Shown here piece by piece: positions 1 through 64,000 of a stretch of 64,000 bases of DNA. The DNA is taken from the NCBI GenBank assembly GCA_041390625.1, contig JAWKPM010000010.1, positions 42,514 through 106,513 of the forward strand. Reading direction: 5' to 3'. The position numbers were made by a program, and so were the translations under genes. Every line of letters begins with the position of its first letter. The first letter of the stretch is position 1. Source of the stretch: Dehalococcoidia bacterium. GTDB taxonomy: Bacteria > Chloroflexota > Dehalococcoidia > UBA2979. The notes under the pieces were generated by a model. It was given only the letters and a program-made list of their open reading frames with translations. It did not search any database and was not told where the DNA came from.

Positions 1-1
1 G

Positions 2-586
2 GCGCGGGGGACGTGGTGGAAGTCGCGCGACGTCATCAAGGTCAGCGGCATCGATCAGGTCTCGGAATCAATCACCCGTGTGACGGTCGACGACCTCGGG
101 TACGAAGCGGAGACCGCAGGCAAGCTCTGGTGGGTGCCTTACCGCATCGCGATGGCTTCATCGCAGGGCAACTCTCCCAGTCTGAGCATGCGTGTCCTCG
201 GCATTCCGCTGCCGGTGCCCAATTTCGCGGCGCGGCGCGGCGCGGCGGCCGTCCTGGGTGCGCTGCCGTACTGTCCATTCGCCCTCGACCATCCTTCGAT
301 TGCGTGGCGCGCGATCGATGACACATGCCTCGAGGCGAGCGGCACACAGGGTCGAGCGGGCCCGAAGTTCACGTACGAGATCGACGAGACGGGGCGGGTG
401 ATCGGCATCGCGCCTGAGTCGGCGCGCTTCCTTCCCGGCCAGCGGATGCACCTCCGAACATCAATCGCGAAGTACCACGAGCGAGACGGGGTTCGAGTGC
501 CGGCGGAGGCCACGCTGAACACCTCGGCCGGGCGTGAAACGAAACGGACCGCGATCACGGTGACCGACTCGGCGGTCATCCGATAG
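2..586 (+). CDS. Hypothetical protein, 5'-truncated; the reading frame is open from the window edge
   Basis: Frame 2 is open from base 2 with high GC3. It continues the 168-aa ORF track entry (80..586) upstream without a stop. No recognisable catalytic motif. Confidence 0.45.
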   Translation, partial: ARGTWWKSRDVIKVSGIDQVSESITRVTVDDLGYEAETAGKLWWVPYRIAMASSQGNSPSLSMRVLGIPLPVPNFAARRGAAAVLGALPYCPFALDHPSIAWRAIDDTCLEASGTQGRAGPKFTYEIDETGRVIGIAPESARFLPGQRMHLRTSIAKYHERDGVRVPAEATLNTSAGRETKRTAITVTDSAVIR

Positions 587-617
587 CAGGCCGCGAGCCG
601 AGAGCAAGGAGGCTCGA

Positions 618-1013
618 TTGAGGAGCGACGCGGTGATGCGGGTGGCGCGGCCGACGGACCACCTGAAGGCGGTCGCGGAGATGTACGCGCGCGGGCTGGG
701 CTTCGAGGTGCTGTCCTCGTTCGAGGACCACGAGGGGTTCGACGGGATCATCCTCGGGCGGGCGGGGCAGCCGTATCACCTCGAGTTCACCGCTCAGCGC
801 GGGCACGCGGTGGGGCGGGCACCGACCTCGGATCACCTTCTCGCGTTCTACCTGCCGGACGAGGCGGAGTGGCTCGCGACGTGCGAGCGGATGATCGCGG
901 CGGGGTTCCGGGAGGTCGCCTCGTACAACCCGTACTGGGACCTGCGCGGGCGGACGTTCGAGGACCTCGACGGCTATCACGTCGTGCTGCAAAACGAGGC
1001 GTGGACTCGGTAG
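618..1013 (+). CDS. VOC/glyoxalase-bleomycin-resistance family protein (YycE-like)
   Basis: 131 aa with a TTG start 5 nt after AAGGAGG (607-612). Sequence HLEF...HLLAFYL...YNPYWD is typical of the small VOC fold. Confidence 0.6.
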   Translation: MRSDAVMRVARPTDHLKAVAEMYARGLGFEVLSSFEDHEGFDGIILGRAGQPYHLEFTAQRGHAVGRAPTSDHLLAFYLPDEAEWLATCERMIAAGFREVASYNPYWDLRGRTFEDLDGYHVVLQNEAWTR

Positions 1014-1016
1014 AGG

Positions 1017-1571
1017 TCAGGGCGACCACTCGCGGACCACGCAGTTGTCGAGCTGCTCGCCGCTGAGGTAGCGGAGAAAGCCCGAGTGGCTGACGACGAG
1101 GATGCGCTCCTCCTCGCGGCCTGCGAGCCACGCGCGGAAACGATCGACGCGCTGCTGAAGGAGCTCGCGCGGCTCGATCGGCAGGCCTCGCTCGTCGGGG
1201 GGGCCCCGGTGCCACCACACCTCGGGCAGATGGGCGAAGTCGAGCGCCGGATACGCCTCGGCGAGTGCTGTCGGAGCGCGGCCGACGTCGCAGGCATCGC
1301 CAAGGCGCTCCCGGACGAGGGGATCGACTCGGATGCGGACCTCGGCGTCGCGCACCACACCGAGCGTGGTCTCGATGGCGCGCGTCAGTGGCGAAGTGAC
1401 GACGAGGTCGGGTGCCAGACGGGCGACGTCCCGAGCCGCGGCGGCCACCTGCGCACGACCTCGATCACTGAGCGGGGCGTCGATGATCCCCGGATCGACG
1501 TTCGTGACCTCGTAGCTCTCCTGGAATGTCGAGTGGCCGTGGCGCAGGAGGAAGACTCGCACGGACGCCAC
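1017..1571 (-). CDS. Histidine phosphatase family protein (phosphoglycerate-mutase-like)
   Basis: RVFLLRHGHS (RHG catalytic motif) and VVSHSGF. Start trimmed to a GTG so it does not overlap the upstream gene that ends at 1582. Confidence 0.7.
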   Translation of the reverse strand: MASVRVFLLRHGHSTFQESYEVTNVDPGIIDAPLSDRGRAQVAAAARDVARLAPDLVVTSPLTRAIETTLGVVRDAEVRIRVDPLVRERLGDACDVGRAPTALAEAYPALDFAHLPEVWWHRGPPDERGLPIEPRELLQQRVDRFRAWLAGREEERILVVSHSGFLRYLSGEQLDNCVVREWSP

Positions 1572-1581
1572 GTCTGGACCG

Positions 1582-2196
1582 TCAGCCTCGGGGTCGCGCG
1601 GGGTTGCCGACGACCGTGACGCCGTCCGGAACGTCGCGGGTGACGACCGCGCCGGCACCGACGACGGCGCCGCGACCGATGGTGACGTTCGGCAAGACGA
1701 TCACGCCCGCACCGAGGAACGCGCCTTCGAGGACCTTCACCCCACCGGGGAGCGTGACGCCCGGACCGACCTGGGCACCTTCACCCAGCGTGACGTCGTG
1801 GTCCACGGAGGCGTTGGCGTTGACGATGCTGAAGTCGCCGAGCGTCGCGTTCGGGTGCACGGTCGCGTTGGCGAGGACCGCGACGCCTCGACCGATCGAG
1901 GCGAGCGGCGAGACATAGGCGGCCGGGTGAATGACGCCCTCGACGGTGCGACCGGCCTCGAGCATCTCGCGGGCGAGGCGGACGCGCATCGCGGAGTCGC
2001 CCATGGCGACGACGAAGCTCGCCTCGGGATGCTCACGCCAGGCGTCGGGCACGCCGAGCACCGGGACGCCGTTCTGATCGGGACCCTCGGTCGAGTCGTC
2101 GAGTACACCAGTGACGGTGAGTCCGGCGGCCAGACACGCGTCCATGATCACGCGTCCCTGCCCGCCGTAGCTCATCACCACGATTCGGACGGGCAT
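1582..2196 (-). CDS. Sugar O-acyltransferase, NeuD/PglD family (left-handed beta-helix hexapeptide repeats)
   Basis: Internal ATG at 2196 (MPVRIVVMSYGGQG, Rossmann-like N-terminus) preceded by GGAAG. The C-terminus has hexapeptide repeats (GVAVLANATVHPNATLGDFSIVNANASVDHDVTLG). Confidence 0.75.
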   Translation of the reverse strand: MPVRIVVMSYGGQGRVIMDACLAAGLTVTGVLDDSTEGPDQNGVPVLGVPDAWREHPEASFVVAMGDSAMRVRLAREMLEAGRTVEGVIHPAAYVSPLASIGRGVAVLANATVHPNATLGDFSIVNANASVDHDVTLGEGAQVGPGVTLPGGVKVLEGAFLGAGVIVLPNVTIGRGAVVGAGAVVTRDVPDGVTVVGNPARPRG

Positions 2197-2242
2197 GTGG
2201 CTTCCTCGTACGCCTGTCGAAGCGGTGCTCAGGACGCTCCGG

Positions 2243-2674
2243 TCAGCGGGCCCAGGAGATGACCTTCTCGGGATCGACGATCGCGACGACGCGGCCTTCG
2301 GCGCGGAGGCCGCGGAGGATCTCGTCGTCGGAGGGGGAGGGCTGGCGCGAGCGGTACTTGGCTCGGAGCTTCTTCGCGAGGGCGAGCAGCGAGGCGTCGT
2401 CGTCGACGAAGCGGCAGCGGCCCTCGACGATGACGGTGCGGTAGCCCATCGGGTCATCGATGACGAGCGAGACCTCGGGGCTGCGGCTGAGGAAGCGGTA
2501 CTTGGCGCGGGAGCGGGTGATCGAGACCTCGAAGCGACCGCCCTCGTAGTTGAACCAGACGGGGGTGGCGTGGGGCGGACGGCCCTCGGCGCGGGCGACG
2601 CACATGACGGCGGTGCGGGGCTCGGCGAGGAAGGCGTTGAACTGGTCGGGGATGGTCGCCTGGGAGGTCGTCAT
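2243..2674 (-). CDS. PPOX-class (pyridoxamine 5'-phosphate oxidase-like, possibly F420-dependent) split-barrel protein
   Basis: 143 aa from MTTSQATIPDQFNAFLAEPRTAVMCV...PVWF...RAKYR, the pattern typical of the PPOX/F420-binding family. Only the distal part of the long ORF track entry is used. Confidence 0.6.
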   Translation of the reverse strand: MTTSQATIPDQFNAFLAEPRTAVMCVARAEGRPPHATPVWFNYEGGRFEVSITRSRAKYRFLSRSPEVSLVIDDPMGYRTVIVEGRCRFVDDDASLLALAKKLRAKYRSRQPSPSDDEILRGLRAEGRVVAIVDPEKVISWAR

Positions 2675-2938
2675 GGGCAGCGCAGCTCTCGTCTCGCTCG
2701 GTCTTCTCGCTCGGCCTCCGAAGGGGGCGAGCAGCCTCGAAGTTCGAGTGCAGGTTCGAGCCGCATCGTAGCATCGAGGTGCGGAGGCGCCGGAGGGCCG
2801 ATCCGCCTCGAGCGCTCGCGCTCGGGGGCGACGGACCTCGATCGCCCGTAGGCCCTTCGCCCGTACACTCTTCGAATGTACGGCTACGAGCCTCCAAAGC
2901 CGGTCAGGCCGGGCGGTTGCCGCGACTCGCTGATCATC

Positions 2939-3169
2939 ATGCGAGTGGCCTTCGAGGTGCTGCTGCCGATCGTGGGCGTCGGGATCGCGGCGCTGGCGGT
3001 GGTGGCGGTGGCGGTGGTGCTGTTCTCGTATCACCCGCTGCTGATCTTCCTGCCGGTGGCGGTCGTGATCGGCGCCCTCATGCTGGTGGCGCGTCGCGAT
3101 CGGCGGCTGCAGGCGGAGGAACGACTGCGGGGCGAAGACGGGCCTCGACCGCCGAGCGCGCCTCGATGA
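2939..3169 (+). CDS. Small membrane protein with two TM helices (hypothetical)
   Basis: ATG at 2939 with strong GC3 bias. Very hydrophobic (VAFEVLLPIVGVGIAALAVVAVAVVLF...) with a charged C-terminus. Lies directly upstream of the radical SAM gene. Confidence 0.4.
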   Translation: MRVAFEVLLPIVGVGIAALAVVAVAVVLFSYHPLLIFLPVAVVIGALMLVARRDRRLQAEERLRGEDGPRPPSAPR

Positions 3170-3233
3170 CGGCTCCGAGCGGGGACGCGAGGCGTAGACT
3201 GGCCTCGATGGACCTTGTGACGACGGGAATTCG

Positions 3234-4877
3234 ATGACGGACGTCCGACAGCTGGCACGCGAGCGCCTGGAGCGGGAGCGCGGCTTCACGGTGAAGAACT
3301 GGGGCGGCCGCATCCCGGTCGCGATGGTGTACCCGAACTCGTACTACATCGGGATGTCGAACCTGGCGCTGCAGACGGTGTACGCGCTGTTCAATGCGTA
3401 CGACGACTTCGTGTGCGAGCGCGCCTTCTACGACCCGCCCGGCCGCGGCGGCCAGCACCCCGCACCGATCGTCTCGATGGAGTCGCAGCGCGGCCTCGGC
3501 GACTTCGCCGTCATCGCGTTCACGCTGTCGTACGAGTTCGACTACTTCAACATGGTGCAGGTGCTGAAGAGCGCCGGGATCCCGCTGCGCGCCGAGCAGC
3601 GGGACGAGCGCCATCCCCTCGTGATCGCGGGGGGTGCGTGCATGCTCACGAATCCCGCGGGGGTCGCGCCGTTCCTCGACGCCGCGATCGTGGGCGAGGG
3701 CGAGGAGATCGTGCCGGGCCTCGTGGGGGCGTGGCGCGAGGGGCTGTACGGCGACCGCGACGCCCTCCTCGATGAGATGGCCTCGATTCCCGGGGTGTAC
3801 GTGCCCTCGAGGCCGCCGGTCTTCGGTGCGATCGAACGCCAGTGGGTGCACGACATCGCGGGCACCGAGGCGTACTCGACGATCCTCACGGAGGACACCG
3901 AGCTCTCGAACATGACCCTCATTGAGTGCGCGCGCGGGTGCGGTCGCGGCTGCCGCTTCTGCATCGCTGGTTATGTCTTCCGTCCGCCTCGCTACCGTCC
4001 GACGGACGAGCTGCTGCGGATCGTCGAGCACTCGCTGGAGCACACGGAGCGTGTCGGACTCCTCGGTGCCGCCGTGGCGGACCACCCCGAGCTCTCGGAG
4101 CTCGTGATCCAGGCGCACGCGATGGGCGCGCGCGTCTCGATCTCCTCGCTGCGGGTGGACAACCTGCGGCCCGAGGTGCTGCGCGCGATCGCCGAGGGCG
4201 GCACGAAGACCGTGACGGTGGCGCCCGAAGCCGGGTCCGAGCGCATGCGGCAGGCGATCAACAAGGGCGTCTCGGAGGCGGAGATCCTCGCGGGCGCCTC
4301 GATGGTGGGTGAGTCGGGGGCGGCGCGCTTCAAGCTCTACTTCATGGCGGGGCTGCCGGGCGAAGAGGACGACGACGTCTACGCGATGGCGATGCTCGGC
4401 AACCGGATCAAGGAGCGCCTCGATGCCGCAGGGCGCGGCACGCGCCTCGTGATGTCGGTGAGCCCCCTCGTGCCGAAGCCGTGGACGGCGTACCAGTACC
4501 AGCCGGCGATCGACACCGCGAAGGTGAAGGGCCGGATGGGCATCCTGAAGCAGCACCTGGTGCCGGGCATCGAGCTGCGGGCGGACTCGCCGCTGACGGC
4601 GCGCGTCGACGACGTGCTGTCGCGGGCGGATGCGCGCCTCGCGGACATGCTCGAGGCGATGGAGGACAACTCGCTCGGGTCGTACCGGGCGGCGATCCGC
4701 GAGTTCGGCCTGGATGGCGAATTCCCCTGGGATGGGGAGCGGGCGCCGTGGCACATCGTGGACGTGGGGATGACGGAGCGCTTCCTGCTGCGCGAGATGG
4801 ACAAGCACGAGCGCGTGCGGCGCACGATCCCCTGCCCCCCGCCCGAGGTGGGCTGCAAGCTCTGCGGGGTCTGCTGA
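3234..4877 (+). CDS. Radical SAM domain protein (uncharacterised TIGR03960-like family)
   Basis: 547 aa. Has a CX3CX2C motif (ECARGCGRGCRFC) and a C-terminal cysteine cluster (CPPPEVGCKLCGVC). Confidence 0.8.
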   Translation: MTDVRQLARERLERERGFTVKNWGGRIPVAMVYPNSYYIGMSNLALQTVYALFNAYDDFVCERAFYDPPGRGGQHPAPIVSMESQRGLGDFAVIAFTLSYEFDYFNMVQVLKSAGIPLRAEQRDERHPLVIAGGACMLTNPAGVAPFLDAAIVGEGEEIVPGLVGAWREGLYGDRDALLDEMASIPGVYVPSRPPVFGAIERQWVHDIAGTEAYSTILTEDTELSNMTLIECARGCGRGCRFCIAGYVFRPPRYRPTDELLRIVEHSLEHTERVGLLGAAVADHPELSELVIQAHAMGARVSISSLRVDNLRPEVLRAIAEGGTKTVTVAPEAGSERMRQAINKGVSEAEILAGASMVGESGAARFKLYFMAGLPGEEDDDVYAMAMLGNRIKERLDAAGRGTRLVMSVSPLVPKPWTAYQYQPAIDTAKVKGRMGILKQHLVPGIELRADSPLTARVDDVLSRADARLADMLEAMEDNSLGSYRAAIREFGLDGEFPWDGERAPWHIVDVGMTERFLLREMDKHERVRRTIPCPPPEVGCKLCGVC

Positions 4878-4925
4878 GCGGGGCGCCTCCGCGCGGCGGC
4901 GGCCCGCCTCCGACCGGGACTGCCC

Positions 4926-6005
4926 ATGAAGTGGCTCGCGTTCCTCGGATTCCTGGTTGTGGCCTCGATGGTCGTGGGGTGCCGGGACGAGGACCTCGAC
5001 GGCGTCGAGCGCGCCTCGAGGGTTGCGGCGGCGCGGGCGGAGGCGGCGCGGCTCCACGAGGGGGCCTCGTTCGGGATTCAGCGGTGGAACGAAGTGGACT
5101 CGGTCGAGCCTCTGAACGAGGTGGCGGGGTTCGATGTCGTCGTGCCTCGAGGGTTGCCGGACGGGTTCACCGTCGACTGGGTCGTGGCGCAGCCGCCGGT
5201 CGTCGAGCCGAACGGCGGTCAGACGCTCACGATCGCAGTGGTGGCGGTCTCCGCGCGCGCCCGTGAAGGCGTGATCCAGGTGATCGAATCGAGCCGGCCG
5301 CCCGACGAAACCACTGCAGGCACGCAGGTCGCGATCGGCACGACGGTCGGTCGCCTGAGCTACCCACGCTCGGCGGGGGACGGGAGCCCGTTCGCCCAGG
5401 TGGCGTTCACGGGTTGCGGCCTCGGACTGGGGGTGACGACGTACAACCTCGAGACGGGGCCGACCTTCACTGCCGACGAGGTGGTCATCGTGGCGGAGGC
5501 GACGTTCGAGTCGTGTGACGCGGAGCCCGAGGGCGAGTCCCTCGACACACGCTACTTCGTCATCAAGCGTGACGACGCGGTGCCGGATCTGGCTGCGTTC
5601 GAGGCACAGATGGGCATCGACGTCACGCTGCCGACGTACCTGCCGGAACGCGTGACGCCACGTTTCCTCTACGGGTTCCCGTTGTTGCCCGGAACCGGCA
5701 GCAGGCGCGAGAGCCACAGTGTCGCGACGGTGTACGGGCTTGGAGCGAGCGGATCGTTCGTGCTCGCGCAGGAGAGCGCTCGCAACGAGATGGGCGAGGG
5801 CGAGGGCGTCGATGTTGGAGGCGTGCGGGGACACCTCGCGCGATTCGACCCGGCCGATGGTCGCCCGTGGCGACTGACGTGGGAGGCGTGCGACCTCGCG
5901 TTCTCGCTCGAAGTGCCGTCGTTCGATGGGGTGCCGGGTGCGAGCTCGCTCGCGGACGAGGAGCTGATTCGCATGGCGGCCTCGATCGTCGAGGGATGCG
6001 AATGA
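4926..6005 (+). CDS. Lipoprotein, two-repeat paralog family (LolA/DUF4367-like, tentative), copy 1
   Basis: Signal peptide plus lipobox (LVVASMVVGC). Has two internal repeats with the GFDVV.P.GLP / IDVTLPTYLP motif and a C-terminal ...AASIVEGCE. Paralogous to 7582-8664, 8730-9331 and 9979-10617. Confidence 0.7.
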   Translation: MKWLAFLGFLVVASMVVGCRDEDLDGVERASRVAAARAEAARLHEGASFGIQRWNEVDSVEPLNEVAGFDVVVPRGLPDGFTVDWVVAQPPVVEPNGGQTLTIAVVAVSARAREGVIQVIESSRPPDETTAGTQVAIGTTVGRLSYPRSAGDGSPFAQVAFTGCGLGLGVTTYNLETGPTFTADEVVIVAEATFESCDAEPEGESLDTRYFVIKRDDAVPDLAAFEAQMGIDVTLPTYLPERVTPRFLYGFPLLPGTGSRRESHSVATVYGLGASGSFVLAQESARNEMGEGEGVDVGGVRGHLARFDPADGRPWRLTWEACDLAFSLEVPSFDGVPGASSLADEELIRMAASIVEGCE

Positions 6006-6157
6006 CCTCGATGGGCCGATGGTGCTGAATCCGGGACTCGCGACGATGATCGTGGTAACTGACGAGTCTGACGGGCCTCGGTGGTGCGTCGGGGTCGATC
6101 ACGGCAGGGTGTCGCTTCTCGCCGGATGCGTCGCGCTGCCTCGATGCGGGGTGTCGC

Positions 6158-6805
6158 GTGACACAGTCGCCGGCCGGCACGGACGTTCCTGAGGGCGAGC
6201 TCGCCGACGGCGAACTCGTGCGGGTGGTGTACGTCACGGAGCCGGTGGAGCGGCCGTTCGTCGCGCGAGTGGAACACTCCTCGGCGGAGACGACCTCGAT
6301 CGATCTCTTCCGGCTGCCGGGGCGCCAGACGCCGCCGGGGCGCGGCGAGCCGATCGTGATCGTTGCGGACCACCGCACGCCTCGACGGGCGTTCGAGGCG
6401 CACGTGCTCGCGGTCCGGCCGACGCCGCCTCGAATGGAGGTGACGCGGCCGGTCGAGGCGCAGCGGGACGAGCGACGATCGGCGCCTCGGGTGCCGTACG
6501 TCCTCGAGTTCGAGGGCACCGTGCCGGGCGTCACCGGCGTGGCGAGCACGTTCCGCGGCAAGACGCAGGACCTCAGCCGGCGCGGCGCCGCCCTGAGCGC
6601 GGACATCGACCTCCCCCCGGACACGGAAGTGGCGCTGCACGTCCTGCTCGGCGACGAGAGCCCGCCGCTCGCGGTACAGGCGGTCACCCTGCCTCGGATC
6701 GCGCGCGGACGGGCGCGGGGGGCGCTGCGCGTGCGCTTCACCTCGGGCGATGGCGACGCGTTCGCACGCCTCGAGACGATGCTCGAGCAGGCCTCGGGCT
6801 CCTGA
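6158..6805 (+). CDS. PilZ domain protein (c-di-GMP receptor) with a ~100-aa N-terminal extension
   Basis: GTG start. PilZ signature RRSAPR ... DLSRRGAAL (RxxxR ... D/NxSxxG). Confidence 0.75.
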   Translation: MTQSPAGTDVPEGELADGELVRVVYVTEPVERPFVARVEHSSAETTSIDLFRLPGRQTPPGRGEPIVIVADHRTPRRAFEAHVLAVRPTPPRMEVTRPVEAQRDERRSAPRVPYVLEFEGTVPGVTGVASTFRGKTQDLSRRGAALSADIDLPPDTEVALHVLLGDESPPLAVQAVTLPRIARGRARGALRVRFTSGDGDAFARLETMLEQASGS

Positions 6806-6818
6806 TACCGCTTCGATG

Positions 6819-6839
6819 CCCGCCTCTTCTCGGGGCGGG
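6819..6839 (+). terminator. GC-rich hairpin (CCCGCC-N9-GGCGGG) 14 nt after the PilZ stop; no U-tract
   Basis: Inverted repeat read directly from the sequence. Lacks a T-run, so only terminator-like. Confidence 0.35.
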
Positions 6840-6989
6840 TGGGTTCGATCCCGCGGACCTCGACGCCCGGCCGAAGCGCCATGCATCGGCATCACGAATG
6901 AAGGTATAGACCATCACATTCCTGACGATGATCTGACATCCTGACGTCCATCTGACGTCCATTGCAGGTCGAGTCCGGGAGCGTCCCCC

Positions 6990-7529
6990 ATGCAAGTCGT
7001 GCTCTGCGATACGTGCCACCAACCCCTCGGCGGGCGAACCACCGAGATGCACCTGTTCTTCGGGGAGGCGTTCTCGACGCACGACGGTCGCGCTCGGGTG
7101 GCGCACCGCGGGACCTCGAAGGTGTTCAACCTCTGCCAGGGGTGCGGATCCTGGCTCGAGGGGGCGCTGAAGCACCTGCGCGCCTCACACGACCGCCGCA
7201 CGTCGCCTCGGATTCCCGTTGCCCTGGAAGTGGAGGGCATCGTCCTCGACCGAGCGGGGCTGGCGAGCACGTTCCACGCGCGGACGATCAACCTGAGCCA
7301 GGGCGGCGCCGCGCTTTCGACGAACGTCGACATCCCGGCGGGCACCGAGGTGATGCTCCGCTTCCTCGTTGTCGACAAGTCCTTCGAACTTCGAGCGGTG
7401 GCACTGCCTCGGATCGCACCGAGCGGGGATCCGCCGTTGCGTGTTCGCTTCACGGCGAACGACGACCGAGCGCTGGATTGCCTGGACCAGGTGCTGCGCG
7501 CGGCGGCGTCCGCCTCGAGGGCCGCGTAG
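6990..7529 (+). CDS. Zinc-ribbon-PilZ domain protein (c-di-GMP receptor)
   Basis: N-terminal CDTC...CQGC ribbon, then PilZ motifs RRTSPR ... NLSQGGAAL. Confidence 0.75.
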   Translation: MQVVLCDTCHQPLGGRTTEMHLFFGEAFSTHDGRARVAHRGTSKVFNLCQGCGSWLEGALKHLRASHDRRTSPRIPVALEVEGIVLDRAGLASTFHARTINLSQGGAALSTNVDIPAGTEVMLRFLVVDKSFELRAVALPRIAPSGDPPLRVRFTANDDRALDCLDQVLRAAASASRAA

Positions 7530-7581
7530 GCCCGGCCCGGCTCTACACTCCCCGCCACGATCGCGCAGGCCGGGAGGGCAC

Positions 7582-8664
7582 ATGACCGGGCGGAGCGGGG
7601 CGCTCGCGCTGCTGGGGTGCCTGGCGCTGGCCTCGATGCTCGCGGGGTGCCGCGACGAGGACCTCGATGACGTCGAGCGCGCCTCGAGGAACGAGGCGGC
7701 GCGGGCCGAGGCGGCACGGCTGCACGAGGGCGCCACGTACTTCCTGATGGACGTGGCAGAGCTCGATGGCGCGGCGGCGCTGAGTGCAGCCGTCGGCTTC
7801 GACGTCGTCATGCCCCGGGGGCTGCCGGAGGGCCTCGAGGTGAGCGTGGTCATCGGACAGGCGGCGCAGCCCTTCGATGGCGCGTCGTCGCCGGCACTGG
7901 CGAGCGTGACGATGTTCCGCCGTGGCATTGATGGCCTGGTGCAGCTGCTCGAGCTCGAGGGACCGATGGACCCGAGCACGGCCGGTGAGGACGTCGCCCT
8001 TGGTGACGGCGTCGGGCGCCTCGCGGAAGCAACCGGCGAGGGGTCGCCCGGCCGCTTCACCACGCTGACGTTCGAGGGGTGCGGCCTCACCCTCGCGATC
8101 TCGATGCTCGGGCTCGACGCCGAGGGCCCGCCGATCACGCGCGACCAGGCGATCGCGATGGGCACCGCGACGCGCGCCGGCTGCGCAGAACCGCTCCCGG
8201 AGACACCGGTCGTGCGGTACTTCCAGCAGCGACTGGTCGACCTGCCGGACCGTGCTGCCTTCGACGCGAGGGCGGGCTTCGATGTGGTCCTGCCCTCCTA
8301 CCTGCCGCCCGACGCGATGCCGACGTGGGTGACGGGACAGCCGTTCCTGCCCGGCTTCAACGGGGAGCCGGACGGCCGCGGGGCGCAGGCGGTGTACGGC
8401 CTCGATGGGGGGACGCTGCTGCTGACGGAGGGCACGAGACGCCTCGACGTCTCGGCGGGCACGGTGGTCGCGGTGGGCGACCGCAGCGGGCGGCTGCTGC
8501 GCGAGGCCTCGGAGGACGGGGTGCAGCTGATGCTGGCGTGGGAGGGCTGCGGCCTCGAGTTTGCTCTGACGGCGCTGTCGTTCAACGGGGCCGCGGACGG
8601 GCCGCCGCTCGACGAGACGGAACTCGTGCGCATCGCGGCATCGATGCTCGACGGGTGCGAGTGA
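7582..8664 (+). CDS. Lipoprotein, two-repeat paralog family, copy 2
   Basis: Internal ATG at 7582 preceded by GGGAGGG. Lipobox LASMLAGC. The first 25 mature residues are near-identical to copy 1 (CRDEDLD.VERASR..AARAEAARLHEGA). Repeats GFDVVMPRGLPEG and GFDVVLPSYLPPD. C-terminus IAASMLDGCE. Confidence 0.75.
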   Translation: MTGRSGALALLGCLALASMLAGCRDEDLDDVERASRNEAARAEAARLHEGATYFLMDVAELDGAAALSAAVGFDVVMPRGLPEGLEVSVVIGQAAQPFDGASSPALASVTMFRRGIDGLVQLLELEGPMDPSTAGEDVALGDGVGRLAEATGEGSPGRFTTLTFEGCGLTLAISMLGLDAEGPPITRDQAIAMGTATRAGCAEPLPETPVVRYFQQRLVDLPDRAAFDARAGFDVVLPSYLPPDAMPTWVTGQPFLPGFNGEPDGRGAQAVYGLDGGTLLLTEGTRRLDVSAGTVVAVGDRSGRLLREASEDGVQLMLAWEGCGLEFALTALSFNGAADGPPLDETELVRIAASMLDGCE

Positions 8665-8729
8665 CCTCGTTGGTGCGATTCATCCTCGAGGCGGACGCGA
8701 TGCTGCGCGGGCGGCCGTAGCCTCGAGGC

Positions 8730-9331
8730 ATGCGCGTCGCCTCGACGATCCCGGTGGTGCTGGCCTCGATGATCGTCCTCGGGTGCACGAGCGGCGGGGA
8801 TGGTGTGCCAGTGGCCGAGGACGCGACGTTCGAGTGGTGGGATGGGGAGCAGACGCACGCGCGGGTCCCGATCGAGGGCGGCCTCGATGGGGTGGCGGAG
8901 CGCCTCGAGTTTGAGCGGTGCTGCCCTCGGAACTGCCGCACGGGATGGAGTTGCGCTCCGTGCTCGCGATCGGGATGACGTTCGGCGATCAAACGGCACC
9001 AGGCCTGACCTCGGTGCAGCTCGAACTCCGCGACGACGAGAACGCACACCGTCTGTCGCTCGGGGAGCACCAAACGGAGCCGGGCCGGGGGCCGTCGCTC
9101 GCGTTGAACGGGGCGCGCGACGTCGAGATCGCGGGCGTCCCCGTGCGGCGGCACAATCGACCGCCGGAGCCAGGGTGGCCGGATGGCCTGCGCCTGGCCT
9201 CGTGGGTGGCGTGCGGGCTCGAGTTCGGCCTCGGGGGGCCGTTCACCGAGTTCAGCGGGCCGGAGTTCGAGGCGGTCGTGGCCTCGATCATCGAGGCGTG
9301 TGAGGGAGAGCGAGCCTCGGGGGTGCGTTGA
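8730..9331 (+). pseudogene. Frameshifted paralog of the lipoprotein family (single-repeat form)
   Basis: Signal peptide and lipobox (LASMIVLGC) in frame 3 to ~8900 (..LDGVAERLEFE). The homologous continuation (VLPSELPHGMEL ... VVASIIEACEGE) is in frame 2 (8918-9331). Implies a +/-1 frameshift near 8900-8930. Confidence 0.55.
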
Positions 9332-9425
9332 ACCTGTTCATACGTGATCGTTTCAACGTTGATCATAGTTTAGTGCCTGCTAATGTCACCTCGATGTTTT
9401 GACTGCTGCATCGATGGAGGCAGGT

Positions 9426-9938
9426 ATGCACGTTCGACTGATTCGCATCGGGGCGGTGGCCCTGATGCTCGCGACCGCCCTCGTGTTCGTCGGCTGCTCG
9501 GACGACGAGGCCGACGAGCCGGTGGCAGGCGGCGATCCAACGGCGGCCGCGGATCCCGAGGCCGACCCGGAGGCGGACCCGGTCGCCGGCGGCGGGCACG
9601 AGGTGGGGACGCTCACCAACTTCGACGAGACGGTCGAGGTCGACCTGATGGAGTGGGCCGTGAACCCTGACCGCGCCTCGGTGCCGGCCGGGCTCGTCCG
9701 CTTCGTGGCAACGAACGACGGCAGCGAGGTGCACGAGTTCGTGCTGATCGAGGGCACCTCGAAGGACGGCGAGGAGGTGACGGAGATCGAGGGCATCGCG
9801 CCGGGCGACAGCCGCGAGATTGCCGCCCGCCTCGAGCCGGGGACGTACCAGCTGGCGTGCCTGATCGTGGAGGTCGAGGGCGGTGAGACCGAGGACCACT
9901 ACGACCTCGGGATGCACATCGAGTTCACGGTGGAGTGA
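9426..9938 (+). CDS. Cupredoxin-like lipoprotein (EfeO-N-terminal 'Cup'-like), paralog of 53002-53703
   Basis: ATG at 9426 is 5 nt after GGAGG. Lipobox LVFVGC. The C-terminal ~100 aa align with the EfeU-coupled protein (EWAV.P....AG.VRFVA.N.....HE..L......LEPGTYQLACLI...GE.TEDHY..GMH.EFTVE). Confidence 0.7.
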   Translation: MHVRLIRIGAVALMLATALVFVGCSDDEADEPVAGGDPTAAADPEADPEADPVAGGGHEVGTLTNFDETVEVDLMEWAVNPDRASVPAGLVRFVATNDGSEVHEFVLIEGTSKDGEEVTEIEGIAPGDSREIAARLEPGTYQLACLIVEVEGGETEDHYDLGMHIEFTVE

Positions 9939-9978
9939 GCCCGCGCGCCTCGGCCTTCGATGTAGCATCGAGGGCGTG

Positions 9979-10617
9979 ATGATTGCGCGGTTCGCGGAGT
10001 GGCGGAGCGCCTCGGCGGTGGCCGGGGCGCTCGTCGTCTCCGCGCTGGCCTCGATGGTCGTGGCGTGCTCGGACGGCGGGGACGCTGGTGGCGTGCCGGT
10101 GGCCTCGGATGCCGCATTCATGGTGGTCGAGTCCGACGGGTCGAGACGGGCCGTCGATCACCTCGAGGCGTTGCTCGAGCTGGCAGCGTTCGAGGTGGTG
10201 CTTCCCGCCTCGCTGCCTGAAGGCGTCGAGCTGCAGAGCGCGCAGTTGACGCTGCCCGACCCTCGATTCGAGTCGATGGCGCCCTTCGCCCGAGCGCGCG
10301 CCACGCCGGTGCTTCTCAGCTTTCGGGGCCCCGGCGAGGATGCGGCGCGCGGCTTCGCGGTGATGGAGTACGAGGCCGCCGGCGGCAGTCCGACCACCAT
10401 CGGCGACGCAGGCGCGATCGCCTTCGAGCTGCCCGGTGCCGAGGGTGCTCAACTCCTCGACCTGCCGCTCGATGGCAGGCGAGCGCAGTCGGGGACGTCC
10501 GTCGTGTGGCGCGCGTGTGGCGTCGACTTCGCATTGACAGCGCCGGGGTCAGACGTGATGCCTCGGGAGGAGGTGCTCGACCTCGCGCAGGCGTTCATCA
10601 CGGGGTGCGGGTCGTGA
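9979..10617 (+). CDS. Lipoprotein paralog, single-repeat form (copy 4)
   Basis: Lipobox LASMVVAC. Repeat motif LAAFEVVLPASLPEGVEL. Conserved C-terminus LDLAQAFITGCGS. Confidence 0.7.
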   Translation: MIARFAEWRSASAVAGALVVSALASMVVACSDGGDAGGVPVASDAAFMVVESDGSRRAVDHLEALLELAAFEVVLPASLPEGVELQSAQLTLPDPRFESMAPFARARATPVLLSFRGPGEDAARGFAVMEYEAAGGSPTTIGDAGAIAFELPGAEGAQLLDLPLDGRRAQSGTSVVWRACGVDFALTAPGSDVMPREEVLDLAQAFITGCGS

Positions 10618-10643
10618 GGTCGCGGCTGGGGTAGCATCGCGGC

Positions 10644-11357
10644 ATGACGGCCGTCGTGTCGGAAGTACGTGAGCGGGTGGCGGCGGTGCGTGCGCGCATC
10701 GAGGCGGCGTGCGCGCGGGCGGGGCGCGACCCGGGCGAGGTGACACTCATCGCGGTGTCGAAGACGTTCGGCCTCGATGCGGTGGAGGCGGCGCTCGAGG
10801 CCGGGATCACCGACTTCGGAGAGAACCGGGCGCAGCAGCTGGTGCCGAAGGCGGAAGGCGCGGCCTCGATGGGGTTGCGGCCTCGATGGCACTTCATCGG
10901 ACACCTGCAGCGGAACAAGGCACGCGACGTCGTACCGCACATCGTGGCGCTGCACTCGGTCGACTCGCCACGCCTCGTGACGGCGATCTCGCGAGAAATC
11001 ATGCGCATCGGCGAGCATGGGGCGGCTGCCGATGCGGCAGGGTCGTTGCGCTGTTACCTTGAGGTGAACGTGGCCGGTGAGGCCTCGAAGGAGGGCGTGG
11101 CGCCGGACGCGCTGCCGGCGCTCCTCGAGGCGGCGCGGGCCGCGGACGGCGTCGAGGTCGCGGGGCTGATGACGGTGGCCCCGCTGGCGGCCTCGGCGGA
11201 GGCGGCGCGGCCGGTGTTCGCGGCGCTGCGGGAGCTGGCGAGGTCGCACGGCCTCGATGGGCTCTCGATGGGGATGACGAACGACTTCGAGGTCGCGATC
11301 GAAGAGGGCGCGACCATGGTGCGGGTGGGGCGCGCGATCTTCGGGGAGCGCGACTAG
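10644..11357 (+). CDS. YggS-family pyridoxal-phosphate homeostasis protein (PLPBP)
   Basis: Full-length match to the YggS/PROSC pattern (VTLIAVSKT...GENRAQ...[10 protein letters not shown]...[10 protein letters not shown]). Confidence 0.9.
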
Positions 11358-11399
11358 CCTCGCGATCGGGCCGGGTGAGACGGGACTCGAGGTAGCGTC

Positions 11400-12203
11400 G
11401 TGCGCATCGGCATCATCGGCGGCGGGTTCATGGGCGAGGCGTTCCTGCGCGGCGTGCTGCGCGCGGAGGTGGCCGCGCCCGGCGACATCGCGGTGGCCGA
11501 GATCTCCTCGGCGCGGCGAACGGCGCTGTCCGGGCACGGCGTGCGTGTCACCGACGACCCGCAGAGCGCCTGCATCGGCGCGGACGTGGTGCTGCTGGCG
11601 GTGAAGCCGCAGGACCTCGAGGGGGCGGGGGGCGACCTGCGAGGGGGCATCCCGGCCTCGGCGGTGGTGGTCTCGATCGCGGCCGGCGTGCCCCTCGATG
11701 CGATCGAGCGCTCCACGGGCCATCGCGCGTGCGTGCGGGTCATGCCGAACCTGCCGGCGGCGATCGGCGAGGGCGCGGCCGTCTTCCTGGCCTCGAGCGG
11801 GGTCTCGGAGGCGCAGCGCCGCCACGTGCGCGCGATCCTCGAGGGGGTCGCGACGGCGGTGGTGGAGGTCGACGACGACGAGGCGGTGGACCTCGCGACG
11901 GCGCTGCACGGATCGGGGCCGGCGTACGTGTACCTGCTGATCGAGGCGCTGGTCGACTCGGCGGTGCGGCTCGGCATGAAGCGGCCGGATGCGCTGAAGC
12001 TCGTTCTCGCCACGGTGGCAGGGTCGGCGCGCTACGCCATCGAGACGGGCACGCACCCGACGGAGCTGCGTAACGCGGTGACCTCGCCGGGCGGGACGAC
12101 GGCGGCGGCGCTCTCGGAGCTCGAGGCGGCGGGGCTGCGTGCGGCCATCGATGACGCGGTACAGGCGGCGTTCGACCGCGCGCAGGAACTGGGAGAGTCG
12201 TAG
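11400..12203 (+). CDS. proC: Pyrroline-5-carboxylate reductase
   Basis: GTG start. N-terminal Rossmann IGIIGGGFMG. The C-terminal P5CR signature (GSGPAYVYL...SPGGTT) is present. Confidence 0.9.
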   Translation: MRIGIIGGGFMGEAFLRGVLRAEVAAPGDIAVAEISSARRTALSGHGVRVTDDPQSACIGADVVLLAVKPQDLEGAGGDLRGGIPASAVVVSIAAGVPLDAIERSTGHRACVRVMPNLPAAIGEGAAVFLASSGVSEAQRRHVRAILEGVATAVVEVDDDEAVDLATALHGSGPAYVYLLIEALVDSAVRLGMKRPDALKLVLATVAGSARYAIETGTHPTELRNAVTSPGGTTAAALSELEAAGLRAAIDDAVQAAFDRAQELGES

Positions 12204-12458
12204 ATGGATCAGCTGATCGAGATCATCCGGCTCGGGCTGCAGATCCTGATCTTCGCGATCTTCGCCCGCTCCATCCTCACGTGGTTCCCGATCGACCGGA
12301 ACGGGCCGGTGTTCCAGGCGTTGGACGCGATCACGGAGCCTATCCTCGACCCGCTGCGCCGGGTCATTCCGCTGGTTGGGATGATCGACATCACCCCGAT
12401 GGTGGCGATCCTACTGCTGCTGTTCATCTCCTCGGCGCTGGGCTCGGGGTCTTTCTAA
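12204..12458 (+). CDS. YggT-family membrane protein
   Basis: 84 aa with 2 TM helices and a YggT-like sequence (ILTWFPI...LDPLRRVIP..G.IDI.P). Confidence 0.8.
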   Translation: MDQLIEIIRLGLQILIFAIFARSILTWFPIDRNGPVFQALDAITEPILDPLRRVIPLVGMIDITPMVAILLLLFISSALGSGSF

Positions 12459-12605
12459 CGCCTCGACGGACCAAGAGCGAGGTCGGCCCTGCGGGCCGGC
12501 GTGCCCGCCCACCCACCCTTCCTGCATCGAGGGGCTCCGCCCATGGAACTCCCCGCGGAGCAGGATCCGTTGCGCCCGCGTCCTCCTGCGACTCCTAGAG
12601 CCGAG

Positions 12606-12875
12606 TCAGTCCCTCGAGAGGCGTGCCGCGAGATCGGCGGGCTCGAGGCCCTCGACCTCGACGAGCTTGGTGCGGGCGGTGGCGCCGCTCACGAGGGTGA
12701 TCGCGCCTCGGGGGACGCGGAGGTGGCGCGCGAGGAGGCGGACCAGGGCCTCGTTGGCGCGTCCGTCGACGGGCGGGGCGGTGACGCGCACGCGGAGGGT
12801 GGCGGTTGCGGCCTCGAAGTCGCCGACCTCGTCTCGGGAGGCGCGCGGGGTGAGGCGGACGGTCAGGCGGGCCAC
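12606..12875 (-). CDS. DUF167 (YggU-like) protein
   Basis: GTG start chosen at 12875. Pattern ..VRVTAPPVDGRANEALVRLLARHLRVPRGAITLVSGATARTKLVEVEG is the DUF167 signature. Convergent with the yggS-proC-yggT genes. Confidence 0.6.
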   Translation of the reverse strand: MARLTVRLTPRASRDEVGDFEAATATLRVRVTAPPVDGRANEALVRLLARHLRVPRGAITLVSGATARTKLVEVEGLEPADLAARLSRD

Positions 12876-13020
12876 GGCGTGCCTCGATGCTCCGCGCCTC
12901 GGTGGCCTCGATGGCCCGCTCTTCGACTCGGTGCGGGCTGTGGATAACCCTGTGGATGGGAACTCACGGCCTCGTGGGTAAGTCGTTCGCAACTCGATGC
13001 TGAGTGATGTTCGCATAGAG

Positions 13021-13053
13021 TCGAACACATGTTTGACACCGAACACCCGTTCG
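13021..13053. promoter_or_regulatory. Two tandem Cheo-type LexA/SOS boxes upstream of recA
   Basis: TCGAACACATGTTTGA at 13021-13036 and CGAACACCCGTTCG at 13040-13053, both CGAAC-N4-GTT(C/T)G. They lie ~90-120 nt upstream of the recA ATG. Confidence 0.6.
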
Positions 13054-13140
13054 CATAGTCTCCGACCTGCCCAGCGCAGGACAGGCCGTACCGCGGCCGC
13101 GCCGGCAGGGATACCCTGAGGCACACAAGGAGAGTGAACC

Positions 13141-14292
<1,152 letters not shown>

Positions 14293-14293
14293 G

Positions 14294-14312
14294 CGCCTCG
14301 ACCCTCGAGGCG
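14294..14312 (+). terminator. Hairpin CGCCTCGA-ccc-TCGAGGCG immediately after the recA stop
   Basis: Perfect 8-bp inverted repeat. No T-tract. Lies 7 nt before the next start codon. Confidence 0.3.
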
Positions 14313-14318
14313 AGCTGG

Positions 14319-14855
14319 ATGGCGGGCTGGGCCGAGTTTGCAGGCGGAAGCGCCGAGGTGCTCCGCGTCGCAGATGGAACGACCGACGACCCTCGAGGGC
14401 ACGAGTGGCGCGTCCTCGAGGGTGGTGCGGCCTCGATCGCCGCGGCGGGCGAGCGCCTGCTGGCGGCCTCGCCGGCCGGCATCGCACTCCTGGCGACCGT
14501 CGCACGCGACGGCGGGGCGCGCATTCACCCCTTCATGCCTCGGGTGATCGACGGCGCGCTCGTGGCGTTCGTAATCACGGACTCGCCGAAGCTGCGCGAC
14601 CTCCTCGATGGCCGCCTATGCGCGATCCACTCGGGGCTCGCCGAGGAGGACGAGGAGTTCTGGGTGCGCGGCCGCGGCAGCATCGTTGACGAGCCTCGGA
14701 GGGTGGAGCGGGCCCTCGAAGCGATGGACTGGGCAAAGCCGGAGCTCGAGGTCCTCGTGGAGTTCGACCTCGTGGCGGCCGGCTGGACGCGCTGGCTCGA
14801 CTTCGGGACGCCGCGCCACCGGCCCCTGCACCATCGGTGGCGAGCGGCCTCGTGA
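14319..14855 (+). CDS. Pyridoxamine 5'-phosphate oxidase-like FMN-binding split-barrel protein (hypothetical)
   Basis: 178 aa with PPOX-like N-terminal pattern. The assignment is tentative. Confidence 0.5.
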   Translation: MAGWAEFAGGSAEVLRVADGTTDDPRGHEWRVLEGGAASIAAAGERLLAASPAGIALLATVARDGGARIHPFMPRVIDGALVAFVITDSPKLRDLLDGRLCAIHSGLAEEDEEFWVRGRGSIVDEPRRVERALEAMDWAKPELEVLVEFDLVAAGWTRWLDFGTPRHRPLHHRWRAAS

Positions 14856-14890
14856 CAGCGTCGAGCACCCTCGATGCTCGTGCGCCGAGC

Positions 14891-15211
14891 CTACTGGCCG
14901 GGCGGGCGGAAGGTCGGGGACTTCTTCACGGCCTCGTCCAGCTCCTCGGCGGTCATGAGCACGACCGTCTCGACGGCCACCGTGCCAGTCGCGGCCGCCG
15001 TGAGCGCCACGCTGGCCATCGCCGCGTTGTCGGGCATGTCTACGATGACGTAGATGTCGGTGTCGCCGAAGGCGTAGTAGAGACTCTCGATCTTGCCGCC
15101 CAACGAGCCGACCAGCTGCTCGACCGCTTCGCGGCGACGCGTGCCGCCCTCCTGCAGCAACCCTCGGAGCCCGTCTCCAACGTAGTTGCCTCGAATCAGG
15201 TACCTGGGCAT
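14891..15211 (-). CDS. GYD domain protein
   Basis: MPRYLIRGNYVGDG...GGKIESLYYAFGDTDIYVIVDMPDN is the GYD-family signature. Confidence 0.75.
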   Translation of the reverse strand: MPRYLIRGNYVGDGLRGLLQEGGTRRREAVEQLVGSLGGKIESLYYAFGDTDIYVIVDMPDNAAMASVALTAAATGTVAVETVVLMTAEELDEAVKKSPTFRPPGQ

Positions 15212-15282
15212 GGGAGCCTCCCCGCTGCACCGTCCTCGGTTGGGGCGGTCGTCGCCCTCGTATTACCACAGGGCACGGTCCG

Positions 15283-15825
15283 ATGAGTCCGATGCGACAG
15301 CGGGGCGTGCGCGACCCCTCGACGTACGGGACGCCCGAGGAGGAGGCGCGGCGGGCGCTGAAGAAGGCGGTCGACCTGCTGTCCAGGCGGGGGTACGCGA
15401 CCTCGGAGCTGCGCAAGCGCCTCGAGCGGCAGGGGCCACCGGAGGCCGCGGCCTCGGCGGTCGCACGCCTCGAGGCGGCGGGCTTCCTCGATGACGGCGC
15501 TTGGGCGGCGTCATACGTCGATGGACCTCGAGGGCGGGAGCGGTCGCGGGCGATGCTGCGGCGGGACCTGCGCTCGAAGGGCGTCGAGGACGAGGTGGCG
15601 GCCTCGGCTCTCGCGGAGCACGACGACCGCGCGGCGGCCCTCGAGACGGCGCGGAAGCGCGTGCGGTCGCTCATGCGCCTCGAGCCGGAGGTGCGGGCGC
15701 GAAGGCTGCGCGACTACCTGCTGCGTCGGGGCTTCAGCGGTTCGGTGGTGCGCGCCACGCTCGAGGTCGTGCTGACCTCGGTGCCGGGTGACGACCTCGA
15801 TGGGTTCGCTTCCCTCGGCGAGTAG
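15283..15825 (+). CDS. recX: Regulatory protein RecX
   Basis: Three-helix-repeat RecX pattern (ALKKAVDLLSRRGYATSELRKRL ... AASYVD ... LRRGF). Located downstream of recA. Confidence 0.8.
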   Translation: MSPMRQRGVRDPSTYGTPEEEARRALKKAVDLLSRRGYATSELRKRLERQGPPEAAASAVARLEAAGFLDDGAWAASYVDGPRGRERSRAMLRRDLRSKGVEDEVAASALAEHDDRAAALETARKRVRSLMRLEPEVRARRLRDYLLRRGFSGSVVRATLEVVLTSVPGDDLDGFASLGE

Positions 15826-16006
15826 GTCCTGTCTCGGCTGCCGCAGGGGCATCGGGCCATCGTCCGTCGGGGTATGTCCGCCTCGCTCGGGCCGGTGGGG
15901 AGCGCTACGATAGGCGAGCAGGGCGCCGCCGAGCGCCTTTGCTTGTTATGTCGTCGCGAGTAGCTGCCTTTGAGGCGCTGCTGTTGACCCGAATCGGAGC
16001 ACATCA

Positions 16007-17539
16007 ATGGACAGCATCGTCGTGATCGCGCTCGTGGGCGTGGTCGCGCTGGCGGTCGGAGCCGCAGGCAGCTTCATGTACCTGCGATCCGGCGCCTCGG
16101 GCCTCGTCGCCGACGCGCGTCGCGAGGCGGACCGCCTGCGCGCGGACGCCGAAGCGGACCGCCGGCAGATTCAGGTCGCGGCCCAGGAGGACGCGATCGG
16201 CTACCGCAAGGAGGTCGAGGACGAGCTGCGCGAACAGCGCCGCGAGGCCACGCGCATCGAACGTCGACTCGAGCAGCGCGAGGAAGGCATCGAGCGTCGC
16301 GCGGAGTCGCTGGAGCGCGGCGAGCAGTCCGTGCGGGACCGCGAGAAGCACCTCGAGAACCTCGAGCGCGAGCTGAGCGAGCGAGCAGACGCATCGCGTG
16401 CGGAACTCGAGCGGATCGCCGGGCTGACCATCGATGAGGCGCGGGCGGAGCTCCTCGACGAGCTCGACCTCGAGCTCCGGGACGAGGCGGCCCGCCGGGT
16501 GCGCGCGATGGAGGGCTCGGCGAAGGCGGAGGCCGACGCGCGGGCGCGCAAGCTGCTCGCGACGGTGATGCAGCGCATGACGTCGGAGATCACCTCGGAG
16601 ACGACGGTCTCGGTGGTGCCCATCCCCTCGGAGGAGATCAAGGGCCGCATCATCGGCCGCGAGGGGCGCAACATTCGTGCCTTCGAGGCGGCGACCGGCT
16701 GCGACCTCATCATCGACGACACGCCGGACGTCGTGACCGTCTCAGGCTTCGACCCGGTGCGGCGCGAGGTCGCCCGTATGGCCCTCGCGCGACTGATCCA
16801 GGACGGGCGCATTCAGCCGACGCGCATCGAGGAGGCGGTCGACCGCGCGCGCGCCGAAGTGGACCGCGTCATCCAGGAGGCGGGTGACCAGGCCACCCTC
16901 GATGCCGAGGTGACGGGTCTGCACCCCGAGATCGTGAAGACCCTCGGGCGGCTGCGCTTCCGCTTCTCCTACGGGCAGAACCAGCTGCGGCACTGCATCG
17001 AGACGTCCTGGCTGGCGGCGGCGGTCGCGGCCGAGGTGGGCGCGGACATCGAAGTGGCGCGCGTCGGCGGGCTGCTGCACGACCTCGGCAAGGCGGTAGA
17101 CCGCGAGCAGGAGGGCACACACGCCTCGATTGGCGCAGACATCGCCAAGCGGTTCGGCGTGCCTCGCGAGGTCGTTCACTGCATCGAAGCGCACCACGAA
17201 GAAGTACGGCCAGAGACGACCGAGGCGCTCATCGTGATCATCGCCGACGCCATGTCGGGGAGCCGCCCGGGCGCGCGTCGGGAGTCGGCGGACGAATACG
17301 TGAAGCGCCTCGAGTCTCTGGAGGCGATCGCGAACTCGTTCAACGGCGTGCAGCAGTCCTTCGCCATCCAGGCGGGCCGCGAGGTGCGCATCATCGTCGA
17401 GCCGGAGCGCATCGACGACCTCGAGGCGATGCGGCTCGCGCGCGACGTCTCGAAGAAGATCGAGGAGACGCTGCAGTACCCCGGCGTCATCAAGGTGACG
17501 GTGGTGCGCGAGACGCGGGCGTCAGCGGTCGCGCACTAG
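16007..17539 (+). CDS. rny: Ribonuclease Y
   Basis: N-terminal TM helix, coiled coil, KH domain (IKGRIIGREGRNIRAFE) and HD domain (HCIETSWLAAAVAAEVGADIEVARVGGLLHDLGKA). 510 aa. Confidence 0.95.
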   Translation: MDSIVVIALVGVVALAVGAAGSFMYLRSGASGLVADARREADRLRADAEADRRQIQVAAQEDAIGYRKEVEDELREQRREATRIERRLEQREEGIERRAESLERGEQSVRDREKHLENLERELSERADASRAELERIAGLTIDEARAELLDELDLELRDEAARRVRAMEGSAKAEADARARKLLATVMQRMTSEITSETTVSVVPIPSEEIKGRIIGREGRNIRAFEAATGCDLIIDDTPDVVTVSGFDPVRREVARMALARLIQDGRIQPTRIEEAVDRARAEVDRVIQEAGDQATLDAEVTGLHPEIVKTLGRLRFRFSYGQNQLRHCIETSWLAAAVAAEVGADIEVARVGGLLHDLGKAVDREQEGTHASIGADIAKRFGVPREVVHCIEAHHEEVRPETTEALIVIIADAMSGSRPGARRESADEYVKRLESLEAIANSFNGVQQSFAIQAGREVRIIVEPERIDDLEAMRLARDVSKKIEETLQYPGVIKVTVVRETRASAVAH

Positions 17540-17540
17540 C

Positions 17541-18371
17541 GTGCGGGTCCTCCTCGCCGGCGACGTGGTGGGACGGCCGGGCCGTGATGCGGTCCGGGCG
17601 ATCCTGCCGGGGCTGCGCGAGGAGCTGGGCCTCGACCTCGTGGTGGTGAACGCGGAGAACGCGGCCGCGGGGCGCGGGCTCACGGTGCGCCTCGCGAACG
17701 AGCTCTTTCAGGCCGGGGTCGACGTGCTGACCTCGGGCAACCACATCTTCAACGTGCGCGAATTCGTGCCCGCCCTCGATGGGCCGCTGCCGATCCTGCG
17801 GCCTGCGAACTATCCCGCGGGAGTGCCGGGGCGCGGCGTCCTCGAGGTGGGCGGAGCGACGCCCGTCACGATCGTGAACCTCATGGGGCGCACCTTCATG
17901 CCGGTCGCCGTCGACGACCCGTTCGCCGCCGTCGACACGATCCTCGAGGGGATCGCACCGGGCTCGGTCGTGCTCGTCGACTTCCACGCGGAGGCGACGA
18001 GCGAGAAGCAGGCGCTCGGCTGGTACCTCGATGGCCGCGTCTCGGTGGTGGTGGGGACGCACACGCACGTGCCGACGGCGGACCAGCGCGTGCTGCCGCA
18101 GGGCACGGCGTACGTCTCCGACCTCGGGATGTGCGGAGCGCTCGACTCGGTGATCGGCGACGACGTGACCTCGGTGATCACGCGGTTCACGACGAGCATG
18201 CCGACGCGGCTGCCGCCGGCCGAGGTGCCGCCCGGCGCCGAGGTGATGATCAACGCGGTGGTCGTCGACATCGACGAGACAACGGGGCGGGCGTGGAGCA
18301 TCGAGCGGGTGGACCGCCGCTGCCGCCTCGATGAGGCGGGCGGGGACCTCGAGGGTGGAGGTGGCGCGTGA
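17541..18371 (+). CDS. YmdB-like metallophosphoesterase (TIGR00282 family)
   Basis: GTG start 1 nt after the rny stop. MRVLLAGDVVGRPGR...NAENAAAGRG...TSGNH...GTHTHV. Confidence 0.85.
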   Translation: MRVLLAGDVVGRPGRDAVRAILPGLREELGLDLVVVNAENAAAGRGLTVRLANELFQAGVDVLTSGNHIFNVREFVPALDGPLPILRPANYPAGVPGRGVLEVGGATPVTIVNLMGRTFMPVAVDDPFAAVDTILEGIAPGSVVLVDFHAEATSEKQALGWYLDGRVSVVVGTHTHVPTADQRVLPQGTAYVSDLGMCGALDSVIGDDVTSVITRFTTSMPTRLPPAEVPPGAEVMINAVVVDIDETTGRAWSIERVDRRCRLDEAGGDLEGGGGA

Positions 18372-19228
18372 GCATCGGCGACTTCCACACGCACTCGACG
18401 CGCTCGGACGGGATGCTGACGCCGACACAGCTGGTGGATCTCGCGGCCTCGAGGGGCGTGCGGGTGATGGCGCTCACGGACCACGACACGCTGGACGGCC
18501 TCGACGAGGCGCGCGCGGCGGCGGCGCGACACCCGGGCTTCCTCCTCGTGCCGGGAGTCGAGCTCTCGGCGGACCTGCCGGGGCGCGAGCTGCACATGCT
18601 GGGGCTATTCGTCGACGAGACGAACGAACGGCTGCTGTCGGACCTCGCGCGGTTCCGCGAGGGGCGCATCGAGCGCGGGCGGAGGACCGTCGAGGCCCTC
18701 GAGGCGGCGGGCGTGCCGGTCGACTGGGCGCGAGTGCAGGAGATCGCCGGTGACGCCTCGGTGGGTCGCCCGCACGTGGCGCGCGCGCTCCTCGAGGCGG
18801 GGCACGTCGAGACGATCAACGAGGCGTTCGACCGCTTCCTCGGGCGCGGGCAGCCGGCCTACTTCGAGCGGGAGACGCTGTCGCCCTCGGAGGCGATCGC
18901 CATGATCCGGGGGGCGGGCGGCCTCGCGCTGTTCGCGCACCCCTCCTTCACGAACGAGTACGAGCAGGTGGCGGCGGACCTGGCGGCCGAGGGGCTGTTC
19001 GGCCTGGAGGCCTACTACAAGAACTACGAGCCCGAGCTCGTCGAGTCGCTGCGGGCCATGGCGGAGCGCCTCGGTCTGTTCGCTCTCGGTGGCTCGGACT
19101 ACCACGGGATGGACCGCTCGGACGAGCGTGAGCCGGGCGACATCCCGCTGCCGGACGAGGTGGTGTGGTCGTTCCTCGAGGCGGCGCGGGCGGCGGGGTG
19201 CCGGGTGCCCGAGCCGACGCCGGCCTGA
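18368..19228 (+). CDS. PHP-domain phosphoesterase (TrpH/YciV-like)
   Basis: GTG start that overlaps the upstream stop. IGDFHTHSTRSDG ... ALTDHDT ... GGSDYHG. Confidence 0.85.
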   Translation: MSIGDFHTHSTRSDGMLTPTQLVDLAASRGVRVMALTDHDTLDGLDEARAAAARHPGFLLVPGVELSADLPGRELHMLGLFVDETNERLLSDLARFREGRIERGRRTVEALEAAGVPVDWARVQEIAGDASVGRPHVARALLEAGHVETINEAFDRFLGRGQPAYFERETLSPSEAIAMIRGAGGLALFAHPSFTNEYEQVAADLAAEGLFGLEAYYKNYEPELVESLRAMAERLGLFALGGSDYHGMDRSDEREPGDIPLPDEVVWSFLEAARAAGCRVPEPTPA

Positions 19229-19259
19229 TCGAGGACCGCACCGGAGATTCGAGGTCGCC

Positions 19260-19793
19260 ATGACGACGAGCGCGCAGCCGGGCCCCGAGCAGGTGGTCTA
19301 CTGCGCACGTCACCCGGACGTGGAGACGGCGCTCACGTGCGGGCGCTGCGGGACGCCGATCTGCCCTCGCTGCATGGTGCACACGCCCGGCGGCATCCGA
19401 TGCCCCGACTGCGCGCAGCTGCGCCGGCCGCCGATGTACGAGCTGTCGGCGAGCGACTACCTCAAGGCCGGCGGCGCCGCACTCGTCGTCGGCATGCTGC
19501 TCGGCCTCGTCGGCGCGGTGATCCTGCCGGCAGGCGCGCGCTTCGGGTTCTTCGGTCTGCTCATCGCGTTCTTCGTCGGGACCGGCGCGGGGGCCGTGGT
19601 CGCGGAGGCGATGCAGCGGGTGACCCGCGCGAAGCGCGGGATGGGGATGCAGGCGCTGGCGACGGCGGGCCTCGGCCTGGCATACGTCGAGCGGCTGGTG
19701 CTGAGCGGCGGGCTGGACCTGGCGCTGCAGGACCTGGTCGGCATCCTGATGGTGGCGGTGGCGGTCGGCGCGGCCTGGAGCCGGCTGCGCTAG
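19260..19793 (+). CDS. Membrane protein with N-terminal zinc-ribbon (4 Cys pairs) and 3-4 TM helices
   Basis: MTTS...YCARHPDVETALTCGRCGTPICPRCMVHTPGGIRCPDC, then a hydrophobic C-terminal half. Confidence 0.6.
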   Translation: MTTSAQPGPEQVVYCARHPDVETALTCGRCGTPICPRCMVHTPGGIRCPDCAQLRRPPMYELSASDYLKAGGAALVVGMLLGLVGAVILPAGARFGFFGLLIAFFVGTGAGAVVAEAMQRVTRAKRGMGMQALATAGLGLAYVERLVLSGGLDLALQDLVGILMVAVAVGAAWSRLR

Positions 19794-19830
19794 GCGTCGA
19801 CGGCTCGACGCGCCTCGATGCTCGCCCTCG

Positions 19831-19923
19831 CTAGCCGCTGAGGCGGTCGACGACGGTGAGGATGGCGAGCAGGCCGAGGCAGGAGCCGCTGACGAGGGCG
19901 ACCCGCTTCATCTCTCGCAACAT
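19831..19923 (-). CDS. Possible small hydrophobic peptide (26-30 aa)
   Basis: MLREMKRVALVSGSCLGLLAILTVVDRLSG. Every codon ends in G/C, which is host-like. Weak RBS. It is the distal end of a long spurious ORF that overlaps the tRNA antisense. Confidence 0.25.
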   Translation of the reverse strand: MLREMKRVALVSGSCLGLLAILTVVDRLSG

Positions 19924-20178
19924 GTAGCGTGATTCGCGGGCGGCAGCGGCGACGGCGCGGTCGTGCGCGCCGTGGCGGCCTCGCGAGGCACCCTCGTCAC
20001 CACCGCCCGAGGCAGGCGCGGGCGCGGAGCCCTGGTAGGTGGGCCTCGGTGGGAGGCGGCGCCTCGATGTGGTGCGTCGACGGGGGTTGCTCGACATGGG
20101 TGCCAGTCTACGTCGGGAAGTCGCGAGGCGCGATGGATTGACCGGGGGTGACGCGGATGCCATGATCTCGGCCTCGGC

Positions 20179-20255
20179 GGCCCCGTAGTGTAGCGGCCTA
20201 ACACGCCACCCTGTCACGGTGGAGATCGTCGGTTCGAATCCGATCGGGGTCGCCA
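20179..20255 (+). tRNA. tRNA-Asp (anticodon GTC), CCA encoded
   Basis: Hand-folded cloverleaf. Acceptor GGCCCCG/CGGGGTC (one G.U pair), D-arm GTGT/ACAC, anticodon stem CCACC/GGTGG with loop CTGTCAC, T-arm GTCGG-TTCGAAT-CCGAT. Ends G-CCA. Confidence 0.9.
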
Positions 20256-20290
20256 TAACCCGCTCGGTAGATTCGGCCGCGAGCGGGTTA
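20256..20290 (+). terminator. 11-bp stem hairpin (TAACCCGCTCG ... CGAGCGGGTTA) immediately 3' of tRNA-Asp
   Basis: Perfect inverted repeat read from the sequence. No T-run. Confidence 0.4.
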
Positions 20291-20512
20291 CGATCGGGCT
20301 GACCCTCCTCGGCCCGTCCGGGTCCGCAAATTCATCGACCGCCATCGACCGCTGACCGCCAAGAGGCACCCCTTCGCGCGGCGGAAGTGTGCCAGATGGG
20401 CGAACCACGTGAGCGTTGCTCCCGGCGAACTGGGAGCTTGCGGGCCGATCACTCCTCGGGCTCCCCCGCGGAAATCGCGACACCGAGGCGCGGTCGATCG
20501 CGACGAACGCCG

Positions 20513-21259
20513 CTAGAGCTCGCGATGCGAAAGGCGAATCCCGGCCACCCAGAGTGCGAGAGAGGCGGCCACCGCTCCGACGATCGCCGACCGCACGTAC
20601 TGAGCCGGAGTCGCGTCCGTGAGTAGTCCGAGCATCGCGTTCGCCAGGCGGCCGGGAAGCCACTCGCCGATTGTCGGGACCAGCCCCAGGAGAGAAACGC
20701 CGGCGATCAGGGCGTAGGTGACAACGACGGTGCCGAGCACACCCCTGGCAATGGATGCAGCGAGCGCGACGAGAGAGATGACGAAGGCGAAGTAGAGCGC
20801 CCCATAGAGGGTGCCAAACAGCATGGCCTCCACCCCCAGCGACCCGATAAGCACGCGGGTTTCGTACCAAGCCGCAGCTGTCCCGAGTGCGAACACCACG
20901 GCGGTGGCCGGCGCCCAGACTGCAAAGCGGGCCAGGACGAGCACTTGCATGGATCTCACGCGCGTTCGCAGGAAAGCAGCGAGCTCACTTTCGCCATCGA
21001 ATGCGAACGCACCCGCCGCTGCCGCGATCGCTGTGAGCAGCCCCAGCTGCATGATATTGCCCAGGTATTGCCGGACGCCGTCGGCCGGCACTGCTGCAGT
21101 GACGGTGAGCTGCACGTTGCTACCCAATCGGCTAACGATGTCGGACAAATAGCGCGCAGTGAACGGGCCGAGCAGCCCAAAGAAGATGAACACGACGAGT
21201 AGCGCCGGACCTCGCCAAGTACGTCGCAAGCGGAGCAATTCCAGTCGCCACAGGCTCAC
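20513..21259 (-). CDS. ABC-2 type transporter permease
   Basis: 248 aa with 6 predicted TM helices. Overlaps the upstream ATPase by 4 nt. Confidence 0.75.
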   Translation of the reverse strand: MSLWRLELLRLRRTWRGPALLVVFIFFGLLGPFTARYLSDIVSRLGSNVQLTVTAAVPADGVRQYLGNIMQLGLLTAIAAAAGAFAFDGESELAAFLRTRVRSMQVLVLARFAVWAPATAVVFALGTAAAWYETRVLIGSLGVEAMLFGTLYGALYFAFVISLVALAASIARGVLGTVVVTYALIAGVSLLGLVPTIGEWLPGRLANAMLGLLTDATPAQYVRSAIVGAVAASLALWVAGIRLSHREL

Positions 21260-22128
21260 GTTGTGATCTCCAAGAACACCTCCTCCAGCGACGCCTCACC
21301 CGGGCGGAAACTGACCACACGCGCGTTCGCTCGCGCCAGGGCGGCCGGCAACCCACATTCGGCATCTTCGAGCCGACTAACCGCGACCCGAATCGCACCT
21401 CCCCGGCTGATGTCGACGGAACGCACCCACGGCACGTCTCGGAGAACCTGGGCGACTTGATCGGGGCGATCACGTAACCGCACTAAGTAGTGCGGCGCGG
21501 CCGACCCCGTCAGCAGCTGAGCGAGCGGTCCTTGGTACAAGAGTCGCCCGTTCCGAAGGATCCCGACCGTGTCGCACACCTCCTGCACGTCTGAGAGGAT
21601 GTGGCTGGAGAACACAACTGTCCGGCTGCCCCGCTCGCGAGCGATAAGGTCGAGGACCTCGCGACGCCCCATCGGGTCGAGAGCTGCGGCGGGCTCGTCG
21701 AGCAGGAGCAGCTCCGGGTCTGCCACGAGTGCGGCGGCCAGCCCGAGTCGCTGGAGCATGCCCCGTGAGAAGCCCCCAACCCGACGGTCGAGCGCGTCAG
21801 TGAGCCCAGCCTCGTCGAGCGTTTGCTCGACACGCTCCGGCGGGGGCGTGCCCAATACAAGCGAGTAGGCGAGCGCCACAACCTCGCGGGCTGTGAGCCA
21901 CGGCTCGAACTGCGGGGTGTCAGGCGCGAGGACCACGCGCTCCCGCGGTACGTTGATGCTGCATTCGCCCTCGGTGGGGCGACGAAGACCAGCGAGTATG
22001 GAAAGCAGGGTCGTCTTCCCCGAGCCGTTTGGGCCCACAAGGCCGTAGACGCTGCCGTGTGTGACCTCCATGTCGACACCATCGAGCGCGGCGTGTGCCC
22101 CATATTGCTTTCGTAGTCCCCGCGTCAT
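21256..22128 (-). CDS. ABC transporter ATP-binding protein
   Basis: Internal ATG at 22128. Walker A GPNGSGKTT, signature FSRGMLQRLG, Walker B LLLLDEP. Confidence 0.85.
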   Translation of the reverse strand: MTRGLRKQYGAHAALDGVDMEVTHGSVYGLVGPNGSGKTTLLSILAGLRRPTEGECSINVPRERVVLAPDTPQFEPWLTAREVVALAYSLVLGTPPPERVEQTLDEAGLTDALDRRVGGFSRGMLQRLGLAAALVADPELLLLDEPAAALDPMGRREVLDLIARERGSRTVVFSSHILSDVQEVCDTVGILRNGRLLYQGPLAQLLTGSAAPHYLVRLRDRPDQVAQVLRDVPWVRSVDISRGGAIRVAVSRLEDAECGLPAALARANARVVSFRPGEASLEEVFLEITT

Positions 22129-22133
22129 CACCG

Positions 22134-22322
22134 TCACGCGTGCTGCCTCCCTGCCACGAGGTAGGCAATGCCACCAACCGGTGCCGAAACGAGCAAGATC
22201 ACCAGGGCCCATGCCCACTTCGGGAGATACCGTGCGCCTGAACGCGCTAGCTCATACAGGCAGTACGCATCGAATGCGATGGCAACGATGACGATTGGGA
22301 TCAGGGCCGCGAGCGGCGGCAT
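22134..22322 (-). CDS. PLDc_N-family small membrane protein (PLD-nuclease N-terminal domain), first gene of the ABC-2 operon
   Basis: 62 aa from an ATG 6 nt after AGGAG. PIVIVAIAFDAYCLYELAR...YLPKWAWALVILL...GIAYLVAGR is typical of the PLDc_N domain. Confidence 0.7.
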   Translation of the reverse strand: MPPLAALIPIVIVAIAFDAYCLYELARSGARYLPKWAWALVILLVSAPVGGIAYLVAGRQHA

Positions 22323-22573
22323 GTACAACTCCTGTTCATGTGCAGATGTCAGTCGGGAGGATAGATTCGTATTCCTACGATGATCTGAGAGCAGACTGGA
22401 TCTCACACTCAGGATGGGAGTCTTGGTGGCTCACACCTGCAGCCCGTTTTCACCCGTCCGACTCACGGGATTCAGGTTCCTCTCAGGGTCTAGATCTGAT
22501 GATGGCCGCACGCGACATCGATCCCGGGGGGCGGCCAAGCCATGTTCGCTCCTCTGATTCAGAGGAGGTGAGC

Positions 22574-23302
22574 GTGCGCATCGCGCCATTGATCCATCGC
22601 ATCGGCACGAACAGCATCGTGAACGCCTACCTGCTTGAAGAGGCCGGCGAGGTCACGATCATCGATGCCGGTGTGCCCGGCTACTACGGGGACATCCCCC
22701 GAGAGCTTGCAGCGATGGGGCGGTCGGTCGCGGATGTCCGCGCACTGTTGCTGACGCACGGCCACAGCGATCACATCGGATTCGCCGAGCGGCTGCGTCG
22801 GCAGGACGGCGTACCGGTCTCGGTTCACGAGATCGACGCCTCGCTGGCTCGAGGCGAGGTGCCAAACCCTTCGAAGGGAATGGGCCCGACCAAGTTGGGA
22901 CCGCTCCTCGGCTTCCTGTGGTTCACCATGCTTCACGGTGGATTTCGGACCCCGCAGCTTCGTGAGGTGTCCACGTTCGGGGACGGCGCCACGCTGGACG
23001 TTCCCGGCAGCCCGCGGGTCATCCTGGTTCCGGGGCACACGCCGGGCAGCTCCGCGCTCCACGTTCCGACCCACGACGCACTCTTCGTCGGTGACGCCCT
23101 CGCGACCTACGCGGTGACCACCGGCAAGCGCGGCCCGCAAGTCGCGCCGTTCACAGCCGACGAAGAGACAGCCCTTGCGTCGCTCGGACGCCTCAGGCAC
23201 CTCGACGCCGACCTCGTTCTGCCCGGCCACGGAGATGCGTGGACCGGTGGCGCGGCGGCGGCCGTGGATCAGGTGCGCCAGGAGGTGACGGCCGTCGCCT
23301 GA
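22574..23302 (+). CDS. MBL-fold metallo-hydrolase
   Basis: GTG 5 nt after GAGGAGG. LLTHGHSDHIG (HxHxDH) and later VPGHTPGS. Confidence 0.8.
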   Translation: MRIAPLIHRIGTNSIVNAYLLEEAGEVTIIDAGVPGYYGDIPRELAAMGRSVADVRALLLTHGHSDHIGFAERLRRQDGVPVSVHEIDASLARGEVPNPSKGMGPTKLGPLLGFLWFTMLHGGFRTPQLREVSTFGDGATLDVPGSPRVILVPGHTPGSSALHVPTHDALFVGDALATYAVTTGKRGPQVAPFTADEETALASLGRLRHLDADLVLPGHGDAWTGGAAAAVDQVRQEVTAVA

Positions 23303-23365
23303 GCGACGCGGCGCGGCGCCGCGCGGCGTCGGAAGGCTCTGCCCCCCGAGGAAGGGAGTTCGGCG

Positions 23366-24178
23366 GTGACGACGCTCTTCCCTTGGCTACGAGTGCTGCT
23401 GGCTGTGGCGATCTACGTCGTATTCGCGCTGCTCGCCTCTATCGGCATCAGGCGGGTCGGAGCCGACTTGAAGGACATGCAGGGACGCACCTCGATGGTT
23501 GTGCTGGCGATCGGCGCGCTGGCGAACGTGGCGGTGCTCGCCACGGTGTTGCTGATGCTGGTGCTGCTCGACGGGCGGAGCCTCTCGTCGCTCGGACTCG
23601 ACGTCACGGCACGCGATGCGCTGGTGACAGCGTTCGCGATTGGCGCCATCGCGACGCTGTCAGCCGCGTTCCTGTCGGTGGTCGCACGGAGGACGCAGCA
23701 TCGCGTCCGACTTCTGCGCATCACTCCGTCGGCCACGGCCATGCTCGGAGCGGTGATGATGCTCGGGGTGCTGTTCGTCGTTGCCCTGCAGGAGGAGGTG
23801 GTCTACCGCGGCTACGTGGCCGTGAATCTTCTCGATGAGGGCTGGCTGGTGGTGGCGCTCGCGTCGATCGTCAGCTTCACGGCCATCCACCTGCTGACCA
23901 ATCGCACCAGCCCGGCCCAGGTCGCCAGCTGGCTGCTGGGCGCTTCGGTACTCGTCTGCGCCTACCTCGTCAGTGGCTCGATCTGGGTCGCCGTGACGCT
24001 GCACTTTGCGACGGACGTGACGAACGTGGTCGCGCTAGGAATCGCCGGCCAGTACTCGCTCGTCGAGATCGCGCCTCCGCTCAGCGACCGTGACCGTGTG
24101 ATGTACCGAGGCGCTTTCGCGGTGTCCCTGATCGCGATCCTCATCGGGGCCTTTGGAACGAACGTGAGGATCGGTTAG
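23366..24178 (+). CDS. CPBP-family (CAAX/Abi) intramembrane metalloprotease
   Basis: GTG after GAAGGGAG. Motifs EEVVYRG (EExxxR), FTAIHL and HFATD (second His motif). Multi-TM. Confidence 0.75.
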   Translation: MTTLFPWLRVLLAVAIYVVFALLASIGIRRVGADLKDMQGRTSMVVLAIGALANVAVLATVLLMLVLLDGRSLSSLGLDVTARDALVTAFAIGAIATLSAAFLSVVARRTQHRVRLLRITPSATAMLGAVMMLGVLFVVALQEEVVYRGYVAVNLLDEGWLVVALASIVSFTAIHLLTNRTSPAQVASWLLGASVLVCAYLVSGSIWVAVTLHFATDVTNVVALGIAGQYSLVEIAPPLSDRDRVMYRGAFAVSLIAILIGAFGTNVRIG

Positions 24179-24203
24179 GCACTACAAGTCAAAGGAGGCC
24201 TTG

Positions 24204-24893
24204 ATGGCCAGCCACTCCGCCACAACGACTCGTCGGTCGGTTACCGAGCGTGGGAGGATGTCGATCGAACCGTTCCTGACGTCGATCCCTTTCATCGTTG
24301 CCGGCATCCTCTTCGTCCTCTATCCAGCCGTCAGACCGTTCTCCGACGAGCAAACGATGGACGGCGCGCGAACGTTCGCCTCGGACCGCTGGGTCGTGGC
24401 GCACTCGTTCGCCCTCGCGGGGTTCATCCTGCTCGGGCTTGGACTGCTCGGACTGCGTGACCTCTTGCGCGGATCCGTCAGCGAACGCTGGGCGCAGTGG
24501 GGGCTCGTGGTCGGCTGGTTCGGGGTGGGCCTGACCCTTCCGTACTACGGCGCCGAGGTGTTCGGACTGCACGCGGTGGGCCGTGAGGTGATCGCCCGCA
24601 ACGACGTTGGCCTGATGTCGTTGGTGGACTCGATCCGCTGGGGCGCAGGGATCTGGTTCATCCTGCTGGGGCTCGTCGCGATTGCCGTCGCCGCCCTGCT
24701 GTTTGCCGTCGCGCTCTGGCGAGCGGCCAGTTACGGGCGTTGGGGCGGCGTCGTGCTCGCCACGGCGTTCGCGCTCTACATCCCTCAGTTCGCAGCATCG
24801 CACCCCGTGAGGGTGTTGCACGGGCTGCTCGTCTTCGCCGGCTGCTGGCTCATCGCGCGCGGCGTACTGCGGCAGGCGAGCGGGATGGCGTAG
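24204..24893 (+). CDS. Membrane protein (hypothetical, ~6 TM)
   Basis: ATG 5 nt after AAGGAGG. Hydrophobic throughout. Confidence 0.6.
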   Translation: MASHSATTTRRSVTERGRMSIEPFLTSIPFIVAGILFVLYPAVRPFSDEQTMDGARTFASDRWVVAHSFALAGFILLGLGLLGLRDLLRGSVSERWAQWGLVVGWFGVGLTLPYYGAEVFGLHAVGREVIARNDVGLMSLVDSIRWGAGIWFILLGLVAIAVAALLFAVALWRAASYGRWGGVVLATAFALYIPQFAASHPVRVLHGLLVFAGCWLIARGVLRQASGMA

Positions 24894-25007
24894 CGCTTGC
24901 CCGGCCGCGGTGGGCGTCCCGCCCGATCGGGGTCGCCAGCCCGTCTCGCCTCGACGCTTCACCTACCTCGATGCCGCGCCAGGCGAGCACCGACAGCACG
25001 CAGCGAG

Positions 25008-25283
25008 CTAGTCGGCTTGGCGTCGCTGCCACTCTTCGAGCGTCTTCGCCACCTTCGGGTGCGTGCTGCGGTCAGTTCCGGGCGGTGGCAGCCCGAGATC
25101 CTCACGGAGTACTTCGAGAAGCGCATCACACCACTCGGTCCATGTTCCCGGGTCGGAAGGTACACGCTCGCCCGCCTCCTCCATCGAATCGAGGATTTGC
25201 TCAGTGGTTAGATGGCGCGCCTGATACTGACTCAGGATTTTCAGCATCGCGCGGTAGGCCTGCCAGTCATCGACCATCACCAT
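25008..25283 (-). CDS. Hypothetical acidic protein (91 aa) with atypical low-GC3 codon usage
   Basis: ORF with AAA/AGT/TAT/CTA/CAA codons, unlike the rest of the window. No recognisable motif. Confidence 0.4.
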   Translation of the reverse strand: MVMVDDWQAYRAMLKILSQYQARHLTTEQILDSMEEAGERVPSDPGTWTEWCDALLEVLREDLGLPPPGTDRSTHPKVAKTLEEWQRRQAD

Positions 25284-25637
25284 GCGCTCACCTCAGGGTC
25301 GAAGCCTCTTGCGAACTGGGTCCCACTGAAACAGGACCTCGTTCACACCACCGTTCGTGATGAGAGCGCCAGTTGGACTGTGCCAAATCTCTGCCCAACT
25401 CTGGTCGCCGCCGCACCTCGTAGGTGAGCATAAACATCGACGACCCAGTCCGTGGGCGCGCGGGCAGCGCCCACGACTCGTAGCCCCAAGCGGCGATAAC
25501 GTCGGCGTTCTCGTCGATCCGGTCGCTTCTCGAGCCGAGGCCGTCGTAGGAGACGTACGCCGGGTCATCGGAGCCGTCGATGGCCGCGACGAGGTCGAGG
25601 CCGTCGGGCGCGCTTCCTCGTGCGTCGCGCCCGGCGG

Positions 25638-26707
25638 CTACACGAGGTGGCAGGCGACGCGGTGGCCGGGGGCCTTCTCCTCGAGGACGGGGACCTCTTC
25701 TCGACAGCGGTCGGTCGCGAGGGGGCAGCGCGTGTTGAAGCGGCAGCCGGGGGGCGGGTTCTCGGGGCTGGGGAGGTCGCCTTCGAGGAGGAAGGACTCG
25801 CGCTTCGCCTCGAGCTTCGGGTCGGGCACGGGGATCGCGCTGAGCAGCGCTCGCGTGTATGGGTGCTGCGGGTTCGCGAAGAGGTCGTCGGCGGGGGCCT
25901 CCTCCATGATCAACCCGAGGTACATGACGGCGACACGGTCGGAGATGAAGCGCACGGTCGACATGTCGTGGGAGATGAAGACGTAGGCGAGTCCGAGCTT
26001 CGACTGGAGGTCTCGCAGCAGGTTCACGACCTGCGCGCGCACTGAGACATCGAGGGCACTCGTCGGCTCGTCGGCGACGACGAGGTCGGGGCCGACCGCG
26101 AGGGCGCGCGCGATGCCGACACGCTGGCGCTGGCCGCCGGAGAACTGGCCGGGGTATCGATCGGCGGTCGTGGGGTCGAGGCCGACCTGGTCCATCAGCT
26201 CCTCGACGCGGGCGCGACGCTCCTCTCGACTGCCGATGCGCTGCACGGTGAGGGGCTCGGCGATGCTGGCACCGATCGACATCTTCGGGTCGAGCGAGGC
26301 CATGGGGTCCTGGAAGATCATCTGGACGCGCCGGCGGTAGGCCTTGATGTCGGCCTGCTTGCGGACGGCGGTGATGCCGAGGCTGCTGAGGTAGTCCACG
26401 CCATCGAGGAGGATGCGCCCCTCGGTGGGGGAGTCGAGCTGGACGAGCATGCGGCCCGTCGTGGTCTTGCCGCAGCCGGACTCGCCGACGAGGCCGAGCG
26501 TCTCGCCTCGCTTCAGGGTGAGGTCGACGCCATCGACGGCGCGCACGCGCTTCGTGGGACCGCCGAACCATGACCGCCCGGAGATGAAGTGCTTCTTGAG
26601 GCCCTTCACCTCGAGCAGCGGCGTGTTGCCGCCGGCGGCGGGGATGCGCCCGGCCTCGCGGCTGGGGGGCGGCAGGAAGTCGGTCGCGGTCGTCCTGGGT
26701 GCGGTGG

Positions 26708-26711
<4 letters not shown>
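25638..26711 (-). CDS. Oligopeptide/dipeptide ABC transporter ATP-binding protein (DppF/OppF-like)
   Basis: GTG start (VTTAPR..) in a GTGA overlap with the upstream ATPase stop. Walker [10 protein letters not shown], signature [10 protein letters not shown], and the C-terminal oligopeptide-ABC extension (CRFNTRCP). Confidence 0.9.
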
Positions 26712-27778
<1,067 letters not shown>

Positions 27779-27816
27779 GACGTCGTCCCTTCGTTCGTTC
27801 GTTGCTGCCTCGAGCG

Positions 27817-28707
27817 CTACTTGCGGAGCGACGGGTCGAGCTGCTCGCGGATGCCGTCGGAGAACAGGTGGAGGCTGATCGCCACGACGACGATGGCGAG
27901 GCCCGGGATAGTCGAGATCCACCACGCCTCGCGCAGGTAGTTGCGCCCGTCCGCGACGAGGTTGCCGAGCGACGGCTCGGGCGGCGTGATGCCGAGCCCG
28001 AGGAACGACAGCGCGGCCTCGGCGAGGATGGCATTCGCGGCGTAGATGGTCGCGACGACGACCATCGGAGCCACGGTGTTCGGGAGGACGTGCCTCAACA
28101 GGAGCCACCACGTCGGGGCGTTGCCCATGCGGGCGGCGTCCATGAACGTCCTCGAGCGCATGCCCAGCGCGAGCGAGCGCTGCAGACGGATGGCCGCCGG
28201 CATCGAGGAGATGCCGAGGGCGATGATCAGCTGCGTCGTGCCGCCGCCGAAGACGGCGATGATCCCGATCGCCAGCAGCAGACCGGGAAACGCCAGGAGT
28301 ACGTCGACGAAAGCCGAGATGATGGTGTCGACGCGGCGGCCCATCGTGCCGGCCATGGTGCCGAGGAGGATGCCCATCGACATCGACAGCGTGGCGGCGG
28401 CGAAGCCGATGGTGAGCGACACCTTCAGCCCGGCGATCGTCCTCGAGAAGATGTCGCGCCCGAGCTTGTCGGTGCCGAAGAAGTGCGAGAACGAGGGACC
28501 GGTCAGCGAGTCGGCCACGTTCGGCTTCAACGGGTCCGCAATCGGCAGGATCGGCGCCGTCACCGCGAGCAGCAGGATCGGCAGCAGGATGGCGGCGCCG
28601 AGCGCGTTGTTGCGGTTGCGGAAGAACGACGCGAACGAGCTCTCACGGAGCCAGCCGGACGCCCTCGATGACGGCTGCGTCCTCGCCGTCGAAATGGTCG
28701 TTTGCAT
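27817..28707 (-). CDS. Peptide ABC transporter permease (DppC/OppC-like)
   Basis: 296 aa. BPD-transporter EAA-like loop ([18 protein letters not shown]...). Confidence 0.85.
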
Positions 28708-28734
28708 CGAGCCTGCCTTCCTCGAGAGGTGGAA

Positions 28735-29685
28735 CTACGAGAGCCGCACTCGCGGGTCGACGCGGGTGTAGACGAGATCGGTCACGACGTTCACGACGAC
28801 GAAGATGACCGCGTAACTGAGGATCAGTCCCTGCACGACCGGGTAGTCGCGGCTGTAGATGCTGTTGATGAGCTGCGTGCCCATGCCGGGCAGCGAGAAG
28901 ATCGACTCGGTGATGACGGTGCCGGAGAAGAGCCGCCCGACGCTGAGGCCGGTGATGGTGATGATCGGCAGTGCGGCGTTGGGGAGGGCGTGGCGGAACA
29001 GGATGGACCGCTCGGAGGCGCCCAGCGAGCGCGCCGTGCGGATGTAGTCCTCCTCGAGGGTCTGGAGGACCGAGGTCCTCGTGACGCGCGCCACGGAGGC
29101 GATCTGCGCCGTGCCGAGCACGATGACGGGGAGCGCCAGGCGCTTTGCCATGTAGATGGGGTCACCCCAGTCGATGGGCCCGCTGATCGGGAACCAGCCG
29201 AGCTGCAGCGACAGGAAAAGCATCAGGAGCAGCGAGACCCAGAACGAGGGCAGCGTGTCGATGACCATGGCGAAGACGGTGAGGCCGGAGTCGGCCGCGT
29301 CGTTGCCTCGGTACTTCGCGTAAGCGGCGACGGCGCCCAGCGGCACCGAGATCAGCGTGCCGACGATGATCGCGAGGATGGCGACGATGGCGGTTACCGG
29401 CATCGCGTTCGCGATCACCGTGGTGATCGGCAGGTTCGTGTGGATCGAGTGACCGAGGTCGAAGCGGAAGAGGTCCGTGACGTAGTGCACGTACTGGAGG
29501 AGGAGCGGCTCGTTGAGGCCGAGTCGCTCGCGCAGGCCTTCCAGTGCCTCGGCGCTCATGCCTTCGCCACCGATGTACGCGGCCGGGTCCCCCGGGATCA
29601 TGCGCAGCATCAGGAAGACGAGCGTCACGACACCGGCGATGGCCGGGGCCACGGAGGTCGTACGTCGAATCGCGTAGTTGAGCAT
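28735..29685 (-). CDS. Peptide ABC transporter permease (DppB/OppB-like)
   Basis: MLNYAIRR... N-terminus typical of DppB. ATG at 29685 after AAAGGTG. Confidence 0.85.
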   Translation of the reverse strand: MLNYAIRRTTSVAPAIAGVVTLVFLMLRMIPGDPAAYIGGEGMSAEALEGLRERLGLNEPLLLQYVHYVTDLFRFDLGHSIHTNLPITTVIANAMPVTAIVAILAIIVGTLISVPLGAVAAYAKYRGNDAADSGLTVFAMVIDTLPSFWVSLLLMLFLSLQLGWFPISGPIDWGDPIYMAKRLALPVIVLGTAQIASVARVTRTSVLQTLEEDYIRTARSLGASERSILFRHALPNAALPIITITGLSVGRLFSGTVITESIFSLPGMGTQLINSIYSRDYPVVQGLILSYAVIFVVVNVVTDLVYTRVDPRVRLS

Positions 29686-29699
29686 CGAGGCACCTTTCA

Positions 29700-29736
29700 C
29701 GGGGCCCCTTGCGGGGCCCCGCTTCGGCGGCGGGCT
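29700..29736. promoter_or_regulatory. Two palindromic hairpins between the SBP and permease genes (GGGGCCCC-gcaa-GGGGCCCC; GGCGGGCTC-tag-GAGCCCGCC)
   Basis: Read directly from the sequence. Classic position for an intra-operon attenuator that sets SBP:permease stoichiometry. Confidence 0.35.
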
Positions 29737-31395
29737 CTAGGAGCCCGCCCCGACGTACACCGGGTAGAAGTCGACGTTGGCGAGTCGGTTCACCTGGATG
29801 TTCTTGATCGGTCCCCACGCGGCCCAGAGGTTCGTCGAGGCGCGCGTCGCCATGTAGGCCACGTCGTCGTAGACGAGCTGCTGAGCCTCGTAGTACTTGG
29901 CCAGGCGCTCCTCCGGGTCGAGTGAGGCGCGAGCCTCCTCGAGGAGTCGCGTGACGTCCGGGTTGTCGTACTTCGAGCCGTTGAGGCCGGCCGGGGCCGC
30001 GTTGTCCGGGTGGAGGAACCCGAAGAGCAGCGTGTCCGGGTTGACTGCCGGGTAGAGGCGCCCGGCGAGCTCGAAGTCGCCGGCGTTCCGGCGCTGGTTG
30101 AAGACGGCGGGCTCCACGACGTCGAACTGGAGGTCGATGCCCACCTCGGCGAGCATGGCCTGCTCGAGCAGCGCCGCGTCGTTCACGCCGGTGACGAGCG
30201 AGTGGACCGTGAAGCCATCGGGGTAGCCGGCACCGGCGAGCAGCTCCTTCGCCTGCTCCGGGTCGTAGCCGTACGGCGTGAGATCCGGGTTGTAGACCGG
30301 CATCCACGGCGGCAGGATCGACGACCACGGGCGGGCCGTGCGCGGCGTCAGCTGCTCGACGATCGACGTGTAGTCGATCGCGAGGGCGTAGGCGAGGCGC
30401 ACGTCGCGGCTCTGGAACGGCTCGAAGTCGGCGCCGAACATCGTGACGGAGGTCGCGTAGTCCTCGGACTTCGCGATCTGGACGCCCTCGGTGGCGGCGA
30501 CGCGGTCAATCAGTTCGGTGTTGCCCTGGCCGAGGTTCGACATGACGTCGACCTCGCCGTTGAGGAATGCGGTCTCCGCGGCAGAGACATCGCGGATCAG
30601 CACCCACGTGATCTTGTCGAGGGTCGGACGGCCTCGGAAGTAGCCCTCGTGAGCGAGGAGCACCATCTCGGAGTCCGGCGTCCACGAGTCGATGTAGAAC
30701 GGGCCGGTGCCGACCGGGTTGCGACCGTAGTCGTCGCCGAAGTCCTCGACGGCCTTCTGATTGACGATCTGGCCCTGGTGGTAGTTGCCGACCTGGTAGA
30801 GGAAGTTGCCGTCGGGCTGCTTCAGCTTGATGACCACGGTGTAGTCATCGGTGGCCGTGACAGAGTCGACGTTGTTGAACTCGGCGCGGTACGGGGAGCC
30901 CGTGGCCTCGTCCATGACGCGGTTGTAGGAGTACACGACGTCGGCGGAGGTGAAGGCACCGTAGCCGTGCTGCCACTGGGCGTTGTCGACCAGGTGGAAG
31001 GTGTACTCGAGGCCGTCGTCCGAGATGTCCCACGACTTCGCGAGGTCCGGCATCGGTGCGCCGGTCACCGGGTCGAAGGTGGTGAGACCGCTGTAGATGT
31101 TGAAGGCGATGTTCTCCGTCTCGATGCGGAAGAGGAACGCCGGGTCGAGCGTGCCGGGCTCGAAGTACTGGCGAACCGTGATCTCCTGCACATCGGCGAG
31201 ATCGGCGTCGCCGGCGGCGACCAGCGTGGCGGCGGCGGTCGGCGACTCGGACGCGCCGGCCTCGGGTGTCGAGGTCGACTCTTCCTCGTCGCTGCCGCCA
31301 CAGGCGATGACGAGCGTGGCCACGAACGCGAGTGTCGCGAACGCGAACACTCGAGGTAATCGAGGTAGGCGCAGCGGAATTCGCTGTGCATTCAT
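29737..31395 (-). CDS. Peptide/nickel ABC transporter substrate-binding lipoprotein (SBP family 5)
   Basis: 552 aa with lipobox LVIACGGS. Family-5 SBP length and pattern. Confidence 0.85.
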   Translation of the reverse strand: MNAQRIPLRLPRLPRVFAFATLAFVATLVIACGGSDEEESTSTPEAGASESPTAAATLVAAGDADLADVQEITVRQYFEPGTLDPAFLFRIETENIAFNIYSGLTTFDPVTGAPMPDLAKSWDISDDGLEYTFHLVDNAQWQHGYGAFTSADVVYSYNRVMDEATGSPYRAEFNNVDSVTATDDYTVVIKLKQPDGNFLYQVGNYHQGQIVNQKAVEDFGDDYGRNPVGTGPFYIDSWTPDSEMVLLAHEGYFRGRPTLDKITWVLIRDVSAAETAFLNGEVDVMSNLGQGNTELIDRVAATEGVQIAKSEDYATSVTMFGADFEPFQSRDVRLAYALAIDYTSIVEQLTPRTARPWSSILPPWMPVYNPDLTPYGYDPEQAKELLAGAGYPDGFTVHSLVTGVNDAALLEQAMLAEVGIDLQFDVVEPAVFNQRRNAGDFELAGRLYPAVNPDTLLFGFLHPDNAAPAGLNGSKYDNPDVTRLLEEARASLDPEERLAKYYEAQQLVYDDVAYMATRASTNLWAAWGPIKNIQVNRLANVDFYPVYVGAGS

Positions 31396-31435
31396 ACGGG
31401 CAGTCCCCCTCCGGGTACTTCGCTCGGAACGATGA

Positions 31436-32200
31436 CTAGACGGCGACGAGCTGCTTCACGCCGTTCTTGACGCCGATGGAGTCGAAGTAAGCCTTCGCTT
31501 CCTCGAGGAAGACGACGTCGGCGTACTTCGCGTGCATGTCGAAGAGATTGATGTAGTGCGAGGCCTGGGTGCGGTCGAACGTGCACTCCTCGACGACGCC
31601 CATGCGGAAGCGGAACGTCGCGCCGTCCACGACCGAGGCTCGGACGCACCCGCTGGTGGTCTCGCCACAGGCGATGACGGTGTCGACGCCGAGGTGATTC
31701 AACTGGAACACCAGCGGCGTACCCTGGAAGGCGCTGGCGGCGGCCTTCTCGAGGACGAGGTCACCGGGCTGCGGCGCCACTTCCTCGACGATGACCATCG
31801 ACATGCGCGCCTCTTCCTCGGTGAGGTTCGACGTGCGGTCGCCGCGCGGCTTGCCCTGGCCCTTGCGGGAGCCCCAGTGGCCCATCTGCGTCAGCGGGTT
31901 GAACGAGTCGAAGCCGTGGACGTAGATGATCGGGATCTCGTTCGCGCGGGCCGAGGCGATGAGCTCGACGGTCTTGTCGATGGCTTCCCAGCCCTCGAGG
32001 CCGGTCGAGCCGGGCCACTTCTTGATGGACTCGAAGAGGTCCTCGCGCTCGAGGCCGAGGACGCTGTAGTAGTCGTCGATGACGAGGAGCGCGGGCTTCT
32101 CGCCGAACCCGGAACGGTCATCCCCCTTCTTGCCGAACCCGGACGCGACGATGTGCTGTCGATCGCGCTCGGTCATGTACGATTCCCAGCTTCGAGGCAC
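31436..32200 (-). CDS. Isochorismatase-family cysteine hydrolase
   Basis: ALLVIDDYY (Asp of the triad) and VIACGETTSGCVRASVVDG (catalytic Cys motif). Confidence 0.75.
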   Translation of the reverse strand: MPRSWESYMTERDRQHIVASGFGKKGDDRSGFGEKPALLVIDDYYSVLGLEREDLFESIKKWPGSTGLEGWEAIDKTVELIASARANEIPIIYVHGFDSFNPLTQMGHWGSRKGQGKPRGDRTSNLTEEEARMSMVIVEEVAPQPGDLVLEKAAASAFQGTPLVFQLNHLGVDTVIACGETTSGCVRASVVDGATFRFRMGVVEECTFDRTQASHYINLFDMHAKYADVVFLEEAKAYFDSIGVKNGVKQLVAV

Positions 32201-32634
32201 TTGGAACTCCTTCCCACCACCTGTGTGGAGGTCATGTTCCGTGCGAAGCGTTTCGGTGCTGAGAACCGTCAGTTACGACTCGGTGAATGACTGATAACTC
32301 GCGCGTCTCTCCTCGTTCTCTTGTTCTTGTCGATGTCGTTTCGTCGATGTCACGGACGTTCGTCCCTTCAGTCATCGAAACGATGCTGAAGTGCGTCTGC
32401 GATACGTCGGGCGTCATACAACGTGCTTCGAACGTAGTTCCTTGAGACATCGGAGTAGCGCCGCCGAAGTGTGCGCGCAGCGTCGTTGCAGTCTCTTTGC
32501 AGTCGGCCCGTCATTCGCTCTTCATCCGGCTGTCACCGCCTCGACCTCTGGAGGCAACGCTTCGGGGGGAGTGTGTGCTGGCCAACGCTGACCCCATGGA
32601 GAAGCCATGGAGCGCCCATCAAGGAGGCCATCGA

Positions 32635-33549
32635 ATGACAGCGATGTTGAGCACGATGTACGCGACGGACCGGTTCGACACCTCGAAGGTTCGCTTCATC
32701 GACGTCGACGGGATCCAGACGCGCGTGTACGAGGACGGCAGCGGCCCGACGCTGGTGCTGTTCTCCGGCGGGCAGATCGGATCGCTCTACTCCATCGACT
32801 CGTACAGCCTCAACCTCGAGGCACTCGCGCAGGACCTCCACGTCGTCGCGATCGACAAGATCGGGCAGGGGGCGACGGCGGCGCCCGAGGCGGACGCTGA
32901 CCTCACCTGGGAAGCGACCGTGCAGCACGCGCGGCGCACCATCGAGGTGATGGGCCTCGAGGGGGTGCACCTCGCGGGGCACTCACGCGGCGGGATGCTG
33001 ATCTCGGCGCTGTCGTATGAGCTGGGCGACCTCGTGAAGTCGCTCGTGATCATCGACTCGGGGACGCTCGCCCCGACCGAGCCCGGGCCGAACTTCTACG
33101 GCGAGCTGCCGACGTTCGACCAGGGCACGATGGAGGCCGCGCGCATCGAGCCGGACACGCAGGCGTTCAAGGCCGAGCAGGTCACGGACGACTTCATCGC
33201 GCGGATGCTGGAGCTCTCCCAGGACCCGGCATTCCAGCGCATTCAGGCGCGCATGGAGAGCGGCGGCGCGGAGACGTTCCTCGCAAGCCTCGACGCGGCG
33301 CACGACGCGATCCTCGAGCGGATCGCCGCGGAGGGGCTGCCGGTGCCGACGCTGATGCTGTGGGACTACAACGACAAGTCGGCGCCCGTGACCTCGGGGT
33401 ACAAGCTGGTCGACATCATCTCGCCGAAGACGCCGTTCTTTGAGTTCCACGTCTTCAACCAGGGCGGGCATTACACGTTCCGCGAGAACCCGGAGTCCTT
33501 CAACCGCGTCGTGCGGTCATGGATCCTCGATGTGGAGGCGCGCCCCTAG
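32635..33549 (+). CDS. Alpha/beta-fold hydrolase
   Basis: ATG at 32635, 7 nt after AAGGAGG. Nucleophile elbow GHSRGG. Confidence 0.75.
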   Translation: MTAMLSTMYATDRFDTSKVRFIDVDGIQTRVYEDGSGPTLVLFSGGQIGSLYSIDSYSLNLEALAQDLHVVAIDKIGQGATAAPEADADLTWEATVQHARRTIEVMGLEGVHLAGHSRGGMLISALSYELGDLVKSLVIIDSGTLAPTEPGPNFYGELPTFDQGTMEAARIEPDTQAFKAEQVTDDFIARMLELSQDPAFQRIQARMESGGAETFLASLDAAHDAILERIAAEGLPVPTLMLWDYNDKSAPVTSGYKLVDIISPKTPFFEFHVFNQGGHYTFRENPESFNRVVRSWILDVEARP

Positions 33550-33642
33550 CGCCTCGAAGCTCGCGACCTAGGCCAGAACGCAGCACGGGCGCCCGATGGG
33601 CGCCCGTGTTGCGGCAGCAGCCGCCGGGAGGGAATCGGCAGC

Positions 33643-35151
33643 TTACGGCTCGTTTGGAAGCGGCGGCGTCGTGGTCGGCGGGACGCGGCGGTGCGTCGCC
33701 TGCTCGTAGGCGTAGGCGAACGACATCATGTCGGCGTCCGTGAACGACCGGCCGAGGAACGTGATCCCGGCCGGCAGCCCCGAGGCGGTGAAGCCGGCCG
33801 GCACCGTGATCGAGGGGACGTCCCAGAGGAACGTGTTGATGTGGGGCACGCCCTTCATGTTCACGTAGGGCGGGTTGACGCCATCCTTGATGAGGGTCGG
33901 GGTGTGCTCGACGGTCTTGTGGACGATGGCATCGAGCTGGTGATCGGCCATCACCGTGAGGAGGTTCGCCATCAGCTTCTCGCGGGCGAGGAGGTACTGG
34001 TAGTGCGCCTCGGCGGTCGGCGCGACACGCGGACGGCCGGCGCTGCGGCGGGACCAGACCTCGTCGTAGACGGGGTTCTTCTCGAGGTCGGCCATCGTCG
34101 GATACGGAGGGTTCTTGCTTCGCAGCATCCACTCGAGGAAGTTCGCCTCGCCCGGCGCACCGGCGCGTTTCGCCAGCAGCTCGTTGATGTCGGGAATGAC
34201 GATGGGGTCGACGACGACCGCGCCGGCGGCCGCGAGGTCCTCGACCGCCTGGTCGAAGACGGCCGTGACCTGCTTGAAGTCGTCCGAGTCGGGCTCGGAG
34301 TTGGCGGCGATGCTCTCGCGGATGATGCCGATGCGAGCGCCCTCGAGGCTGCGCGCGTCGAGGAGGGCGGCGTAGGACTCGGGCATGCGGCCCACGGCGT
34401 AGGCGGTCGCCGGGTCCTCGGGGTCGTAGCCCTTCATCACATCGATGAGCCGCGCGGCATCGAGGACGGTGCGGGTGATCGGGCCGAGGGAGCCCTGGCG
34501 CTCGGGGCCGCCGCCGTAGGCGCCGGCGCGACTGACGACGCCAACCGTGGGGCGCATGCCGACGCACGAGTTCCATGCGGACGGACGGCGAATCGAGGCG
34601 AAGCCCTCCTGGCCGATGGTCAGCGTGGCGAAGTTCGCGTTCGCACTGGCACCGGAGCCGCCCGACGAGCCTCCAACCGTGCGCTCGAGGTCGTAGGGGT
34701 TACGCGTCGAGCCGAAGAGCGTGCCATGCGTGTCGCCGCCACCGAGCTCGCCGAGCGTCACCTTCCCAAGGATGATCGCGCCGGCTTCCTTCACCTGCTT
34801 GATGGCCAGGCCGTCGCTGTCCGGGAAGTAGTCCTTGAACAGCACGGAGCCGAGGGTGGTCGGCATCCCCACGGTGTCGACCTGGTCCTTCACGAGGATC
34901 GGGATGCCGTGCAGCGGGCCGGTCGGGCCGCCGTTGGCGCGATACGCCTCGTCTAGCGCCTCGGCCTCGGCGAGCGCGTTCTCGTTGAGGGTGATGATGG
35001 CGTTGATGGCGGGGCCCTGCTGGTCATAGGCCTCGATGCGCGCGAGGTAGAGCTGGACGAGCTCCTTCGCAGAGAGGTCGCCGGCGGCAAATGCCTCGTG
35101 GATGTCGCCGACCGTGGCCTCGAGGAGATGGAACCGGGTCTTCGTGGTCAT
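33643..35151 (-). CDS. Amidase (amidase-signature family)
   Basis: Start MTTKTRF at 35151. GGSSGGSGA signature block and Ser-cisSer-Lys region. Confidence 0.85.
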   Translation of the reverse strand: MTTKTRFHLLEATVGDIHEAFAAGDLSAKELVQLYLARIEAYDQQGPAINAIITLNENALAEAEALDEAYRANGGPTGPLHGIPILVKDQVDTVGMPTTLGSVLFKDYFPDSDGLAIKQVKEAGAIILGKVTLGELGGGDTHGTLFGSTRNPYDLERTVGGSSGGSGASANANFATLTIGQEGFASIRRPSAWNSCVGMRPTVGVVSRAGAYGGGPERQGSLGPITRTVLDAARLIDVMKGYDPEDPATAYAVGRMPESYAALLDARSLEGARIGIIRESIAANSEPDSDDFKQVTAVFDQAVEDLAAAGAVVVDPIVIPDINELLAKRAGAPGEANFLEWMLRSKNPPYPTMADLEKNPVYDEVWSRRSAGRPRVAPTAEAHYQYLLAREKLMANLLTVMADHQLDAIVHKTVEHTPTLIKDGVNPPYVNMKGVPHINTFLWDVPSITVPAGFTASGLPAGITFLGRSFTDADMMSFAYAYEQATHRRVPPTTTPPLPNEP

Positions 35152-35462
35152 GTGTGTCGCCTTCGTCTCAGTGGGGCGTGCGTCGTTTGAGAACGAGGAT
35201 CGAGCAGCGCCGTTGCGGCCCCGTGAACGAGGTGAGACGGACACATGAACTCCGCGTCACGCGACCGTCACGTGCGGGTCGCCGTTGGGTCGCCGACAGG
35301 TCGCGGGGCGACTGCGCGCGGGCTTCAGCCGCGCTTCAGCCGCGCTTCAGCGAGGTTCAGAGGTGGCGTTCGACGCACGACTCTGAGTCATGACGTTAGG
35401 CACCGATGGTGTGAGAATCCCGCTGGGAGCCACGGCGCCTGCGTGCGTCGGTTGAGAACCGC

Positions 35463-36611
35463 ATGAAGCATCCGCAGCACGCGTTCGTCATTGGCGACAT
35501 GGACCTCGTGGCACCGCTCGGCCTCGCCGGGATCGATTGCGTCGCGGTGGCCGGGGCCAGCGAGCCAACTCGATGGTCGCGCTACGTCTGTCGCTCGATC
35601 GACGAACTCGACTCGTGGGCCGATAACGAGGCGATGGCAGACCGCCTCGTCGAGGAGGCCGAGCGCGAGGCGACGCCGCCCGTGCTCTTCTACCAGAGCG
35701 ACCCGAGCGAGCTGATGGTGTCGCGCTATCGCGAGCGCCTGGGCACCTCGATGCGGTTCGTGATCCCGGACGAGACGCTCGTCGAGGACCTCGTTGACAA
35801 GTCTCGGTTCGCGGAGCTGGCGGCTCGCACCGGCCTCGATGTGCCGATCACGGTGACGCTGACGGCGGGGACGCCCCTGCCTCCCGAGCACGAGCTGCCC
35901 TTCCCGCTGGTGGTGAAGCCGTCACTGCGGCGATCAGAGGCGTGGAAGCCGGCCGCCGGGCGCGCCAAGGCGATCGAGGTCGACACGTACGCCGAGCTCG
36001 TCGAACTGTGGCGTGACTTCGACCGGGCGGGCGTCGATATCGTCGCGCAGGAGATCGTGCCCGGGCCCGAGACCGCGATCGAGAGCTACCACGTCTACGT
36101 CGATGAGTCGGGTGCGATCGCCGGCGAGTTCACGGGGCGCAAGATTCGGACGCGCCCGGCGGACTTCGGCATCTCGACCGCCGTCGAGGTCGTCGAGCTG
36201 CCCGACGTGCTTCGGGCGGGCCGCGACGTCATCGAGCGGATCGGCCTCACGGGTGTCGCGAAGCTCGACTTCAAGCGCCGGCCGAACGGCACGCTCGCTC
36301 TCCTCGAGATCAACGCGCGCTTCAGCCTGTGGCACTACCCGGGCGCCGTCGCGGGGGTGAACCTGCCGGCGCTCGTGTACGCCGACCTCACGGGTGAGCC
36401 GCGCCCGGCAGTGAAGCCCGTGCGGCGCGCGGTGCGCTGGGTGAAGCCGTGGCACGACGCGATGGCAGCGCGCGCAGCCGGCATGTCACTGGCAGCCTGG
36501 GTGCGCTTCGTCGGCACGGCGGAGACGCGAAGCGCGGTGACGCTGCGCGATCCGATGGTCATCCTCGGGGCGGCGTTCTACGGGGTGCGGCTGGCGCTCG
36601 GAGCCGAGTAG
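35463..36611 (+). CDS. ATP-grasp domain protein (carboxylate-amine ligase-like)
   Basis: 382 aa. ATP-grasp pattern (LVVKP..., ...LLEINAR...). Confidence 0.65.
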   Translation: MKHPQHAFVIGDMDLVAPLGLAGIDCVAVAGASEPTRWSRYVCRSIDELDSWADNEAMADRLVEEAEREATPPVLFYQSDPSELMVSRYRERLGTSMRFVIPDETLVEDLVDKSRFAELAARTGLDVPITVTLTAGTPLPPEHELPFPLVVKPSLRRSEAWKPAAGRAKAIEVDTYAELVELWRDFDRAGVDIVAQEIVPGPETAIESYHVYVDESGAIAGEFTGRKIRTRPADFGISTAVEVVELPDVLRAGRDVIERIGLTGVAKLDFKRRPNGTLALLEINARFSLWHYPGAVAGVNLPALVYADLTGEPRPAVKPVRRAVRWVKPWHDAMAARAAGMSLAAWVRFVGTAETRSAVTLRDPMVILGAAFYGVRLALGAE

Positions 36612-36639
36612 GCGCCTAGGGAGGGCGCGCCGGGCCGGG

Positions 36640-37368
36640 TTAGCCGTCCTCGCGTGGCACGCGACCGGTGACCTCGAGGGCACGATGCTTCACCCACTTG
36701 AGGCCGAAGTAGCCGACGAGCGTCGGGCGCCGGCGCTTGATGCCGTTGATCACCTCGGCGGCCATGATGTCGCTCTTGCGGGTGCGTCGGGGCGTGGGGC
36801 ATCGCGGCGTGCCGCGCAACGTCTCGAGGATGGTCGGACGGTCCTCGTACTCCGCGACCACGAGATTGAGCTCGTTCGGGCGGTGAAGGTCGGCGCCGTA
36901 GGCGGGTGTCGCGCCGTGGCGGCCGCAGAGCTCGAGGGCGCTGGCGTCCTCGGCGGGACTACAGCGGCCGTTGAACACCTCGATGACGTCGGCGCCGGCG
37001 GCGATCGCCTCGACGTTCGTGTGGCTGCGGTAGGGGTGCGGGAGCCAGATCAGGCCGCCGCGCTCGCGGACGACACGCTGGAGGTCGTCCCAGCGCAGGA
37101 GTCGATCGACCTCGGGCGGCGTGCCGTCCTCGAACGCGACGAGCACGTCACCGAGGTCGGTGCGGATCTCGGCGGCGACAGGGGCGCGCAGCGGCAGGTG
37201 GTCGCGCTCGATGAGCGCTCGCAGCTCGAGCGAACCGGCGAAGCTGTTGTGGTCGCTCACGACGGCCAGCTCGATGCCGCGCTCGATGAGCATGGAGGCG
37301 AGGCGCGGCACGGAGACGGTGCCGTCCCACGAGTGCTCGGTGTGGATGTGCGTGACGGCGCGGCTCAT
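36640..37368 (-). CDS. PHP-domain metal-dependent phosphoesterase
   Basis: HIHTEHSWDG ... VVSDHN ... polymerase/histidinol-phosphatase-type His/Asp motifs. Confidence 0.7.
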   Translation of the reverse strand: MSRAVTHIHTEHSWDGTVSVPRLASMLIERGIELAVVSDHNSFAGSLELRALIERDHLPLRAPVAAEIRTDLGDVLVAFEDGTPPEVDRLLRWDDLQRVVRERGGLIWLPHPYRSHTNVEAIAAGADVIEVFNGRCSPAEDASALELCGRHGATPAYGADLHRPNELNLVVAEYEDRPTILETLRGTPRCPTPRRTRKSDIMAAEVINGIKRRRPTLVGYFGLKWVKHRALEVTGRVPREDG

Positions 37369-37425
37369 CGGCCCGAGCGTACTCGAGCGAAGTTCAACGA
37401 GCAGCGGGCTCGGGCGTGAGCCGGG

Positions 37426-37965
37426 CTAGGACTTCGGCTGGTCCTTGCCGTGCTTGCCGGAGCGGGTGCGCGGGGTCATCTGGTTGTTCGGGGCGCGGCG
37501 ACGGGCGAGGCGTCGACGCTGCTCGGTGTCGACGACGCGCTTCTTGAACTTCAGCGTCTCCTGCTCGACGTAGCCGTCGGTGATGGCCGGCTCGCCCGAG
37601 GCGATGGCGTGCAGCTGCGCCTCGCGGCGACGTTGCAGCTTCTCGTCGAAGGCCTCGCGCTCCTCGATGCTCGGGAGCTGCGGCGGGCCGTTCTTCTCGT
37701 AGACGAGCTCCGGGTGGTCGCCGGGCACTACCGTGCCGCGAATCGGCTGCTGGACTTCCTTGCCGAGGTGCCAGTGCGTGCCTCGGTCGGGGAGGCGGCG
37801 GGGGTAGCCGTCGCGCATCGTGAAGATCTGGAGGTCCGTCGACAGCACGCGCTCGGAGTCGCCGTCGCACTCGGGACACGGTGCGACATCGTTGGCGTCG
37901 CGCAGGCGGCGCAACTGCTCGAAGACGCCGTGGCAATCGGCGCAGTAGTACTCGTAGATGGGCAC
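37426..37965 (-). CDS. FmdB-family zinc-ribbon protein
   Basis: GTG start 6 nt after GGAAGGAG. VPIYEYYCADCHGVFEQL...CPECDG is the FmdB CxxC...CxxC signature. Long basic C-tail. Confidence 0.7.
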   Translation of the reverse strand: MPIYEYYCADCHGVFEQLRRLRDANDVAPCPECDGDSERVLSTDLQIFTMRDGYPRRLPDRGTHWHLGKEVQQPIRGTVVPGDHPELVYEKNGPPQLPSIEEREAFDEKLQRRREAQLHAIASGEPAITDGYVEQETLKFKKRVVDTEQRRRLARRRAPNNQMTPRTRSGKHGKDQPKS

Positions 37966-37994
37966 GATGCGCTCCTTCCGGTGCTTCCCGCAGC

Positions 37995-40409
37995 CTACAC
38001 GGGCTCCGAGGCGACGACGCGATCTGCGAACAGGACCTCGGTCTCCTCGGGGGAGTAGCCGAACTCGCGCAGCAGCTGACGGGTGTGCTGGCCCGCGAGG
38101 ATGCCGGCGCCCGCCCTGGACGGCGTCGCCGACAGCTGGACCAACGGCCCGTGACGCCAATAGGCGCCCCAGCGGAGGTGCTCGACCTCCGCGATGAAGC
38201 CGTTCTCGAGGACGTGATCGCTGGTGTCGAAGAACTCGCCGACGGTGGCGGCGTCCGCGCGAACGCAACCGACGTCCTCGGCGAGCATTGACTCCCACTC
38301 GTCGGCGTCGCGCGCAGCGAAGCACGAGGCGAGGAGGGTGGCGAGCTCCGCGTCGTGCTCACGACGCGCCTCGGCGGTCGCGAAGCGGGCGTCGGCGGCG
38401 AGGACGGGGCCCATCGCCTTCGCGAGCGCCTCCCACTCGCGGTCGGTCAGGCACGCGAGGAACACCCACGTCTCGCCGGCCGCCTGGTAGAGGCGGTACA
38501 GCGCGCCGAGACCATGGAGCTCGGGATCGGCCGTCGGGCGCGGCGCCTTGCCCTCGTACGACACGAAGTCGTCCAGGTTCGCGTAGGCGTTGGCGCCCAT
38601 CATGTTCATCTGCACGTGCTGACCGACGCCGTGCATGCGCTTCGCGAAGAGTCCGAGCATCGCGCCGGTGGCGATCACCATCGAGGTGTTGGGGTCCGGA
38701 TTCACCTCGTTGGCGCGCATGAGGCGTCGAGCGGTCTCGCGCAGCACCTCGACGTCATCGGAGACCGTCATCGCCGCCTCGCCGCCTGCCTGCATGTAGG
38801 CACCGCCGAGGGCCGCGCCGGGGATCGGGTGCGCGTTCGGGCGATGCGCGTACGGGCCGTCCGAGCCGTAGCCGGTCGCGGACACGTAGACGATGCCGGG
38901 GTTCAACTCCTTCACCTGCTCGTAGCCGATGCCGAGGCGCTCGGGCACGCCGGGGCGGTAGTTGTGGATGAGCAGGTCCGCCTTCGCGACGATGCGCTTC
39001 GCGATCTCCTGACCTCGAGGGTCCTTCAGGTCGATCGAGATGCCCTCTTTCGTGGCCGTCGTCTTGGCCGCGCCGGCGCCTTCGAGCATGCCGCGCATCT
39101 GGTCGCCGGCGATGGTCTCGATCTTGATGACGCGCGCCCCGAGGTCGCCGAGCAGCGAGCAGGCGTAGGGCGTCGCGATGATCGTGGCGAGCTCGACGAC
39201 GGTGACGCCCTCGAGGGGGCGCTTGAGCAGCGTGTCGTGCTCGGCGCGGGCCGGGCCGGCCGTGCCGGCGCCGCTCCACGCGGGATCGGCGTGCTCGCCC
39301 GGGCGGGGGATCTCGGCGGAGGGCGCGGCGGGCGTCTCGAGGAGCTTCGCGGCGGGGCCGATCTGCTTCATGTGGCCGAAGTCGCGCGTCTCCACCTCGA
39401 TGACGTTGCCGTTGTGGATCAGCTGCGGGTGTTCGAGGGCGGCCTGCGTGTCCTGGAACTTCTCGCTGGCGACGTTGCCGTTCTCGATGAAGGCGGCCAT
39501 CCACTCATCGGACGTCCGCTCGCGCATGCGCAGGAGGATGCGGTCGCGCAGCTCCTCGCGAGCCTCCTCGGTGTACTGGTTCGGGTTGCCCTGGTAGCGC
39601 TCGTCGGCATAGATGTCGAAGAGCTCGGCGACCTGGATGAATGAGTGGTAGAGGTGCTCGACCAGGTTGCCGAGCTGGATCCACTGACCGTCCTTCGCGA
39701 GCACGGGGTGGTACTGGAGCGTCGGCATGCGGCTGAACTGCGCGTTCGGATCGACGACGAAGCGGTCCGGGAACTTGCGCATCAGCTGGCGCACGAGGAG
39801 CTGGCTCAGGTCGTACGGCATCATGCCCTGCAGCAGGCTGGTCTCCACGACCTGGCCTCGGCCGGTCTCCGCGCGCGCGAGCAGCGCGGCGAGGATGCCG
39901 TGCACGGCCGACTGCGAGGCGACGTGCGTGCCCACCTGGACGTAGGCGTACGCCGGCCCCTCGCGGGGGAGCTGGCCGGCGAAGGTCATCATGCGGCCGG
40001 CCTTGGCCGCGACTACGCCCTCGTAGCCCTTGTAGTTCGCGAGCGGGCCGCGCGGGCCGAAGCCGCTGACGAGGCAGTAGACGAGCGCCGGGTTGAGCGC
40101 GGTCAGGGTGGCGGCGTCCGCACCGAGGCGCTCGAGGGAGGCGGGCCGGCCCGAGGCGACGACGACATCGGCCGAGGCCACGAGATCCTCGAGGGAGCGC
40201 CGTCCGGCGTCAGTGGCGAGGTCGAGCTCGACGCTGCGCTTGCCTCGGAGCCACATCGGTGCGGCAGCGAGGCGGCGGAAGGGATCGCCGCCCGGACGCT
40301 CGACCTTCAGGACGTCGGCGCCGAAGTCGGCCAGGACCATCGTCGCGATGCCGCCGGCGGGGCCGGACGAGAGGTCGAGAACGCGCACATCCTCGAGGAC
40401 GGACGGCAT
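37995..40409 (-). CDS. Fused tandem family-III CoA-transferase (two CaiB/BaiF-like modules, 804 aa)
   Basis: ATG at 40409, 5 nt after GGGAGGAG. Module 1 is VRVLDLSSGPAGGIATMVLADFGADVLKVE. Module 2 is VTVVELATIIATPYACSLLGDLGARVIKIE. Each carries the family-III pattern. Confidence 0.8.
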   Translation of the reverse strand: MPSVLEDVRVLDLSSGPAGGIATMVLADFGADVLKVERPGGDPFRRLAAAPMWLRGKRSVELDLATDAGRRSLEDLVASADVVVASGRPASLERLGADAATLTALNPALVYCLVSGFGPRGPLANYKGYEGVVAAKAGRMMTFAGQLPREGPAYAYVQVGTHVASQSAVHGILAALLARAETGRGQVVETSLLQGMMPYDLSQLLVRQLMRKFPDRFVVDPNAQFSRMPTLQYHPVLAKDGQWIQLGNLVEHLYHSFIQVAELFDIYADERYQGNPNQYTEEAREELRDRILLRMRERTSDEWMAAFIENGNVASEKFQDTQAALEHPQLIHNGNVIEVETRDFGHMKQIGPAAKLLETPAAPSAEIPRPGEHADPAWSGAGTAGPARAEHDTLLKRPLEGVTVVELATIIATPYACSLLGDLGARVIKIETIAGDQMRGMLEGAGAAKTTATKEGISIDLKDPRGQEIAKRIVAKADLLIHNYRPGVPERLGIGYEQVKELNPGIVYVSATGYGSDGPYAHRPNAHPIPGAALGGAYMQAGGEAAMTVSDDVEVLRETARRLMRANEVNPDPNTSMVIATGAMLGLFAKRMHGVGQHVQMNMMGANAYANLDDFVSYEGKAPRPTADPELHGLGALYRLYQAAGETWVFLACLTDREWEALAKAMGPVLAADARFATAEARREHDAELATLLASCFAARDADEWESMLAEDVGCVRADAATVGEFFDTSDHVLENGFIAEVEHLRWGAYWRHGPLVQLSATPSRAGAGILAGQHTRQLLREFGYSPEETEVLFADRVVASEPV

Positions 40410-40471
40410 GGCAGCTCCTCCCGCTGTGCGCGCCCTCGATGGTGGGTCGCGCCTCGTGTGGCTGCGTCGCG

Positions 40472-41386
40472 CTAGGTCGAGCCGCGGAGTCGCGGGTCGA
40501 GCACGTCGCGCAAGGCGTCGCCGAACATGTTCACGCCGAACACGACGACCCCCAGGGCAATCGTGGGTGCGATGAGCATCCACGGCGCAGCGAACATGTA
40601 GGCGCGACCGTCGGACGCGAGCATGCCACCCCACGACGGCGTGGGAGGCGGAACGCCGTAGCCGAGGAAGCTGAGCGACGCCTCGGCAAGGATCACGCCG
40701 CCGAAGCCGATCGAGGCGATAACGATGACCGTCGGCATGATGTTGGGCAGCACGTGCCGCGCCATGATGCGGAGGTCTCGCGCGCCGATCGCGTGCGCGG
40801 CATCGATGTAGGTCTCGTTGAGAATCGAGAGCGTCGCGCCTCGCATGATCCGGCTCTCGACGATCGCGCGTCGGAAGGAGAGAGCGAGGATCACGTTCAG
40901 GAGGCTCGGGCCGAGGATGACCATGATGGCGATCAGGAGGATGAGGTACGGCACGGACTGGATGGTGTCGACGAGCCGCTGGAGCAGGTAGTCGACCCAG
41001 CCGCCGAAGTAGGCGCTGACGATGCCCAGCGCGAGGGCGGGCAACATCGCTGCGAGCGTGACCGATACCCCGACGTACAACGAGGTCCGCGCGCCAAACA
41101 CGATGCGGCTGAAGACGTCGCGACCGAACTGGTCGGTGCCGGCGATGTGGGTGAACGACGGCCCCTCGAGCGCGATCGACTGGTTCGTCTCCAGCGACCC
41201 GAATGGGGCGACGAACTCGGCGAAGACGGCCATCAAGACCAGCAGCACCAGCACGACGGCGCCGAATGCACCCAGGGGCTTGTGCCTCGCGAAGGAGCGT
41301 GCGTAGTCGAGCCAGCGCAGGACCGCGGAACGTTCGCGGATCTGCAGTGAGGAGGCGGTGACCCCGGGCGCGCTCTCGCTGACCAT
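40472..41386 (-). CDS. Peptide-type ABC transporter permease (DppC-like)
   Basis: 304 aa. BPD-transporter motifs. Confidence 0.85.
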   Translation of the reverse strand: MVSESAPGVTASSLQIRERSAVLRWLDYARSFARHKPLGAFGAVVLVLLVLMAVFAEFVAPFGSLETNQSIALEGPSFTHIAGTDQFGRDVFSRIVFGARTSLYVGVSVTLAAMLPALALGIVSAYFGGWVDYLLQRLVDTIQSVPYLILLIAIMVILGPSLLNVILALSFRRAIVESRIMRGATLSILNETYIDAAHAIGARDLRIMARHVLPNIMPTVIVIASIGFGGVILAEASLSFLGYGVPPPTPSWGGMLASDGRAYMFAAPWMLIAPTIALGVVVFGVNMFGDALRDVLDPRLRGST

Positions 41387-41409
41387 CTCGTTGTTCCTCC
41401 CGGTGGCCG

Positions 41410-42360
41410 CTAGCTGTATCGAATGCGGGGGTCGAGCCAGGCGTATGAGACGTCGATGACGAGGTTGGTGAACATCACGAAGAGCCCGATGATCACGACC
41501 ACGCCCTGAACGACTGGGTAGTCACGGTTGCCGATCGCGCTGATGAGCAGGCGTCCGACACCCGGGATGGCGAACACGCTCTCGATGATGACGGACCCGC
41601 CAATCAGGAAGGCGATCTGCAAGCCGAGCAGCGTGACGACCGGGATGAGCGCGTTCTTCAACGCGTGCTTGAGGATCACGGGGAACTGACCGAGGCCCTT
41701 GGCGTGGGCCGTGCGGATGTAGTCCTGGCGCAGCACCTCGAGCATCGTGGTGCGGGTCAGGCGCATGAGCGTCGCTGCCAGGCCGATCGCGAGCACGAGG
41801 GCGGGCAGGATCACAATCTTCAGGTGGGCCACTGGATCCTCGGTGATGCCCACGTAGCGCAGGCTGGGCGAGACGCCCCACCACAGCGCTGGGAAGACCA
41901 CCACGCCCGTCGCAATGGCGAAGCTGGGGACGCTGATCCCGAGGATCGCCGTGCTGCGGAGCGCGTAGTCGAGGAACGAGTCCTGTCTGAGCGCCGATAT
42001 CGCTCCGATCGCGACACCGATGGTCGACCCTACAAGGATGGAGATGATCCCGATCTCGATGGTGGCCCAAGCGCGCCCGACGATGAGCGAGCCGACCGAC
42101 GTGCCAGTCCAGAGCGAGTTGCCGAAGTCGCCCTTCAGGACGCCCCCGACGTAGTTGATGTATCGGATGGGCAGCGGCTTATCGAGGCCGAGCTCGTGCT
42201 CAAGGACGATGCGGCTTTCGGGGTCGTTGCCCAGCTTCTCCTCGAGCATGATGTCGATGATGTCGCCCGGAATCATCTCGATCATGACGACGACGAGCAG
42301 GAGCAACAGCAGGATCGCGGGGACCAGCCCGATGACGCGTCGGATGATGTATTTCGTCAT
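41410..42360 (-). CDS. Peptide-type ABC transporter permease (DppB-like)
   Basis: MTKYIIRRVIG... N-terminus. 316 aa. Confidence 0.85.
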   Translation of the reverse strand: MTKYIIRRVIGLVPAILLLLLLVVVMIEMIPGDIIDIMLEEKLGNDPESRIVLEHELGLDKPLPIRYINYVGGVLKGDFGNSLWTGTSVGSLIVGRAWATIEIGIISILVGSTIGVAIGAISALRQDSFLDYALRSTAILGISVPSFAIATGVVVFPALWWGVSPSLRYVGITEDPVAHLKIVILPALVLAIGLAATLMRLTRTTMLEVLRQDYIRTAHAKGLGQFPVILKHALKNALIPVVTLLGLQIAFLIGGSVIIESVFAIPGVGRLLISAIGNRDYPVVQGVVVIIGLFVMFTNLVIDVSYAWLDPRIRYS

Positions 42361-42658
42361 GCTCGACCGCCTCCGCGCGTGCCGACCACCCTCGATCAGG
42401 GGGTCCGGGTGAGCGGATGCTAGGCATCACGCCGTTGATTGACAAATCACGATTGTTCCACTTCGACGCGATTTCATCGCACGTGTATTCCCCGTCATTA
42501 TACTCGCGCATTTATGACTAGCTCTTGTGATGCAATGCACTACTAGCGTGTTTGCCAGTGCCTTCGGCCGGGCGTATAACCCCCTCTGAAACACGGACGG
42601 CGACAGTCCGCCGAGTAGCGGATCGGCGTCGATCCAGAGGGTCCTGGGAGGGGCAGTC

Positions 42659-44488
42659 ATGGCTGGAGACAACTACTGGACAAGACGCTCGTTCTCACGT
42701 CGCGGTGTCCTGCGGGGCGCGGGCGTGGGCCTGGCGGGCCTGGCCGGTGCTGCGCTCATCGGCTGCGGTAGCGATGACGATGGCGGCTCGGACGGCGGCA
42801 GCAGCGGCGGCGGCGCGACGGCGACGCAGGCGGCTTCATCCGGTGGTGGGGCGAGCGGGAACGGCATCCCCGCGAACGTGACGCGAGCGCCGGGGCTCGA
42901 CCCGAACCAGGGCGAGGCGCCGATCAACGAGTCGAAGGTCGTGCAGGGCGGGACCTTCCGCCGGGCCGAGACGACGACGACCAGCCAGCAGGACCCGGAC
43001 GTCTCGATCGCGGGATCCGACCACGAGTTCATCAACGACCGGCTGGTCTATGCCAACGGGTGGACGCAGGAGCTGACGCCGGACCTCCTCGAGTCGTACG
43101 AGGTCACCGACCCGGACGGCCTCGAAATCGTCTTCAAGCTGCGCCCGGGCATCAAGACGCACGACCGGGAGCCCGTGAACGGCCGCGACTTCACGGCTGA
43201 AGACGTGGCGTACAGCATCAACCGCAAGGTCGGGAACATCGACCCGGAGGCGGCGCAGAAGTACGCGCGTGCGGCACAGCTCGTCGGCCTCGACCACGCC
43301 GAGGCAGTCGACGACCTGACGGTCAAGCTCGTGCTCAACGCGCCGAACGGCTCGATCATGCCGGCGTTCGCGGACCCGCGTTCGCAGATGATCCCGCGCG
43401 AGCAAGATGACATCGGGTACACGGACCCGCTGAAGTTCGTCGGCACCGGTGCATGGATCGAGACCGAGTTCGTCGAGGGCACGCGCCAGGTCTACAAGGC
43501 GCACCCGAACTACTACCGCCAATGGGACGAGGGCGGCCGGCCCGGCATCGACACGTTCGAGATCCTGATCATCGCGGACCGCGCCTCGCAGCTCGCCGCG
43601 TTCACGACGGGCGACACGAGCTTCTTCTCGGGCATCCGCCCGGAGGAAGAGGCTCAGCTCGAGGCGACCGTGAAGGACGCCCTGTGGTACCGCCAGCCGG
43701 GACCCACCTGGGACCACTTCGCGATGAACCTCAACCTGCCGATCTTCGCCGATGACCGCGTCCGGCAGGCGCTGCAGCTCTCGACCGACTTCCCGTCCCT
43801 GGCCGACCCGCTGGGCGCCGGGTGGCTCTACAGCGGTCCGCTGCACGCGCTGTTCCCCGAGGCGCTGTCCTCCGACGAGATCAAGGCGATGCCCGGCTAC
43901 AACCCGGACACCAAGGAAGCCGACATCGCGGAGGCCGTGCGGCTCATGGACGCCGCCGGCTACCACGATGGCGAGGGCCTCAGCTGGGAGAACATCAACT
44001 TCGGCACGAACGGCGGCGACACCGCCATCCGGCAGAAGGACCAGTGGGGCAAGATCTGGCCGCAGATGGACATGAAGCTCCAGGCCATCGCCGACTACGG
44101 CTCGTTCACGAACCTGCTGAACTCCCGTGAGTTCGAGGCTCGTACGTACAACCACACGATGGTGCCGGACGCCGCCATCGACGGCCGGACGTACTACTAC
44201 TCGAGCGGCAGCCGGAACTACCAAGGGTTCAACAAGCCGTGGGCAGACGAGGCGCTGGACAAGATGCTGGCGGCTCAGACCACCGAAGAGCGGAAGGACA
44301 TCATCCGGCCGTTCCAGCTGCAGTACATCCAGGAAGGGCCGCCGCTGCTGCAGCTGCGCGTCCCGCCGGACAAGGTCGTCGCGCACGCGAACTACGGCGG
44401 CCTGGACCTGATGACGGGCGCCTGGACGTACGGCCTCTCGGGCGCGTACGGCGTGGGCCCGCGCTGGTTCTGGCAGACGGAGGCTTAG
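42659..44488 (+). CDS. ABC transporter substrate-binding lipoprotein (SBP family 5) with Tat-type signal
   Basis: RRSFSRRGVLRGAGVGLAGLAGAALIGC (twin-Arg plus lipobox). 609 aa. Divergent from the permease genes. Confidence 0.85.
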   Translation: MAGDNYWTRRSFSRRGVLRGAGVGLAGLAGAALIGCGSDDDGGSDGGSSGGGATATQAASSGGGASGNGIPANVTRAPGLDPNQGEAPINESKVVQGGTFRRAETTTTSQQDPDVSIAGSDHEFINDRLVYANGWTQELTPDLLESYEVTDPDGLEIVFKLRPGIKTHDREPVNGRDFTAEDVAYSINRKVGNIDPEAAQKYARAAQLVGLDHAEAVDDLTVKLVLNAPNGSIMPAFADPRSQMIPREQDDIGYTDPLKFVGTGAWIETEFVEGTRQVYKAHPNYYRQWDEGGRPGIDTFEILIIADRASQLAAFTTGDTSFFSGIRPEEEAQLEATVKDALWYRQPGPTWDHFAMNLNLPIFADDRVRQALQLSTDFPSLADPLGAGWLYSGPLHALFPEALSSDEIKAMPGYNPDTKEADIAEAVRLMDAAGYHDGEGLSWENINFGTNGGDTAIRQKDQWGKIWPQMDMKLQAIADYGSFTNLLNSREFEARTYNHTMVPDAAIDGRTYYYSSGSRNYQGFNKPWADEALDKMLAAQTTEERKDIIRPFQLQYIQEGPPLLQLRVPPDKVVAHANYGGLDLMTGAWTYGLSGAYGVGPRWFWQTEA

Positions 44489-44578
44489 CGCCGACCGGAC
44501 CAGCAACCAACGGGCGAGAGATGTCGAGGCGGCCTGCGGGCCGCCTCGATGCTTGTCTTTCGCGTCTCGAGCCGTGAC

Positions 44579-45601
44579 CTAGTGTGGCAGGTCGTTGGTG
44601 AAGTCGTGGTACATCATGACGCCGAAGCCGCCGCCCATGCCCCACGTGCCGCCTCGATAGGCGGTGATGCTGAGGCTGTGCGTCTCGGAGGTCATGCGGC
44701 TGTCGCCGGTGAAGCGGACGTAGCCGGTGAAGACGTGAGCCTTGTCTACGGTGGCGTGCAGCACGCGCGCCTGCGGTAGGTTGACGGTGTAGTCCCACTG
44801 TCCGACGCCGCCGCCGGCCCACTCCGCGAACTGCGGGAAGTTGGCGTCGGCCGCGTCGATGCTCTCCTGCGTCGCATCGGTGACGGCGAGGCGGGTCGTG
44901 ACGCCCTCGATCTTGTAGCCGGCCATCGGATCGCCGCCGCGAGCTGAGCCCGCGTTGAGCCTCGGGTTGCCGAGGCCGGCGCTGGCTCGGCGCCCAGGGA
45001 TCTGCGTCGAGTTGAGGACCGACTGGTCGCGCAGGGTGTAGCCGAGCATCCAGTCGTGACCTCGACGGGCGGCGGCCTGCTCGACGTCCGGGTAGCGGAC
45101 GTGCAGGGCCTCGCGGGGTGTGAAGATGGTGGACATCATCTGGACGCCCCAGCGGCCGTCGTTGTTCGTGACGGCGTAGATGCCCTCACAGCGCAGGATC
45201 TTGTGCCCGCCCTCGCCGAAGCGGCTGTAGGTCATTGCGAGGCCCGCGCCGACCGGGTTGTAGACGAGCACCTCGATGGAGTCGAGGAGGTCGTAGGCGC
45301 CCGGCTGGATGTGGCTCGCGCCTTCGCCCGAGACGTTGAGGGACTTCGGCGGCGACGCGAGGAACTGTTCGCGCGTCTCGATGACGTCGGCCTCGGTGCC
45401 CTCGTACGTGGCGAAGGGGTAGTGCATGAGGTCGGCGAGCGCCTCGAGGTCGCGCGTGGCGATGGCGGCGAAGAGCTCGGACATGACGCGCAGGCCGTTC
45501 GGCACGGAGTCGCGGTAGAAGACGGGGAAGCGCGCGTCCGGCTGGCCAAGGGGGTGAATGCCCTCGGGCTTCTCGGGGTCGAGCTGCTGCGCGTTGGTCA
45601 C
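44579..45601 (-). CDS. Hypothetical protein (340 aa), unknown family
   Basis: ORF with host-like GC3. No motif recognised. Confidence 0.5.
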   Translation of the reverse strand: MTNAQQLDPEKPEGIHPLGQPDARFPVFYRDSVPNGLRVMSELFAAIATRDLEALADLMHYPFATYEGTEADVIETREQFLASPPKSLNVSGEGASHIQPGAYDLLDSIEVLVYNPVGAGLAMTYSRFGEGGHKILRCEGIYAVTNNDGRWGVQMMSTIFTPREALHVRYPDVEQAAARRGHDWMLGYTLRDQSVLNSTQIPGRRASAGLGNPRLNAGSARGGDPMAGYKIEGVTTRLAVTDATQESIDAADANFPQFAEWAGGGVGQWDYTVNLPQARVLHATVDKAHVFTGYVRFTGDSRMTSETHSLSITAYRGGTWGMGGGFGVMMYHDFTNDLPH

Positions 45602-45658
45602 GACTCGTTCCTCTCGATTCGCCGCTCGATGCGCCTCTCGGAGCGCGCCCGGCGGCGG

Positions 45659-46036
45659 CTACTCGGAATCGGGGCCCGGCGCCTCGAAGACGGTCTGTCC
45701 GGCACCGACACGCATGAGGACGATGAGTTGATCCTCGTCTCCGGGGTTGCTCTCGCGGTGGACGGTGTGCGGCGGCACGACGAAGAAGTCGCCCGGCCCA
45801 CCCTCGATGGTCTGCTCGCCGTTCGGGCCGAACTCGAGACGGGCGTGGCCTTCGAGGATGCGACCGTACGTGGTGTGCTCACCGTGGTGGTGCCAGCCGG
45901 AGACGGTGCCGGGCGCGGTGCGCACCTCGCCCATCCAGAGGTCGTCCTGGGCCAGGGCCTGGCGGCGCTCCATGCCCGGCGTCGGCGGGCCGGCGGCGAG
46001 GTCGCTGTTCGGGATGATGCGGGGCTCGTCAGTCAT
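45659..46036 (-). CDS. Cupin domain protein
   Basis: ATG at 46036, 7 nt after GAGGAGG. G.HHHGEH...PGDFFVVPPHTVH cupin motifs. Confidence 0.75.
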   Translation of the reverse strand: MTDEPRIIPNSDLAAGPPTPGMERRQALAQDDLWMGEVRTAPGTVSGWHHHGEHTTYGRILEGHARLEFGPNGEQTIEGGPGDFFVVPPHTVHRESNPGDEDQLIVLMRVGAGQTVFEAPGPDSE

Positions 46037-46118
46037 CAGCGGTCCTCCTCGGATTCGCTGGGGACCATAGACGCACGTCCCCCTCGGTGCCAGCCCCGGC
46101 GCGGTGCGCCTTCGCGGG

Positions 46119-46841
46119 CTAGGCGCCGAGCTGGCGGGCGAGGTCGACGAGGTCGGTCGCCGTGACATCGAAGGTGACGCCCTCGGCGGGCGGACGGTGG
46201 CGCGCCGGGTCGCCGTACTCGAGCGGCCGCGGGATGTAGGCGGTGCGCATCCCGGCGGCGTTGCGCGCGGCCTCGAGGTCGCCGGGGTGCGCGGCGACCA
46301 TCATGCACTGCTCGCCCGGCAGCCCGAGGAGCCCGCAGGCGCGGCGGTAGCACTCGGGCTCGGGCTTGTAGTGGCCAGTCACTTCCGCGCCGAGCACGAG
46401 GTCCCAGGGCAGGCCGGCGCGCTTCGCCATGTTCACCATCAGCGCGATGTTGCCGTTCGACTGGGTCGCGAGGATGTAGTGCGCCTTGAGCCTCGTGAGG
46501 CCTTCCACGGCGTCGGGCCACGGGTCGAGGCGGTGCCAGGCGAGGGTGAGCTCGTCGAGGTCGGAGGCCGTCAGGCCCTCGATGCCAAGCTCCGCGACGA
46601 CGCGCTCGATGCTCTCGCGATGCAGCACGTCGAGGTTCGCGAAGGGGCGTTCGCCGCTGCGGACCGCCTGCATCGATGGCTGGTAGAGCGCGCGCCAGCG
46701 GTCGGCGACCTCGGCCCAGTCCACGCCCTCGATGCCGCGCCGCTCCGCGAGCGACCGGCCCTCGCGATCGACGCCGGAGCGCCAGTCGACCACGGTGCCG
46801 AAGACGTCGAAGAGCAGCGCGCGGATCGGGGCGTCGGGCAT
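46119..46841 (-). CDS. HAD-superfamily hydrolase, haloacid dehalogenase type II-like
   Basis: ALLFDVFGTVVDW (DxxGT motif I), S/T motif II and K...D motif III. Confidence 0.75.
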   Translation of the reverse strand: MPDAPIRALLFDVFGTVVDWRSGVDREGRSLAERRGIEGVDWAEVADRWRALYQPSMQAVRSGERPFANLDVLHRESIERVVAELGIEGLTASDLDELTLAWHRLDPWPDAVEGLTRLKAHYILATQSNGNIALMVNMAKRAGLPWDLVLGAEVTGHYKPEPECYRRACGLLGLPGEQCMMVAAHPGDLEAARNAAGMRTAYIPRPLEYGDPARHRPPAEGVTFDVTATDLVDLARQLGA

Positions 46842-46997
46842 CGGTTGGCTCCGTTCGAGGAGACAGGGGCTCGCATGGTAGCGCGAAGAGTCGAGCCCGC
46901 CGGGGCTCGAGGTACGCCCCGAAGTCATGACTCGTGCGGCGTCGTTCGGCGTCAGGACGTCTCGTATAAGGACCCGGCAACACGAATGGATTGAGCA

Positions 46998-48311
46998 ATG
47001 AGTGACGTAGCAGTCCCAAACGAGCTGGCGATGCGTCCGGGGGTTCGCCGCGTACAGACGTTCCTCAGCTGGCTGCGGGGAGACCACCCCACTGAGGACG
47101 AAGTTGCCGAGCAGTTCGCGCCCAGTGGCTTCGTCAGCGACACGCCGGCAGCGACACTCCAGAGGCTGGGGCGGTTGCGCGAGCAGCTTGGCGAGTTCGA
47201 GGTCGCCGCGTGGGAGGAGCCCCTCCCCGGGCTCATTGATCTCGAACTCGAGTCGAGCAACGGCCGAACCTCGAGATTGGCCGCGCGCCTGGCGCGGGAC
47301 ACGGACGAGCGGATCATGCGGACCACCTTCCTGCCGAAGCCCCCGGGGTTCATCGTCCGAGCGCCCCGGGAAGACGAGGTCGCCCAGCTCGCCGCCATCG
47401 ACGCCGAAACGCCGATTCTCGTGGGCGAGGTGGCGATCGTGTACGAGCGGGACCCCTCCGACTACTTCGCAGACGAGCGCCTCATGGGCGACGGCGCCGA
47501 CTTCGGCGTGATGGAGCAAGATGGCCGCGTTGTCGGTGTGTGCTGCCTCGCCACTCGAGACGTGATGATCGGCGGGGTTCGCCGGCGTGCCGCGGCCTAT
47601 ACCCGAGCCCGGGTGGCGCCAGCCGTACAAGGCGGCGGTGCGCGCGGGCACATGCAGTTCTTCGGATTCTTCAACGAAACGCGCCGGGAGTGCGACTTCT
47701 CCTACGCCATCATCGCGATGGGGAACGAGGCGATGCTCAGAGCGGGCACCCGCACCGGAACGGATGGCGTCCCGCAGCGAGCGGTGCTCGACACGTCGAC
47801 GGGCGCGGCTTCAAGCATGGGACGCTCGGGGACTGCACAGGACGGCGCGCACATCGCCCGGCTGCTGAACGCAGCGCACGAGGGCGAGGAGTTCTTCCTG
47901 CCCTACACGGCCCAGAGCCTCGAGGCCCGGTTGAGCATGGCGCCAGACCTCTACTCGTGGTCGAGCTTCCGAGTGAGCGACCGTGCCGTCATCGGCGTAC
48001 GGCCGCACACCTTCCGCGTCCACCGCCGCGAGGGCGACGGACCGGAGAGCCTGGACACGCGTGCGCTGTGCCTCGACTACGGCTTCGAACCGGACGCCGA
48101 GGCGGAGTTCGAGGAACTCCTGCGCGGTGTCCTCCACGAGCTCGCCGAGAACGGCGACACCGACCTCAGCCTGTTCACCTCGGAGCCCTCGCGAGGCTAC
48201 GAGCTCGTCTCGGGCATGGCGAAGCGGATGGAACCGTATCTGGTGCAGCTGCCGCGGCGGGACGGCGACTCGGGACCGCGTAGCGTGTATGTGGACCAGA
48301 TCTACTTCTAG
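46998..48311 (+). CDS. Hypothetical protein (437 aa), possibly GNAT-fold
   Basis: The central region is GNAT-like, but no firm motif. The assignment is tentative. Confidence 0.45.
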   Translation: MSDVAVPNELAMRPGVRRVQTFLSWLRGDHPTEDEVAEQFAPSGFVSDTPAATLQRLGRLREQLGEFEVAAWEEPLPGLIDLELESSNGRTSRLAARLARDTDERIMRTTFLPKPPGFIVRAPREDEVAQLAAIDAETPILVGEVAIVYERDPSDYFADERLMGDGADFGVMEQDGRVVGVCCLATRDVMIGGVRRRAAAYTRARVAPAVQGGGARGHMQFFGFFNETRRECDFSYAIIAMGNEAMLRAGTRTGTDGVPQRAVLDTSTGAASSMGRSGTAQDGAHIARLLNAAHEGEEFFLPYTAQSLEARLSMAPDLYSWSSFRVSDRAVIGVRPHTFRVHRREGDGPESLDTRALCLDYGFEPDAEAEFEELLRGVLHELAENGDTDLSLFTSEPSRGYELVSGMAKRMEPYLVQLPRRDGDSGPRSVYVDQIYF

Positions 48312-48551
48312 GCGAATCCCGTGTGCCGCCCGTGCGGCTCAGCGACAGGGGGCGCAGCGGCTAGGCGCGGCGGAGGCTGACGACGAGGGTGGAGATGACG
48401 GTCGCCGGGAGGAGCCACTCCGCGAGGGTGACGGCATCGGCGTGGACGAGGAGGGAGCCCAGCACGAGGGCGCCCGTTCCGCCGATCGCAAGCACGACCG
48501 AGTCGCCGACGATGAAGTCGTACCAGAAGCGCCCGAAGGCGAAGACGTACC

Positions 48552-49325
48552 TTATAGCGTCGCCTCCGGGCTGAGCGCCGGCACCGACGTCGCGCCGCGC
48601 TTCAGGTAGGTGATGAGCAGCCACGCGACCGCGGTGTAGAGACCCACCAGCACGAGGATCGTCCAGTCGCCCAGGGTCCATTCGACGCCGATGCCCTCGC
48701 CGCCCCAGAACGTGCCAAACGCAACGAGCATGAGCCCGACGGTGAACTTGATCGTGTTCTCCGGCACGCGCGTGAGCGGCCTGTGCACCACGAGACCCAC
48801 CACGGCGACGAGGGCGAAGGCCAGGGCCGCACCGAGCGCGCTCCAGCCGAGTGCATTCTCCCGGTTGGCGGCAAACGTGAGGACGATGAAGGCGACCTCT
48901 AGGCCCTCGAGGAAGACGCCTTTGAAGGCGACGACGAAGCCCGTCCAGTCGATGTCGGTCGTCGACGGAGTAGCCGCGGAGCCTCGAAGCAGCGCGACCT
49001 CCTCCTCGAAGATCGCCGCCTCGTCGTGCTTCGCCTTCACGCCGGCAGCGCGCATGATCGCCTTGCGGAGCCACTGCAGGCCGAAGACGAGCAGTAGCAC
49101 CCCGATCAGGGTCTGCAGGCCTTCGATCGGGATGACCTGCACGAGCGCGGGGCCGAGGGCCAGCACGACCACCGTGAGCGCGACCGACGCCAGTGCCGTC
49201 CCGAGGAAGGCAGTGCGCCAGCCGTTGGTGAGGGCAACAGCGAGGACGATGGTCAGCGCCTCGACGGCCTCGACGGCGGAGGCGAGGAAGACCGCGACGA
49301 CGACCAGGGCGATCTCGTGGCTCAT
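48552..49325 (-). CDS. Membrane protein with two internally repeated ExxE-containing halves (possible cation transporter)
   Basis: ATGA overlap with the upstream ChrB-like gene. N-half SAVEAVEALTIV and C-half FLEGLEVAFIV. About 6 TM helices. Confidence 0.55.
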   Translation of the reverse strand: MSHEIALVVVAVFLASAVEAVEALTIVLAVALTNGWRTAFLGTALASVALTVVVLALGPALVQVIPIEGLQTLIGVLLLVFGLQWLRKAIMRAAGVKAKHDEAAIFEEEVALLRGSAATPSTTDIDWTGFVVAFKGVFLEGLEVAFIVLTFAANRENALGWSALGAALAFALVAVVGLVVHRPLTRVPENTIKFTVGLMLVAFGTFWGGEGIGVEWTLGDWTILVLVGLYTAVAWLLITYLKRGATSVPALSPEATL

Positions 49326-49915
49326 GGAGCGGACCTCCGCATCGGCGTGACGCGGCCCTCGACGGGTGCGGGCGCATCGGCGGCGGTGGCGCCCTCGTTC
49401 CCCTCGTACGCGTTCTCGAGGTAGCGCTCCAGACGCGCAGCGGCAGCCTCGACGGCCGCCTCGGCCTCGCTGCGGGCGGCCACGCCACCGAGGTCGCGGC
49501 GAACGACGCGCGCCAGCTGGCGCCTCACCTTGTCGAGCTCCTCCTCGAGGCTCTCGACCTCGGCAAAGCGGTAGTCGCCGTCGTCGTCCTCCTGCGCGAT
49601 GTGGGCGGCCAGCTTGCGGGCGCTCTTGATGACCTGCAGGTACTCCTCGTGGCGGGCCGCGCCGAACGCGTCGTCAACGGTGGCGCGATCGACCTCGGTG
49701 AGCGCGGCGGCACGGAACGAGACGGCGAGACCGCCGCCCTGCGTCACGCGCTCGGTAAGGCGTTCGAGCAGCTCGACGTACTCGGCGCGCTCGGGCAGCG
49801 CGTAGAGGCCACTACCGATGCCGACGGCACCGTGCTGCCTGAGCTCGCGCCAGACGGCGACACGCAAGGCGCTGGGCTGCGACGGCACGCGGTAGGAGAA
49901 GAGCAGCCATTGCAC
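49322..49915 (-). CDS. ChrB N-terminal domain protein (chromate-resistance regulator-like)
   Basis: MQWLLFSYRVPSQPSALRVAVWRELRQHGAV...GLYALP is the ChrB-domain N-terminal signature. Confidence 0.65.
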   Translation of the reverse strand: MQWLLFSYRVPSQPSALRVAVWRELRQHGAVGIGSGLYALPERAEYVELLERLTERVTQGGGLAVSFRAAALTEVDRATVDDAFGAARHEEYLQVIKSARKLAAHIAQEDDDGDYRFAEVESLEEELDKVRRQLARVVRRDLGGVAARSEAEAAVEAAAARLERYLENAYEGNEGATAADAPAPVEGRVTPMRRSAP

Positions 49916-50074
49916 CGGGACACCTCATTCGTAACCGACGCTACTCTAGCACCGTAACCGCCGTTACATCGGTCTCGAATCTCTCCCCAGGTTCAAGTTT
50001 GGTGAAATCTCGCGGCTGGGGCCGCTCGGGGTCCGCGCGTGGATTCGGGTCCTCGCGCGGTCGATACTCGATGC

Positions 50075-51355
50075 ATGCGTGCGAAGCGATTCGGGACGTG
50101 GCTGGCCGCGCTCGCGCTTGTCCTCACCGCCGTTGTGGCCTCGTGGGTGGCAACGCCGGCGGGGACGGTCGAGGCCGACGGCGGATCGCTGACGGGCGAG
50201 GTGCCGAGGCCGGGCAGCATCGGGCTGTTGGTGTGGTCCGGTGGAGGCCTCGACGAACTCGAAGCGGCGGCCTCGGGCGGCGGCTGCGAGCTGCGCTCGC
50301 TCTGGACCGCCGAGGGCGGGCGCCTCGTGGGGTACATCGTCGGCGCGCCGGAGGCGGTGAACCGCTCCTTCCTCGGCTGGCACCCGTCGCGCATCCTCGA
50401 CGTGAACACGCCGGTGATCCTCGTGTGCCGCCCGGCGGGCAGCTCCTCAGGCGGTGGCTCGAGCGGCGGGGGCGGCGGCTCGACCTCGGGCGCGGCATGG
50501 CACACGGGCGCGCCGAGCTGCCCGGTCTTCCCTTCGACGAACGCGTGGAACACGGACATCTCGACGGCGCCCGTGCATCCTCAGTCCGCGGAGTGGATCG
50601 CCTCCGTCGGCCTCGGCGGGCACATGCACCCGGACTTCGGGACGGTGTGGCAGGGCGCGCCGATCGGGATTCCCTACGTCGTGGTGACAGGCGACGTGCC
50701 GCTGGCCTCGGTGAGCTTCGACTACGCAGACGAGAGCGACCCGGGGCCGTACCCCATCCCCTCGGACGTGCCGATCGAGGCCGGGTCGGACTCGCACGTC
50801 CTGGTCGTCGACGACCGCACGTGCACGCTGTACGAGCTCTTCGCGGCCGAGCAGCAGGCGGTCAACCGCTGGCATGCGGGCTCCGGCGCGGTCTTCGACC
50901 TGACCTCGAACGCGCTGCGGCCCGACTCGTGGACCTCGGCCGATGCGGCGGGGCTGCCGATCTTCCCCGGCCTCGTGCGGTACGACGAGGTGACGGCGGG
51001 CGCGATCACCCACGCGCTGCGTTTCACCGCGAGCCGCACACAGCGCGCCTATCTGCACCCGGCGACGCACTGGGCCTCGAGCACCGAAGACGCCTCGGTG
51101 CCGCCGATGGGCGCGCGGTTCCGCATGCGCGCCTCGTACGACTGCTCGGGGTACAGCACCGAGGTGCAGGTGATCTGCGACGCGCTGAAGCGCTACGGAA
51201 TGCTACTCGCCGACAACGGGAGCAACTGGTACCTGAGCGGCGCGCCCGACCCTCGATGGGACGACGAGGCGCTGCGTGACCTGCGATCGATCCCGGGCAG
51301 CGCCTTCGAGGTCGTGGACACCGGGCAGCGCCTGCACACGCCGGCGAACCCCTAG
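50075..51355 (+). CDS. Secreted two-domain protein (hypothetical)
   Basis: Signal peptide MRAKRFGTWLAALALVLTAVVASWVA. Gly/Ser linker (SSGGGSSGGGGGS) between an N-domain and a ~280-aa C-domain. Confidence 0.6.
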   Translation: MRAKRFGTWLAALALVLTAVVASWVATPAGTVEADGGSLTGEVPRPGSIGLLVWSGGGLDELEAAASGGGCELRSLWTAEGGRLVGYIVGAPEAVNRSFLGWHPSRILDVNTPVILVCRPAGSSSGGGSSGGGGGSTSGAAWHTGAPSCPVFPSTNAWNTDISTAPVHPQSAEWIASVGLGGHMHPDFGTVWQGAPIGIPYVVVTGDVPLASVSFDYADESDPGPYPIPSDVPIEAGSDSHVLVVDDRTCTLYELFAAEQQAVNRWHAGSGAVFDLTSNALRPDSWTSADAAGLPIFPGLVRYDEVTAGAITHALRFTASRTQRAYLHPATHWASSTEDASVPPMGARFRMRASYDCSGYSTEVQVICDALKRYGMLLADNGSNWYLSGAPDPRWDDEALRDLRSIPGSAFEVVDTGQRLHTPANP

Positions 51356-52287
51356 CGCACGGCCTCGATGCCCCCGCCCGCCGTCTTGCGGGCGTAGACC
51401 TGCTCGCCGCGTGCCTCCGGCTCGAACGCGAGGTCGGACCAGCGTGGATCGCGTCTCAGCTCGTCGACCATCCGCACCTCACCCGGCAACGCGGGCGTGA
51501 CGTGGAAGACGAAGCACCCGTCGGCCTTCACAGCCGGCCACCAGCGGCGGAAGAGGCTCCATGCCAGCTCATAGTCGGGGCTGCAGTGCAGGAGCACGAG
51601 GTCGAACGACTCCCGCTCGAGGTCGTATTCGAGCGCGTCGGCCAGCAGTACCTCGGCACGATCTTCAAGGCGAAAGCGCTTCAGAGCGCGATGGAGGGCC
51701 TCGTCATACTCGGTCTGACCACCGGCAGCATCGTTGTCGAGCGACACGACGTGACCGCCCGCGGCCGCCAGCAGGAGGGTCGTGCCACCCTTGTACCGCC
51801 CGAGCTCGGCGACGCGCGGGGACTCCATGTGGGCGACGCGGCGGTAGAGGTCGGCCGCCTGGTCGAAGCGGAGCTGGCTGAGCGAGTAGTTGACCGCGCT
51901 CGACTCGAAGAGCCAGCTGCAGTCCTCGAAGCCGCGAATCGCATCGAGGTCGGTCGGCACCTGACGGTCGAAGTCGGCCTCGACGACCTGACGCCACTGG
52001 AGGTCGGAGACGAGCTCGCGTTCCGTGCTCGGATCGGCGAGCAGGCAGCGGATCACCTCGCGCCTCAGCAGGGCGGGACGCAGGAGGGTCCGCTCAACCG
52101 AGCGCACGACGCGCTTCGCCGAGTCCATCGCGCGACGGGTGAACGACGGCCCGACCAAGCCGTGCAGGAATGAAGCCGAGAGTGATGGGGTGCTCATGGC
52201 ACTTACCACGTTACCCACGTCGGACCCGAACTCGACTGAACCGCTCCTGAGCCTGCGCTGAATCCGCGGCAGCCGATCCCGCTTCAC
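51352..52287 (-). CDS. Class I SAM-dependent methyltransferase (macrocin-O-methyltransferase/CmcI-like)
   Basis: ..VAELGRYKGGTTLLLAAAGG.VVSLDND.. Rossmann SAM motif. The start is uncertain (the alternative ATG at 52197 is possibly the true start). Confidence 0.6.
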   Translation of the reverse strand: MKRDRLPRIQRRLRSGSVEFGSDVGNVVSAMSTPSLSASFLHGLVGPSFTRRAMDSAKRVVRSVERTLLRPALLRREVIRCLLADPSTERELVSDLQWRQVVEADFDRQVPTDLDAIRGFEDCSWLFESSAVNYSLSQLRFDQAADLYRRVAHMESPRVAELGRYKGGTTLLLAAAGGHVVSLDNDAAGGQTEYDEALHRALKRFRLEDRAEVLLADALEYDLERESFDLVLLHCSPDYELAWSLFRRWWPAVKADGCFVFHVTPALPGEVRMVDELRRDPRWSDLAFEPEARGEQVYARKTAGGGIEAVR

Positions 52288-52488
52288 GAGGGTGACGAAG
52301 ACCGGCCCCGAAGGCCGGCGGCTCGCCGTTCAATCTCGGTGTCGGCGTGGCAGTCGGAACGGACGAAGTGCGGCGATCTGCCTCGGAAGACGCAATCGAC
52401 CCTTTACTGGCCGGGCATACCTGCTACCGATGCCATATATTCAAGCGCCTCGTCAGCGGAGACACTCCGCCCCGCGAGGAGGTGCCGC

Positions 52489-52989
52489 ATGTCATTCCTG
52501 AGCGCTGACCAGCAGGCGCTGGCAACCGAGATCGGAACCATGCTCACCGAGCGTGGCGAGCGGGTGGCCGTCGCGGAGTCGACGACGGGCGGGCTGATCT
52601 CAGCGGCGCTGCTGTGGGTGCCGGGCGCCTCGAGGTACTTCGCGGGGGGTGGGGTCGTCTACACGCTGAACTCGCGCATCGCGCTGGCGGGGGTGTCGCC
52701 CGAGCAGTACGAGAACTATCGAGGGACGACGCCGGAGATGCTGGCGGACCTTGCGGAGTCGATGCGCGCGCGGCTCGAGGCGGCGTGGGGCATCGGCGAG
52801 TCCGGGCTGGCGGGGCCGGGACCGGGGCGCTCAGGCGCGCCGGCGGGGCGCACGACGCTGGCGGTGGCGGGGCCGGTCAGCCGCACCTCGGTGATCGAGA
52901 CGGGCATCGATGATCGCGGCGAGAACATGTCGCGCTTCCTGACGGAGGCGCTGACCTTCTTCCGCGACGCCGTCCGCGAGGCCTCGTAG
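52489..52989 (+). CDS. CinA C-terminal domain protein (nicotinamide-nucleotide amidohydrolase PncC-like)
   Basis: ATG 6 nt after GAGGAGG. VAVAESTTGGLISAAL... Confidence 0.8.
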   Translation: MSFLSADQQALATEIGTMLTERGERVAVAESTTGGLISAALLWVPGASRYFAGGGVVYTLNSRIALAGVSPEQYENYRGTTPEMLADLAESMRARLEAAWGIGESGLAGPGPGRSGAPAGRTTLAVAGPVSRTSVIETGIDDRGENMSRFLTEALTFFRDAVREAS

Positions 52990-53001
52990 CTCGAGCGCGT
53001 C

Positions 53002-53703
53002 CTACTCGACGGTGAACTCCGTGTGCATGCCGGAGGCGTAGTGGTCCTCGGTTGAGCCGGCCTCGCCCGGGGCGATCAGACAGGCCAGCTGGTAGGTACC
53101 GGGCTCGAGGGTGGCGACGACCTCGCCGCTCTGGCCCGGCTCGAGGCCCTCGACCTCGGCGATCTCGAAGCGCTCGCCGTTCTCGCCGATCGCGAGGATG
53201 GCGAGCTCGTGGGTCATCGTCTCCGACTCGTTGTGGGCGACGAAGCGGACCGTGCCGGCCTCGACGCTCGGCGCGCTCGGGGTGACGCTCCACTCGGCGA
53301 GCGCGACATCGATGGACGCGGTTGCGGCGGACGGATCCACGGCGGCGCTGCCTTCGCCGGCGACGAGCTCGATGATGGTCGTCGGTCCGTCCGGGCTGTA
53401 GCACTTCACGAGGTAGGTGGCGTCGGTCGCGTCCGGCACCGTGTAGTCGATGTGCCTCGTGCGGCCGTCGGGCACGAGGACTTCCTCGATGCGGGTGCCC
53501 TCGATGCCCTCGAACTCGCGGTCGGCGTTGGCGTGGTTGTTCACGTTGAACGTGATCGCCTCGCCCGGGGTGACGGCGACGGTGGCAGGCGCGCAGGCCT
53601 CGGGTTCGACCTCGATGTCGATTTCTCGGCCCTCGGCGCTGCTGCTGCAGGCGAGAGTGACGATGGCGGTCAGTGCGAGGAGGGTCGCGACGAAGCGCTT
53701 CAT
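53002..53703 (-). CDS. Cupredoxin-like lipoprotein coupled to the FTR1 permease (EfeO-Cup/P19-like role)
   Basis: MKRFVATLLALTAIVTLACSS lipobox. ATGA overlap with the upstream permease stop. Paralog of 9426-9938 (shared C-terminal LEPGTYQLACLI...TEDHY.SGMHTEFTVE). Confidence 0.7.
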   Translation of the reverse strand: MKRFVATLLALTAIVTLACSSSAEGREIDIEVEPEACAPATVAVTPGEAITFNVNNHANADREFEGIEGTRIEEVLVPDGRTRHIDYTVPDATDATYLVKCYSPDGPTTIIELVAGEGSAAVDPSAATASIDVALAEWSVTPSAPSVEAGTVRFVAHNESETMTHELAILAIGENGERFEIAEVEGLEPGQSGEVVATLEPGTYQLACLIAPGEAGSTEDHYASGMHTEFTVE

Positions 53704-54596
53704 CGGGCGTGCTGCCTTTCGGAGTCCCCGGCGTGTCCGCTCGGGGTCGGAGTTTCGTTGGTACCGGCCGGGGCCGGCATGAGCCGCGTGGTCGGATGCG
53801 GCCAGAAGAGGAAGAACGCGACGCCGGAGACCAGGTAGCCCCAGAAGAGCGCGATCTGACCCCAGGTGGGCGCCGGGTCGTAGCCCAGCAGGGTGTGGAA
53901 GAACTTGCCGGAGGCGTCGGTGAGCGACAGCCAGGAGTCCGTGTCCCACGGGCGGCTGCCGAGGTTCGCGATGAAACCGGACTCCTGGAGCTCCGCGATG
54001 CCGTTCGAGACCATGCCGGCCGCGATCACGAGGACGGCGATGCCGCTCACGGTGAAGAACTGGCGGAGCGGGAGGCGATGCGAGCCTCGGTAGACGACGT
54101 AGCCGAGGGCTGCCGCCACGGCAAAACCCGCCACGGCGCCGAACCAGAACATCGCGGGCGAGCCAGAGGCTGTCGTTGAGCCGGCGAAGAGGAAGACCCC
54201 GGTCTCGATGCCCTCGCGCATGACGGAGAGGAAGGCGAGGCCGGCGAGCCCCCACCTCGATGAGCCGGAGAGCGCGACGTTGACCTGGCGGCGCAGCTCG
54301 GCGCCGATGCCGGCTGCCTGGCGGCGCATCCAGAACACCATCCAGGTCAGGACAACGACGGCGACGAGCATCATCACGCCCTCGAAGGCCTCGCTGGCGG
54401 CGGGCGAGAGGTCACGCGATGTCACCTCGAGGGCGACGACGACGACCGAGGAGAGGGCGACCGCGAGCCCGGCGCCGAGCCAGACCCGACCGAAGTGGGC
54501 GCGGTTGCCCGTGCGAGCGAGGTAGCCCAGGACGATCGCCAGCACGAGCGCGATCTCGAAGCCCTCGCGAAGCGTGATGAGGAATGAGAACAGCAA
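53700..54596 (-). CDS. FTR1/EfeU-family high-affinity iron permease
   Basis: Two REXXE motifs (LREGFEIALVL and VMREGIETGVFL). 7 TM helices. Confidence 0.85.
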   Translation of the reverse strand: MLFSFLITLREGFEIALVLAIVLGYLARTGNRAHFGRVWLGAGLAVALSSVVVVALEVTSRDLSPAASEAFEGVMMLVAVVVLTWMVFWMRRQAAGIGAELRRQVNVALSGSSRWGLAGLAFLSVMREGIETGVFLFAGSTTASGSPAMFWFGAVAGFAVAAALGYVVYRGSHRLPLRQFFTVSGIAVLVIAAGMVSNGIAELQESGFIANLGSRPWDTDSWLSLTDASGKFFHTLLGYDPAPTWGQIALFWGYLVSGVAFFLFWPHPTTRLMPAPAGTNETPTPSGHAGDSERQHAR

Positions 54597-54643
54597 TGGA
54601 TGCCCCCGCGGCAGCCGTCACGCTGTATCAGCAGCGTCACGTT

Positions 54644-54658
54644 GTTAGCATGACCTAC
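54644..54658. promoter_or_regulatory. Candidate DtxR/IdeR-type iron box upstream of the FTR1 operon
   Basis: On the gene strand it reads TAGGTCATGCTAACA, which matches 13 of 17 positions of TAGGTTAGGCTAACCTA. It lies in a lower-GC promoter region. Confidence 0.3.
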
Positions 54659-54792
54659 CTTCCGTCTATTGTCGAACCTACCACAAGGGAAATGTGTGTC
54701 CCCCACGAGGCACGCAGAGGGCCCCCTCCTCGTGAGGAGGTCGGCGATGGGCGCGGCCGCGGGGCCTGAAGGGTCGAGGTCGCGGGGGAGCG

Positions 54793-55698
54793 CTAGTCCT
54801 CGGAGCCGCGGAGGAACTGCTCGATGTCGCGCAGCAGCTCATCGGGAGCGGGCAGCTCGGCTGTCTCGCCCTCGGCGGGCGTGGGGCCACCGCCGGCGGC
54901 CGCGACGACCGAGTCGTACTGGTCCTCCATCTGCTCGACGGCGCGACGGAGGTCGCTGGAGCGCTCCATCTCCTCGTTCGCGCGCTCGCGCAGTTCGTCG
55001 GCGTGCTGGCGCAGCTCGTCCATCGAGGTCTCGGTGCCGGCGATGCGGTCGAGGGCCTCGGTGAGGGCGACCATCGCGAAGGGGTTGGGCACGACGCCGA
55101 GGTAGTTCGGGACGATCGCGCCGAGGCCGGCCGTCACGCCGCCGGACTGTGCGAAGAGCGTGCTGACGAGGCCACCGAAGTCGACGGGGCCCTCGTAGCG
55201 GGTGATCTGCGGGGTGCGACCGAGCCTCGATGCGACCGCCTCGTCGTTGGTGGTGAGGCGGATGATCGAGGGCTTCGTGTGCGGCACGGGCGCGGGCCAG
55301 GTGCGGAGGACGACGAGCGACCCCACCTTGTGCTCGGTGAGCAGGGCGACGATCGAGCCGGCGAAGGCGGGCCAGCGCAGGTGCGGCTCGATGCCGGCGA
55401 GCGTCAGGATGTCGGGCCGGTCGGGGCTCGAGGGGAGCAGTCGCACCTCGTTCTGCGGCCAGTCGACGACGCGTTCGTCATCGACGAGTCGCACGGTCGG
55501 GGGCATGACGGTGAAGTCGTAGAACTCGTCGGGCGGTATGTCTGCGACCACCTCGGCGTGGTGGGCGAGCTCGAACTGGTTCAGGGTGGCGGCGGCCGTC
55601 GAGTTGTAGCCGTTCTTGCGGATGAACGTCAGGATGGCGATCGGGTCGCGCAGCTCGCCGAGCTCACGACGCAACTGCAGGGACGAACGTTCGAGCAT
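54793..55698 (-). CDS. PAC2-family protein
   Basis: 301 aa. PAC2 pattern with a charged C-terminal tail. Confidence 0.7.
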   Translation of the reverse strand: MLERSSLQLRRELGELRDPIAILTFIRKNGYNSTAAATLNQFELAHHAEVVADIPPDEFYDFTVMPPTVRLVDDERVVDWPQNEVRLLPSSPDRPDILTLAGIEPHLRWPAFAGSIVALLTEHKVGSLVVLRTWPAPVPHTKPSIIRLTTNDEAVASRLGRTPQITRYEGPVDFGGLVSTLFAQSGGVTAGLGAIVPNYLGVVPNPFAMVALTEALDRIAGTETSMDELRQHADELRERANEEMERSSDLRRAVEQMEDQYDSVVAAAGGGPTPAEGETAELPAPDELLRDIEQFLRGSED

Positions 55699-55848
55699 GG
55701 TGACGGGCCTCCCGCCGGCCTCGATACCGGCAACCGGGCATCGAGGTCCATCCCCAAGTGTGGTCGAGCGCGGTGATGGCGTCGAGAGGGAAGGCCCGCA
55801 CGGCTTCGGACGGCCCGCGTCAGCCCTCGGCGAGGTCTCCCGAAGGTG

Positions 55849-56244
55849 CTAGTTCGTGGCGGGCGCGGGATCGCCGAGGGCGGGCGCGCTCGTGCGGCGG
55901 TCCTTCGAGCGCGAGGCCGGCGCCGGCGCGGCGGCTGCGCGGTACCGCGAGATGGCGCGGTCGAGGAGGGTCTCGGCGAGGGTCAACGCCTCGATCTCAG
56001 CGCGGGCGGAGGCGCGGAGGCGGTCGGTACGCACCAGCTCGACGACACCTTCGACATCGAGGGCCAGTCGGTCACCGGCGTCGGTGCGCTGGAGCGGCGC
56101 CGGGCGTTGGCGGCGCAGGTGCGGCCTCGGGAGGCTGACGCGCGAGCGGCCGAGAGAGATGGCGCCCAGCAGCAGCACGACGAGCGTCGCGGCGCCGCCG
56201 GCGGCGGCGATCACGAGGGGACCGCTCAGCGTTCCTTCGTCCAC
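55849..56244 (-). CDS. Membrane-anchored hypothetical protein (N-terminal TM, C-terminal helix)
   Basis: GTG 6 nt after GGGAG. LVIAAAGGAATLVVLLLGAISL is a single TM segment. Confidence 0.45.
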   Translation of the reverse strand: MDEGTLSGPLVIAAAGGAATLVVLLLGAISLGRSRVSLPRPHLRRQRPAPLQRTDAGDRLALDVEGVVELVRTDRLRASARAEIEALTLAETLLDRAISRYRAAAAPAPASRSKDRRTSAPALGDPAPATN

Positions 56245-56413
56245 AGTCGACTCCCGCCGAGGCGCGTCGAGCGCCAGCGCCCCGCCTCGGATGTCCGAGC
56301 GCGGGGCTGCCAATCAGTCACGTTGTCCACGGGACTTGTACACGGTGGCGGGAGCGGTTGTCCACAACGATTCGTGGACCGGCGCGGCGGGGCGCCCTCG
56401 GGACGAAGCCGGG

Positions 56414-56728
56414 CTAGGCGGCCTCGTCGGAGAGGCGGAAGTCGCCGCGCTGGCGGGCGAGCGAGCGCTCGAGGCTCGCGACCTCGCCATCGACGGGCGG
56501 CTTCTCCGGCGCGGCATCCGAGGCCCACTCGGCGGACTCGGTGCTGTTCGGGAACTGCTTCTCCTCGTTGCAGGAGCGGCAGCGACCGAGGCTGAACGGG
56601 CCGTTCGGCGGCTCAATCACCCAGTGATGGGCGTGGGAGGGCCGGATGGGAACGGGCACAGCCTCGGTCGCCGGCGCGGTGACCGCCTCGGCGGTCGCGA
56701 TGGAGTCGACTGGGGTGGGAGCGTCCAA
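56414..56728 (-). CDS. Hypothetical CxxC-containing small protein
   Basis: 104 aa. HHWVIEPPNGPFSLGRCRSCNEEKQFPNS. Confidence 0.45.
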   Translation of the reverse strand: MDAPTPVDSIATAEAVTAPATEAVPVPIRPSHAHHWVIEPPNGPFSLGRCRSCNEEKQFPNSTESAEWASDAAPEKPPVDGEVASLERSLARQRGDFRLSDEAA

Positions 56729-56773
56729 CGACTCAATCCTCTCGATTGTGGCGGGTGGTCCTGGCGCGGCCGG

Positions 56774-57826
56774 CTAGAAGCCGAAGCCGCTGGTCATGAG
56801 CTCGGTCACGTCGGTGACCTCGCCCGGGGACGGCAGCGTTACGTCGACCGGAACGCCGAAGTCGAAGAAGTCGTAGCGGAACTCGAAGCGGGCGCCGGCA
56901 GCGCTCGGGTCGAAGACGCCGAGGTCGAGGTTCATGGCGAAGCGGCGCGTCAGGCCGTCGGAGTCGACCCACACCTCGAGGGGCAGCACGAAGTCGAACA
57001 TGCCCATCTGCTCGTACTGCCACTCGAGCTGGCTCTGCATCGAGGGGTCGATGAGCTCGAACAGCTTCTCGAAGGAGAGCGTGCCGGCCCAGTGGGTCGT
57101 CGGGACGCCGCGCACGTCCTCGAAGCCGACCTCCTCGAAGGAGTCGAGCAGGTCGAGGAGCGGGAGGAAGCTATTCGGGCCGTAGGCGAACGCGTTCTCG
57201 AGACCCGAGCCCTGCAGCCCCTCGAGGGGGACGGCGTTCGTGGGCGCAGCCATCGAGATCCACGGGGTATCGACGCCGAACGCCGTGCCGAAGAAGGGCG
57301 CGTACATGTAGGTCGTGGTGCCGTCGGTGACGACCTCGAAGGTGCCGTTGCCGAACATCGCATCGAGCTCGGCGGCCTCGGCGGCGGTGAGCTCGTAGCG
57401 GAGCGCGTCGAACAGGCTCGAGAAGTCCATGCTCATGTGGCTGCGGCCACTGACGAGGTCGGTCGCCCCCTCGCCGGAGAAGGTCATGGCGCCACCAGGG
57501 AAGTCCGGAATGCCGCCGATCGACATCGCGAAGTCGTAGTGCATGGTCTGCTGGGCGAAGGCGACCTCGGCGGCACGTCGTGCGACCTCGATCTGCGCAG
57601 CGGCCTCGGCGGGCGACTTCTCGCCGGTGGCGGCGCGCACGCCGGCGCCGGACGAGGCCGGCGAGCTCGTGGCATTCGCAGCGGACGGCGCAGTCGAGGA
57701 CGCGCCCTCGGTGGCGGCGGCGGCCTCGGGTGACGGCGACGGCGTCGAGGTGGCCTCGGAGCCGCCGGTGCAGGCGGCGAGCAGGAGGGCCAGCCCCCCG
57801 AGGAGGGCGGTCGTGGTTCGTCGCAT
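56774..57826 (-). CDS. Lipoprotein (hypothetical) with Ser/Ala/Thr-rich linker
   Basis: MRRTTTALLGGLALLLAACTGGS lipobox. ATG after GGGAAGG. Confidence 0.65.
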   Translation of the reverse strand: MRRTTTALLGGLALLLAACTGGSEATSTPSPSPEAAAATEGASSTAPSAANATSSPASSGAGVRAATGEKSPAEAAAQIEVARRAAEVAFAQQTMHYDFAMSIGGIPDFPGGAMTFSGEGATDLVSGRSHMSMDFSSLFDALRYELTAAEAAELDAMFGNGTFEVVTDGTTTYMYAPFFGTAFGVDTPWISMAAPTNAVPLEGLQGSGLENAFAYGPNSFLPLLDLLDSFEEVGFEDVRGVPTTHWAGTLSFEKLFELIDPSMQSQLEWQYEQMGMFDFVLPLEVWVDSDGLTRRFAMNLDLGVFDPSAAGARFEFRYDFFDFGVPVDVTLPSPGEVTDVTELMTSGFGF

Positions 57827-58116
57827 GCCGGGCGTCCTTCCCTTGCACGCGCGCCTCGATAGACGCGCGGCCTCCGATGCGCCTGCGCGCCTCGTCGGTT
57901 TCGTGATACTCGGCGTGGGTGGCGGACGACTGAAGCGAAATCGGTCGGCGGAAATGTATGACGATCGGCAACGAGCGCAGGGCGTCCGTGTCGATGAGCG
58001 ACTCGCCCGCGGCGTTGGGCAGTGCGCGGGCCTCGGGATCGACACGGGGCGAACCGTGCGGTTCGCCCCGTGCGTTCGATGCGTGAACGAGCCTCGATGG
58101 CCCGACGTGGCCTCGG

Positions 58117-58557
58117 CTAGTCCTTACGACTCGGGAGGATGACGTCGGCGGTGCCCTGCAGGGGGCGCTCGCCGCGCTCGTTCTCGAAGAAGACGTCCAT
58201 GCGGATGGTGCCCTCGCCGTCGCCGGGGATGGTGTCGGTCACCAGACCGAGGGCGCGCAGCTTGTCGCCGTGCAGCACGGAGCGCCGGAAGGAGACCTCC
58301 ATGTGCCCGATGCGGCCCTCCTGGCCGGCGAAGTCGTTGAGGACGCGCGACATGAGGTCGAGCTGCATCACGCCCGGCACGATCATGCCCGGCATGCCGT
58401 CGCGCTTGGCGATCTCCGGGTCGTTGAAGCGATTCGGGCCTGCGAGGCGGCTGCCGGGGATCCCGAGGTACTTCAGGACCTTCGGCGTCTCCATCACGAG
58501 CTGCTCGTCGAACTCGTCGCCGGGGTCGATGTCGTCGAAGTAGCGCTGCTCTGCCAT
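58117..58557 (-). CDS. MaoC-like hotdog-fold dehydratase (HadB-like subunit)
   Basis: 146 aa hotdog protein. Overlaps/abuts the upstream hotdog gene. Confidence 0.7.
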   Translation of the reverse strand: MAEQRYFDDIDPGDEFDEQLVMETPKVLKYLGIPGSRLAGPNRFNDPEIAKRDGMPGMIVPGVMQLDLMSRVLNDFAGQEGRIGHMEVSFRRSVLHGDKLRALGLVTDTIPGDGEGTIRMDVFFENERGERPLQGTADVILPSRKD

Positions 58558-58559
58558 CG

Positions 58560-59021
58560 TTACACCTCCCGCCGGACGAACGAGGTCTCGGTCGCGACAA
58601 CCGGGGTGCCGTCCTGGTTGCGGTACTCGGTGCGACGCACCTCGAAGACCATCGAACCGGTGCGGCCGGTCTTCGCGTAGACCTCCTTCACCTGGTTGTA
58701 GGCGGTGACGGTGTCGCCGACACGGAGCGGCGCGAGGCTCTCGATGCGCTCGCCGGCGTGGAACGCGACGCCCGGGAACTGAATCTTCGCGTCGAGCCCG
58801 CGCTCGAGCTGGACCGCGTGCACGAGGCCGGGAGGCGCCGTCAGGGCCCCGTACGGGCCCTTCGCCGCAGCCTCGGGATCGGTGTGGAGCGGGCTGGTCT
58901 CGCCCACGGCCTCGCAGTAGGCCGCGATCTGCTCAGCGGTCACGGTGAAGGAGCCGACCTCGACTTCCTTCCCGATCACGCTCTCGTCGTAGGTCAGCCC
59001 GGGTACCTGGTCTGCCGTCAT
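58560..59021 (-). CDS. MaoC-like hotdog-fold protein (HadA-like subunit)
   Basis: ATG at 59021, 5 nt after AAGGGGG. 153 aa. Confidence 0.7.
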   Translation of the reverse strand: MTADQVPGLTYDESVIGKEVEVGSFTVTAEQIAAYCEAVGETSPLHTDPEAAAKGPYGALTAPPGLVHAVQLERGLDAKIQFPGVAFHAGERIESLAPLRVGDTVTAYNQVKEVYAKTGRTGSMVFEVRRTEYRNQDGTPVVATETSFVRREV

Positions 59022-59296
59022 CGATGCCCCCTTCTCGCGGCGGTGCACGTGCGAATTCGCGCCCACCGCGGCTTCGGCGGCATGGTAGCGGCCTCGACCA
59101 CACCTGTGGAGCGGTTGACGGTCCTCGAACCGGGCCCGTTCGAGGCCTCATGGGCCGTCTGCGGCGGCGCAGGAATACGGAATCATCCGGAATCTGCCGA
59201 CTCTCTGAGTATGCGTCCGTGAACCGGGACCTTCGGGACCCGGGCGGCGCGTACCTCGAGGCCTGCGCGGGCAGGCTCGCCGTCGAGAGGCCGACC

Positions 59297-60922
59297 GTGA
59301 CCGAGCTGCAGCGCCTGCTGGAACCGAAGCGCCGAGGACGGCGGCCGGACGACCACGAGCCGCTGCGTTGCCTCGCGATCGACGCGCAGGGCGGGCCGTC
59401 GCGCGAGATGGCGAAGCTCCTCGACAAGACCGACCAGCGCTGGATCCTCGACCGTGCCGAGCGGCTCCCGACCGCCCTCGAGGCGCTGAGCTCGGGCGAG
59501 TTCCACATCGTGCTGGCACATGTGCGGCAGCCGGACGGCCAGGTGCTGAACGCGTTGCAGCGGATGCGCCAGGTCGCGCCGGAGACCGCGGTCCTCGTGC
59601 TGACCGAGTTCGCGCCTCAGGCGTTCGCGGAGCAGGCGCTCGGGCAGGGGGCGCAGGACGTACTGCAGCGCTCCAAGCTGGACGCCTCGACGCTCGCGCA
59701 CGCGATTCGGTACTCGATCGAGCGGCAGCGGATTCGCGGCCTGTACGAGCGGGAGCTGTGGTCGGCCTCGATCCTGCACATGGACTACCTGAGCATCGTG
59801 TCGAACAGCGCCGACGCGATCCTGATCCTCAACCAGGGAGGCAGCGTCGAGTTCCTGAACCCGGCGGCGGAGTCGATGTTCGGCGTACGGGCGGCAGAGG
59901 CGATCGGACGGCCGTGCCCCTTCGGGCAGGTCACGAGCGACTCCTTCGAGATCGAGGTGCCGGACCGCGAGGGGCGCCCGCGCCAGGCCGAGGTGCAGTC
60001 CGTCGAGACCTCGTGGCGGGGCCTCGACGCGACGCTCGCGGTGGTGCGCGACATCACGGACCGACGCGCCCTCGAGCTGCAGCTCGGGCAGGCGCAGAAG
60101 CTCGAGTCGGTCGGTCGCCTCGCGGCCGGCATCGCCCACGAGATCAACACGCCGACGCAGTTCATCACCGACAACGTGAAGTACCTGCGCGGCGTCTTCG
60201 AGCGGTTCGTGCCGGCCGTCGCGGCCGCGGAGTCGCTGCTCGAGGCGGCGGAGGCCGGCCCCCTCGATCAAGGCGCGCTCGAGGAGCTGCGCACCTCGGT
60301 GGCGGCGGCACGCCTCGAGGACGCGCGCGAGGAAGTACCGGAGGCGTTCGAGGACAGCCTCGATGGGCTCAAGCAGGTGGCGCGCATCGTGGGTGCGATG
60401 AAGGTGTTCGCGCACCCGGGATCCGAGGAGAAGACGGGCGTCGATCTGCGCCAGGCGATCGAGAGCACGGTCGCCGTCGCTCGCCACGAGTGGCGCGACG
60501 TCGCGGACGTCGAGCTCGACATCGAGGAGACGCTACCGACGGTGCCGGCGATGGGCGGCGACCTGAACCAGGTCATCCTCAACCTCATCGTGAACGCCAG
60601 CCAGGCGATCGAGGACCGGCCGAACTGCACCGAGCGCGGCCGCATCGACATCCGGGCGCACCGCCGGGGCGACTGGGTGGAGATGTGCGTCTCCGACAAC
60701 GGCGTCGGCATCCCGGACGAGAACCGGAAGCACATCTTCGATCCCTTCTTCACGACGAAGGAGGTCGGTCGCGGGACCGGGCAGGGGCTCTCGATCAGCC
60801 GGACGATCGTGGTGGAGCGGCATGGCGGGATGCTCGACGTGGCCTCGAAGCCGGGCGAAGGCTCGACGTTCACGGTGCGCCTGCCGCTGACGGAGGAGGC
60901 CGCGCTCCAGGGCGCGGCGTAG
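59297..60922 (+). CDS. Sensor histidine kinase with N-terminal pseudo-receiver and PAS domains
   Basis: GTG 6 nt after GAGAGG (alternative ATG at 59408). The REC-like N-terminus has Ala where the phospho-Asp should be (FHIVLAHV). PAS domain. H-box LAAGIAHEINTP. N, G1 and G2 boxes (DNGVGIP, GTGQGLSIS). Confidence 0.8.
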   Translation: MTELQRLLEPKRRGRRPDDHEPLRCLAIDAQGGPSREMAKLLDKTDQRWILDRAERLPTALEALSSGEFHIVLAHVRQPDGQVLNALQRMRQVAPETAVLVLTEFAPQAFAEQALGQGAQDVLQRSKLDASTLAHAIRYSIERQRIRGLYERELWSASILHMDYLSIVSNSADAILILNQGGSVEFLNPAAESMFGVRAAEAIGRPCPFGQVTSDSFEIEVPDREGRPRQAEVQSVETSWRGLDATLAVVRDITDRRALELQLGQAQKLESVGRLAAGIAHEINTPTQFITDNVKYLRGVFERFVPAVAAAESLLEAAEAGPLDQGALEELRTSVAAARLEDAREEVPEAFEDSLDGLKQVARIVGAMKVFAHPGSEEKTGVDLRQAIESTVAVARHEWRDVADVELDIEETLPTVPAMGGDLNQVILNLIVNASQAIEDRPNCTERGRIDIRAHRRGDWVEMCVSDNGVGIPDENRKHIFDPFFTTKEVGRGTGQGLSISRTIVVERHGGMLDVASKPGEGSTFTVRLPLTEEAALQGAA

Positions 60923-60932
60923 GGAGGACACG

Positions 60933-62135
60933 ATGACCAGACGTCGAGTCCTGTTCGTCGACGACGAGCCTCGTGTGCTGCGAGGTCTGCGGCGTCTGCT
61001 CGACCCGATGCGGGACGAGTGGGAAATCTCCTTCGCGGAGTCGGGCGCCGAGGCCCTCGACAAGCTGAGCGAGGCCGAGTTCGATGCCGTCGTCACCGAC
61101 ATGCGCATGCCGGGCATGGATGGCGCCGAGCTGCTGCACGAGGTGCTGCGCCGCCACCCACACACCGTGCGCATCGTGCTGTCCGGTCAGTCCGACCAGG
61201 AGACGCGGCTGCGCGCGGCCGGCCCGACGCACCAGTTCCTCACGAAGCCCTGCGACGAAGAGACGCTGCGGCGCACCCTCACCCGGGCGTGCGACCTGCG
61301 CGATCTGCTGCGTCGCGACTCCCTGCGCAGGCTCGTGGGGCAGCTGAAGACGCTGCCGAGCCTCGGGACGGTGCAGCGCGACCTGCGCACGGAGCTGATG
61401 TCGCCCGACCCCTCAATGCGGAAGGTGGGGGATCTCATCTCGCAGGACGTCGCGATGACGGCGAAGGTCCTGCAGCTCGTGAACTCGTCCTTCTTCGGCG
61501 CGCCGAAGCGCGTGGGCTCGGTGTCCGAGGCCGTGCTGATGCTCGGGCTGAACGTCATCCGCGACCTGATGCTGACCGAGTCCGTCTTCGGGGCGTACAT
61601 GGCCGACGGCGCGCTCGAGCTCGTCGAGCCGATTCGCGACCACAGCGACTTCGTGGGCGGCCTCGCGTACGAGATCGCGGCCGCCGAGGGCGCCGACCTG
61701 CAGGTGCGCGGCGACGCGCAACTCGCGGGACAGCTGCACGATGCCGGCGCGCTCGTGCTCGCGGCGAACATGCCGATGGAGTTCCGCAAGGCGGCGGCCG
61801 TCGCGCGCATGCGCAACATCGAGCGTTGGCAGGGCGAGGTTGAGCTCTTCGGCGCCGACCACGGCGAGGTGGGCGCGTACCTCCTCGGCATCTGGGGCAT
61901 CCCCGACCCGATCGTGGAGGCCGTGGCGTTCCACCACCGCCCGGCGCAGGCGCCGACGCATGGCTTCACGCCGCTCACCGCCGTGCACGTCGCCGACGCG
62001 CTGGCTCACGAGGTCGACGGGCAGGATGACTCCGTGCTCGTCACCTCGGTGGACGAGGAGTACCTCGAGCGGCTGGGGCTGCTCGACCGCCTCGATGGCT
62101 GGCGACTGCTCGCACTCAAGCGCAAGGCCGCCTAA
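60933..62135 (+). CDS. Response regulator, REC + HDOD output domain
   Basis: VLFVDDEP...DAVVTDMRMPGMDG (phospho-Asp context) followed by an HDOD-like domain. Confidence 0.8.
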   Translation: MTRRRVLFVDDEPRVLRGLRRLLDPMRDEWEISFAESGAEALDKLSEAEFDAVVTDMRMPGMDGAELLHEVLRRHPHTVRIVLSGQSDQETRLRAAGPTHQFLTKPCDEETLRRTLTRACDLRDLLRRDSLRRLVGQLKTLPSLGTVQRDLRTELMSPDPSMRKVGDLISQDVAMTAKVLQLVNSSFFGAPKRVGSVSEAVLMLGLNVIRDLMLTESVFGAYMADGALELVEPIRDHSDFVGGLAYEIAAAEGADLQVRGDAQLAGQLHDAGALVLAANMPMEFRKAAAVARMRNIERWQGEVELFGADHGEVGAYLLGIWGIPDPIVEAVAFHHRPAQAPTHGFTPLTAVHVADALAHEVDGQDDSVLVTSVDEEYLERLGLLDRLDGWRLLALKRKAA

Positions 62136-62173
62136 CGGCGGCCCTGCGGCTTAGTCAAGACTGGCTGGCGGCG

Positions 62174-63745
62174 CTACAGCGTCGGCGGGGCCTCGGGCTG
62201 GTCCGTCGGTGGCGCCTCGGACGGGGCGGGCGCCGGCGGGATGATGGCATCGCGCACCGAGCTGCCGCCGGGGATCTCACCCTTCCGCACGAGGCCGATC
62301 AGATCGACCAGTGTGACGCCGATGGTCTGCTTGAGCGCCTCGTCGGTGGCCATCAGCGCCTGCGGCGTGAGACCGAAGAGCTGATGCACCGGCGAGTCGG
62401 CGCCGTTCGAGCCGGAGCCGTTGCCACCGAAGTTCACGAGCCGGATCTCGTTCACCTGGCCGATCGGTGAGGCCGCGGCCGTCACGATCTCGGGCAGGCG
62501 GTCGATGAGGTCCGTCGAGAGCTGCACGCGGATCGCCTCGTCGGAGTACTGCTTCAGGGCCTCGGCGCGCTCGGCGAGACCGTTCGCCTCGGCGACAAGC
62601 TTGGCCTGCGTGGCGAACGCCTCGGCGTCACCCTTGTCGCGTGTCCCCTGCGCCTCACCCTCGGCCTCGAGGACGGTGGCGCGCTTGGTGGCGTCGGCGC
62701 GGCGGATGCGGGCCTCGGCCTCCGCCTCGGCGGCGAGGATCTGAGCCTGCTTGCGCGCCTCCGCCTCGAGGATCTGGCGCTGCTTCTCCGCCTCGGCGAT
62801 GGCGACCACCTCGGCCTCGAGCTCCTGGCGGCGCTGCTGTGCGCGGCGCTGCGCGAGGTGCGTCTCCGCCTCGGCAACCTGCTGCTTCGCCTCGGCCTCC
62901 GCCTGCTCGGCGGCCTGGAGGGCGCGCGCCTGCTCCGCGGTGGTGAGCGCCTGGTACTGCGCCATTTGCACGTCGCGGTTCTTCACAGCCTCGGCGATGG
63001 AGGCGTCGGCATCGGCGTTGGCGCGCTCCGCCTGCTGGCGGGCGTTTGCCTCGCGAACACTGGCCTCGCGGTCGGCGTCAGCCTCGCCGATGCGAGCGTC
63101 GCGCTTGACCTCGGCCGTGCGCTTGCGACCGAGCGCGTCGAGGTAGCCGACCTCGTCGCTGATCTCGCGCAGCGTGAGCGTGTCGAGGGTGATGCCCATC
63201 TGGGAGAGCTCGGCCTGGGCCTGCTCGGCGATCTGGGACTGGAAGGCCGTGCGGTCCTGGTAGATCTCTTCCGGCGTCAGCTGGCCGCAGACGCCTCGCA
63301 GGTGGCCCTCGAGGACGGCCTGGACGTCGCGCTCGATCTCCTCGCGACGGCGGCCGAGGTAGCGCTCGGCAGCGTTCATGATGCCGAGGTCGTCACTCGA
63401 GACCTTGAAGAGTGCGGTGCCCACCACTGTCAGCGGCACGCCCTCCTTCGAGATCGCATTGTGGGTACGGACCTCGGTGCTGATGACGTGCAGCGACATG
63501 CGCTGGTACTGCTCGACGATCGGGAAGACGAACGCGCCACCGTTGCGGACGATGCGGTAGCCGACCGTCTGGCGGCTGCCGTCAGCGCCTCGAATGTTGT
63601 GGCGGCGGCCCGAGATGACGATGACCTCGTCCGGCCCGGCGCGGCGGTAGCGGTTGGCCCAGGTGCCGAGGATCGCCGCGAAGACGACGACCAGGATCGA
63701 GACGATGACGCCGATGCCGGCGTTCAGACCCACATCGAAGTTCAC
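62174..63745 (-). CDS. Flotillin-family SPFH/band-7 protein (FloT/YuaG-like)
   Basis: GTG start in a GTGA overlap with the NfeD-like stop. N-terminal hairpin, SPFH domain, and a long Ala/Glu-rich coiled coil (EA repeats). Confidence 0.85.
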   Translation of the reverse strand: MNFDVGLNAGIGVIVSILVVVFAAILGTWANRYRRAGPDEVIVISGRRHNIRGADGSRQTVGYRIVRNGGAFVFPIVEQYQRMSLHVISTEVRTHNAISKEGVPLTVVGTALFKVSSDDLGIMNAAERYLGRRREEIERDVQAVLEGHLRGVCGQLTPEEIYQDRTAFQSQIAEQAQAELSQMGITLDTLTLREISDEVGYLDALGRKRTAEVKRDARIGEADADREASVREANARQQAERANADADASIAEAVKNRDVQMAQYQALTTAEQARALQAAEQAEAEAKQQVAEAETHLAQRRAQQRRQELEAEVVAIAEAEKQRQILEAEARKQAQILAAEAEAEARIRRADATKRATVLEAEGEAQGTRDKGDAEAFATQAKLVAEANGLAERAEALKQYSDEAIRVQLSTDLIDRLPEIVTAAASPIGQVNEIRLVNFGGNGSGSNGADSPVHQLFGLTPQALMATDEALKQTIGVTLVDLIGLVRKGEIPGGSSVRDAIIPPAPAPSEAPPTDQPEAPPTL

Positions 63746-64000
63746 GAGACATCCTCCACTGCCGCGACGATGCATTCGCCCGCCACGACCGACTGGACGG
63801 TCACGAGCTCACCGGCGCCGATCGCCTGGTGGCTTCCCGAACGGGCGGCAGCGGAGTGCGTGCCACCCGCGCGTTCGAACTGGATACGTCCGACACCCGC
63901 CGCGGGGATCGCGAGCGTGACGCGGACCTGCGCGCCGATGAGATCGGCGAGCGCGAAGTTGGAGGAGACCTCCTGCTTCATGAAGAAGCGCGTCATGGCG
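63742..64000 (-). CDS. NfeD-like protein (OB-fold C-terminal domain), probably 5'-truncated by the window edge
   Basis: C-terminal beta-barrel pattern (GAQVRV...GRIQFERAGGTHSAAARSG...GELVTVQSVVAGE). The frame is still open at base 64000. Classic nfeD-floT pairing. Confidence 0.6.
   Translation of the reverse strand, partial: AMTRFFMKQEVSSNFALADLIGAQVRVTLAIPAAGVGRIQFERAGGTHSAAARSGSHQAIGAGELVTVQSVVAGECIVAAVEDVS

Follow-up and report, generated by a model that had tools for sequence, protein, structure and literature searches.

Why should a single octamer, CCTCGATG, recur throughout a stretch of Dehalococcoidia DNA, and mostly on one strand? In the 64-kb stretch analyzed here (the window; GC content 69.3%), exact counting finds 62 copies on the plus strand and 19 on the minus strand, 81 in total, a density over both strands of 1.27 per kb or about one copy per 0.8 kb. 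Base composition predicts about one copy on each strand, and 100 dinucleotide-preserving shuffles yielded 5.2 ± 2.1 copies with both strands summed and a maximum of 10. Markov expectations for the plus strand rise from 2.5 (order 1) through 17.5 (order 3) to 25.8 (order 4), and at order 4 the word still ranks first among octamers for over-representation (z = 7.1), as it does against synonymous-codon shuffles (z = 13.8). It thus has the character of a Chi sequence in being a short, non-palindromic, over-represented word, and distant high-GC control genomes show no such enrichment. An earlier note on this DNA had described the octamer as over-represented and strand-asymmetric, which exact counting bears out, while its figures of 40–50 plus-strand and fewer than 10 minus-strand copies were both too low; its expectation of about one copy per strand was right, and the GC content of 72% given with it was wrong.

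Copies occur in all three reading frames, within genes on either strand and between genes. Plus-strand genes carry 30 in sense and 4 in antisense orientation, minus-strand genes 9 in sense and 17 in antisense (the latter lying on the plus strand), and intergenic DNA 15 on the plus and 6 on the minus strand. Genes thus hold 60 of the 81, and copies are packed most densely between genes, at about 2 per kb. The reverse orientation is enriched as well, with the 9 sense copies in minus-strand genes set against 2.5 expected. Comparison of the flanks revealed no conservation other than a preference for G at position −1 in plus-strand copies (29/62, as opposed to 3/19 on the minus strand). Two words differ from the octamer by one base, the abundant palindrome CCTCGAGG (56/56) and CCTCGACG (35/16). 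The copies and related elements discussed below are as follows.

3161..20069, plus strand: densest zone of CCTCGATG (Poisson p = 0.007)
4934..5070, plus strand: N-terminal paralogous region, 84% identical to 7602-7738
10042-10075: third related signal-peptide segment
10860-10872 and 10877-10889, plus strand: 13-mer GCGGCCTCGATGG twice, 17 nt apart, inside a yggS-like gene
12882..12913, plus strand: exact CCTCGATG at 12882 and 12906, flanking the one-mismatch variant CCTCGGTG (12897-12904)
13599..13606, plus strand: CCTCGATG in recA, within GCC CTC GAT GTG (Ala-Leu-Asp-Val)
53484..53617, plus strand: three CCTCGATG (53484, 53499, 53610), antisense in a minus-strand cupredoxin-like gene, read Ile-Glu
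55021..57045, minus strand: run of four CCTCGATG (55021, 55739, 56055, 57038) in minus-strand genes

Over the first 20 kb there are 33 plus-strand and 6 minus-strand copies, or 1.95 per kb, a density that falls to 0.95 per kb beyond; the densest zone spans an rSAM gene, a 5.8-kb lineage-specific insertion, yggS-proC-yggT, recA, recX, and the genes for RNase Y and ymdB. The 5.8-kb stretch (4.9–10.6 kb), which is missing between rSAM and yggS in relatives, carries 10 plus-strand copies, a density equal to that of the conserved recA neighborhood; the preferential over-representation in the core genome that marks Chi is thus not seen there, one window being a weak test of it. Three paralogous segments (the N-terminal region, its counterpart and the third segment listed) carry the octamer in an Ala-Ser-Met frame within a lipoprotein-like signal peptide (LASMVV..GC), and these are the only non-independent copies. 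A dispersed REP- or MITE-like repeat does not fit, given that nothing is conserved outside 8–11 nt, that most copies are genic and that only three are paralogous. The run at 55021..57045 was considered as an inverted segment and rejected, its third-position GC skew being the same as elsewhere.

Several of these positions had been singled out before. The presence of the word in all frames and in intergenic DNA, asserted in the earlier note, was confirmed, as were its readings in the yggS-like gene, where the two GCGGCCTCGATGG copies encode Ala-Ser-Met (at 10864) and then Pro-Arg-Trp (at 10881), the Trp being kept in the relative L081. Some 230 nt upstream of recA, between divergent genes, lies the cluster given as three copies within 40 bp at 12882-12920; it comprises two exact copies, the third being the one-mismatch form. 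Four further intergenic copies exist as claimed, at 19813, 20062, 44544 and 58092, each 2–8 bases from the position quoted.

Within genes, the octamer is written by means of uncommon synonymous choices. Leu-Asp is encoded as CTC-GAT-G at 49% of possible sites, compared with 3% in distant high-GC genomes; by count, 20/41 and 5/14 Leu-Asp-G sites in the window carry the word, against 6/210 in the controls, and the 5/14 of the minus strand likewise stand against 3%. GAT is a rare codon here, accounting for 15% of all Asp codons, but in the CTC-GAx-G context its share reaches 57% in plus-strand and 53% in minus-strand genes (14% in the distant controls). At Ile-Glu-G sites in minus-strand genes, 14 of 15 carry a plus-strand copy, those of the cupredoxin-like gene among them. 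At orthologous sites in L081, Leu-Asp is retained but the codons differ at positions 1, 4 and 7 of the octamer, and the differences at these three synonymous positions are of mixed kinds (G>C, G>C and C>T). That L081 keeps the amino acids yet differs at all three positions suggests that the whole octamer is favored and not a single mutation. These data show that CCTCGATG enters genes through rare codons, by synonymous choice at its three free positions.

What does its orientation follow? The plus strand carries 76.5% of the copies, whereas a first-order Markov model predicts 48% (p = 3e-7). In a site-by-site logistic model that controls for codon usage, including strand-specific usage, the odds ratio for strand is 8.6 (p = 1e-5), and the term for sense relative to transcription is not significant (p = 0.3); for genes beyond 20 kb only, the strand term still holds (p = 0.004–0.017). 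The bias persists in plus- and minus-strand genes alike, which together with the sense term refutes a transcription-driven orientation and shows that the octamer tracks the DNA strand. The strand effect ranks second of 515 frequent octamers, behind the overlapping CTCGATGA. Across octamers, the strand statistic has a distribution broader than chi-square. GC skew is positive in 16 of 16 sub-windows and all minus-strand genes agree in the sign of their third-position GC skew, so that the window lies on one replichore, and the plus strand, judged by its GC skew, is presumably the leading strand. This strand is G-rich, and since the octamer is itself C-rich, it is not simply carried along by the G excess. 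Its polarity is nevertheless partly generic, as an order-4 Markov model already predicts a 65:35 split (observed split against this, p = 0.035). Codon usage is also strand-specific, with CGG used 214 times in plus-strand genes and 42 times in minus-strand genes and CTG 413 and 275 times, and genes of the two orientations lie 0.3 apart in third-position skew. The earlier note had asked whether orientation follows transcription, which it does not, and whether an exact count on both strands stands up to a Markov model, which it does, with the word top-ranked at order 4 and the strands unequal at 62:19.

The enrichment is lineage-specific and extends to (G)CCTCG words at large, with CCTCGATG at its peak. 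Enrichment over synonymous shuffles is graded, from CCTCG (1.8x) through CCTCGA (2.0x) and CCTCGAT (2.8x) to the octamer (4.1x), and the most strand-biased hexamer and pentamer are GCCTCG and CCTCG. Longer forms are more one-sided, with plus-to-minus counts of 29:3 for GCCTCGATG (91% on the plus strand), 16:0 for GGCCTCGATG and 10:0 for the 11-mer GGCCTCGATGG; GCCTCGATG and GGCCTCGATGG are the most polar forms. The 11-mers are placed as follows.

3201..12914, plus strand: nine of the ten GGCCTCGATGG copies, starting at 3201, 4961, 8398, 8880, 10047, 10862, 10879, 11250 and 12904
27515, plus strand: start of the tenth GGCCTCGATGG copy

Alignment of these copies shows no conservation outside the 11-mer, and their clustering in a 10-kb stretch is not what a genome-wide signal would predict.

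How far does this preference extend? Two to three close relatives (L205, L204 and L081) share the enrichment; in their short loci (8–21 kb) both strands are enriched and no polarity is seen. The recA copy listed above is the only one found at the same position in L081, by orthologous alignment, and recA of L204 and of L205 each holds a plus-strand copy, scored for presence. The word in recA and its raised density recur in independent assemblies of the relatives, including a SPAdes-style contig (L204). Enrichment is absent in L327, L330 and L331, whose RecA is slightly more diverged, and in L332 (via CoA-transferase), and the context effect is absent from distant high-GC genomes. Among relatives there is an apparent gradient that starts with genomes lacking the enrichment, passes through those that are enriched but not polar and ends where both features are present. 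AddA-like proteins are widespread among Dehalococcoidia metagenome-assembled genomes. In L327, recA adjoins genes for an AddA-like protein (UvrD helicase with a PD-(D/E)XK nuclease) and for an AddB-like one, yet the enrichment is absent. The 64-kb window contains no AddAB, RecBCD or FtsK genes.

By definition, Chi and KOPS words alike are over-represented and carry a skew in excess of that expected from GC skew (PMC3384302), and within the window CCTCGATG bears the statistical hallmarks of Chi and architecture-imparting words. The likeness to both that the earlier note had seen stands as regards the first rank, the 76.5% share on the G-rich strand and a bias independent of gene orientation, and is weakened by the extension of the signal to the (G)CCTCG family and by relatives without polarity. 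We tentatively propose, as the most likely function, that CCTCGATG is a putative Chi-like signal, a lineage-specific word present at about one copy per kb. An AddAB-type helicase-nuclease, resecting from a broken end in the direction of the origin, would recognize the octamer in single-stranded DNA and on doing so would stop degrading and begin to load RecA; selection would then favor an abundance of copies oriented so as to protect replication forks that have collapsed. We infer that this genome encodes an AddAB-type enzyme and that the octamer is recognized at all, just as we infer that the plus strand leads.

It is conceivable, if somewhat unlikely, that the octamer is a neutral by-product, in which a lineage-specific, context-dependent bias of codon usage, mutation or repair favors CCTCG words, this octamer most, and strong strand asymmetry mimics polarity with no protein reader involved. 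Such a bias would account for enrichment that climbs by degrees within a word family that is enriched and polar as a whole, with GCCTCG and CCTCG at the top for strand bias, instead of marking a discrete site. The unpolarized enrichment in relatives, the extreme strand-specific usage of CGG and CTG with its third-position skew difference, and the broad spread of the octamer strand statistic point the same way. A neutral bias fits poorly, on the other hand, with three synonymous positions that all converge on the octamer by different kinds of change, with a C-rich word that prefers the G-rich strand, with a strand effect that survives models already containing strand-specific codon usage, with a density greatest in intergenic DNA and with the lack of any context effect in distant high-GC genomes. 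An artefact or trivial cause (systematic miscalling of a methylated site within one assembly, a repeat element present in many copies, or a peptide motif) is highly improbable: the window does come from a metagenome-assembled genome, the octamer is one base from CCTCGAGG and CCTCGACG, and three copies lie in paralogous signal peptides, but the recA copy is identical in L081, the relatives' independent assemblies carry the word, L081 also keeps the Trp that one copy encodes, flanks are unrelated, and copies occupy all frames, both gene orientations and intergenic DNA.

Two further readings assign the octamer a different reader. As a KOPS- or SRS-like word it would direct the FtsK/SpoIIIE translocase to dif while chromosomes segregate, which agrees with a polarity independent of transcription and with the KOPS-like skew of GCCTCGATG, GGCCTCGATG and GGCCTCGATGG. 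KOPS also vary among phyla and can be frequent, as with L. lactis GAAGAAG at 1 per 2.1 kb (PMC3384302). We nonetheless consider this role doubtful. Known KOPS are highly skewed and only modestly over-represented, that of E. coli ranking about 3,700th (PMC3384302), whereas CCTCGATG ranks first and its skew is below the 80–91% of known KOPS. Moreover, reversed copies of a word that guides a translocase would be expected to be rare or counter-selected, but in the window opposite-strand copies are enriched. Preferential uptake and recombination of DNA bearing the octamer in a naturally transformable lineage is very unlikely, even though the octamer, at about 1 per kb, is as dense as the USS of Haemophilus or the DUS of Neisseria, has a narrow phylogenetic range, has entered genes in every frame by way of synonymous or conservative changes, and is denser in intergenic DNA. 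Uptake sequences occur about equally on both strands, often as inverted pairs in terminators. A 62:19 polarity with an odds ratio of about 9 is unexpected for a duplex uptake signal; there are no inverted pairs acting as terminators (the nearest opposite-strand copies are 72–100 nt apart), no extended flanking consensus, and no uptake machinery genes within the 64-kb window.

What is the relevance of a possible Chi-like signal in this lineage? No Chi sequence is known from Chloroflexota. Those that experiment has established belong to a small number of Proteobacteria and Firmicutes (table in PMC5959072), and CCTCGATG, if the more speculative reading given below is correct, would be the first such C-rich polar signal outside these groups. 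The birth of a new specificity could then be traced across genera, from relatives that lack enrichment or lack polarity, and this gradient could show how such signals originate. A top-ranked, polar octamer also provides a concrete sequence to set against the AddAB-type enzyme or FtsK of an uncultured lineage. If it instead reflects a neutral context bias, motif-based prediction of Chi and KOPS in strongly strand-asymmetric genomes calls for caution.

Compared with known systems, CCTCGATG resembles Pasteurellaceae USS and Neisseriaceae DUS in being lineage-specific, present in genes in several frames and denser between them, but is unlike them in its strand bias and lack of inverted pairs. With KOPS, SRS and architecture-imparting octamers (GGGNAGGG, GAGAAGGG, L. 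lactis GAAGAAG) it shares a polarity that follows the presumed replication strand and not transcription, and 9–11-mers extending it lie 91–100% on one strand; unlike it, known KOPS are rich in purines, turn up in most species about once every 10–20 kb and do not rank first for over-representation (PMC3384302). A likeness to Chi is seen in sequence statistics, and no AddAB-type gene lies within the 64-kb window. Chi sequences (E. coli GCTGGTGG, B. subtilis AGCGG, L. lactis GCGCGTG, S. aureus GAAGCGG) are likewise short and non-palindromic, among the most over-represented words of their length and frequent in genes through codon choice. E. coli Chi exceeds chance 4–8-fold with 75% of copies on the leading strand (PMC5959072), and about 75% of CCTCGATG copies lie on the G-rich strand; AddAB-type enzymes occur in the class to which this genome belongs. 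Unlike the G-rich known Chi, the octamer is C-rich and unrelated in sequence, has 4–6 times the density of E. coli Chi, and is confined to a very narrow clade in which the shorter (G)CCTCG core is enriched with it. We speculate, as a possibility on the unlikely side, that a narrow clade of uncultured, high-GC Dehalococcoidia may recently have evolved its own C-rich polar signal, with CCTCGATG as core and GGCCTCGATGG as full form. Such a signal would be unrelated to known Chi or KOPS, and an AddAB-type enzyme, or some other that scans single strands, would have co-evolved to read it.

Exact search of the window recovered 62 copies of the octamer CCTCGATG on the + strand and 19 on the − strand (read on the + strand as its reverse complement, CATCGAGG). 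This confirms the observation of the earlier note and makes it stronger than had been reported; the details given there were essentially right, apart from undercounts and slightly offset coordinates. Dinucleotide-preserving shuffles yielded 5.2 ± 2.1 copies, both strands summed, with a maximum of 10. The Markov expectation for the + strand rises from 2.5 at order 1 to 25.8 at order 4, at which order CCTCGATG is the top octamer for over-representation (z = 7.1); maximal-order tests are uninformative, because the octamer accounts for 70–78% of its own 7-mers and the model absorbs the signal. Its single-base variants are far scarcer in the window, with three exceptions:

The three more frequent single-base variants of CCTCGATG
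CCTCGAGG, a palindrome: 56 +, 56 −
CCTCGACG: 35 +, 16 −
CCTCGGTG: 27 +, 8 −

A comparison of the flanks of the copies revealed no conservation, and a repeat search placed only three copies in paralogous sequence, at N-terminal lipoprotein-like signal peptides (4956, 7624 and 10042). A full-text literature search for the octamer itself matched primer lists alone, and when metagenome and viral DNA was scanned for the pattern CCTCGATGN{1,30}CCTCGATG, almost all of the matches listed were background loci.

What does the preferred strand represent? The window has a GC content of 69.3%, and G exceeds C on the + strand in 16 of 16 sub-windows of 4 kb. CCTCGATG contains more C than G, yet its preferred strand is the G-rich one; it ranks second for skew among frequent octamers, the other leaders being G-rich words such as GGCGGCGG. 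The gene map, built from a codon-usage model with the orientation of most genes confirmed by Pfam matches, assigns 26.6 kb to + genes and 27.3 kb to − genes, so near to equality that a ratio of 3:1 between the strands cannot come from gene orientation alone. In + strand terms, GC skew at third positions is ~+0.05 in + genes and ~+0.25 in every − gene. This pattern fits a replication-linked component of ~+0.15 throughout the window, without an inverted segment, from which we infer that + is the leading strand.

Other features of composition are also strand-specific. The triplet-repeat word GACGACGA is highly skewed (31 versus 5), and codon usage differs very strongly between + and − genes of equal total length (CGG 214 versus 42, CTG 413 versus 275, CCC 102 versus 204, TCC 67 versus 136), with a gap of ~0.3 in third-position GC skew between gene orientations. 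Relative to synonymous shuffles, coding DNA is strongly depleted in CCTCC/GGAGG, CTCC/GGAG and G runs (CCTCC 52 versus 137, GGGGG 59 versus 159); depletion of CCTCC and GGGG is similar in distant high-GC controls.

The octamer's orientation does not follow transcription, a possibility that the earlier note had raised.

Copies of CCTCGATG compared with synonymous shuffles within genes
+ genes, sense: expected 3.2, observed 30
+ genes, antisense: expected 4.8, observed 4
− genes, sense: expected 2.5, observed 9
− genes, antisense: expected 8.3, observed 17

In a logistic model of 131 sites with synonymous potential, where codon usage among genes of the site's orientation class sets its baseline probability, the strand term (word on the + strand) has an odds ratio of 8.6 (likelihood ratio p = 1e-5) and the sense term (word in sense) one of 2.0 (p = 0.3). 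With this strand term, and with − genes holding more antisense than sense copies, a pure transcription-sense model was rejected. The strand term holds when limited to confident genes, and reaches p = 0.004–0.017 in genes beyond 20 kb only, where − genes predominate. Applied to 515 frequent octamers, the same test placed CCTCGATG second, between CTCGATGA (rank 1) and GCCTCGAT (rank 3), both of which overlap it; nearly all other top octamers hold CCTCG, mostly as GCCTCG, on the + strand. Since the statistic is somewhat over-dispersed across octamers (99th percentile 13.7), an empirical p of ~0.004 is safer than 1e-5. Recently inverted segments were rejected as the origin of the − strand copies, the third-position skew being uniform.

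Sixty copies are genic, and much of the signal is written through synonymous codon choice.

Reading of genic copies
Sense (39): 25 C-CTC-GAT-G (Leu-Asp), 11 CC-TCG-ATG (Ser-Met), 3 CCT-CGA-TG
Antisense (21): 18 C-ATC-GAG-G (Ile-Glu)

GAT supplies 15% of Asp codons overall. When CTC precedes and G follows, its share reaches 57% among + genes and 53% among − genes, compared with 14% in this CTC-GAx-G context in 14 distant high-GC control loci. At positions where the protein sequence permits the octamer through synonymous choice, it occupies 20/41 Leu-Asp-G sites in + genes and 5/14 in − genes, versus 6/210 in controls; for Ile-Glu-G the fractions are 14/15 in − genes (word on the + strand), 4/12 in + genes and 32/84 in controls. 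At orthologous sites in L081, a locus from a relative, Leu-Asp is mostly kept and the codons differ at octamer positions 1, 4 and 7. Thus all three free positions converge on CCTCGATG, which a single mutation type or base-calling error would not yield. The Trp encoded by one copy is conserved in L081, and the recA copy (GCC CTC GAT GTG) shows no difference when aligned with its L081 orthologue; in two further relatives, L204 and L205, recA also holds a + copy somewhere within the gene. Intergenic DNA (~10 kb by the gene map) carries 15 + and 6 − copies and is denser in the octamer than coding DNA.

A peptide or lipoprotein signal was rejected as the cause, Ser-Met accounting for 11 of the 39 sense copies and paralogous signal peptides for 3–4. 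Mutation of one base (C>T) or miscalling at CCTCGACG was likewise rejected as the main cause, since orthologues differ at positions 1, 2, 4, 7 and 8; the L081-conserved Trp and the recA copy unchanged in L081 are further evidence against it.

Enrichment over synonymous shuffles (+ strand, coding) increases with word length across a family in which the octamer stands highest: 1.8-fold for CCTCG, 2.0-fold for CCTCGA, 2.8-fold for CCTCGAT and 4.1-fold for CCTCGATG. GCCTCG is the most frequent hexamer (268 versus 139) and the one with the largest strand bias beyond codon usage (coding 219 versus 120, expected 100 per strand, p = 8e-8). Polarity is sharper in extended forms of the octamer:

Extended forms
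GCCTCGATG: 29 +, 3 −
GGCCTCGATG: 16 +, 0 −
GCCTCGATGG: 14 +, 0 −
GGCCTCGATGG, an 11-mer: 10 +, 0 −

Nine of the ten copies of the 11-mer lie within 3201–12914, in unrelated contexts.

Relatives were compared at loci around recA and one around a CoA-transferase gene; the relative on the closest long contig is represented by its RecA protein alone (P0006, 89%), and a strain at 98% identity by P0241. Distant controls came from a RecA search of genome contigs, at identities of at most 72%.

Leu-Asp-G sites with CCTCGATG in loci from relatives
L205 (RecA identity 84%): 5/15
L204 (RecA identity 85%): 3/7
L081: 4/23
L327: 1/24
L330: 1/15
L331: 1/11
L332: 0/18

CCTCG words follow the same pattern of enrichment, which is absent in the distant high-GC controls. 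Several independent assemblies thus show the enrichment to be real, and its range is a single narrow clade. The two strands share it equally in L205, L204 and L081; this weighs against conservation of a polar function, though only moderately, because these loci span 8–21 kb and have weak GC skew. The XhoI site CTCGAG and CCTCGAGG are both over-represented in L204/L205, as they are in the window. In coding regions of L327, L330 and L331, relatives without octamer enrichment, both are depleted (9 versus 24 and 1 versus 4 expected, respectively), suggesting that these three have a restriction system specific for CTCGAG.

Several further features of the window were observed:

1791–1872: tRNA-Val call by ARAGORN, inside the − strand ORF 1582–2196
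4926–10617: ~5.8 kb between radical-SAM and yggS-like genes, missing at that position in relatives
9289–9303: CCTCGATCATCGAGG, a 15-bp palindrome of two 7-nt octamer arms about one central base, within the poorly resolved 8.7–9.4 kb stretch
13022–13035: LexA-box-like palindrome CGAACACATGTTTG, upstream of recA
13040–13053: LexA-box-like palindrome CGAACACCCGTTCG, upstream of recA
13141–14292: RecA
14319–14855, +: extra ORF, Pfam-negative
14891–15160, −: short ORF
15307–15825: recX
20070–23490: 3.4 kb free of the octamer on both strands
20179–20255: tRNA-Asp, confirmed by ARAGORN and Rfam
40442–44543: 4.1 kb free of the octamer on both strands

The tRNA-Val call is probably a false positive, given its position and an Rfam score below threshold. 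The segment 4926–10617 is as rich in the octamer as its conserved flanks. Its products include paralogues that carry lipoprotein-like signal peptides (repeat 4934–5070/7602–7738, 84% identity), as well as one protein with a PilZ domain and one resembling cupredoxins. The two LexA-box-like palindromes are of Gram-positive type and lie ~90–120 nt upstream of the recA start; both ORFs at 14319–15160 separate recA from recX, which directly follows recA in L081, L204, L205 and L327. The octamer-free stretches sit in the lowest-GC bins (20–24 kb, 66.3%; 40–44 kb, 66.9%), and the one that comes after the tRNA-Asp gene may be a recently acquired island.

Gene map and Pfam place no AddAB, RecBCD or FtsK gene within the 64-kb window. 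L327, on a 2.57-Mb contig, encodes an AddA/AddB-like pair at 13849–20270 (− strand), ~2.7 kb downstream of recA-recX: an AddA-like protein of 1097 aa with UvrD-helicase and PD-(D/E)XK nuclease domains, and an AddB-like protein of 1043 aa with PD-(D/E)XK. MAGs of Dehalococcoidia and Chloroflexota widely encode homologues, which are frequently annotated as 'helicase/nuclease subunit A'. As L327 carries the pair without octamer enrichment, specificity would have changed within the group if CCTCGATG were Chi.

How far, then, does a Chi- or KOPS-like reading carry? The interpretation in the earlier note is partly supported: within the window, over-representation and a strand polarity independent of transcription hold. 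Judging from sequence statistics, we tentatively regard CCTCGATG as a candidate Chi-like signal, a possibility short of an even chance. A serious rival, only slightly less probable, is that the word is a neutral by-product of a lineage-specific context bias interacting with the very strong strand asymmetry of this genome; the graded enrichment of the word family, the relatives without polarity and the local clustering of GGCCTCGATGG all speak for it. An artefact or trivial cause appears highly improbable beside the convergence at free codon positions and the independent assemblies.

Among known systems, DNA uptake sequences resemble CCTCGATG in density and narrow range and differ in its polarity; inverted pairs were sought in the window and none was found, and an uptake-type drive seems very unlikely. 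Chi and KOPS have been defined statistically as over-represented and skewed beyond the prediction from GC skew (PMC3384302). KOPS show 79–91% skew genome-wide and over-representation ranks only in the thousands (PMC3384302); the extended 9–11-mers have a KOPS-like skew, and a candidate KOPS-like signal would be an unlikely reading. Candidate Chi motifs have been sought through over-representation and polarity (PMC8022716). Chi of E. coli occurs 4–8-fold above chance, once per 4.5 kb, with 75% on the leading strand, and Chi sequences vary among taxa, their skew not being universal (PMC5959072). With first rank for over-representation, a skew of 76.5% and enrichment on the opposite strand too, the profile of CCTCGATG is closer to Chi than to KOPS.

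What the first reader, a model, noticed from the sequence alone, without database searches (positions are those of the whole stretch)
4926..10617. Co-directional array of four paralogous lipoproteins, two PilZ c-di-GMP receptors and a cupredoxin lipoprotein
The array runs 5.7 kb on one strand.

Gene order:
- two-repeat lipoprotein, copy 1
- PilZ protein with an N-terminal extension
- zinc-ribbon-PilZ protein
- two-repeat lipoprotein, copy 2
- frameshifted single-repeat lipoprotein
- cupredoxin-like lipoprotein
- single-repeat lipoprotein

The lipoproteins share a lipobox (L/V-ASM-x-V-x-C), an internal GFDVV(L/M)P..LP motif (duplicated in the long forms) and a conserved ...A(A/S)(I/M)(V/L)(E/D)GC(E/G) C-terminus. 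Copies 1 and 2 are almost identical over the first ~25 mature residues. So this is a recently expanded family, not a random neighbourhood.

Two cytoplasmic c-di-GMP receptors embedded among envelope lipoproteins suggest a second-messenger-controlled envelope module. I cannot match this module to a characterised system.
Basis: partly seen in the sequence, partly recalled or inferred. Interest (0 to 1): 0.75.

Follow-up and report, generated by a model that had tools for sequence, protein, structure and literature searches.

The report
Variable lipoprotein array with passenger PilZ genes
A Dehalococcoidia genome carries a fast-evolving tandem family of membrane-anchored DUF4367-like lipoproteins in a variable gap between two housekeeping genes; the two PilZ genes and the cupredoxin among them are additions specific to this lineage, not parts of a conserved c-di-GMP envelope system.

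Summary
On one strand lie four paralogous lipobox proteins (six copies of a ~155-aa domain, one gene frameshifted), two paralogous PilZ proteins with intact c-di-GMP-binding motifs, and a cupredoxin lipoprotein.

The interpretation does not hold up.
- **Conserved part.** Only the lipoprotein family is conserved. It sits directly downstream of a TIGR03960 radical-SAM gene in seven related metagenomic contigs, with 1-4 copies each.
- **PilZ and cupredoxin.** None of those contigs has a PilZ or cupredoxin gene, except a near-identical strain (rSAM 98% aa).
- **Variable gap.** In 12 further Dehalococcoidia genomes the same rSAM-yggS gap is 0.2-2 kb and holds no relative of the array genes. Where its content could be read, it is unrelated (methyltransferases, a PIN protein).
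- **PilZ relatives.** No relatives of either PilZ protein were found anywhere.
- **Age of the family.** The expansion is not recent. Copies 1 and 2 share 44% identity (dS ~0.9), and their shared N-terminal peptide is also kept in orthologues.

The best reading is a birth-and-death array of extracytoplasmic binding modules in a genomic hotspot. Interest is low to moderate.

The parts
3234..4877 (+). TIGR03960-family B12-binding radical SAM gene. It is the conserved left anchor of the variable gap.
   Evidence: Pfam Radical_SAM_N2 and Radical_SAM. NCBIfam TIGR03960 E 3e-94, below that model's cut-off. Orthologues at 78-98% identity in 24 loci.
4926..6005 (+). Lpp1: two-repeat type-A lipoprotein. 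It has the lipobox VVGC, the conserved CRDEDLD...RLHEGA N-terminal peptide, and two DUF4367-like domains.
   Evidence: It is identical to the NCBI MAG protein R3C39_11520, annotated 'hypothetical'.
6158..6805 (+). PilZ1: PilZ domain at residues 105-210, with RSAPR and DLSRRG motifs and a 104-aa N-terminal extension of unknown fold.
   Evidence: Pfam PF07238, 37.6 bits. No relative other than itself. No PDB sequence match.
6871..6970 (.). AT-rich intergenic patch (GC 45-52% in a 69% GC window) with a tandem 11-mer, CTGACGTCCAT x2, at 6941-6962. It is probably the promoter/operator region of PilZ2.
   Evidence: Only about 1% of 60-nt windows in the 64 kb fall below 55% GC. The function is inferred.
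6990..7529 (+). PilZ2: N-terminal CxxC...CxxC (zinc-ribbon pattern) plus a PilZ domain at residues 68-167, with RTSPR and NLSQGG motifs.
   Evidence: Pfam PF07238, 34 bits. 48% identical to PilZ1 over the PilZ domain. No relative other than itself.
7582..8664 (+). Lpp2: two-repeat type-A lipoprotein with the lipobox LAGC.
   Evidence: (R3C39_11535).
8730..9331 (+). LppFS: single-repeat type-B lipoprotein interrupted by a frameshift near 8911-8917. It is either a pseudogene or an assembly error.
   Evidence: NCBI called only the C-terminal fragment (P0009).
9311..9425 (.). AT-rich intergenic patch (GC 40-50%) with the imperfect inverted repeat GTTGAAC...GTTTCAAC. It is probably the promoter/operator of the cupredoxin gene.
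   Evidence: The function is inferred.
9426..9938 (+). Cupredoxin-like lipoprotein with the lipobox FVGC. It resembles the N-terminal Cup domain of EfeO.
   Evidence: Pfam Cupredoxin_1, 31.1 bits against 27. NCBIfam EfeO partial match E 1e-12. PDB 7wgu EfeO, E 3e-4. A 49%-identical paralogous domain lies beside FTR1 at 53005-54411(-). The start at ATG 9426 was chosen from a GGAGG motif upstream, which is an inference.
9976..10617 (+). Lpp4: single-repeat type-B lipoprotein with the lipobox VVAC.
   Evidence: Orthologues on L001 (69%), L022 (54%) and L023 (53%).
10644..11357 (+). yggS (PLP-binding protein). It is the conserved right anchor, followed by proC, yggT, DUF167(-) and recA.
   Evidence: NCBIfam TIGR00044, 161.7 bits against 106. 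Synteny in 12 GTDB genomes.

Best explanation
The 5.7-kb array fills a hypervariable gap between two conserved housekeeping genes: a TIGR03960 radical-SAM gene and the yggS-proC-yggT-recA block.

The native, conserved occupant of this gap in one Dehalococcoidia sub-lineage is a tandem family of lipobox proteins. Each is built from a ~155-aa alpha/beta domain that is a divergent DUF4367 relative with an RseB/MucB-like fold and a conserved cysteine pair.

The family behaves as a birth-and-death array:
- Copy number runs from 0 to 4 among relatives.
- Single-domain genes and two-domain fusions both occur.
- Frameshifted copies are common.
- Non-synonymous change runs about 10-fold faster than in the flanking gene, while dN/dS stays below 1.

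The two PilZ genes are a tandem pair. The cupredoxin gene is a paralogue of an FTR1-linked cupredoxin elsewhere in the window. Both are additions to the gap specific to this lineage.

Inferred mechanism: the lipoproteins are lipid-anchored on the outer face of the cytoplasmic membrane. They act as extracytoplasmic binding modules for a partner protein segment or a hydrophobic envelope ligand, as domains of this fold do in RseB/MucB, and the paralogues diversify specificity. The PilZ proteins probably do bind c-di-GMP, but they act on unknown cytoplasmic targets independently of the lipoproteins.
For: **Shown**
- Repeat paralogy and invariant residues.
- Synteny of rSAM ... yggS-proC-yggT-recA in 12 GTDB Dehalococcoidia genomes. 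The gap is 179-2065 bp there, and ORFs across the 16 regions downstream of rSAM gave no Lpp-profile hit. Some gaps hold methyltransferase-like or PIN ORFs, read by eye.
- Family members directly downstream of rSAM, or next to yggS, without PilZ or cupredoxin:
  - L024: rSAM 87%, one Lpp, then yggS.
  - L025: rSAM 80%, one Lpp, two PIN-MazE pairs, then yggS.
  - L022: rSAM 91%, four tandem Lpp, one of them broken.
  - L001: rSAM 92%, a two-repeat Lpp, then a type-B Lpp.
  - L023: a two-repeat Lpp, a type-B Lpp, then yggS.
  - L020: rSAM 95%, then an Lpp.
- Rate contrast:
  - Against strain L021, Lpp1 has dN 0.095 and rSAM 0.008 (dN/dS 0.33 against 0.05).
  - Against L022, Lpp has dN 0.37-0.60 and rSAM 0.059.
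- Homology to DUF4367:
  - The repeat profile finds 71 cluster representatives among 1.84 billion. Most are 170-200-aa proteins, and those I read have lipoboxes.
  - 15 of 51 scanned hit DUF4367.
  - P0065, P0074 and P0046 pass Pfam's DUF4367 cut-off. P0065 and P0046 also carry LolA-like or MucB_RseB N-domains.
- PilZ proteins are orphans.
- The cupredoxin paralogue lies beside FTR1.
- Two AT-rich patches split the array into probable separate transcription units.

**Inferred**
- Membrane anchoring, from the lipoboxes.
- Binding function, from the fold and from the domain contexts of DUF4367.
Against: - PilZ2-Lpp2-LppFS are separated by only 52 and 65 bp and may be co-transcribed. Lpp1 followed by PilZ1 is kept in strain L021. 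A local functional link in this lineage therefore cannot be excluded.
- Most comparison contigs are short (1.3-5.6 kb), so PilZ genes just beyond their ends would be missed. Against that, L022, L023, L024 and L025 cover the full interval.
- dS is near saturation in this 70% GC genome, so the rate ratios are approximate.
- The searches for PilZ relatives rely on word or pattern seeding and can miss distant orthologues.
Confidence: 0.7

Rival explanations
1. The array is one functional, c-di-GMP-controlled envelope module, in which the PilZ receptors sense c-di-GMP and control production, export or activity of the neighbouring lipoproteins and the cupredoxin.
For: - All genes are co-directional.
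- The PilZ genes lie between Lpp1 and Lpp2.
- The gaps PilZ2-Lpp2 (52 bp) and Lpp2-LppFS (65 bp) are short.
- Both PilZ domains keep their c-di-GMP-binding motifs.
- The Lpp1 to PilZ1 adjacency is kept in strain L021.
Against: - Six independent loci carry the lipoprotein family without PilZ or cupredoxin.
- No PilZ orthologues were found anywhere.
- L021 is about 96% identical in nucleotides, so it is not independent evidence.
- The array encodes no membrane-spanning component that could couple cytoplasmic PilZ proteins to extracytoplasmic lipoproteins.
- AT-rich patches suggest at least three transcription units.
Confidence: 0.1
2. The lipoproteins are functionally tied to the upstream TIGR03960 radical-SAM enzyme, for example as its substrates or as partners in one pathway. 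That tie would explain why a family member directly follows that gene even in a distant relative.
For: - A family member starts 10-100 bp downstream of the rSAM gene on the same strand in the window and in L001, L020, L021, L022, L024 and L025.
- This includes L025, where rSAM is 80% identical and the Lpp only about 26-32% identical over local matches.
Against: - The same rSAM gene (78-83% identity) has no such neighbour in 16 other Dehalococcoidia genomes, where the gap holds unrelated genes or almost nothing.
- Family members also occur away from any rSAM. L026 lies next to an ORF that looks like argS by eye, and L028 next to AP_endonuc_2.
- The enzyme is cytoplasmic and the lipoproteins are exported.
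Confidence: 0.1
3. The array is a metal-handling (Cu/Fe) envelope module. The cupredoxin lipoprotein and the Cys-pair lipoproteins would cooperate in metal binding or delivery, in the manner of EfeO.
For: - The cupredoxin lipoprotein matches Cupredoxin_1 and the N-terminal domain of EfeO.
- Its paralogue lies beside an FTR1 iron permease.
- Each Lpp domain has two invariant cysteines.
Against: - The cupredoxin is absent from every other locus that carries the Lpp family.
- Two cysteines at the end of a strand and the end of the C-terminal helix are more simply a structural disulfide.
- The Lpp domain has no metal-binding family match.
Confidence: 0.05

Closest known systems
DUF4367 (PF14285) domains, as in Bacillus subtilis SsdC/YdcC-type LolA-like + DUF4367 proteins and the extracytoplasmic parts of anti-sigma-like regulators
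   Same: - The window's repeat profile reaches proteins that pass Pfam's DUF4367 cut-off (P0065, P0074, P0046).
- Intermediates P0016, P0017 and P0020 match the full-length DUF4367 model at 18-22 bits.
- Shared traits are the 'PF..x.P..LP.G' entry motif, domain size and extracytoplasmic location.
   Different: - The window proteins themselves give no DUF4367 hit.
- They are stand-alone lipoproteins, or tandem two-domain lipoproteins, with no LolA-like or regulatory partner domain.
- They carry a conserved Cys pair and, in type A, a conserved charged N-terminal peptide.
- DUF4367 has no known function.
RseB / MucB (periplasmic regulators of the sigma-E/AlgU anti-sigma factors)
   Different: - Only 15% identity and rmsd about 6 A, so this is fold-level similarity only.
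- No MucB_RseB Pfam hit.
- The array has no anti-sigma or sigma genes.
- RseB is soluble and has two different domains.
Single-domain and N-terminally extended PilZ c-di-GMP receptors (PF07238; the TIGR02266 paralogous PilZ family of Myxococcus)
   Same: PilZ1 and PilZ2 pass the Pfam PilZ threshold and keep RxxxR and (D/N)xSxxG. Both give weak TIGR02266 matches.
   Different: - No YcgR-N/PilZN hit for the PilZ1 extension.
- The zinc-ribbon-like N-terminus of PilZ2 matches no curated model.
- TIGR02266 scores (27-33 bits) lie far below its cut-off of 68.7.
- No orthologues were found.
EfeO N-terminal cupredoxin (Cup) domain / Cupredoxin_1 lipoproteins
   Same: Pfam Cupredoxin_1 hit above threshold. 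Local matches to EfeO models and to PDB 7wgu. A paralogue lies beside an FTR1 permease.
   Different: It lacks EfeO's C-terminal M75 domain (47 bits against a cut-off of 270). It is a stand-alone lipoprotein with no adjacent permease.

Membership tests
PilZ domain (PF07238) | Profile match above Pfam's gathering score | tested here: met
   37.6 bits (PilZ1) and 34.0 bits (PilZ2) against a cut-off of 22.5.
PilZ domain (PF07238) | c-di-GMP-binding motifs RxxxR and (D/N)xSxxG | tested here: met
   PilZ1 has RSAPR and DLSRRG. PilZ2 has RTSPR and NLSQGG. Both were read from the alignment.
PilZ domain (PF07238) | Actual binding of c-di-GMP | not testable with these tools
   This needs a binding assay.
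YcgR-type PilZ (PilZN + PilZ) | N-terminal YcgR/PilZN domain | tested here: not met
   The 104-aa extension of PilZ1 gives no Pfam hit at E <= 1 and no PDB sequence match.
DUF4367 (PF14285) | Profile match above the gathering score for the window proteins themselves | tested here: not met
   No DUF4367 hit at E <= 1. The only hit is DUF4245 at 16.8 and 11.8 bits against a cut-off of 30.1.
DUF4367 (PF14285) | Homology by profile to bona fide members (superfamily level) | tested here: met
   - The repeat profile hits P0065 (E 2.9e-4), P0074 (9.4e-4) and P0046 (4.2e-5) in a library of 1.84 billion.
- These proteins score 32.5, 37 and 28 bits on DUF4367 against a cut-off of 22.1.
- 15 of 51 family members hit DUF4367.
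RseB/MucB family | MucB_RseB profile match and two-domain architecture | tested here: not met
Bacterial lipoproteins | Signal peptide ending in a lipobox [LVI][ASTVI][GAS]C | tested here: met
   Read from the translations: VVGC (Lpp1), LAGC (Lpp2), VLGC (LppFS), VVAC (Lpp4) and FVGC (cupredoxin), each after a hydrophobic stretch. No dedicated predictor was available.
Bacterial lipoproteins | Lgt/LspA processing and lipid modification in this organism | not tested
   Only a 64-kb window is available, and it was not searched for these genes.
Cupredoxin_1 (PF13473) | Profile match above the gathering score | tested here: met
   31.1 bits against 27.
Cupredoxin_1 (PF13473) | Type-1 copper ligand set (His, Cys, His, Met) | tested here: inconclusive
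   Candidate residues exist (EVHEF, LAC, EDH, GMH), read by eye only. No structure-based check was made.
EfeO (NF041757) | Full-length match including the M75 domain | tested here: not met
   47.4 bits against a cut-off of 270. Only profile positions 13-91 of 359 are matched.
   No PilZ in L001, L022, L023, L024, L025 or L026, which carry the Lpp family, nor in the 17 rSAM-anchored Dehalococcoidia/Chloroflexota loci. It is present only in the near-identical strain L021.
Anti-phage defence systems (PADLOC) and phage protein families (PHROGs) | Any profile match | tested here: not met
   No hits for the seven array proteins at E <= 0.01.

The most novel reading that the evidence does not exclude
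In this Dehalococcoidia lineage the two orphan PilZ proteins, one with a zinc-ribbon-like N-terminus, may have been recruited into the lipoprotein array and may couple c-di-GMP levels to expression or export of specific DUF4367-like lipoproteins. Possible units are PilZ2-Lpp2-LppFS and Lpp1-PilZ1. That would be a young, lineage-specific c-di-GMP-controlled surface module, and the first functional handle on DUF4367.
Probability: 0.07. Interest if true: 0.55.

Novelty: new member of a known kind. Interest (0 to 1): 0.25.

Why it matters
The finding mostly clears up an over-interpretation: the co-directional array is not a conserved signalling system.

What remains is modest.
- It defines a previously unannotated, fast-evolving branch of the DUF4367 superfamily. 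The branch consists of lipobox proteins in uncultured Dehalococcoidia and now has a confident fold model.
- It identifies the rSAM-yggS junction as a hotspot of gene turnover in this class.

Both are useful for annotating Chloroflexota MAGs and for anyone seeking the function of DUF4367. Neither is surprising to a specialist, and neither opens a long-standing question.

Tried and rejected
- **Exact look-up of Lpp1.** The contig index returned nothing. The source was instead identified from the protein search as an NCBI Dehalococcoidia MAG.
- **Locus scans with the lipoprotein.** Patterns from the A4 alignment found no relatives in genome contigs or metagenome contigs. I switched to the flanking rSAM gene as a synteny anchor and to exact look-ups of profile hits.
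- **Searches for PilZ relatives.** Word-seeded searches with PilZ1 and PilZ2, and a metagenome pattern scan with their alignment, found only the query proteins themselves.
- **afdb50 fold library.** It was unavailable.
- **Mobile-element or defence-island idea for the gap.** No PADLOC or PHROG hits. No long flanking repeats. Composition is native (GC 0.68-0.74; GC3 0.84-0.91 for six array ORFs).
- **Riboswitch or other RNA in the intergenic gaps.** Rfam gave only sub-threshold microRNA noise.
- **Promoter and terminator scan.** Uninformative.
- **Recent gene conversion as the cause of the identical N-terminal peptide.** dS in that segment is 0.38, against 0.89 gene-wide. The value is lower but not near zero, and the peptide is conserved in orthologues, so constraint is the main cause. 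Some older conversion is not excluded.
- **Literature.** Nothing on PilZ in Dehalococcoidia or on TIGR03960, and only one paper mentions DUF4367.

Full report
**1. What is there**

The window is about 70% GC. It matches an NCBI MAG annotated 'Dehalococcoidia bacterium': Lpp1 is R3C39_11520 and Lpp2 is R3C39_11535, both 'hypothetical'.

Between a TIGR03960-family B12-binding radical-SAM gene (3234-4877) and yggS (10644-11357) lie seven + strand genes:

| Gene | Coordinates | Notes |
|---|---|---|
| Lpp1 | 4926-6005 | two repeats |
| PilZ1 | 6158-6805 | PilZ domain with N-terminal extension |
| PilZ2 | 6990-7529 | zinc-ribbon pattern plus PilZ domain |
| Lpp2 | 7582-8664 | two repeats |
| LppFS | 8730-9331 | one repeat, frameshifted |
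| Cupredoxin lipoprotein | 9426-9938 | Cupredoxin_1 |
| Lpp4 | 9976-10617 | one repeat |

- The frameshift falls inside the conserved 'FE-x-VLPxxLP' motif at about 8911-8917. It is consistent with loss of a single base.
- The repeat unit is about 155 aa. Eight aligned units, six from the window and two from a metagenomic orthologue, share invariant P, L, P, G, C, C.
- An HMM of the unit finds only these four genes in the 64-kb window.
- The PilZ proteins are paralogues, 48% identical over the domain (E 4e-23). Both retain RxxxR and (D/N)xSxxG.
- PilZ2 has CxxC...CxxC at its N-terminus.
- A MAFFT alignment hints that the PilZ1 extension may be a degenerate copy that has lost all four cysteines. 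This is weak, because BLASTP aligns only the PilZ domain.

**2. What the lipoprotein domain is**

No curated model covers the window proteins. The only hit is DUF4245, well below threshold.

A profile of the repeat, searched against 1.84 billion cluster representatives, found only 71 proteins at E <= 1e-3. Most are 170-200 aa. The twenty I read mostly have lipoboxes, the 'PF..x.P..LP.G' motif, 'W..CG..F.L' and a C-terminal '..A.S....C'.

Several lines tie the family to DUF4367:
- 15 of 51 scanned members hit Pfam DUF4367 and 6 hit DUF4245.
- Intermediates match the full-length DUF4367 model at borderline scores.
- Multidomain hits P0065, P0074 and P0046 pass the DUF4367 cut-off. P0065 and P0046 also carry LolA-like or MucB_RseB N-terminal domains.

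The domain is therefore a divergent DUF4367-superfamily module with an RseB/MucB-like alpha/beta fold, a fold used widely for extracytoplasmic binding. DUF4367 itself has no assigned function. The only paper in the library that mentions it notes it as an extra domain in B. subtilis SsdC (10.1101/2025.01.13.632879).

**3. Comparative genomics**

I used the flanking rSAM protein as an anchor and fetched 17 Dehalococcoidia/Chloroflexota loci from GTDB species representatives (78-83% identity).
- In the 12 of them that reach yggS, the order rSAM ... yggS-proC-yggT-DUF167(-)-recA is conserved as far as each contig reaches. The rSAM-yggS gap ranges from 179 bp to about 2.1 kb, against 5.8 kb in the window.
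- Where the gap ORFs could be read by eye, they are unrelated: methyltransferase-like in four loci, and PIN, SnoaL-like and DUF488-like elsewhere.
- Neither the narrow nor the broad repeat profile hits anything in these loci.

Exact look-ups of profile hits gave the informative relatives:

| Locus | rSAM identity | Content of the gap |
|---|---|---|
| L021 | 98% aa | Lpp1 orthologue, then the first codons of PilZ1 (near-identical strain, about 96% nt in rSAM) |
| L020 | 95% | type-A Lpp, then contig end |
| L001 | 92% | two-repeat type-A Lpp, then a type-B Lpp |
| L022 | 91% | four tandem family genes (A, broken A, two-repeat A, B), then unrelated genes |
| L024 | 87% | one single-repeat type-A Lpp, then yggS |
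| L023 | not on contig | two-repeat A, then B, then yggS |
| L025 | 80% | one distant single-repeat member, two PIN-MazE pairs, then yggS |
| L026 | not on contig | two tandem members beside an ORF that looks like argS by eye |

None of these except L021 has a PilZ or cupredoxin gene. PilZ1 and PilZ2 have no detectable relatives beyond themselves in the 5.8-billion-protein index or in a metagenome pattern scan.

The lipoprotein family is therefore the conserved tenant of this locus in one sub-lineage. Relative to L023, the window carries an extra block of about 3.9 kb (PilZ1-PilZ2-Lpp2-LppFS-cupredoxin) between an Lpp1-type gene and an Lpp4-type gene.

**4. Tempo**

| Comparison | aa identity |
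|---|---|
| Lpp1 vs Lpp2 | 44% (dS about 0.89) |
| LppFS vs Lpp4 | 35% |
| Lpp1 vs L023 orthologue | 63% |
| Lpp2 vs L001 | 49% |

The paralogues are as old as the divergence among these genomes, so the expansion is not recent.

The identical N-terminal peptide after the lipid-modified Cys (CRDEDLDGVERASR..ARAEAARLHEGA) is also present in L001, L020 and L022, and partly in L024. Its local dS is 0.38. Constraint is the main explanation, with some older gene conversion possible.

Against the flanking rSAM gene the lipoproteins accumulate non-synonymous changes about 6-11 times faster:
- Against L021, dN is 0.095 for Lpp1 and 0.008 for rSAM, and dN/dS is 0.33 and 0.05.
- Against L022, dN is 0.37-0.60 for the Lpp genes and 0.059 for rSAM.

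dN/dS stays below 1, so the genes are functional but weakly constrained or locally diversifying. Broken copies recur: LppFS here, the second gene of L022, and the L020 and L021 assemblies. This fits birth-and-death turnover, although assembly errors cannot be excluded.

**5. Organisation**

Only about 1% of 60-nt windows in the 64 kb fall below 55% GC. Two such patches lie inside the array.
- 6871-6970, upstream of PilZ2, holds a tandem CTGACGTCCAT x2.
- 9311-9425, upstream of the cupredoxin gene, holds an imperfect inverted repeat.

This suggests at least three transcription units, which is an inference. No Rfam family, defence-system model or phage family matches.

The cupredoxin is 49% identical to a domain of a double-cupredoxin protein encoded beside an FTR1 iron permease at 53005-54596(-). 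Its nearest functional context is therefore EfeUO-like iron uptake, not the lipoproteins.

**6. Explanation and rivals**

Best-supported reading (confidence about 0.7): the array is a hotspot between housekeeping genes, occupied by a fast-evolving tandem family of lipid-anchored, extracytoplasmic DUF4367-like binding modules. The PilZ pair and the cupredoxin are passengers specific to this lineage. The binding role is inferred from the fold and from the contexts of DUF4367 (LolA-like/RseB-like proteins and membrane-tethered regulators). It has not been shown.

| Rival | Confidence | Main weakness |
|---|---|---|
| Functional tie to the upstream rSAM | about 0.1 | adjacency recurs even in L025, but 16 genomes lack it and members occur elsewhere |
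| Metal-handling module | about 0.05 | cupredoxin is absent from all other loci with the family |

**7. Verdict**

In novelty terms this is a new member or sub-family of a known but uncharacterised domain superfamily, together with ordinary PilZ and cupredoxin genes. Interest is 0.25.

Noticed in passing
window 53005-54596 (-): An FTR1-family iron permease (53700-54596) lies beside a protein with two Cupredoxin_1 stretches (ORF 53005-54411, another frame). Its C-terminal domain is 49% identical to the array's cupredoxin lipoprotein. This looks like an EfeU/EfeO-Cup-type iron-uptake pair and may be the source of the array's cupredoxin gene.
   Followed up: partly
window 4878-10643; loci L002-L017, gap between rSAM and yggS: The junction between the TIGR03960 rSAM gene and yggS-proC-yggT-recA is a hotspot of gene turnover across Dehalococcoidia. 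The gap is 179 bp to 5.8 kb and holds methyltransferase-like ORFs, PIN/MazE toxin-antitoxin pairs, SnoaL-like or DUF488-like ORFs, or the lipoprotein family.
   Followed up: yes
window 4961-4984, 5978-6001, 7629-7652, 8637-8660, 9280-9303, 10047-10070: A 24-nt motif (GGCCTCGATsnTCGnGGnTGC, 75-83% identity) recurs at the lipobox-coding site (ASMVVGC) and at the C-terminus-coding site (ASIVEGC) of the lipoprotein genes. Such shared ends could promote in-frame fusions or deletions between tandem copies, which might be how the two-repeat forms arose. It may also be coincidence.
   Followed up: no
window 6941-6962: A tandem 11-mer, CTGACGTCCAT x2, with further CTGAC copies just upstream, sits in an AT-rich patch before PilZ2. 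It could be an operator site.
   Followed up: no
window 9330-9365: An imperfect inverted repeat, CGTTGAAC...GTTTCAACG, sits in the AT-richest 60-nt stretch found between 3000 and 12600 (GC about 40%), just upstream of the cupredoxin gene. It could be a regulator-binding site.
   Followed up: no
L021 1180-2145; L020 820-1487; L022 8325-8868: Family members in three other assemblies are also interrupted by frameshifts or truncations. This means either recurrent pseudogenisation in the family or systematic assembly errors in these high-GC genes.
   Followed up: partly
window 59024-63775: A hybrid sensor kinase (REC-PAS-HATPase, 59024-60922) is followed by a REC-HDOD response regulator (60933-62135). 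A flotillin/SPFH gene lies on the opposite strand (62174-63775). Among the ten proteins from outside the array that I scanned against Pfam, none has a GGDEF, EAL or HD-GYP domain.
   Followed up: partly
window 6158-6469 vs 6990-7190: The 104-aa N-terminal extension of PilZ1 aligns loosely with the zinc-ribbon region of PilZ2 but lacks all four cysteines. It may be a degenerate zinc ribbon left after tandem duplication.
   Followed up: no

Follow-up and report, generated by a model that had tools for sequence, protein, structure and literature searches.

A conserved putative cis-regulatory element preceding two PilZ genes of an uncultivated Dehalococcoidia lineage, and a candidate OmpR-family regulator

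Gene regulation is almost unstudied in the Chloroflexota, the uncultivated Dehalococcoidia included. In the window analyzed here, a 64-kb stretch of DNA from a Dehalococcoidia genome (MAG), two genes for PilZ-domain proteins lie close together and each is preceded by a similar short sequence. Is this similarity the trace of a common regulatory element and, if so, what kind of protein would read it? The first-pass annotation had proposed that one transcription factor, probably a response regulator binding direct repeats, controls both genes.

Two similar sites ahead of two PilZ genes

Both sites are located on the forward strand, as are the genes that follow them. Site 1 (6040–6075) lies 83–118 nt upstream of the GTG start codon of PilZ1 at 6158 and reads GCGACGATGATCGTGGTAACTGACGAGTCTGACGGG. 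Site 2 (6920–6962) lies 28–69 nt upstream of the ATG of PilZ2 at 6990 and reads CCTGACGATGATCTGACATCCTGACGTCCATCTGACGTCCAT at positions 6921–6962. These sequences are exactly those quoted in the first-pass annotation. Site 1 comprises a degenerate half-site, GCGAC (6040), a box with the sequence CGATGATC (6044–6051) that is embedded in a 5-1-5 palindrome (6043–6053), and two copies of CTGACG (6059 and 6068), which form a CTGACG-N3-CTGACG pair (6059–6073) with half-sites 9 bp apart. Site 2 is an array of four CTGAC half-sites (6922, 6933, 6941, and 6952) spaced by 11, 8, and 11 bp, and its box (6926–6933) occupies the spacer of the first two half-sites in the arrangement CTGA-CGATGATC-TGAC. All half-sites, i.e., two and a degenerate one in site 1 and four in site 2, are direct repeats on one strand. 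Tandem Repeats Finder reports 2.0 copies of CTGACGTCCAT with 100% identity at site 2, in agreement with the tandem 11-mer noted earlier, as well as 2.2 copies of a 19-nt unit.

Both copies share TC-NN-GACGATGATC, followed after a 7-nt spacer by CTGACG, with a weak GAWGGT located 24 nt farther upstream. The copies are offset by 882 positions and keep the same spacer of 7 between the decamer GACGATGATC and the first CTGACG, whereas the distance from this CTGACG to the next is 9 bp in the first site and 11 bp in the second. At site 2, the decamer is made up of the first CTGACG, ATGAT as its spacer, and the C that opens the following unit. The G/C content at both sites, 0.55–0.63 compared to 0.70–0.80 in the flanks, is lower than that of the surroundings, as had been claimed.

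Within the window, the decamer GACGATGATC occurs three times (6042, 6924, and 29362), and the copy at 29362 is found inside a coding sequence and is not followed by CTGACG. The composite GACGATGATC-N7-CTGACG-N3/5-CTGACG matches only 6042–6073 and 6924–6957 and is absent from 100 shuffles, so that the reported succession of decamer and direct repeats is restricted to the two sites in this DNA. Moreover, among the 32 GATGATC heptamers of the window, the only intergenic ones are those of the two sites. Of the five CTGAC pairs at close spacing, four also fall there, and the remainder of the ~6.5 kb of intergenic DNA holds neither GATGATC nor paired CTGAC. For the two upstream regions, the D2 word statistic (k = 6) gave p = 0.003, and one hexamer is locally repeated in both (p = 0.002). 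The joint within-window probability is ~1e-4. A 10-mer common to both regions arises in 6% of dinucleotide shuffles, and exact repeats of 10–12 nt are frequent within 1.2 kb of this DNA. Smith-Waterman and ungapped scores between the two upstream regions were not significant, and BLAST searches with them returned many background matches that were equally good. The strict composite pattern had no match in metagenome contigs. On the evidence of the window alone, the element is probably real, with support that is moderate, not compelling.

A possible further operator, of low confidence, is located 11–26 nt upstream of an amidase gene, where the reverse strand carries GTGAC-N6-GTGAC (35256–35271); being a single match compared to 0.5 expected, it is a lead only. 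Farther upstream of the amidase gene, a perfect 11-nt tandem repeat with CTGAAGC units in the reverse complement is found at 35322–35351.

The identification of both downstream genes as PilZ genes holds. PilZ1 (MEZ4503246.1; 6158–6805, forward strand), with a C-terminal PilZ domain, matches PF07238 with E = 2.9e-9 and 37.6 bits, and PilZ2 (MEZ4503247.1; 6990–7529, forward strand) with E = 3.9e-8 and 34.0 bits, at a cut-off of 22.5 bits. The c-di-GMP-binding motifs RxxxR and (D/N)xSxxG are intact in both, with RRSAPR and DLSRRG in PilZ1 and RRTSPR and NLSQGG in PilZ2. The PilZ domains share 48% identity, the N-terminal parts being unrelated. Residues 1–70 of PilZ2 (6990–7199) constitute a CxxC...CxxC zinc-ribbon (ZR) domain, and the remainder is PilZ. 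The N-terminal 104 residues of PilZ1 have no detectable relatives and belong outside the ZR family; a degenerate ZR domain at this position was ruled out, as the ZR profile scores PilZ2 and not PilZ1.

The two genes are part of a lineage-specific 5.8-kb insertion between a radical SAM gene and yggS, which also holds paralogous lipoprotein genes and a cupredoxin gene. In 17 related genomes, whose radical SAM proteins are 78–83% identical, yggS directly follows the radical SAM gene, and neither PilZ nor lipoprotein genes are found between the two. Two closer metagenomic relatives carry lipoprotein genes at this locus; in L020, successive lipoprotein genes directly adjoin each other and PilZ genes are absent. 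A G/C-rich hairpin of 9 bp (6818–6840, forward strand), present in both the MFE and the centroid structures, follows the PilZ1 stop codon and is probably a terminator, which would imply that PilZ2 has a promoter of its own. A consensus terminator scan did not call this hairpin because it lacks a T-run. The window does not encode any DNA-binding regulator, only a hybrid kinase and a REC-HDOD protein at a distance of ~52 kb.

Recurrence of the element at zinc-ribbon genes

The decisive support for the element comes from sequences independent of the window. Footprinting of orthologous PilZ promoters, as suggested in the first-pass annotation, finds no orthologues to work with: PilZ1 and PilZ2 each match only themselves among 5.8 billion proteins, an exhaustive HMMER search revealed no full-length relatives of PilZ2, a metagenome scan with the PilZ alignment yielded no orthologues, and the PDB holds no sequence relative of either protein. 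The AlphaFold model of PilZ2 has a pLDDT of 39, too low to be of use. What the footprinting can draw on instead is the ZR domain. The exhaustive HMMER search showed that residues 1–70 of PilZ2 are homologous to stand-alone proteins of 60–107 aa, a family of more than 25 clusters in this search that has no Pfam or NCBIfam model and whose profile matches PilZ2 with E = 1e-29. Most of the ZR genes analyzed below are located downstream of a thymidylate kinase gene.

We analyzed 150-nt regions upstream of ZR genes from seven independent lineages (L021, L022–L025, L026, L027/L028, L029, L030, and L031) against 325 kb of background, with test words that had been fixed before the loci were seen. These lineages are related by descent and their phylogenetic independence is incomplete. 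Their upstream regions cannot be aligned apart from the two words, both of which are rare in the background. On the coding strand, CTGACG occurs six times compared to 0.39 expected (p = 4e-6) and CTGAC nine times compared to 0.85 expected (p = 3e-7); on the opposite strand, the counts are zero and one, respectively. GATGATC is found in four of the seven regions (p = 7e-4), always within CGATGATCC (p = 3e-8, for a form that was trimmed after the data had been seen). The strictly a priori tests are those of the heptamer and the hexamer only, as the box was trimmed to an 8-mer and a 9-mer post hoc. In a control set of 16 loci, GATGATC does not occur ahead of the radical SAM gene.

The arrangement of the two words differs between the lineages. 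L022–L025 combine the box CACGATGATCCACGTGG at −48 with the half-sites CTGACGaagcaCTGAC...CTGAC at −123, −112, and −90, and L027/L028 the box TCGATGATG at −38 with CTGACG-N16-CTGACG at −134 and −112. In L031, the box GTGACGTCGATGATCCACGTGG at −61 is directly abutted by TGACG (GTGACGTCGATGATCC), the same adjacency as in the window. L026 carries GGATCATCG, an inverted box, at −36 and the half-sites CTGACGaagcgCTGAA, and L029 carries GAAGATCGTGGTA, which is identical to site 1 in 13 of 15 positions, along with the half-sites CTGACGattctCTGAG. L030 has no exact box and CTGAC at −151, −121, and −99, while L021 has the box CCGATGATCC at −52 from the ATG and no CTGAC-type half-sites. The unit that is conserved across lineages is CGATGATC(C) and not the full decamer. 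In four syntenic lineages, the thymidylate kinase gene upstream has its stop codon within the first CTGAC, so that descent may explain part of the conservation. Judged from these sequences, the shared motif is a real, specific, and conserved cis-element.

The box and the repeats are separable. The distance between them is 40–75 nt in other lineages, with the repeats upstream of the box (L022, L026, L027, and L030), whereas the repeats flank the box or follow it at the promoters of this MAG, and their position relative to the start codon is variable. Thus, two factors, or a promoter element and a factor, may be at work. The box is quasi-palindromic (ACGATGATCGT in site 1) and is found in both orientations, which favors an operator for a dimeric protein.

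Helical phasing and a candidate regulator in the same MAG

The CTGAC half-sites are predominantly spaced by one or two turns of the DNA helix. In 356 kb of sequence, CTGAC-N6-CTGAC or CTGAC-N17-CTGAC is found at site 2, in the ZR regions of L022–L025, L027/L028, and L030, and upstream of a regulator gene in L021; elsewhere, there is one stray match, in a coding sequence. The phased spacings are 11 and 11 bp at site 2, 11 and 22 bp in L022, 22 bp in L027/L028 and in L030, and 22 and 22 bp at the L021 regulator gene. When spacings between strict CTGAC copies at these promoters are counted, six of nine are exactly 11 or 22 bp. Such exact phasing reflects the geometry of the DNA helix and speaks for a protein in contact with one side of the duplex. 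The 9-bp step of site 1 and the inner 8-bp step of site 2 are off-phase, and thus a rigid head-to-tail array cannot fill every half-site.

Locus L021 derives from the same MAG as the window, since its ZR protein, MEZ4503068.1 (R3C39_10620), belongs to the accession and locus-tag series of MEZ4503246.1 and MEZ4503247.1. This protein is a stand-alone paralogue of the zinc-ribbon domain of PilZ2; its gene is preceded by the box and is devoid of CTGAC repeats. The ZR gene is followed by an HDOD gene, and next to it, on the other strand, lies the gene for MEZ4503070.1. This winged-helix protein belongs to the OmpR family (Trans_reg_C, E = 1.3e-16), and its receiver domain is degenerate (E = 6e-4). 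Inspected by eye, this receiver is devoid of the acidic pocket, the phospho-acceptor Asp, the T/S, and the K, and the protein is probably independent of phosphorylation.

Upstream of MEZ4503070.1, the coding strand carries GTGAC-N17-CTGAC-N17-CTGAC at −79, −57, and −35, exactly 22 bp apart, and between the first two half-sites lies GACCATCGTC, an inverted copy of the decamer with 9 of 10 positions identical. One genome therefore has three promoters with these elements, those of PilZ1, PilZ2, and the regulator, or four if the ZR gene with its box is included. MEZ4503070.1 is the best candidate for the regulator, an assignment that draws on one promoter on one short contig.

Conservation, strand bias, helical phasing, and co-occurrence with a regulator gene are the observations from which we infer that a protein binds, which regulator this is, in which direction it acts, and what the box does. 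In the model that we favor, and to which we would give about an even chance, both sites represent one conserved bipartite cis-regulatory module that serves a small signaling regulon in an uncultivated Dehalococcoidia lineage, and that acts as the predicted operator of an autoregulated OmpR-family regulator. One part of the module would be the coding-strand direct repeats of CTGAC(G), with start-to-start distances of 11 or 22 bp and thus on one face of the helix; the other would be the quasi-palindromic box CGATGATC(C). An OmpR/PhoB-family winged-helix regulator would bind the CTGAC half-sites head-to-tail and thereby co-regulate PilZ1, PilZ2, and its own gene, whereas the box may serve as another operator or else as a promoter element that is specific to the regulon and has the shape of a −10 hexamer (GAnnAT). 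Concerning the earlier proposal of a single response regulator that binds direct repeats, the recurrence of both words at homologues, the phasing, and the OmpR-family regulator gene in the same genome speak for it, and a putative direct-repeat-binding regulator of this family remains the most likely mechanism. The part that needs qualification is the restriction to one factor, since the box is separable and two factors are possible; the spacing in site 1 is also off-phase.

A more far-reaching variant would connect c-di-GMP to transcription by a route so far undescribed in Chloroflexota. MEZ4503070.1 would be controlled via the ZR protein, PilZ2, PilZ1, and the neighboring HDOD proteins as partners belonging to its own regulon, and the PilZ proteins would be both targets and c-di-GMP-sensing co-regulators in a feedback loop. 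We regard this route as a long shot.

If the model is correct, it would add a new motif, i.e., phased CTGAC repeats together with a CGATGATC box, and a regulon whose core consists of a widespread, unannotated ZR family, two genes for c-di-GMP receptors (PilZ), and a regulator gene. An orphan family of small proteins, usually encoded next to a thymidylate kinase gene, would become tied to c-di-GMP and HDOD signaling because of the domain fusion in PilZ2 and the shared upstream elements. Moreover, the candidate regulator is named and could be tested in vitro without cultivating the organism.

Competing explanations and known systems

The separability of the box could also mean that there are two independent elements: the CGATGATC box would form the −10-like core (hexamer GAnnAT) of a regulon-specific promoter, which an alternative sigma factor recognizes or which is a housekeeping promoter of unusual type, and the CTGAC repeats would be a separate operator for an activator or repressor. 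In line with this, the box stands 28–56 nt from the ZR start codons, leaving plausible 5′ UTR lengths, and its variants GATGAT, GATCAT, and GAACAT all retain A2 and T6 of a −10 hexamer. As GATGATC is no general intergenic word in the window, a sigma factor reading it would have to be regulon-specific. However, no conserved −35 partner of the box was found, and a scan of 5800–7700 for canonical sigma-70 promoters (TTGACA-N16-18-TATAAT-like) was empty. The box of site 1 is 106 nt away from the start codon, and a quasi-palindrome that is inverted in L026 and at the regulator gene fits a dimeric protein better than a strand-specific −10 element. This explanation is an unlikely one, although it deserves to be kept in mind. 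Sigma-54 and ECF-type promoters had also been considered and were dropped after a check by eye. An element acting at the RNA level would explain the strong strand bias of CTGAC, nine copies compared to one: CUGAC repeats and the CGAUGAUC box, in a 5′ leader or a tmk-ZR transcript, would bind an RNA-binding protein or an sRNA, or serve as a processing signal. The repeats of the four syntenic loci start where the preceding gene has its stop codon, so that an operon of these genes would include them in its transcript. Yet strand asymmetry is inherent to any direct repeats, exact 11/22-bp phasing belongs to the DNA helix and not to RNA, and the presence of the box in both orientations also speaks against an RNA element. 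Searches of 5900–7100 with Rfam, c-di-GMP riboswitches included, gave chance-level matches only and none at the gathering score, the folding energies are within the ordinary range (z = −0.9 and −1.5), and RNAalifold predicts no consensus pair for eight homologous leaders. We consider such an element improbable.

The paralogue-rich surroundings suggest yet another origin of the similarity, a non-functional relic of the duplications that gave rise to the cluster, in which slippage produced the 11-nt tandem and 6006–6157 is in part the decayed 5′ end of a lipoprotein gene. The cluster is indeed a lineage-specific array of paralogues, the perfect second copy of CTGACGTCCAT indicates a recent event, and the generic alignment statistics of the two upstream regions are unimpressive. 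Furthermore, 6076–6200 weakly resembles lipoprotein signal-peptide coding DNA, with p = 0.006–0.03 compared to 0.085–0.67 for the 5′ ends of three control genes. A profile of lipoprotein N-termini, however, misses the region of the motif (E = 30–49), and sequence identity in the flanks of the motif is at the random level even though the PilZ domains are only 48% identical and the N-terminal domains unrelated. Both words recur, moreover, at ZR genes of lineages with protein identities below 50% and at a regulator gene of the same genome, and we hold a relic to be very improbable. Two specific derivations of site 1 were rejected: as a relic of a lipoprotein signal peptide with A-S/T-M-I-V codons, for which the profile gave the above E-values and only 6076–6200 is weakly similar, and as a duplicate of the coding start of a PilZ domain, for which the similarity is at background level. 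Finally, the resemblance could be a matter of chance in DNA of ~70% G+C that was noticed post hoc, and the shared 10-mer taken by itself (p = 0.06) would be compatible with this, as would the local abundance of short exact repeats. The joint within-window probability and the p-values of 4e-6 and 7e-4 obtained at independent loci with a priori words leave chance with a next to negligible probability.

The favored model of a bipartite operator read by an OmpR-family regulator belongs to a well-known class of mechanism, so that its value would lie in the new regulon and its testability and not in a new principle. A literature search for CTGACG direct repeats gave no matches. The Pho boxes of PhoB/PhoP consist of 11-bp direct-repeat units, e.g., CTGTCAT-N4, to which winged-helix domains bind head-to-tail. 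The sites described here share the direct repeats and, for part of the half-sites, the 11-bp period, and CTGACAT at 6933 is one base off the pho-box core of E. coli, taken as CTGTCAT. Pho boxes have a fixed place, however, where they take over from the −35 element at a distance of 10 bp from the −10, on its upstream side, whereas the position of the repeats relative to both the start codon and the box is variable here, and there is no phosphate-related gene context. MrkH of Klebsiella is a PilZ-domain transcription factor that autoregulates via the MrkH box, and it resembles our case in that a specific operator precedes a PilZ-domain gene. By analogy, a PilZ protein acting on its own promoter is a possibility, but PilZ1 and PilZ2 show no sign of DNA binding and the motif is unrelated.

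The nearest documented analogue is GlnR of actinomycetes, an atypical OmpR-type regulator that binds GTnAC-n6-GTnAC, often in tandem units of four half-sites (PMC3087709). As in part of the elements described here, half-sites of 5 nt and gaps of 6 nt result in an 11-bp period, and tandem units in a 22-bp register. GlnR is an OmpR-family protein whose receiver departs from conventional phosphorylation, and the residues for it are likewise absent from MEZ4503070.1 when read from its sequence. CTGAC fits GTnAC at four of five positions; with C as the first base, the half-sites at the PilZ promoters deviate from the GlnR consensus GTnAC/GAAAC, while the sequence upstream of the amidase gene fits it exactly and is the only exact GTnAC-n6-GTnAC in the window. 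In contrast to GlnR, which acts in actinomycetes on genes of nitrogen assimilation, the host here is a Chloroflexota MAG, the putative targets are PilZ, zinc-ribbon, and regulator genes, and the half-sites are accompanied by an additional conserved box, CGATGATC.

Lipoprotein and PilZ genes between radical SAM and yggS

The two PilZ genes lie in a 5.8-kb block (window 4926-10617) that also carries four paralogous lipoprotein genes and a cupredoxin lipoprotein gene. This block is an insertion that separates the radical SAM gene from yggS, two genes that adjoin in 17 related genomes. Both closer metagenomic relatives, L019 and L020, harbor lipoprotein genes at the radical SAM-yggS position, and no PilZ gene is found between the two lipoprotein genes of L020. 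The first two paralogues of the block, lipo1 and lipo2, are 43% identical, and the third (8730-9331) is split into two reading frames (8730-8978 and 8918-9331), which points to a pseudogene with a frameshift or else to an error in the assembly.

In L019 (727-822) and L020 (382-481 and 1571-1703), a ~90-nt intergenic element of the form GGCTGCCCGCCCGCCC...TTCTT..GCGGGGGC...CCGGACCTCGGAGG is located 5′ of every lipoprotein gene. A diverged copy, including a hairpin at 6818-6840, is present 3′ of PilZ1 in the window (6815-6875). Upstream of PilZ1, a 31-nt sequence is directly repeated in the 3′ half of the intergenic region (6085-6115 and 6127-6157; copies 71% identical), and each copy ends with GGGTGTCGC. 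Positions 6076-6200 weakly resemble DNA encoding a lipoprotein signal peptide and lipobox (p = 0.006-0.03), so a decayed lipoprotein 5′ end may harbor the start codon of PilZ1.

A zinc-ribbon family and an OmpR-type regulator

The N-terminal 70 residues of PilZ2 (6990-7199) belong to a family of small, unannotated CxxC...CxxC zinc-ribbon proteins of 60-107 aa (P0007-P0036), for which no model was found in Pfam or NCBIfam. PilZ2 is a zinc-ribbon protein fused to a PilZ domain. In other genomes, the zinc-ribbon genes are usually located directly 3′ of genes for an R3H/SpoIIIAA-like ATPase and thymidylate kinase. Two zinc-ribbon lineages share the 15-mer CGATGATCCACGTGG (L022, 1860-1875; L031, 1505-1520), which encloses the perfect palindrome CCACGTGG and is an extended version of the quasi-palindromic box seen upstream of both PilZ genes.

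Locus L021 of the same MAG encodes, on the minus strand (1767-2498), the OmpR-family winged-helix regulator MEZ4503070.1, flanked by HDOD-domain genes and an RTX-repeat gene. Its receiver domain is degenerate, with apparent replacements at the conserved DD, the phospho-acceptor D, the T/S and the K, and the protein may represent an atypical, phosphorylation-independent response regulator. HDOD genes flank both the zinc-ribbon and the regulator genes in L021; in the window, a REC-HDOD response regulator gene follows that of a hybrid histidine kinase (REC-PAS-HATPase) at 59024-62135.

Direct repeats upstream of an amidase gene

Apart from the one upstream of PilZ2, the window has a single perfect 11-nt tandem repeat, GCTTCAGCCGC in 2.7 copies (35322-35351). 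It precedes an amidase gene, on whose strand it reads as CTGAAGC units. Closer to this gene, 11-26 nt upstream of its start codon, lies GTGAC-N6-GTGAC (35256-35271, minus strand). The site may constitute another, putative direct-repeat operator. The proximal pair exactly matches GTnAC-n6-GTnAC, the consensus for GlnR, an OmpR-type regulator of actinomycetes.

Follow-up and report, generated by a model that had tools for sequence, protein, structure and literature searches.

A lipoprotein gene at positions 9426 to 9938 of a 64,000-nucleotide stretch of DNA (the window, by which we mean the whole stretch that was analyzed) raises the question of which process its product serves. The gene, here called CupA, stands in an array of lipoprotein genes, and the C-terminal part of its product recurs in CupB, a lipoprotein encoded beside an iron permease elsewhere in the window. 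The initial annotation took CupA for a second copy of the permease-associated lipoprotein and proposed that it was an iron or copper redox accessory recruited into the envelope module. Judging from its ligands, its upstream region, and its relatives, CupA is probably an iron-repressed ferroxidase or electron-relay cupredoxin.

CupA gene and its product

The gene and the parts of its product are as follows.

9426 to 9938 (stop codon included), + strand: CupA gene, encoding a 170-aa lipoprotein with a single type 1 cupredoxin domain (open reading frame)
9426 to 9497, + strand: signal peptide with its lipobox, VFVGC (Cys24), as seen in the translation
9498 to 9617, + strand: tether of 40 residues, acidic, rich in Pro, Ala, and Gly, and predicted to be disordered (composition, pLDDT)
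9618 to 9935, + strand: cupredoxin domain, residues 65 to 170 (ligand columns, structure-profile alignments)
9732 to 9734, 9858 to 9860, 9897 to 9899, and 9912 to 9914, + strand: codons of the ligands His103, Cys145, His158, and Met163, respectively (family columns)
9861 to 9896, + strand: acidic insertion LIVEVEGGETED, 12 residues between the Cys and His ligands, five of them acidic, modeled as a beta-hairpin (loop classes, composition, model)

The + strand reading frame runs from the ATG at 9426 to a stop codon ending at 9938 and is preceded by a GGAGG Shine-Dalgarno sequence at 9416 to 9420. At the N-terminus, MHVRLIRIGAVALMLATALVFVGC has the form of a lipoprotein signal peptide, the lipobox Cys being Cys24. 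The tether contains 12 Asp and Glu residues and no Lys or Arg, and the structure model has pLDDT values below 50 at residues 23 to 49. With 22% Asp plus Glu and a pI of 4.1, CupA is the most acidic protein of the window. A database protein 100% identical to CupA, labeled as coming from a Dehalococcoidia (Chloroflexota) metagenome-assembled genome, bears the name "cupredoxin domain-containing protein," the match to Cupredoxin_1 (PF13473) scores 31.2 bits (gathering cut-off, 27), and the domain has the Greek-key beta-sandwich fold. The gene itself is an ordinary annotated cupredoxin. It is under purifying selection, with a dN/dS of 0.23 against a 75%-identical ortholog; this value and the intact ligands rule out a decaying pseudogene.

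Relationship of CupA to CupB and the FTR1 permease

The second locus comprises two adjoining genes.

53002 to 53703, - strand: CupB gene, encoding a 233-aa lipoprotein with two cupredoxin-like domains, in ATGA overlap with the FTR1 stop codon (homology, gene order)
53356 to 53631, - strand: CupB domain 1, residues 25 to 116, EfeO-Cup-like, with an invariant Cys pair and an E-x-EG...E motif (alignment, profile matches)
53005 to 53319, - strand: CupB domain 2, residues 129 to 233, a type 1 cupredoxin with a long loop, the part paralogous to CupA (BLASTP, loop class, tree)
53700 to 54596, - strand: FTR1/EfeU-type iron permease with REGFE and REGIE motifs (Pfam, NCBIfam)

BLASTP with composition-based statistics aligned residues 69 to 170 of CupA with residues 130 to 233 of CupB at 55/104 identities (53%; E = 3e-33). 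This bears out the sharing of the C-terminal 100 or so residues claimed in the initial annotation, and the similarity is not one of low-complexity segments. The motif strings quoted for the pair are present, but CupB has EWSVTP in place of EWAV.P, and the gap between DHY and GMH is two residues long instead of one. CupB itself matches PF13473 with 55.9 bits against the same cut-off of 27. The reported translational coupling also proved to be real: the ATG of CupB overlaps the TGA of the permease gene in an ATGA, and the product of that gene carries both of the expected REGxE motifs and matches FTR1 (PF03239; E = 8e-48), although its score against the NCBIfam EfeU model (247.9 bits) falls below the cut-off of 255. 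As had been stated, CupA has no such partner; no FTR1 homolog lies near it, and tblastn of the window matched only the copy at about 54 kb.

The description of CupA as a second copy did not hold, since CupA matches only the second domain of CupB and has no counterpart of the EfeO-like N-terminal domain. A region of the domain 1 type was present in 14 of 15 FTR1-linked proteins of other genomes, the gene of the fifteenth (locus L016) being split. The profile of this domain matched a Bacillus anthracis Cupredoxin_1 protein (4hcf; E = 1.4e-3) and the EfeO Cup domain (E = 4e-3), as well as nitrosocyanin; its first Cys aligns with the Cys of the EfeO Cup domain, and the His/Met ligand set was absent from it in the alignment of FTR1-linked proteins. 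In a neighbor-joining tree of the shared domain, CupB domain 2 fell inside the FTR1-linked clade, whereas CupA grouped outside it with the orthologs L001/L006; a Halococcus protein and a His-rich variant (L028) formed a separate branch, also outside that clade. The tree rejects a recent duplication of CupB domain 2, and by sequence CupA is an old paralog of the CupB copper domain.

Copper ligands and the acidic loop

The cupredoxin-domain family of CupA and CupB is large: the profile of the shared domain matched 6,623 cluster representatives at E <= 1e-3 and 1,434 at E <= 1e-10. In the 235 domains taken from the best 150 proteins, four columns were nearly invariant, namely, His (224), Cys (229), His (214), and Met (212). 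CupA and CupB domain 2 have all four in common, so the copper-site residues that the initial annotation wished to see compared are indeed conserved. When the family profile, with CupA as its first sequence, was searched against solved structures, it matched Roseiflexus auracyanin (E = 1.6e-10) and EfeO (E = 6e-7), along with the type 1 sites of ceruloplasmin, auracyanins A and B, nitrite reductases, and rusticyanin. As printed, the profile alignments set each of the four columns on an auracyanin ligand and set Cys, the second His, and Met on ligands of the ceruloplasmin type 1 sites. CupA and CupB domain 2 each carry a complete type 1 copper ligand set and are predicted to bind copper; by its ligands, the CupA domain is of the classical blue copper type.

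The spacing of these ligands is less usual. CupA reads C-x12-H-x4-M, with 12 residues between Cys145 and His158, and the structure model places hairpin strands at residues 147 to 149 and 155 to 157. The Cys-His ligand loop of characterized type 1 proteins has 2 to 7 residues; CupA lies outside this range and, on its sequence, departs from those proteins in loop length. It is not alone in this. Among the 212 family domains with both ligands, 95 read C-x4-H-x4-M and 115 have loops of at least 10 residues, and 109 of these 115 have 12 or 13. CupB domain 2, with the loop LIAPGEAGSTED, falls in the long class, as does CupA. Long loops carry on average three to four acidic residues in the family; in those of exactly 12 residues, the mean is 3.1 and a Gly is nearly invariant at position 8. 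CupA has five acidic residues.

Besides the copper ligands, CupA retains Glu residues in common with EfeO. A HMMER alignment of the family profile with Escherichia coli EfeO pairs CupA E104, E120, and E122 with E41, E53, and E55 of the EfeO chain, the last two of which correspond to Glu78 and Glu80 (mapped manually, with an offset of +25 to precursor numbering). Glu78 and Glu80 belong to the four Glu residues of the proposed ferric site II of the EfeO Cup domain (PMC9174327). EfeO has Leu at the position of His103 and no equivalents of His158 and Met163; by sequence, the CupA domain therefore stands midway from the "Cup-I" type of EfeO to the blue copper proteins of the classical kind.

Upstream region and the shared operator

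Three elements upstream of the two loci are needed here.

9359 to 9386, + strand: candidate promoter, TTGATC (9359 to 9364), 16-nt spacer, TAATGT (9381 to 9386) (sequence inspection)
9366 to 9387, no strand assigned: DtxR/IdeR-type operator-like palindrome 5' of CupA, core TTAGTGCCTGCTAA at 9370 to 9383 (weight matrix, 18.2 bits)
54641 to 54662, no strand assigned: operator-like palindrome 5' of FTR1, GTAGGTCATGCTAAC on the - strand (weight matrix, 12.5 bits)

The spacer at 9332 to 9425, noted earlier as AT rich, is the most AT-rich 94-nt stretch of the window (GC content, 46% versus 69% overall), and only 0.1% of all 94-nt segments are as GC poor. The candidate -35 element TTGATC is identical in the 75%-identical ortholog L030, where the -10 element is TAACTT; from TTGATC to the ATG, the two sequences are 88% identical (67 aligned columns, counted manually), compared with 80% in the coding region. 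A promoter and terminator scan around CupA returned no + strand promoter and no terminator, its sole promoter-like site lying on the - strand (9389 to 9362); the + strand promoter, being below the threshold of the scan, is therefore a putative one. The operator-like site overlaps both the 16-nt spacer and the TAATGT candidate. A second palindrome, TCGATG-N13-CATCGA, is conserved before the Shine-Dalgarno sequence; it was discarded as an RNA element, as it folds no better than shuffled sequence (z = -0.14).

The motif TAG-N6-CTAA has three matches in the window (0.25 expected), all at the two loci, the palindromic CupA site being counted on both strands. Because this pair of sites was first seen by eye, it was tested independently with other genomes. 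The 270-nt regions before FTR1 contain 19 copies of TAG-N6-CTA, spread over 14 of 15 loci, against 12 copies in the remaining 265 kb or so of the fetched loci. From 17 sites in FTR1 promoters of 14 other Chloroflexota genomes, none of them from the window, we built a symmetric 22-nt weight matrix (TTAG-N6-CTAA). It ranked the CupA site first in the window (18.2 bits) and the FTR1 site second (12.5 bits), the third match scoring 4.3 bits. Across 269 kb of loci, matches of at least 14 bits lay only upstream of FTR1 or at stand-alone cupredoxin genes.

In eight further loci, a stand-alone cupredoxin gene has the operator in front of it. The genes of L021 to L024 have upstream scores of 22.5 to 25.8 bits, the Halococcus gene has matches on both sides (16.5 and 19.7 bits), and three stand-alone members on random metagenome contigs (L035, L036, and L037) score 18.7 to 22.0 bits at their 5' ends; the ortholog L030 scores 22.0 bits. 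The matrix found no match in L001/L006, L019, the copper-context loci, or the oxidase-linked locus. Since L001/L006 hold a 69%-identical ortholog of CupA, regulation through this operator is not universal.

As to the regulator, a divergent DtxR-family gene lies upstream of FTR1 in 9 of 15 FTR1-CupB loci, and the products of these genes carry the Pfam domains Fe_dep_repress, Fe_dep_repr_C, and FeoA; the 64-kb window itself holds no DtxR-family gene. The operator site of L010, TTAGCTTAGCCTAAGCTAA, is similar to DtxR boxes from the literature, for instance TTAGGATAGCTTTACCTAA (PMC524172). This likeness and the adjacent DtxR-family genes point to iron-responsive repression, although the control at the operator may respond to Mn instead. 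Against the actinobacterial IdeR 19-mer, the CupA site matches at 11/19 positions (manual count) and the FTR1 site at 12/19. A scan of the window with the IdeR/DtxR 19-mer was set aside as uninformative, because a locally shuffled control gave more 12/19 matches than the real sequence, and the Chloroflexota FTR1-promoter matrix took its place. As CupA and FTR1 carry the same iron-repressor-type operator, CupA most likely belongs to the iron-uptake response rather than with the neighboring lipoprotein genes, that is, to a predicted iron-repressed regulon shared with FTR1-CupB.

Gene context in relatives

The immediate neighbors of CupA are as follows.

8730 to 9331, + strand: upstream neighbor, a frameshifted single-module lipoprotein paralog (context only)
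9979 to 10617, + strand: downstream neighbor, a single-module lipoprotein paralog starting 40 nt past the CupA stop codon, maybe cotranscribed

Both flanking lipoproteins, as had been noted, are paralogs of each other, and they adjoin two PilZ genes; no sequence relation of CupA to the flanking genes was found. The 75%-identical ortholog L030, on a 1.5-kb contig, keeps the order lipoprotein-CupA-lipoprotein, and CupA may accordingly be cotranscribed with the downstream lipoprotein gene. Only close relatives keep this placement in the array: the 69%-identical ortholog (L001/L006) forms a monocistronic unit flanked by genes of the opposite strand, and neither PilZ genes nor lipoprotein paralogs were found near it.

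For the locus search, an alignment of 7 sequences was used because a broad one of 28 proved too diverse, so that the loci are biased toward Chloroflexota. Scanning one genome per species gave 24 loci, from 23 Chloroflexota metagenome-assembled genomes and Halococcus thailandensis. In 14 of these loci and in L005, which makes 15 Chloroflexota loci besides the one in the window, a CupB-type gene comes directly after FTR1. Stand-alone single-domain members of the family occur in varied, unrelated contexts, and several family representatives come from short contigs (about 1 kb) that show few neighboring genes. The Halococcus homolog, 58% identical to CupA, is directly upstream of an Fbp/PhnS2-type ABC transporter of ambiguous substrate. 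A His-rich variant with an HGGHG insertion is divergent from genes for a CopY/BlaI-type repressor, a BlaR1-like protein, and a copper-type P-type ATPase. Another relative, which has two long-loop domains, adjoins the cytochrome oxidase genes COX2-COX1-COX3; its position favors a general electron-carrier role and counts against an uptake reading.

Proposed function and alternative explanations

We propose, with a probability of about one half, that CupA is an iron-regulated, tethered type 1 copper protein that acts as a ferroxidase or relay and cooperates with FTR1-CupB uptake. Iron shortage would release the repressor from the operator, so that FTR1-CupB and CupA would be produced together. 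CupA would hold one copper, and this extracytoplasmic copper center would accept one electron from Fe(II). The binding site for Fe(II) would probably be formed by the acidic hairpin that separates the Cys and His ligands, together with the conserved Glu residues that CupA has in common with the Cup domain of EfeO. Once oxidized to Fe(III), the iron would pass to the permease. CupA might either add ferroxidase capacity or, by means of its flexible tether, relay electrons from CupB to the respiratory chain; since mononuclear type 1 copper cannot reduce O2, the catalytic cycle would need another electron acceptor. The first domain of CupB, missing from CupA, may be the permease-docking part.

More tentatively, and with doubt outweighing confidence, the whole large and uncharacterized class of blue copper proteins with an acidic hairpin of 12 to 13 residues might supply the ferroxidase or electron relay that is missing from FTR1/EfeU-type iron uptake in prokaryotes, and perhaps from some uptake of the ABC type. 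Its members would be joined to the permease by fusion or coupling (CupB type) or would stand alone on a tether (CupA type), all under one DtxR-type iron operator, in Chloroflexota and at least one haloarchaeon.

The main rival, which we hold to be rather unlikely, sees in CupA an iron-sparing, auracyanin-like electron shuttle that replaces, for example, a c-type cytochrome on the way to a terminal oxidase and has no direct role in uptake. The complete type 1 ligands and the long flexible tether suit such a carrier, auracyanins are the best structural and profile matches, and the relative beside the oxidase genes has two domains of the same long-loop kind; the operator, the tether, and the auracyanin similarity fit this explanation as well as they fit an uptake role. 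What argues against it is the coupling of the same domain type to FTR1 in 15 loci, the retention of the Glu residues in common with the EfeO Cup domain, the Halococcus homolog directly preceding a transporter, and the lack of the operator at the oxidase-linked relative.

Less likely than the carrier are copper homeostasis and membership in the lipoprotein module. A CopI-like protein that binds and detoxifies extracytoplasmic copper would be in keeping with a weak match to the NCBIfam CopI model (19.3 bits; cut-off, 280) and with the copper-related neighbors of the HGGHG relative. We nevertheless regard it as improbable, for CupA has no His/Met-rich segment, no copper-resistance genes lie within 10 kb of it, and the relatives in a copper context lack the TTAG-N6-CTAA operator present at CupA. 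Most improbable of all is that CupA is part of the PilZ/lipoprotein envelope module, expressed and working with the flanking lipoproteins: its place between two same-strand paralogous lipoprotein genes, the same order in the 75%-identical relative, and the 40 nt to the next gene with no predicted terminator would agree with this, but CupA has its own conserved AT-rich promoter/operator region and is unrelated in sequence to its neighbors, the more distant ortholog stands alone elsewhere, and other stand-alone family members are found in unrelated contexts. The same points tell against the recruitment into the array proposed in the initial annotation, whereas its other suggestion, an iron or copper redox accessory, is backed by the common operator on the iron side and by the ligand set on the copper side.

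Comparison with known systems

Which protein oxidizes Fe(II) for bacterial FTR1/EfeU-type transporters is a standing question. The studied partners, EfeO-Cup and FtrB, lack classical copper ligands, a point that the FtrB authors name as a main concern (PMC11966278). In the present locus, the permease is coupled to a cupredoxin with a full classical ligand set and an adjoining acidic hairpin.

We compared CupA with these partners under the Cup-I/II/III scheme of cupredoxins (PMC11966278 and PMC9174327). The Cup-I domain of E. coli EfeO (PDB 7WGU; EfeUOB system) lacks both His ligands and the Met, has Leu in place of His103, and ends its cupredoxin part just after the Cys; likeness to Cup-I, including the Cys pair, is a feature of CupB domain 1 and not of CupA. 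Furthermore, EfeO has a C-terminal M75 domain and an EfeB peroxidase partner, whereas CupA and CupB have neither, and EfeB was not among the neighbors of CupB/FTR1. CupA scores 47.5 bits against the NCBIfam EfeO model (cut-off, 270), over model positions 13 to 91 of 359. With a score below the cut-off, no M75 domain, and no permease nearby, CupA is not an EfeO. FtrB of Brucella abortus, the Cup-II type (PDB 8VUK; FtrABCD system), has an Asp118/His121 site without the His-His-Cys set and is encoded in an operon with P19, FTR1, and a polyferredoxin (PMC11966278). The CupA family profile gave no sequence-level match to 8VUK, and genes for P19 (FtrA) and the polyferredoxin (FtrD) were not found among the neighbors. 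CupA was rejected as an FtrB on the basis of its different copper site, with classical ligands, and the different operon.

CopI resembles CupA in its Cupredoxin_1-type fold with a Cys/His/Met site, but an identification with CopI was likewise rejected on its score, the lack of a His/Met-rich region, and the lack of a copper-resistance context. The auracyanins of Chloroflexus and Roseiflexus are, as CupA is predicted to be, membrane-tethered classical type 1 proteins; the loop of the Roseiflexus auracyanin reads C-x4-H-x4-M, in contrast to the C-x12-H-x4-M and acidic hairpin of CupA. Auracyanins are respiratory or photosynthetic carriers, and to our knowledge they have no tie to iron uptake or DtxR-type control.

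In the searchable literature, which is incomplete, we found no description of an FTR1 partner with a classical type 1 site, of the class with 12- to 13-residue loops, or of a DtxR-type operator in Chloroflexota. The sites reported here supply a concrete operator motif for such regulation in a phylum with few cultured members. With a stand-alone paralog in the same predicted iron regulon, the permease and its coupled cupredoxin make up a simple two- or three-gene system open to testing, and Halococcus thailandensis JCM 13552, the source of the 58%-identical homolog, is a possible experimental host.

The multicopper ferroxidases Fet3p and ceruloplasmin offer a parallel for the proposed uptake role. 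In yeast Fet3p, Fe(II) binds in an acidic pocket next to the type 1 copper, and the Fe(III) formed goes on to Ftr1p, a permease of the FTR1 family (PMC11817551); the type 1 loops of ceruloplasmin align with the CupA family profile. Both enzymes are like CupA in having a type 1 copper site beside an acidic pocket of the Fe(II) type, iron binding by CupA being a prediction. They differ in that a trinuclear copper cluster reduces O2 in Fet3p and ceruloplasmin, whereas CupA and CupB are predicted to have single copper sites. The two points worth following are the regulon link and a partner of FTR1 with a classical copper site.

Genomic setting of CupA and CupB

The cupredoxin lipoprotein CupA (9426-9938) and the two-domain lipoprotein CupB (53002-53703) were the most acidic among the 28 window proteins examined, CupA consisting of 22% D+E and 4% K+R (pI 4.1) and CupB of 17% D+E (pI 4.2). 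CupA is flanked on both sides by single-module lipoprotein paralogs within a plus-strand array (4926-10617), which is followed by yggS, proC, yggT, and recA and also comprises the following genes.

4926-6005, plus strand, two-module lipoprotein
6158-6805, plus strand, PilZ gene
6990-7529, plus strand, second PilZ gene
7582-8664, plus strand, two-module lipoprotein (43% identity with the lipoprotein at 4926-6005)

None of the array lipoproteins had a significant Pfam match, and the protein at 4926-6005 gave a sub-threshold match to DUF4245. The lipoprotein paralog at 8730-9331 (plus strand) is frameshifted: the frame carrying the signal peptide (8730-8978) ends at a stop, homology resumes in the frame of 8918-9331, and the addition of one absent base near 8912-8917 would give ...LEFE(A)VLPSELP.... 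This paralog is either a pseudogene or the product of an assembly error.

Between the predicted DtxR/IdeR-type operator of CupA and its Shine-Dalgarno sequence, we observed a further palindrome, TCGATG-N12-CATCGA (9392-9415), which is kept in the CupA ortholog of L030. In RNA form, this element would base-pair with the Shine-Dalgarno sequence; its predicted folding was not better than that of shuffled sequence (z = -0.14). The sole sigma-70-like promoter match within 6000-11000 (GTGACA, 16 nt, TATGAT) was found on the minus strand at 9389-9362, inside the spacer upstream of CupA, where it overlaps the operator and has no obvious gene to drive.

Approximately 4 kb away from the locus of the iron permease FTR1, a membrane protein with OFeT_1/GDT1-like matches is paired with a ChrB_N-domain protein (48552-49915, minus strand). 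No operator match was found at this pair.

Cupredoxin relatives in other genomes

A CupA homolog (58% identity) with a twin-arginine signal and a lipobox is encoded in the cultured haloarchaeon Halococcus thailandensis JCM 13552 (L007, 5767-10496). An Fbp/PhnS2-type ABC transporter is encoded immediately downstream of it, and operator-like palindromes precede both the cupredoxin gene and the transporter. The occurrence of this homolog is suggestive of transfer across the domains of life, and the strain might serve as an experimental host.

L028 (1607-6357) and L032 each encode a CupA-like protein that has acquired an HGGHG insertion and whose gene is oriented divergently to those of a CopY/BlaI-type repressor and a BlaR1-like protein. 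The latter two are followed in L028 by a P-type ATPase that has an N-terminal Cupredoxin_1 domain as well as HMA and YHS domains. The context of these two loci is copper, and neither has the TTAG-N6-CTAA operator. The operator was likewise not found in L038 (319-5951), where genes for COX1, COX3, and a COX2 that includes cytochrome c lie near the gene of a protein whose two cupredoxin domains are both of the long-loop class (10 or more residues between the Cys and His ligands).

In L008, FTR1 and CupB are followed by a third cupredoxin gene (5124-5645), in which Asp replaces the Cys ligand (YVLADQI...DHYQAGMH), a change reminiscent of FtrB, whose copper site is Asp-based.
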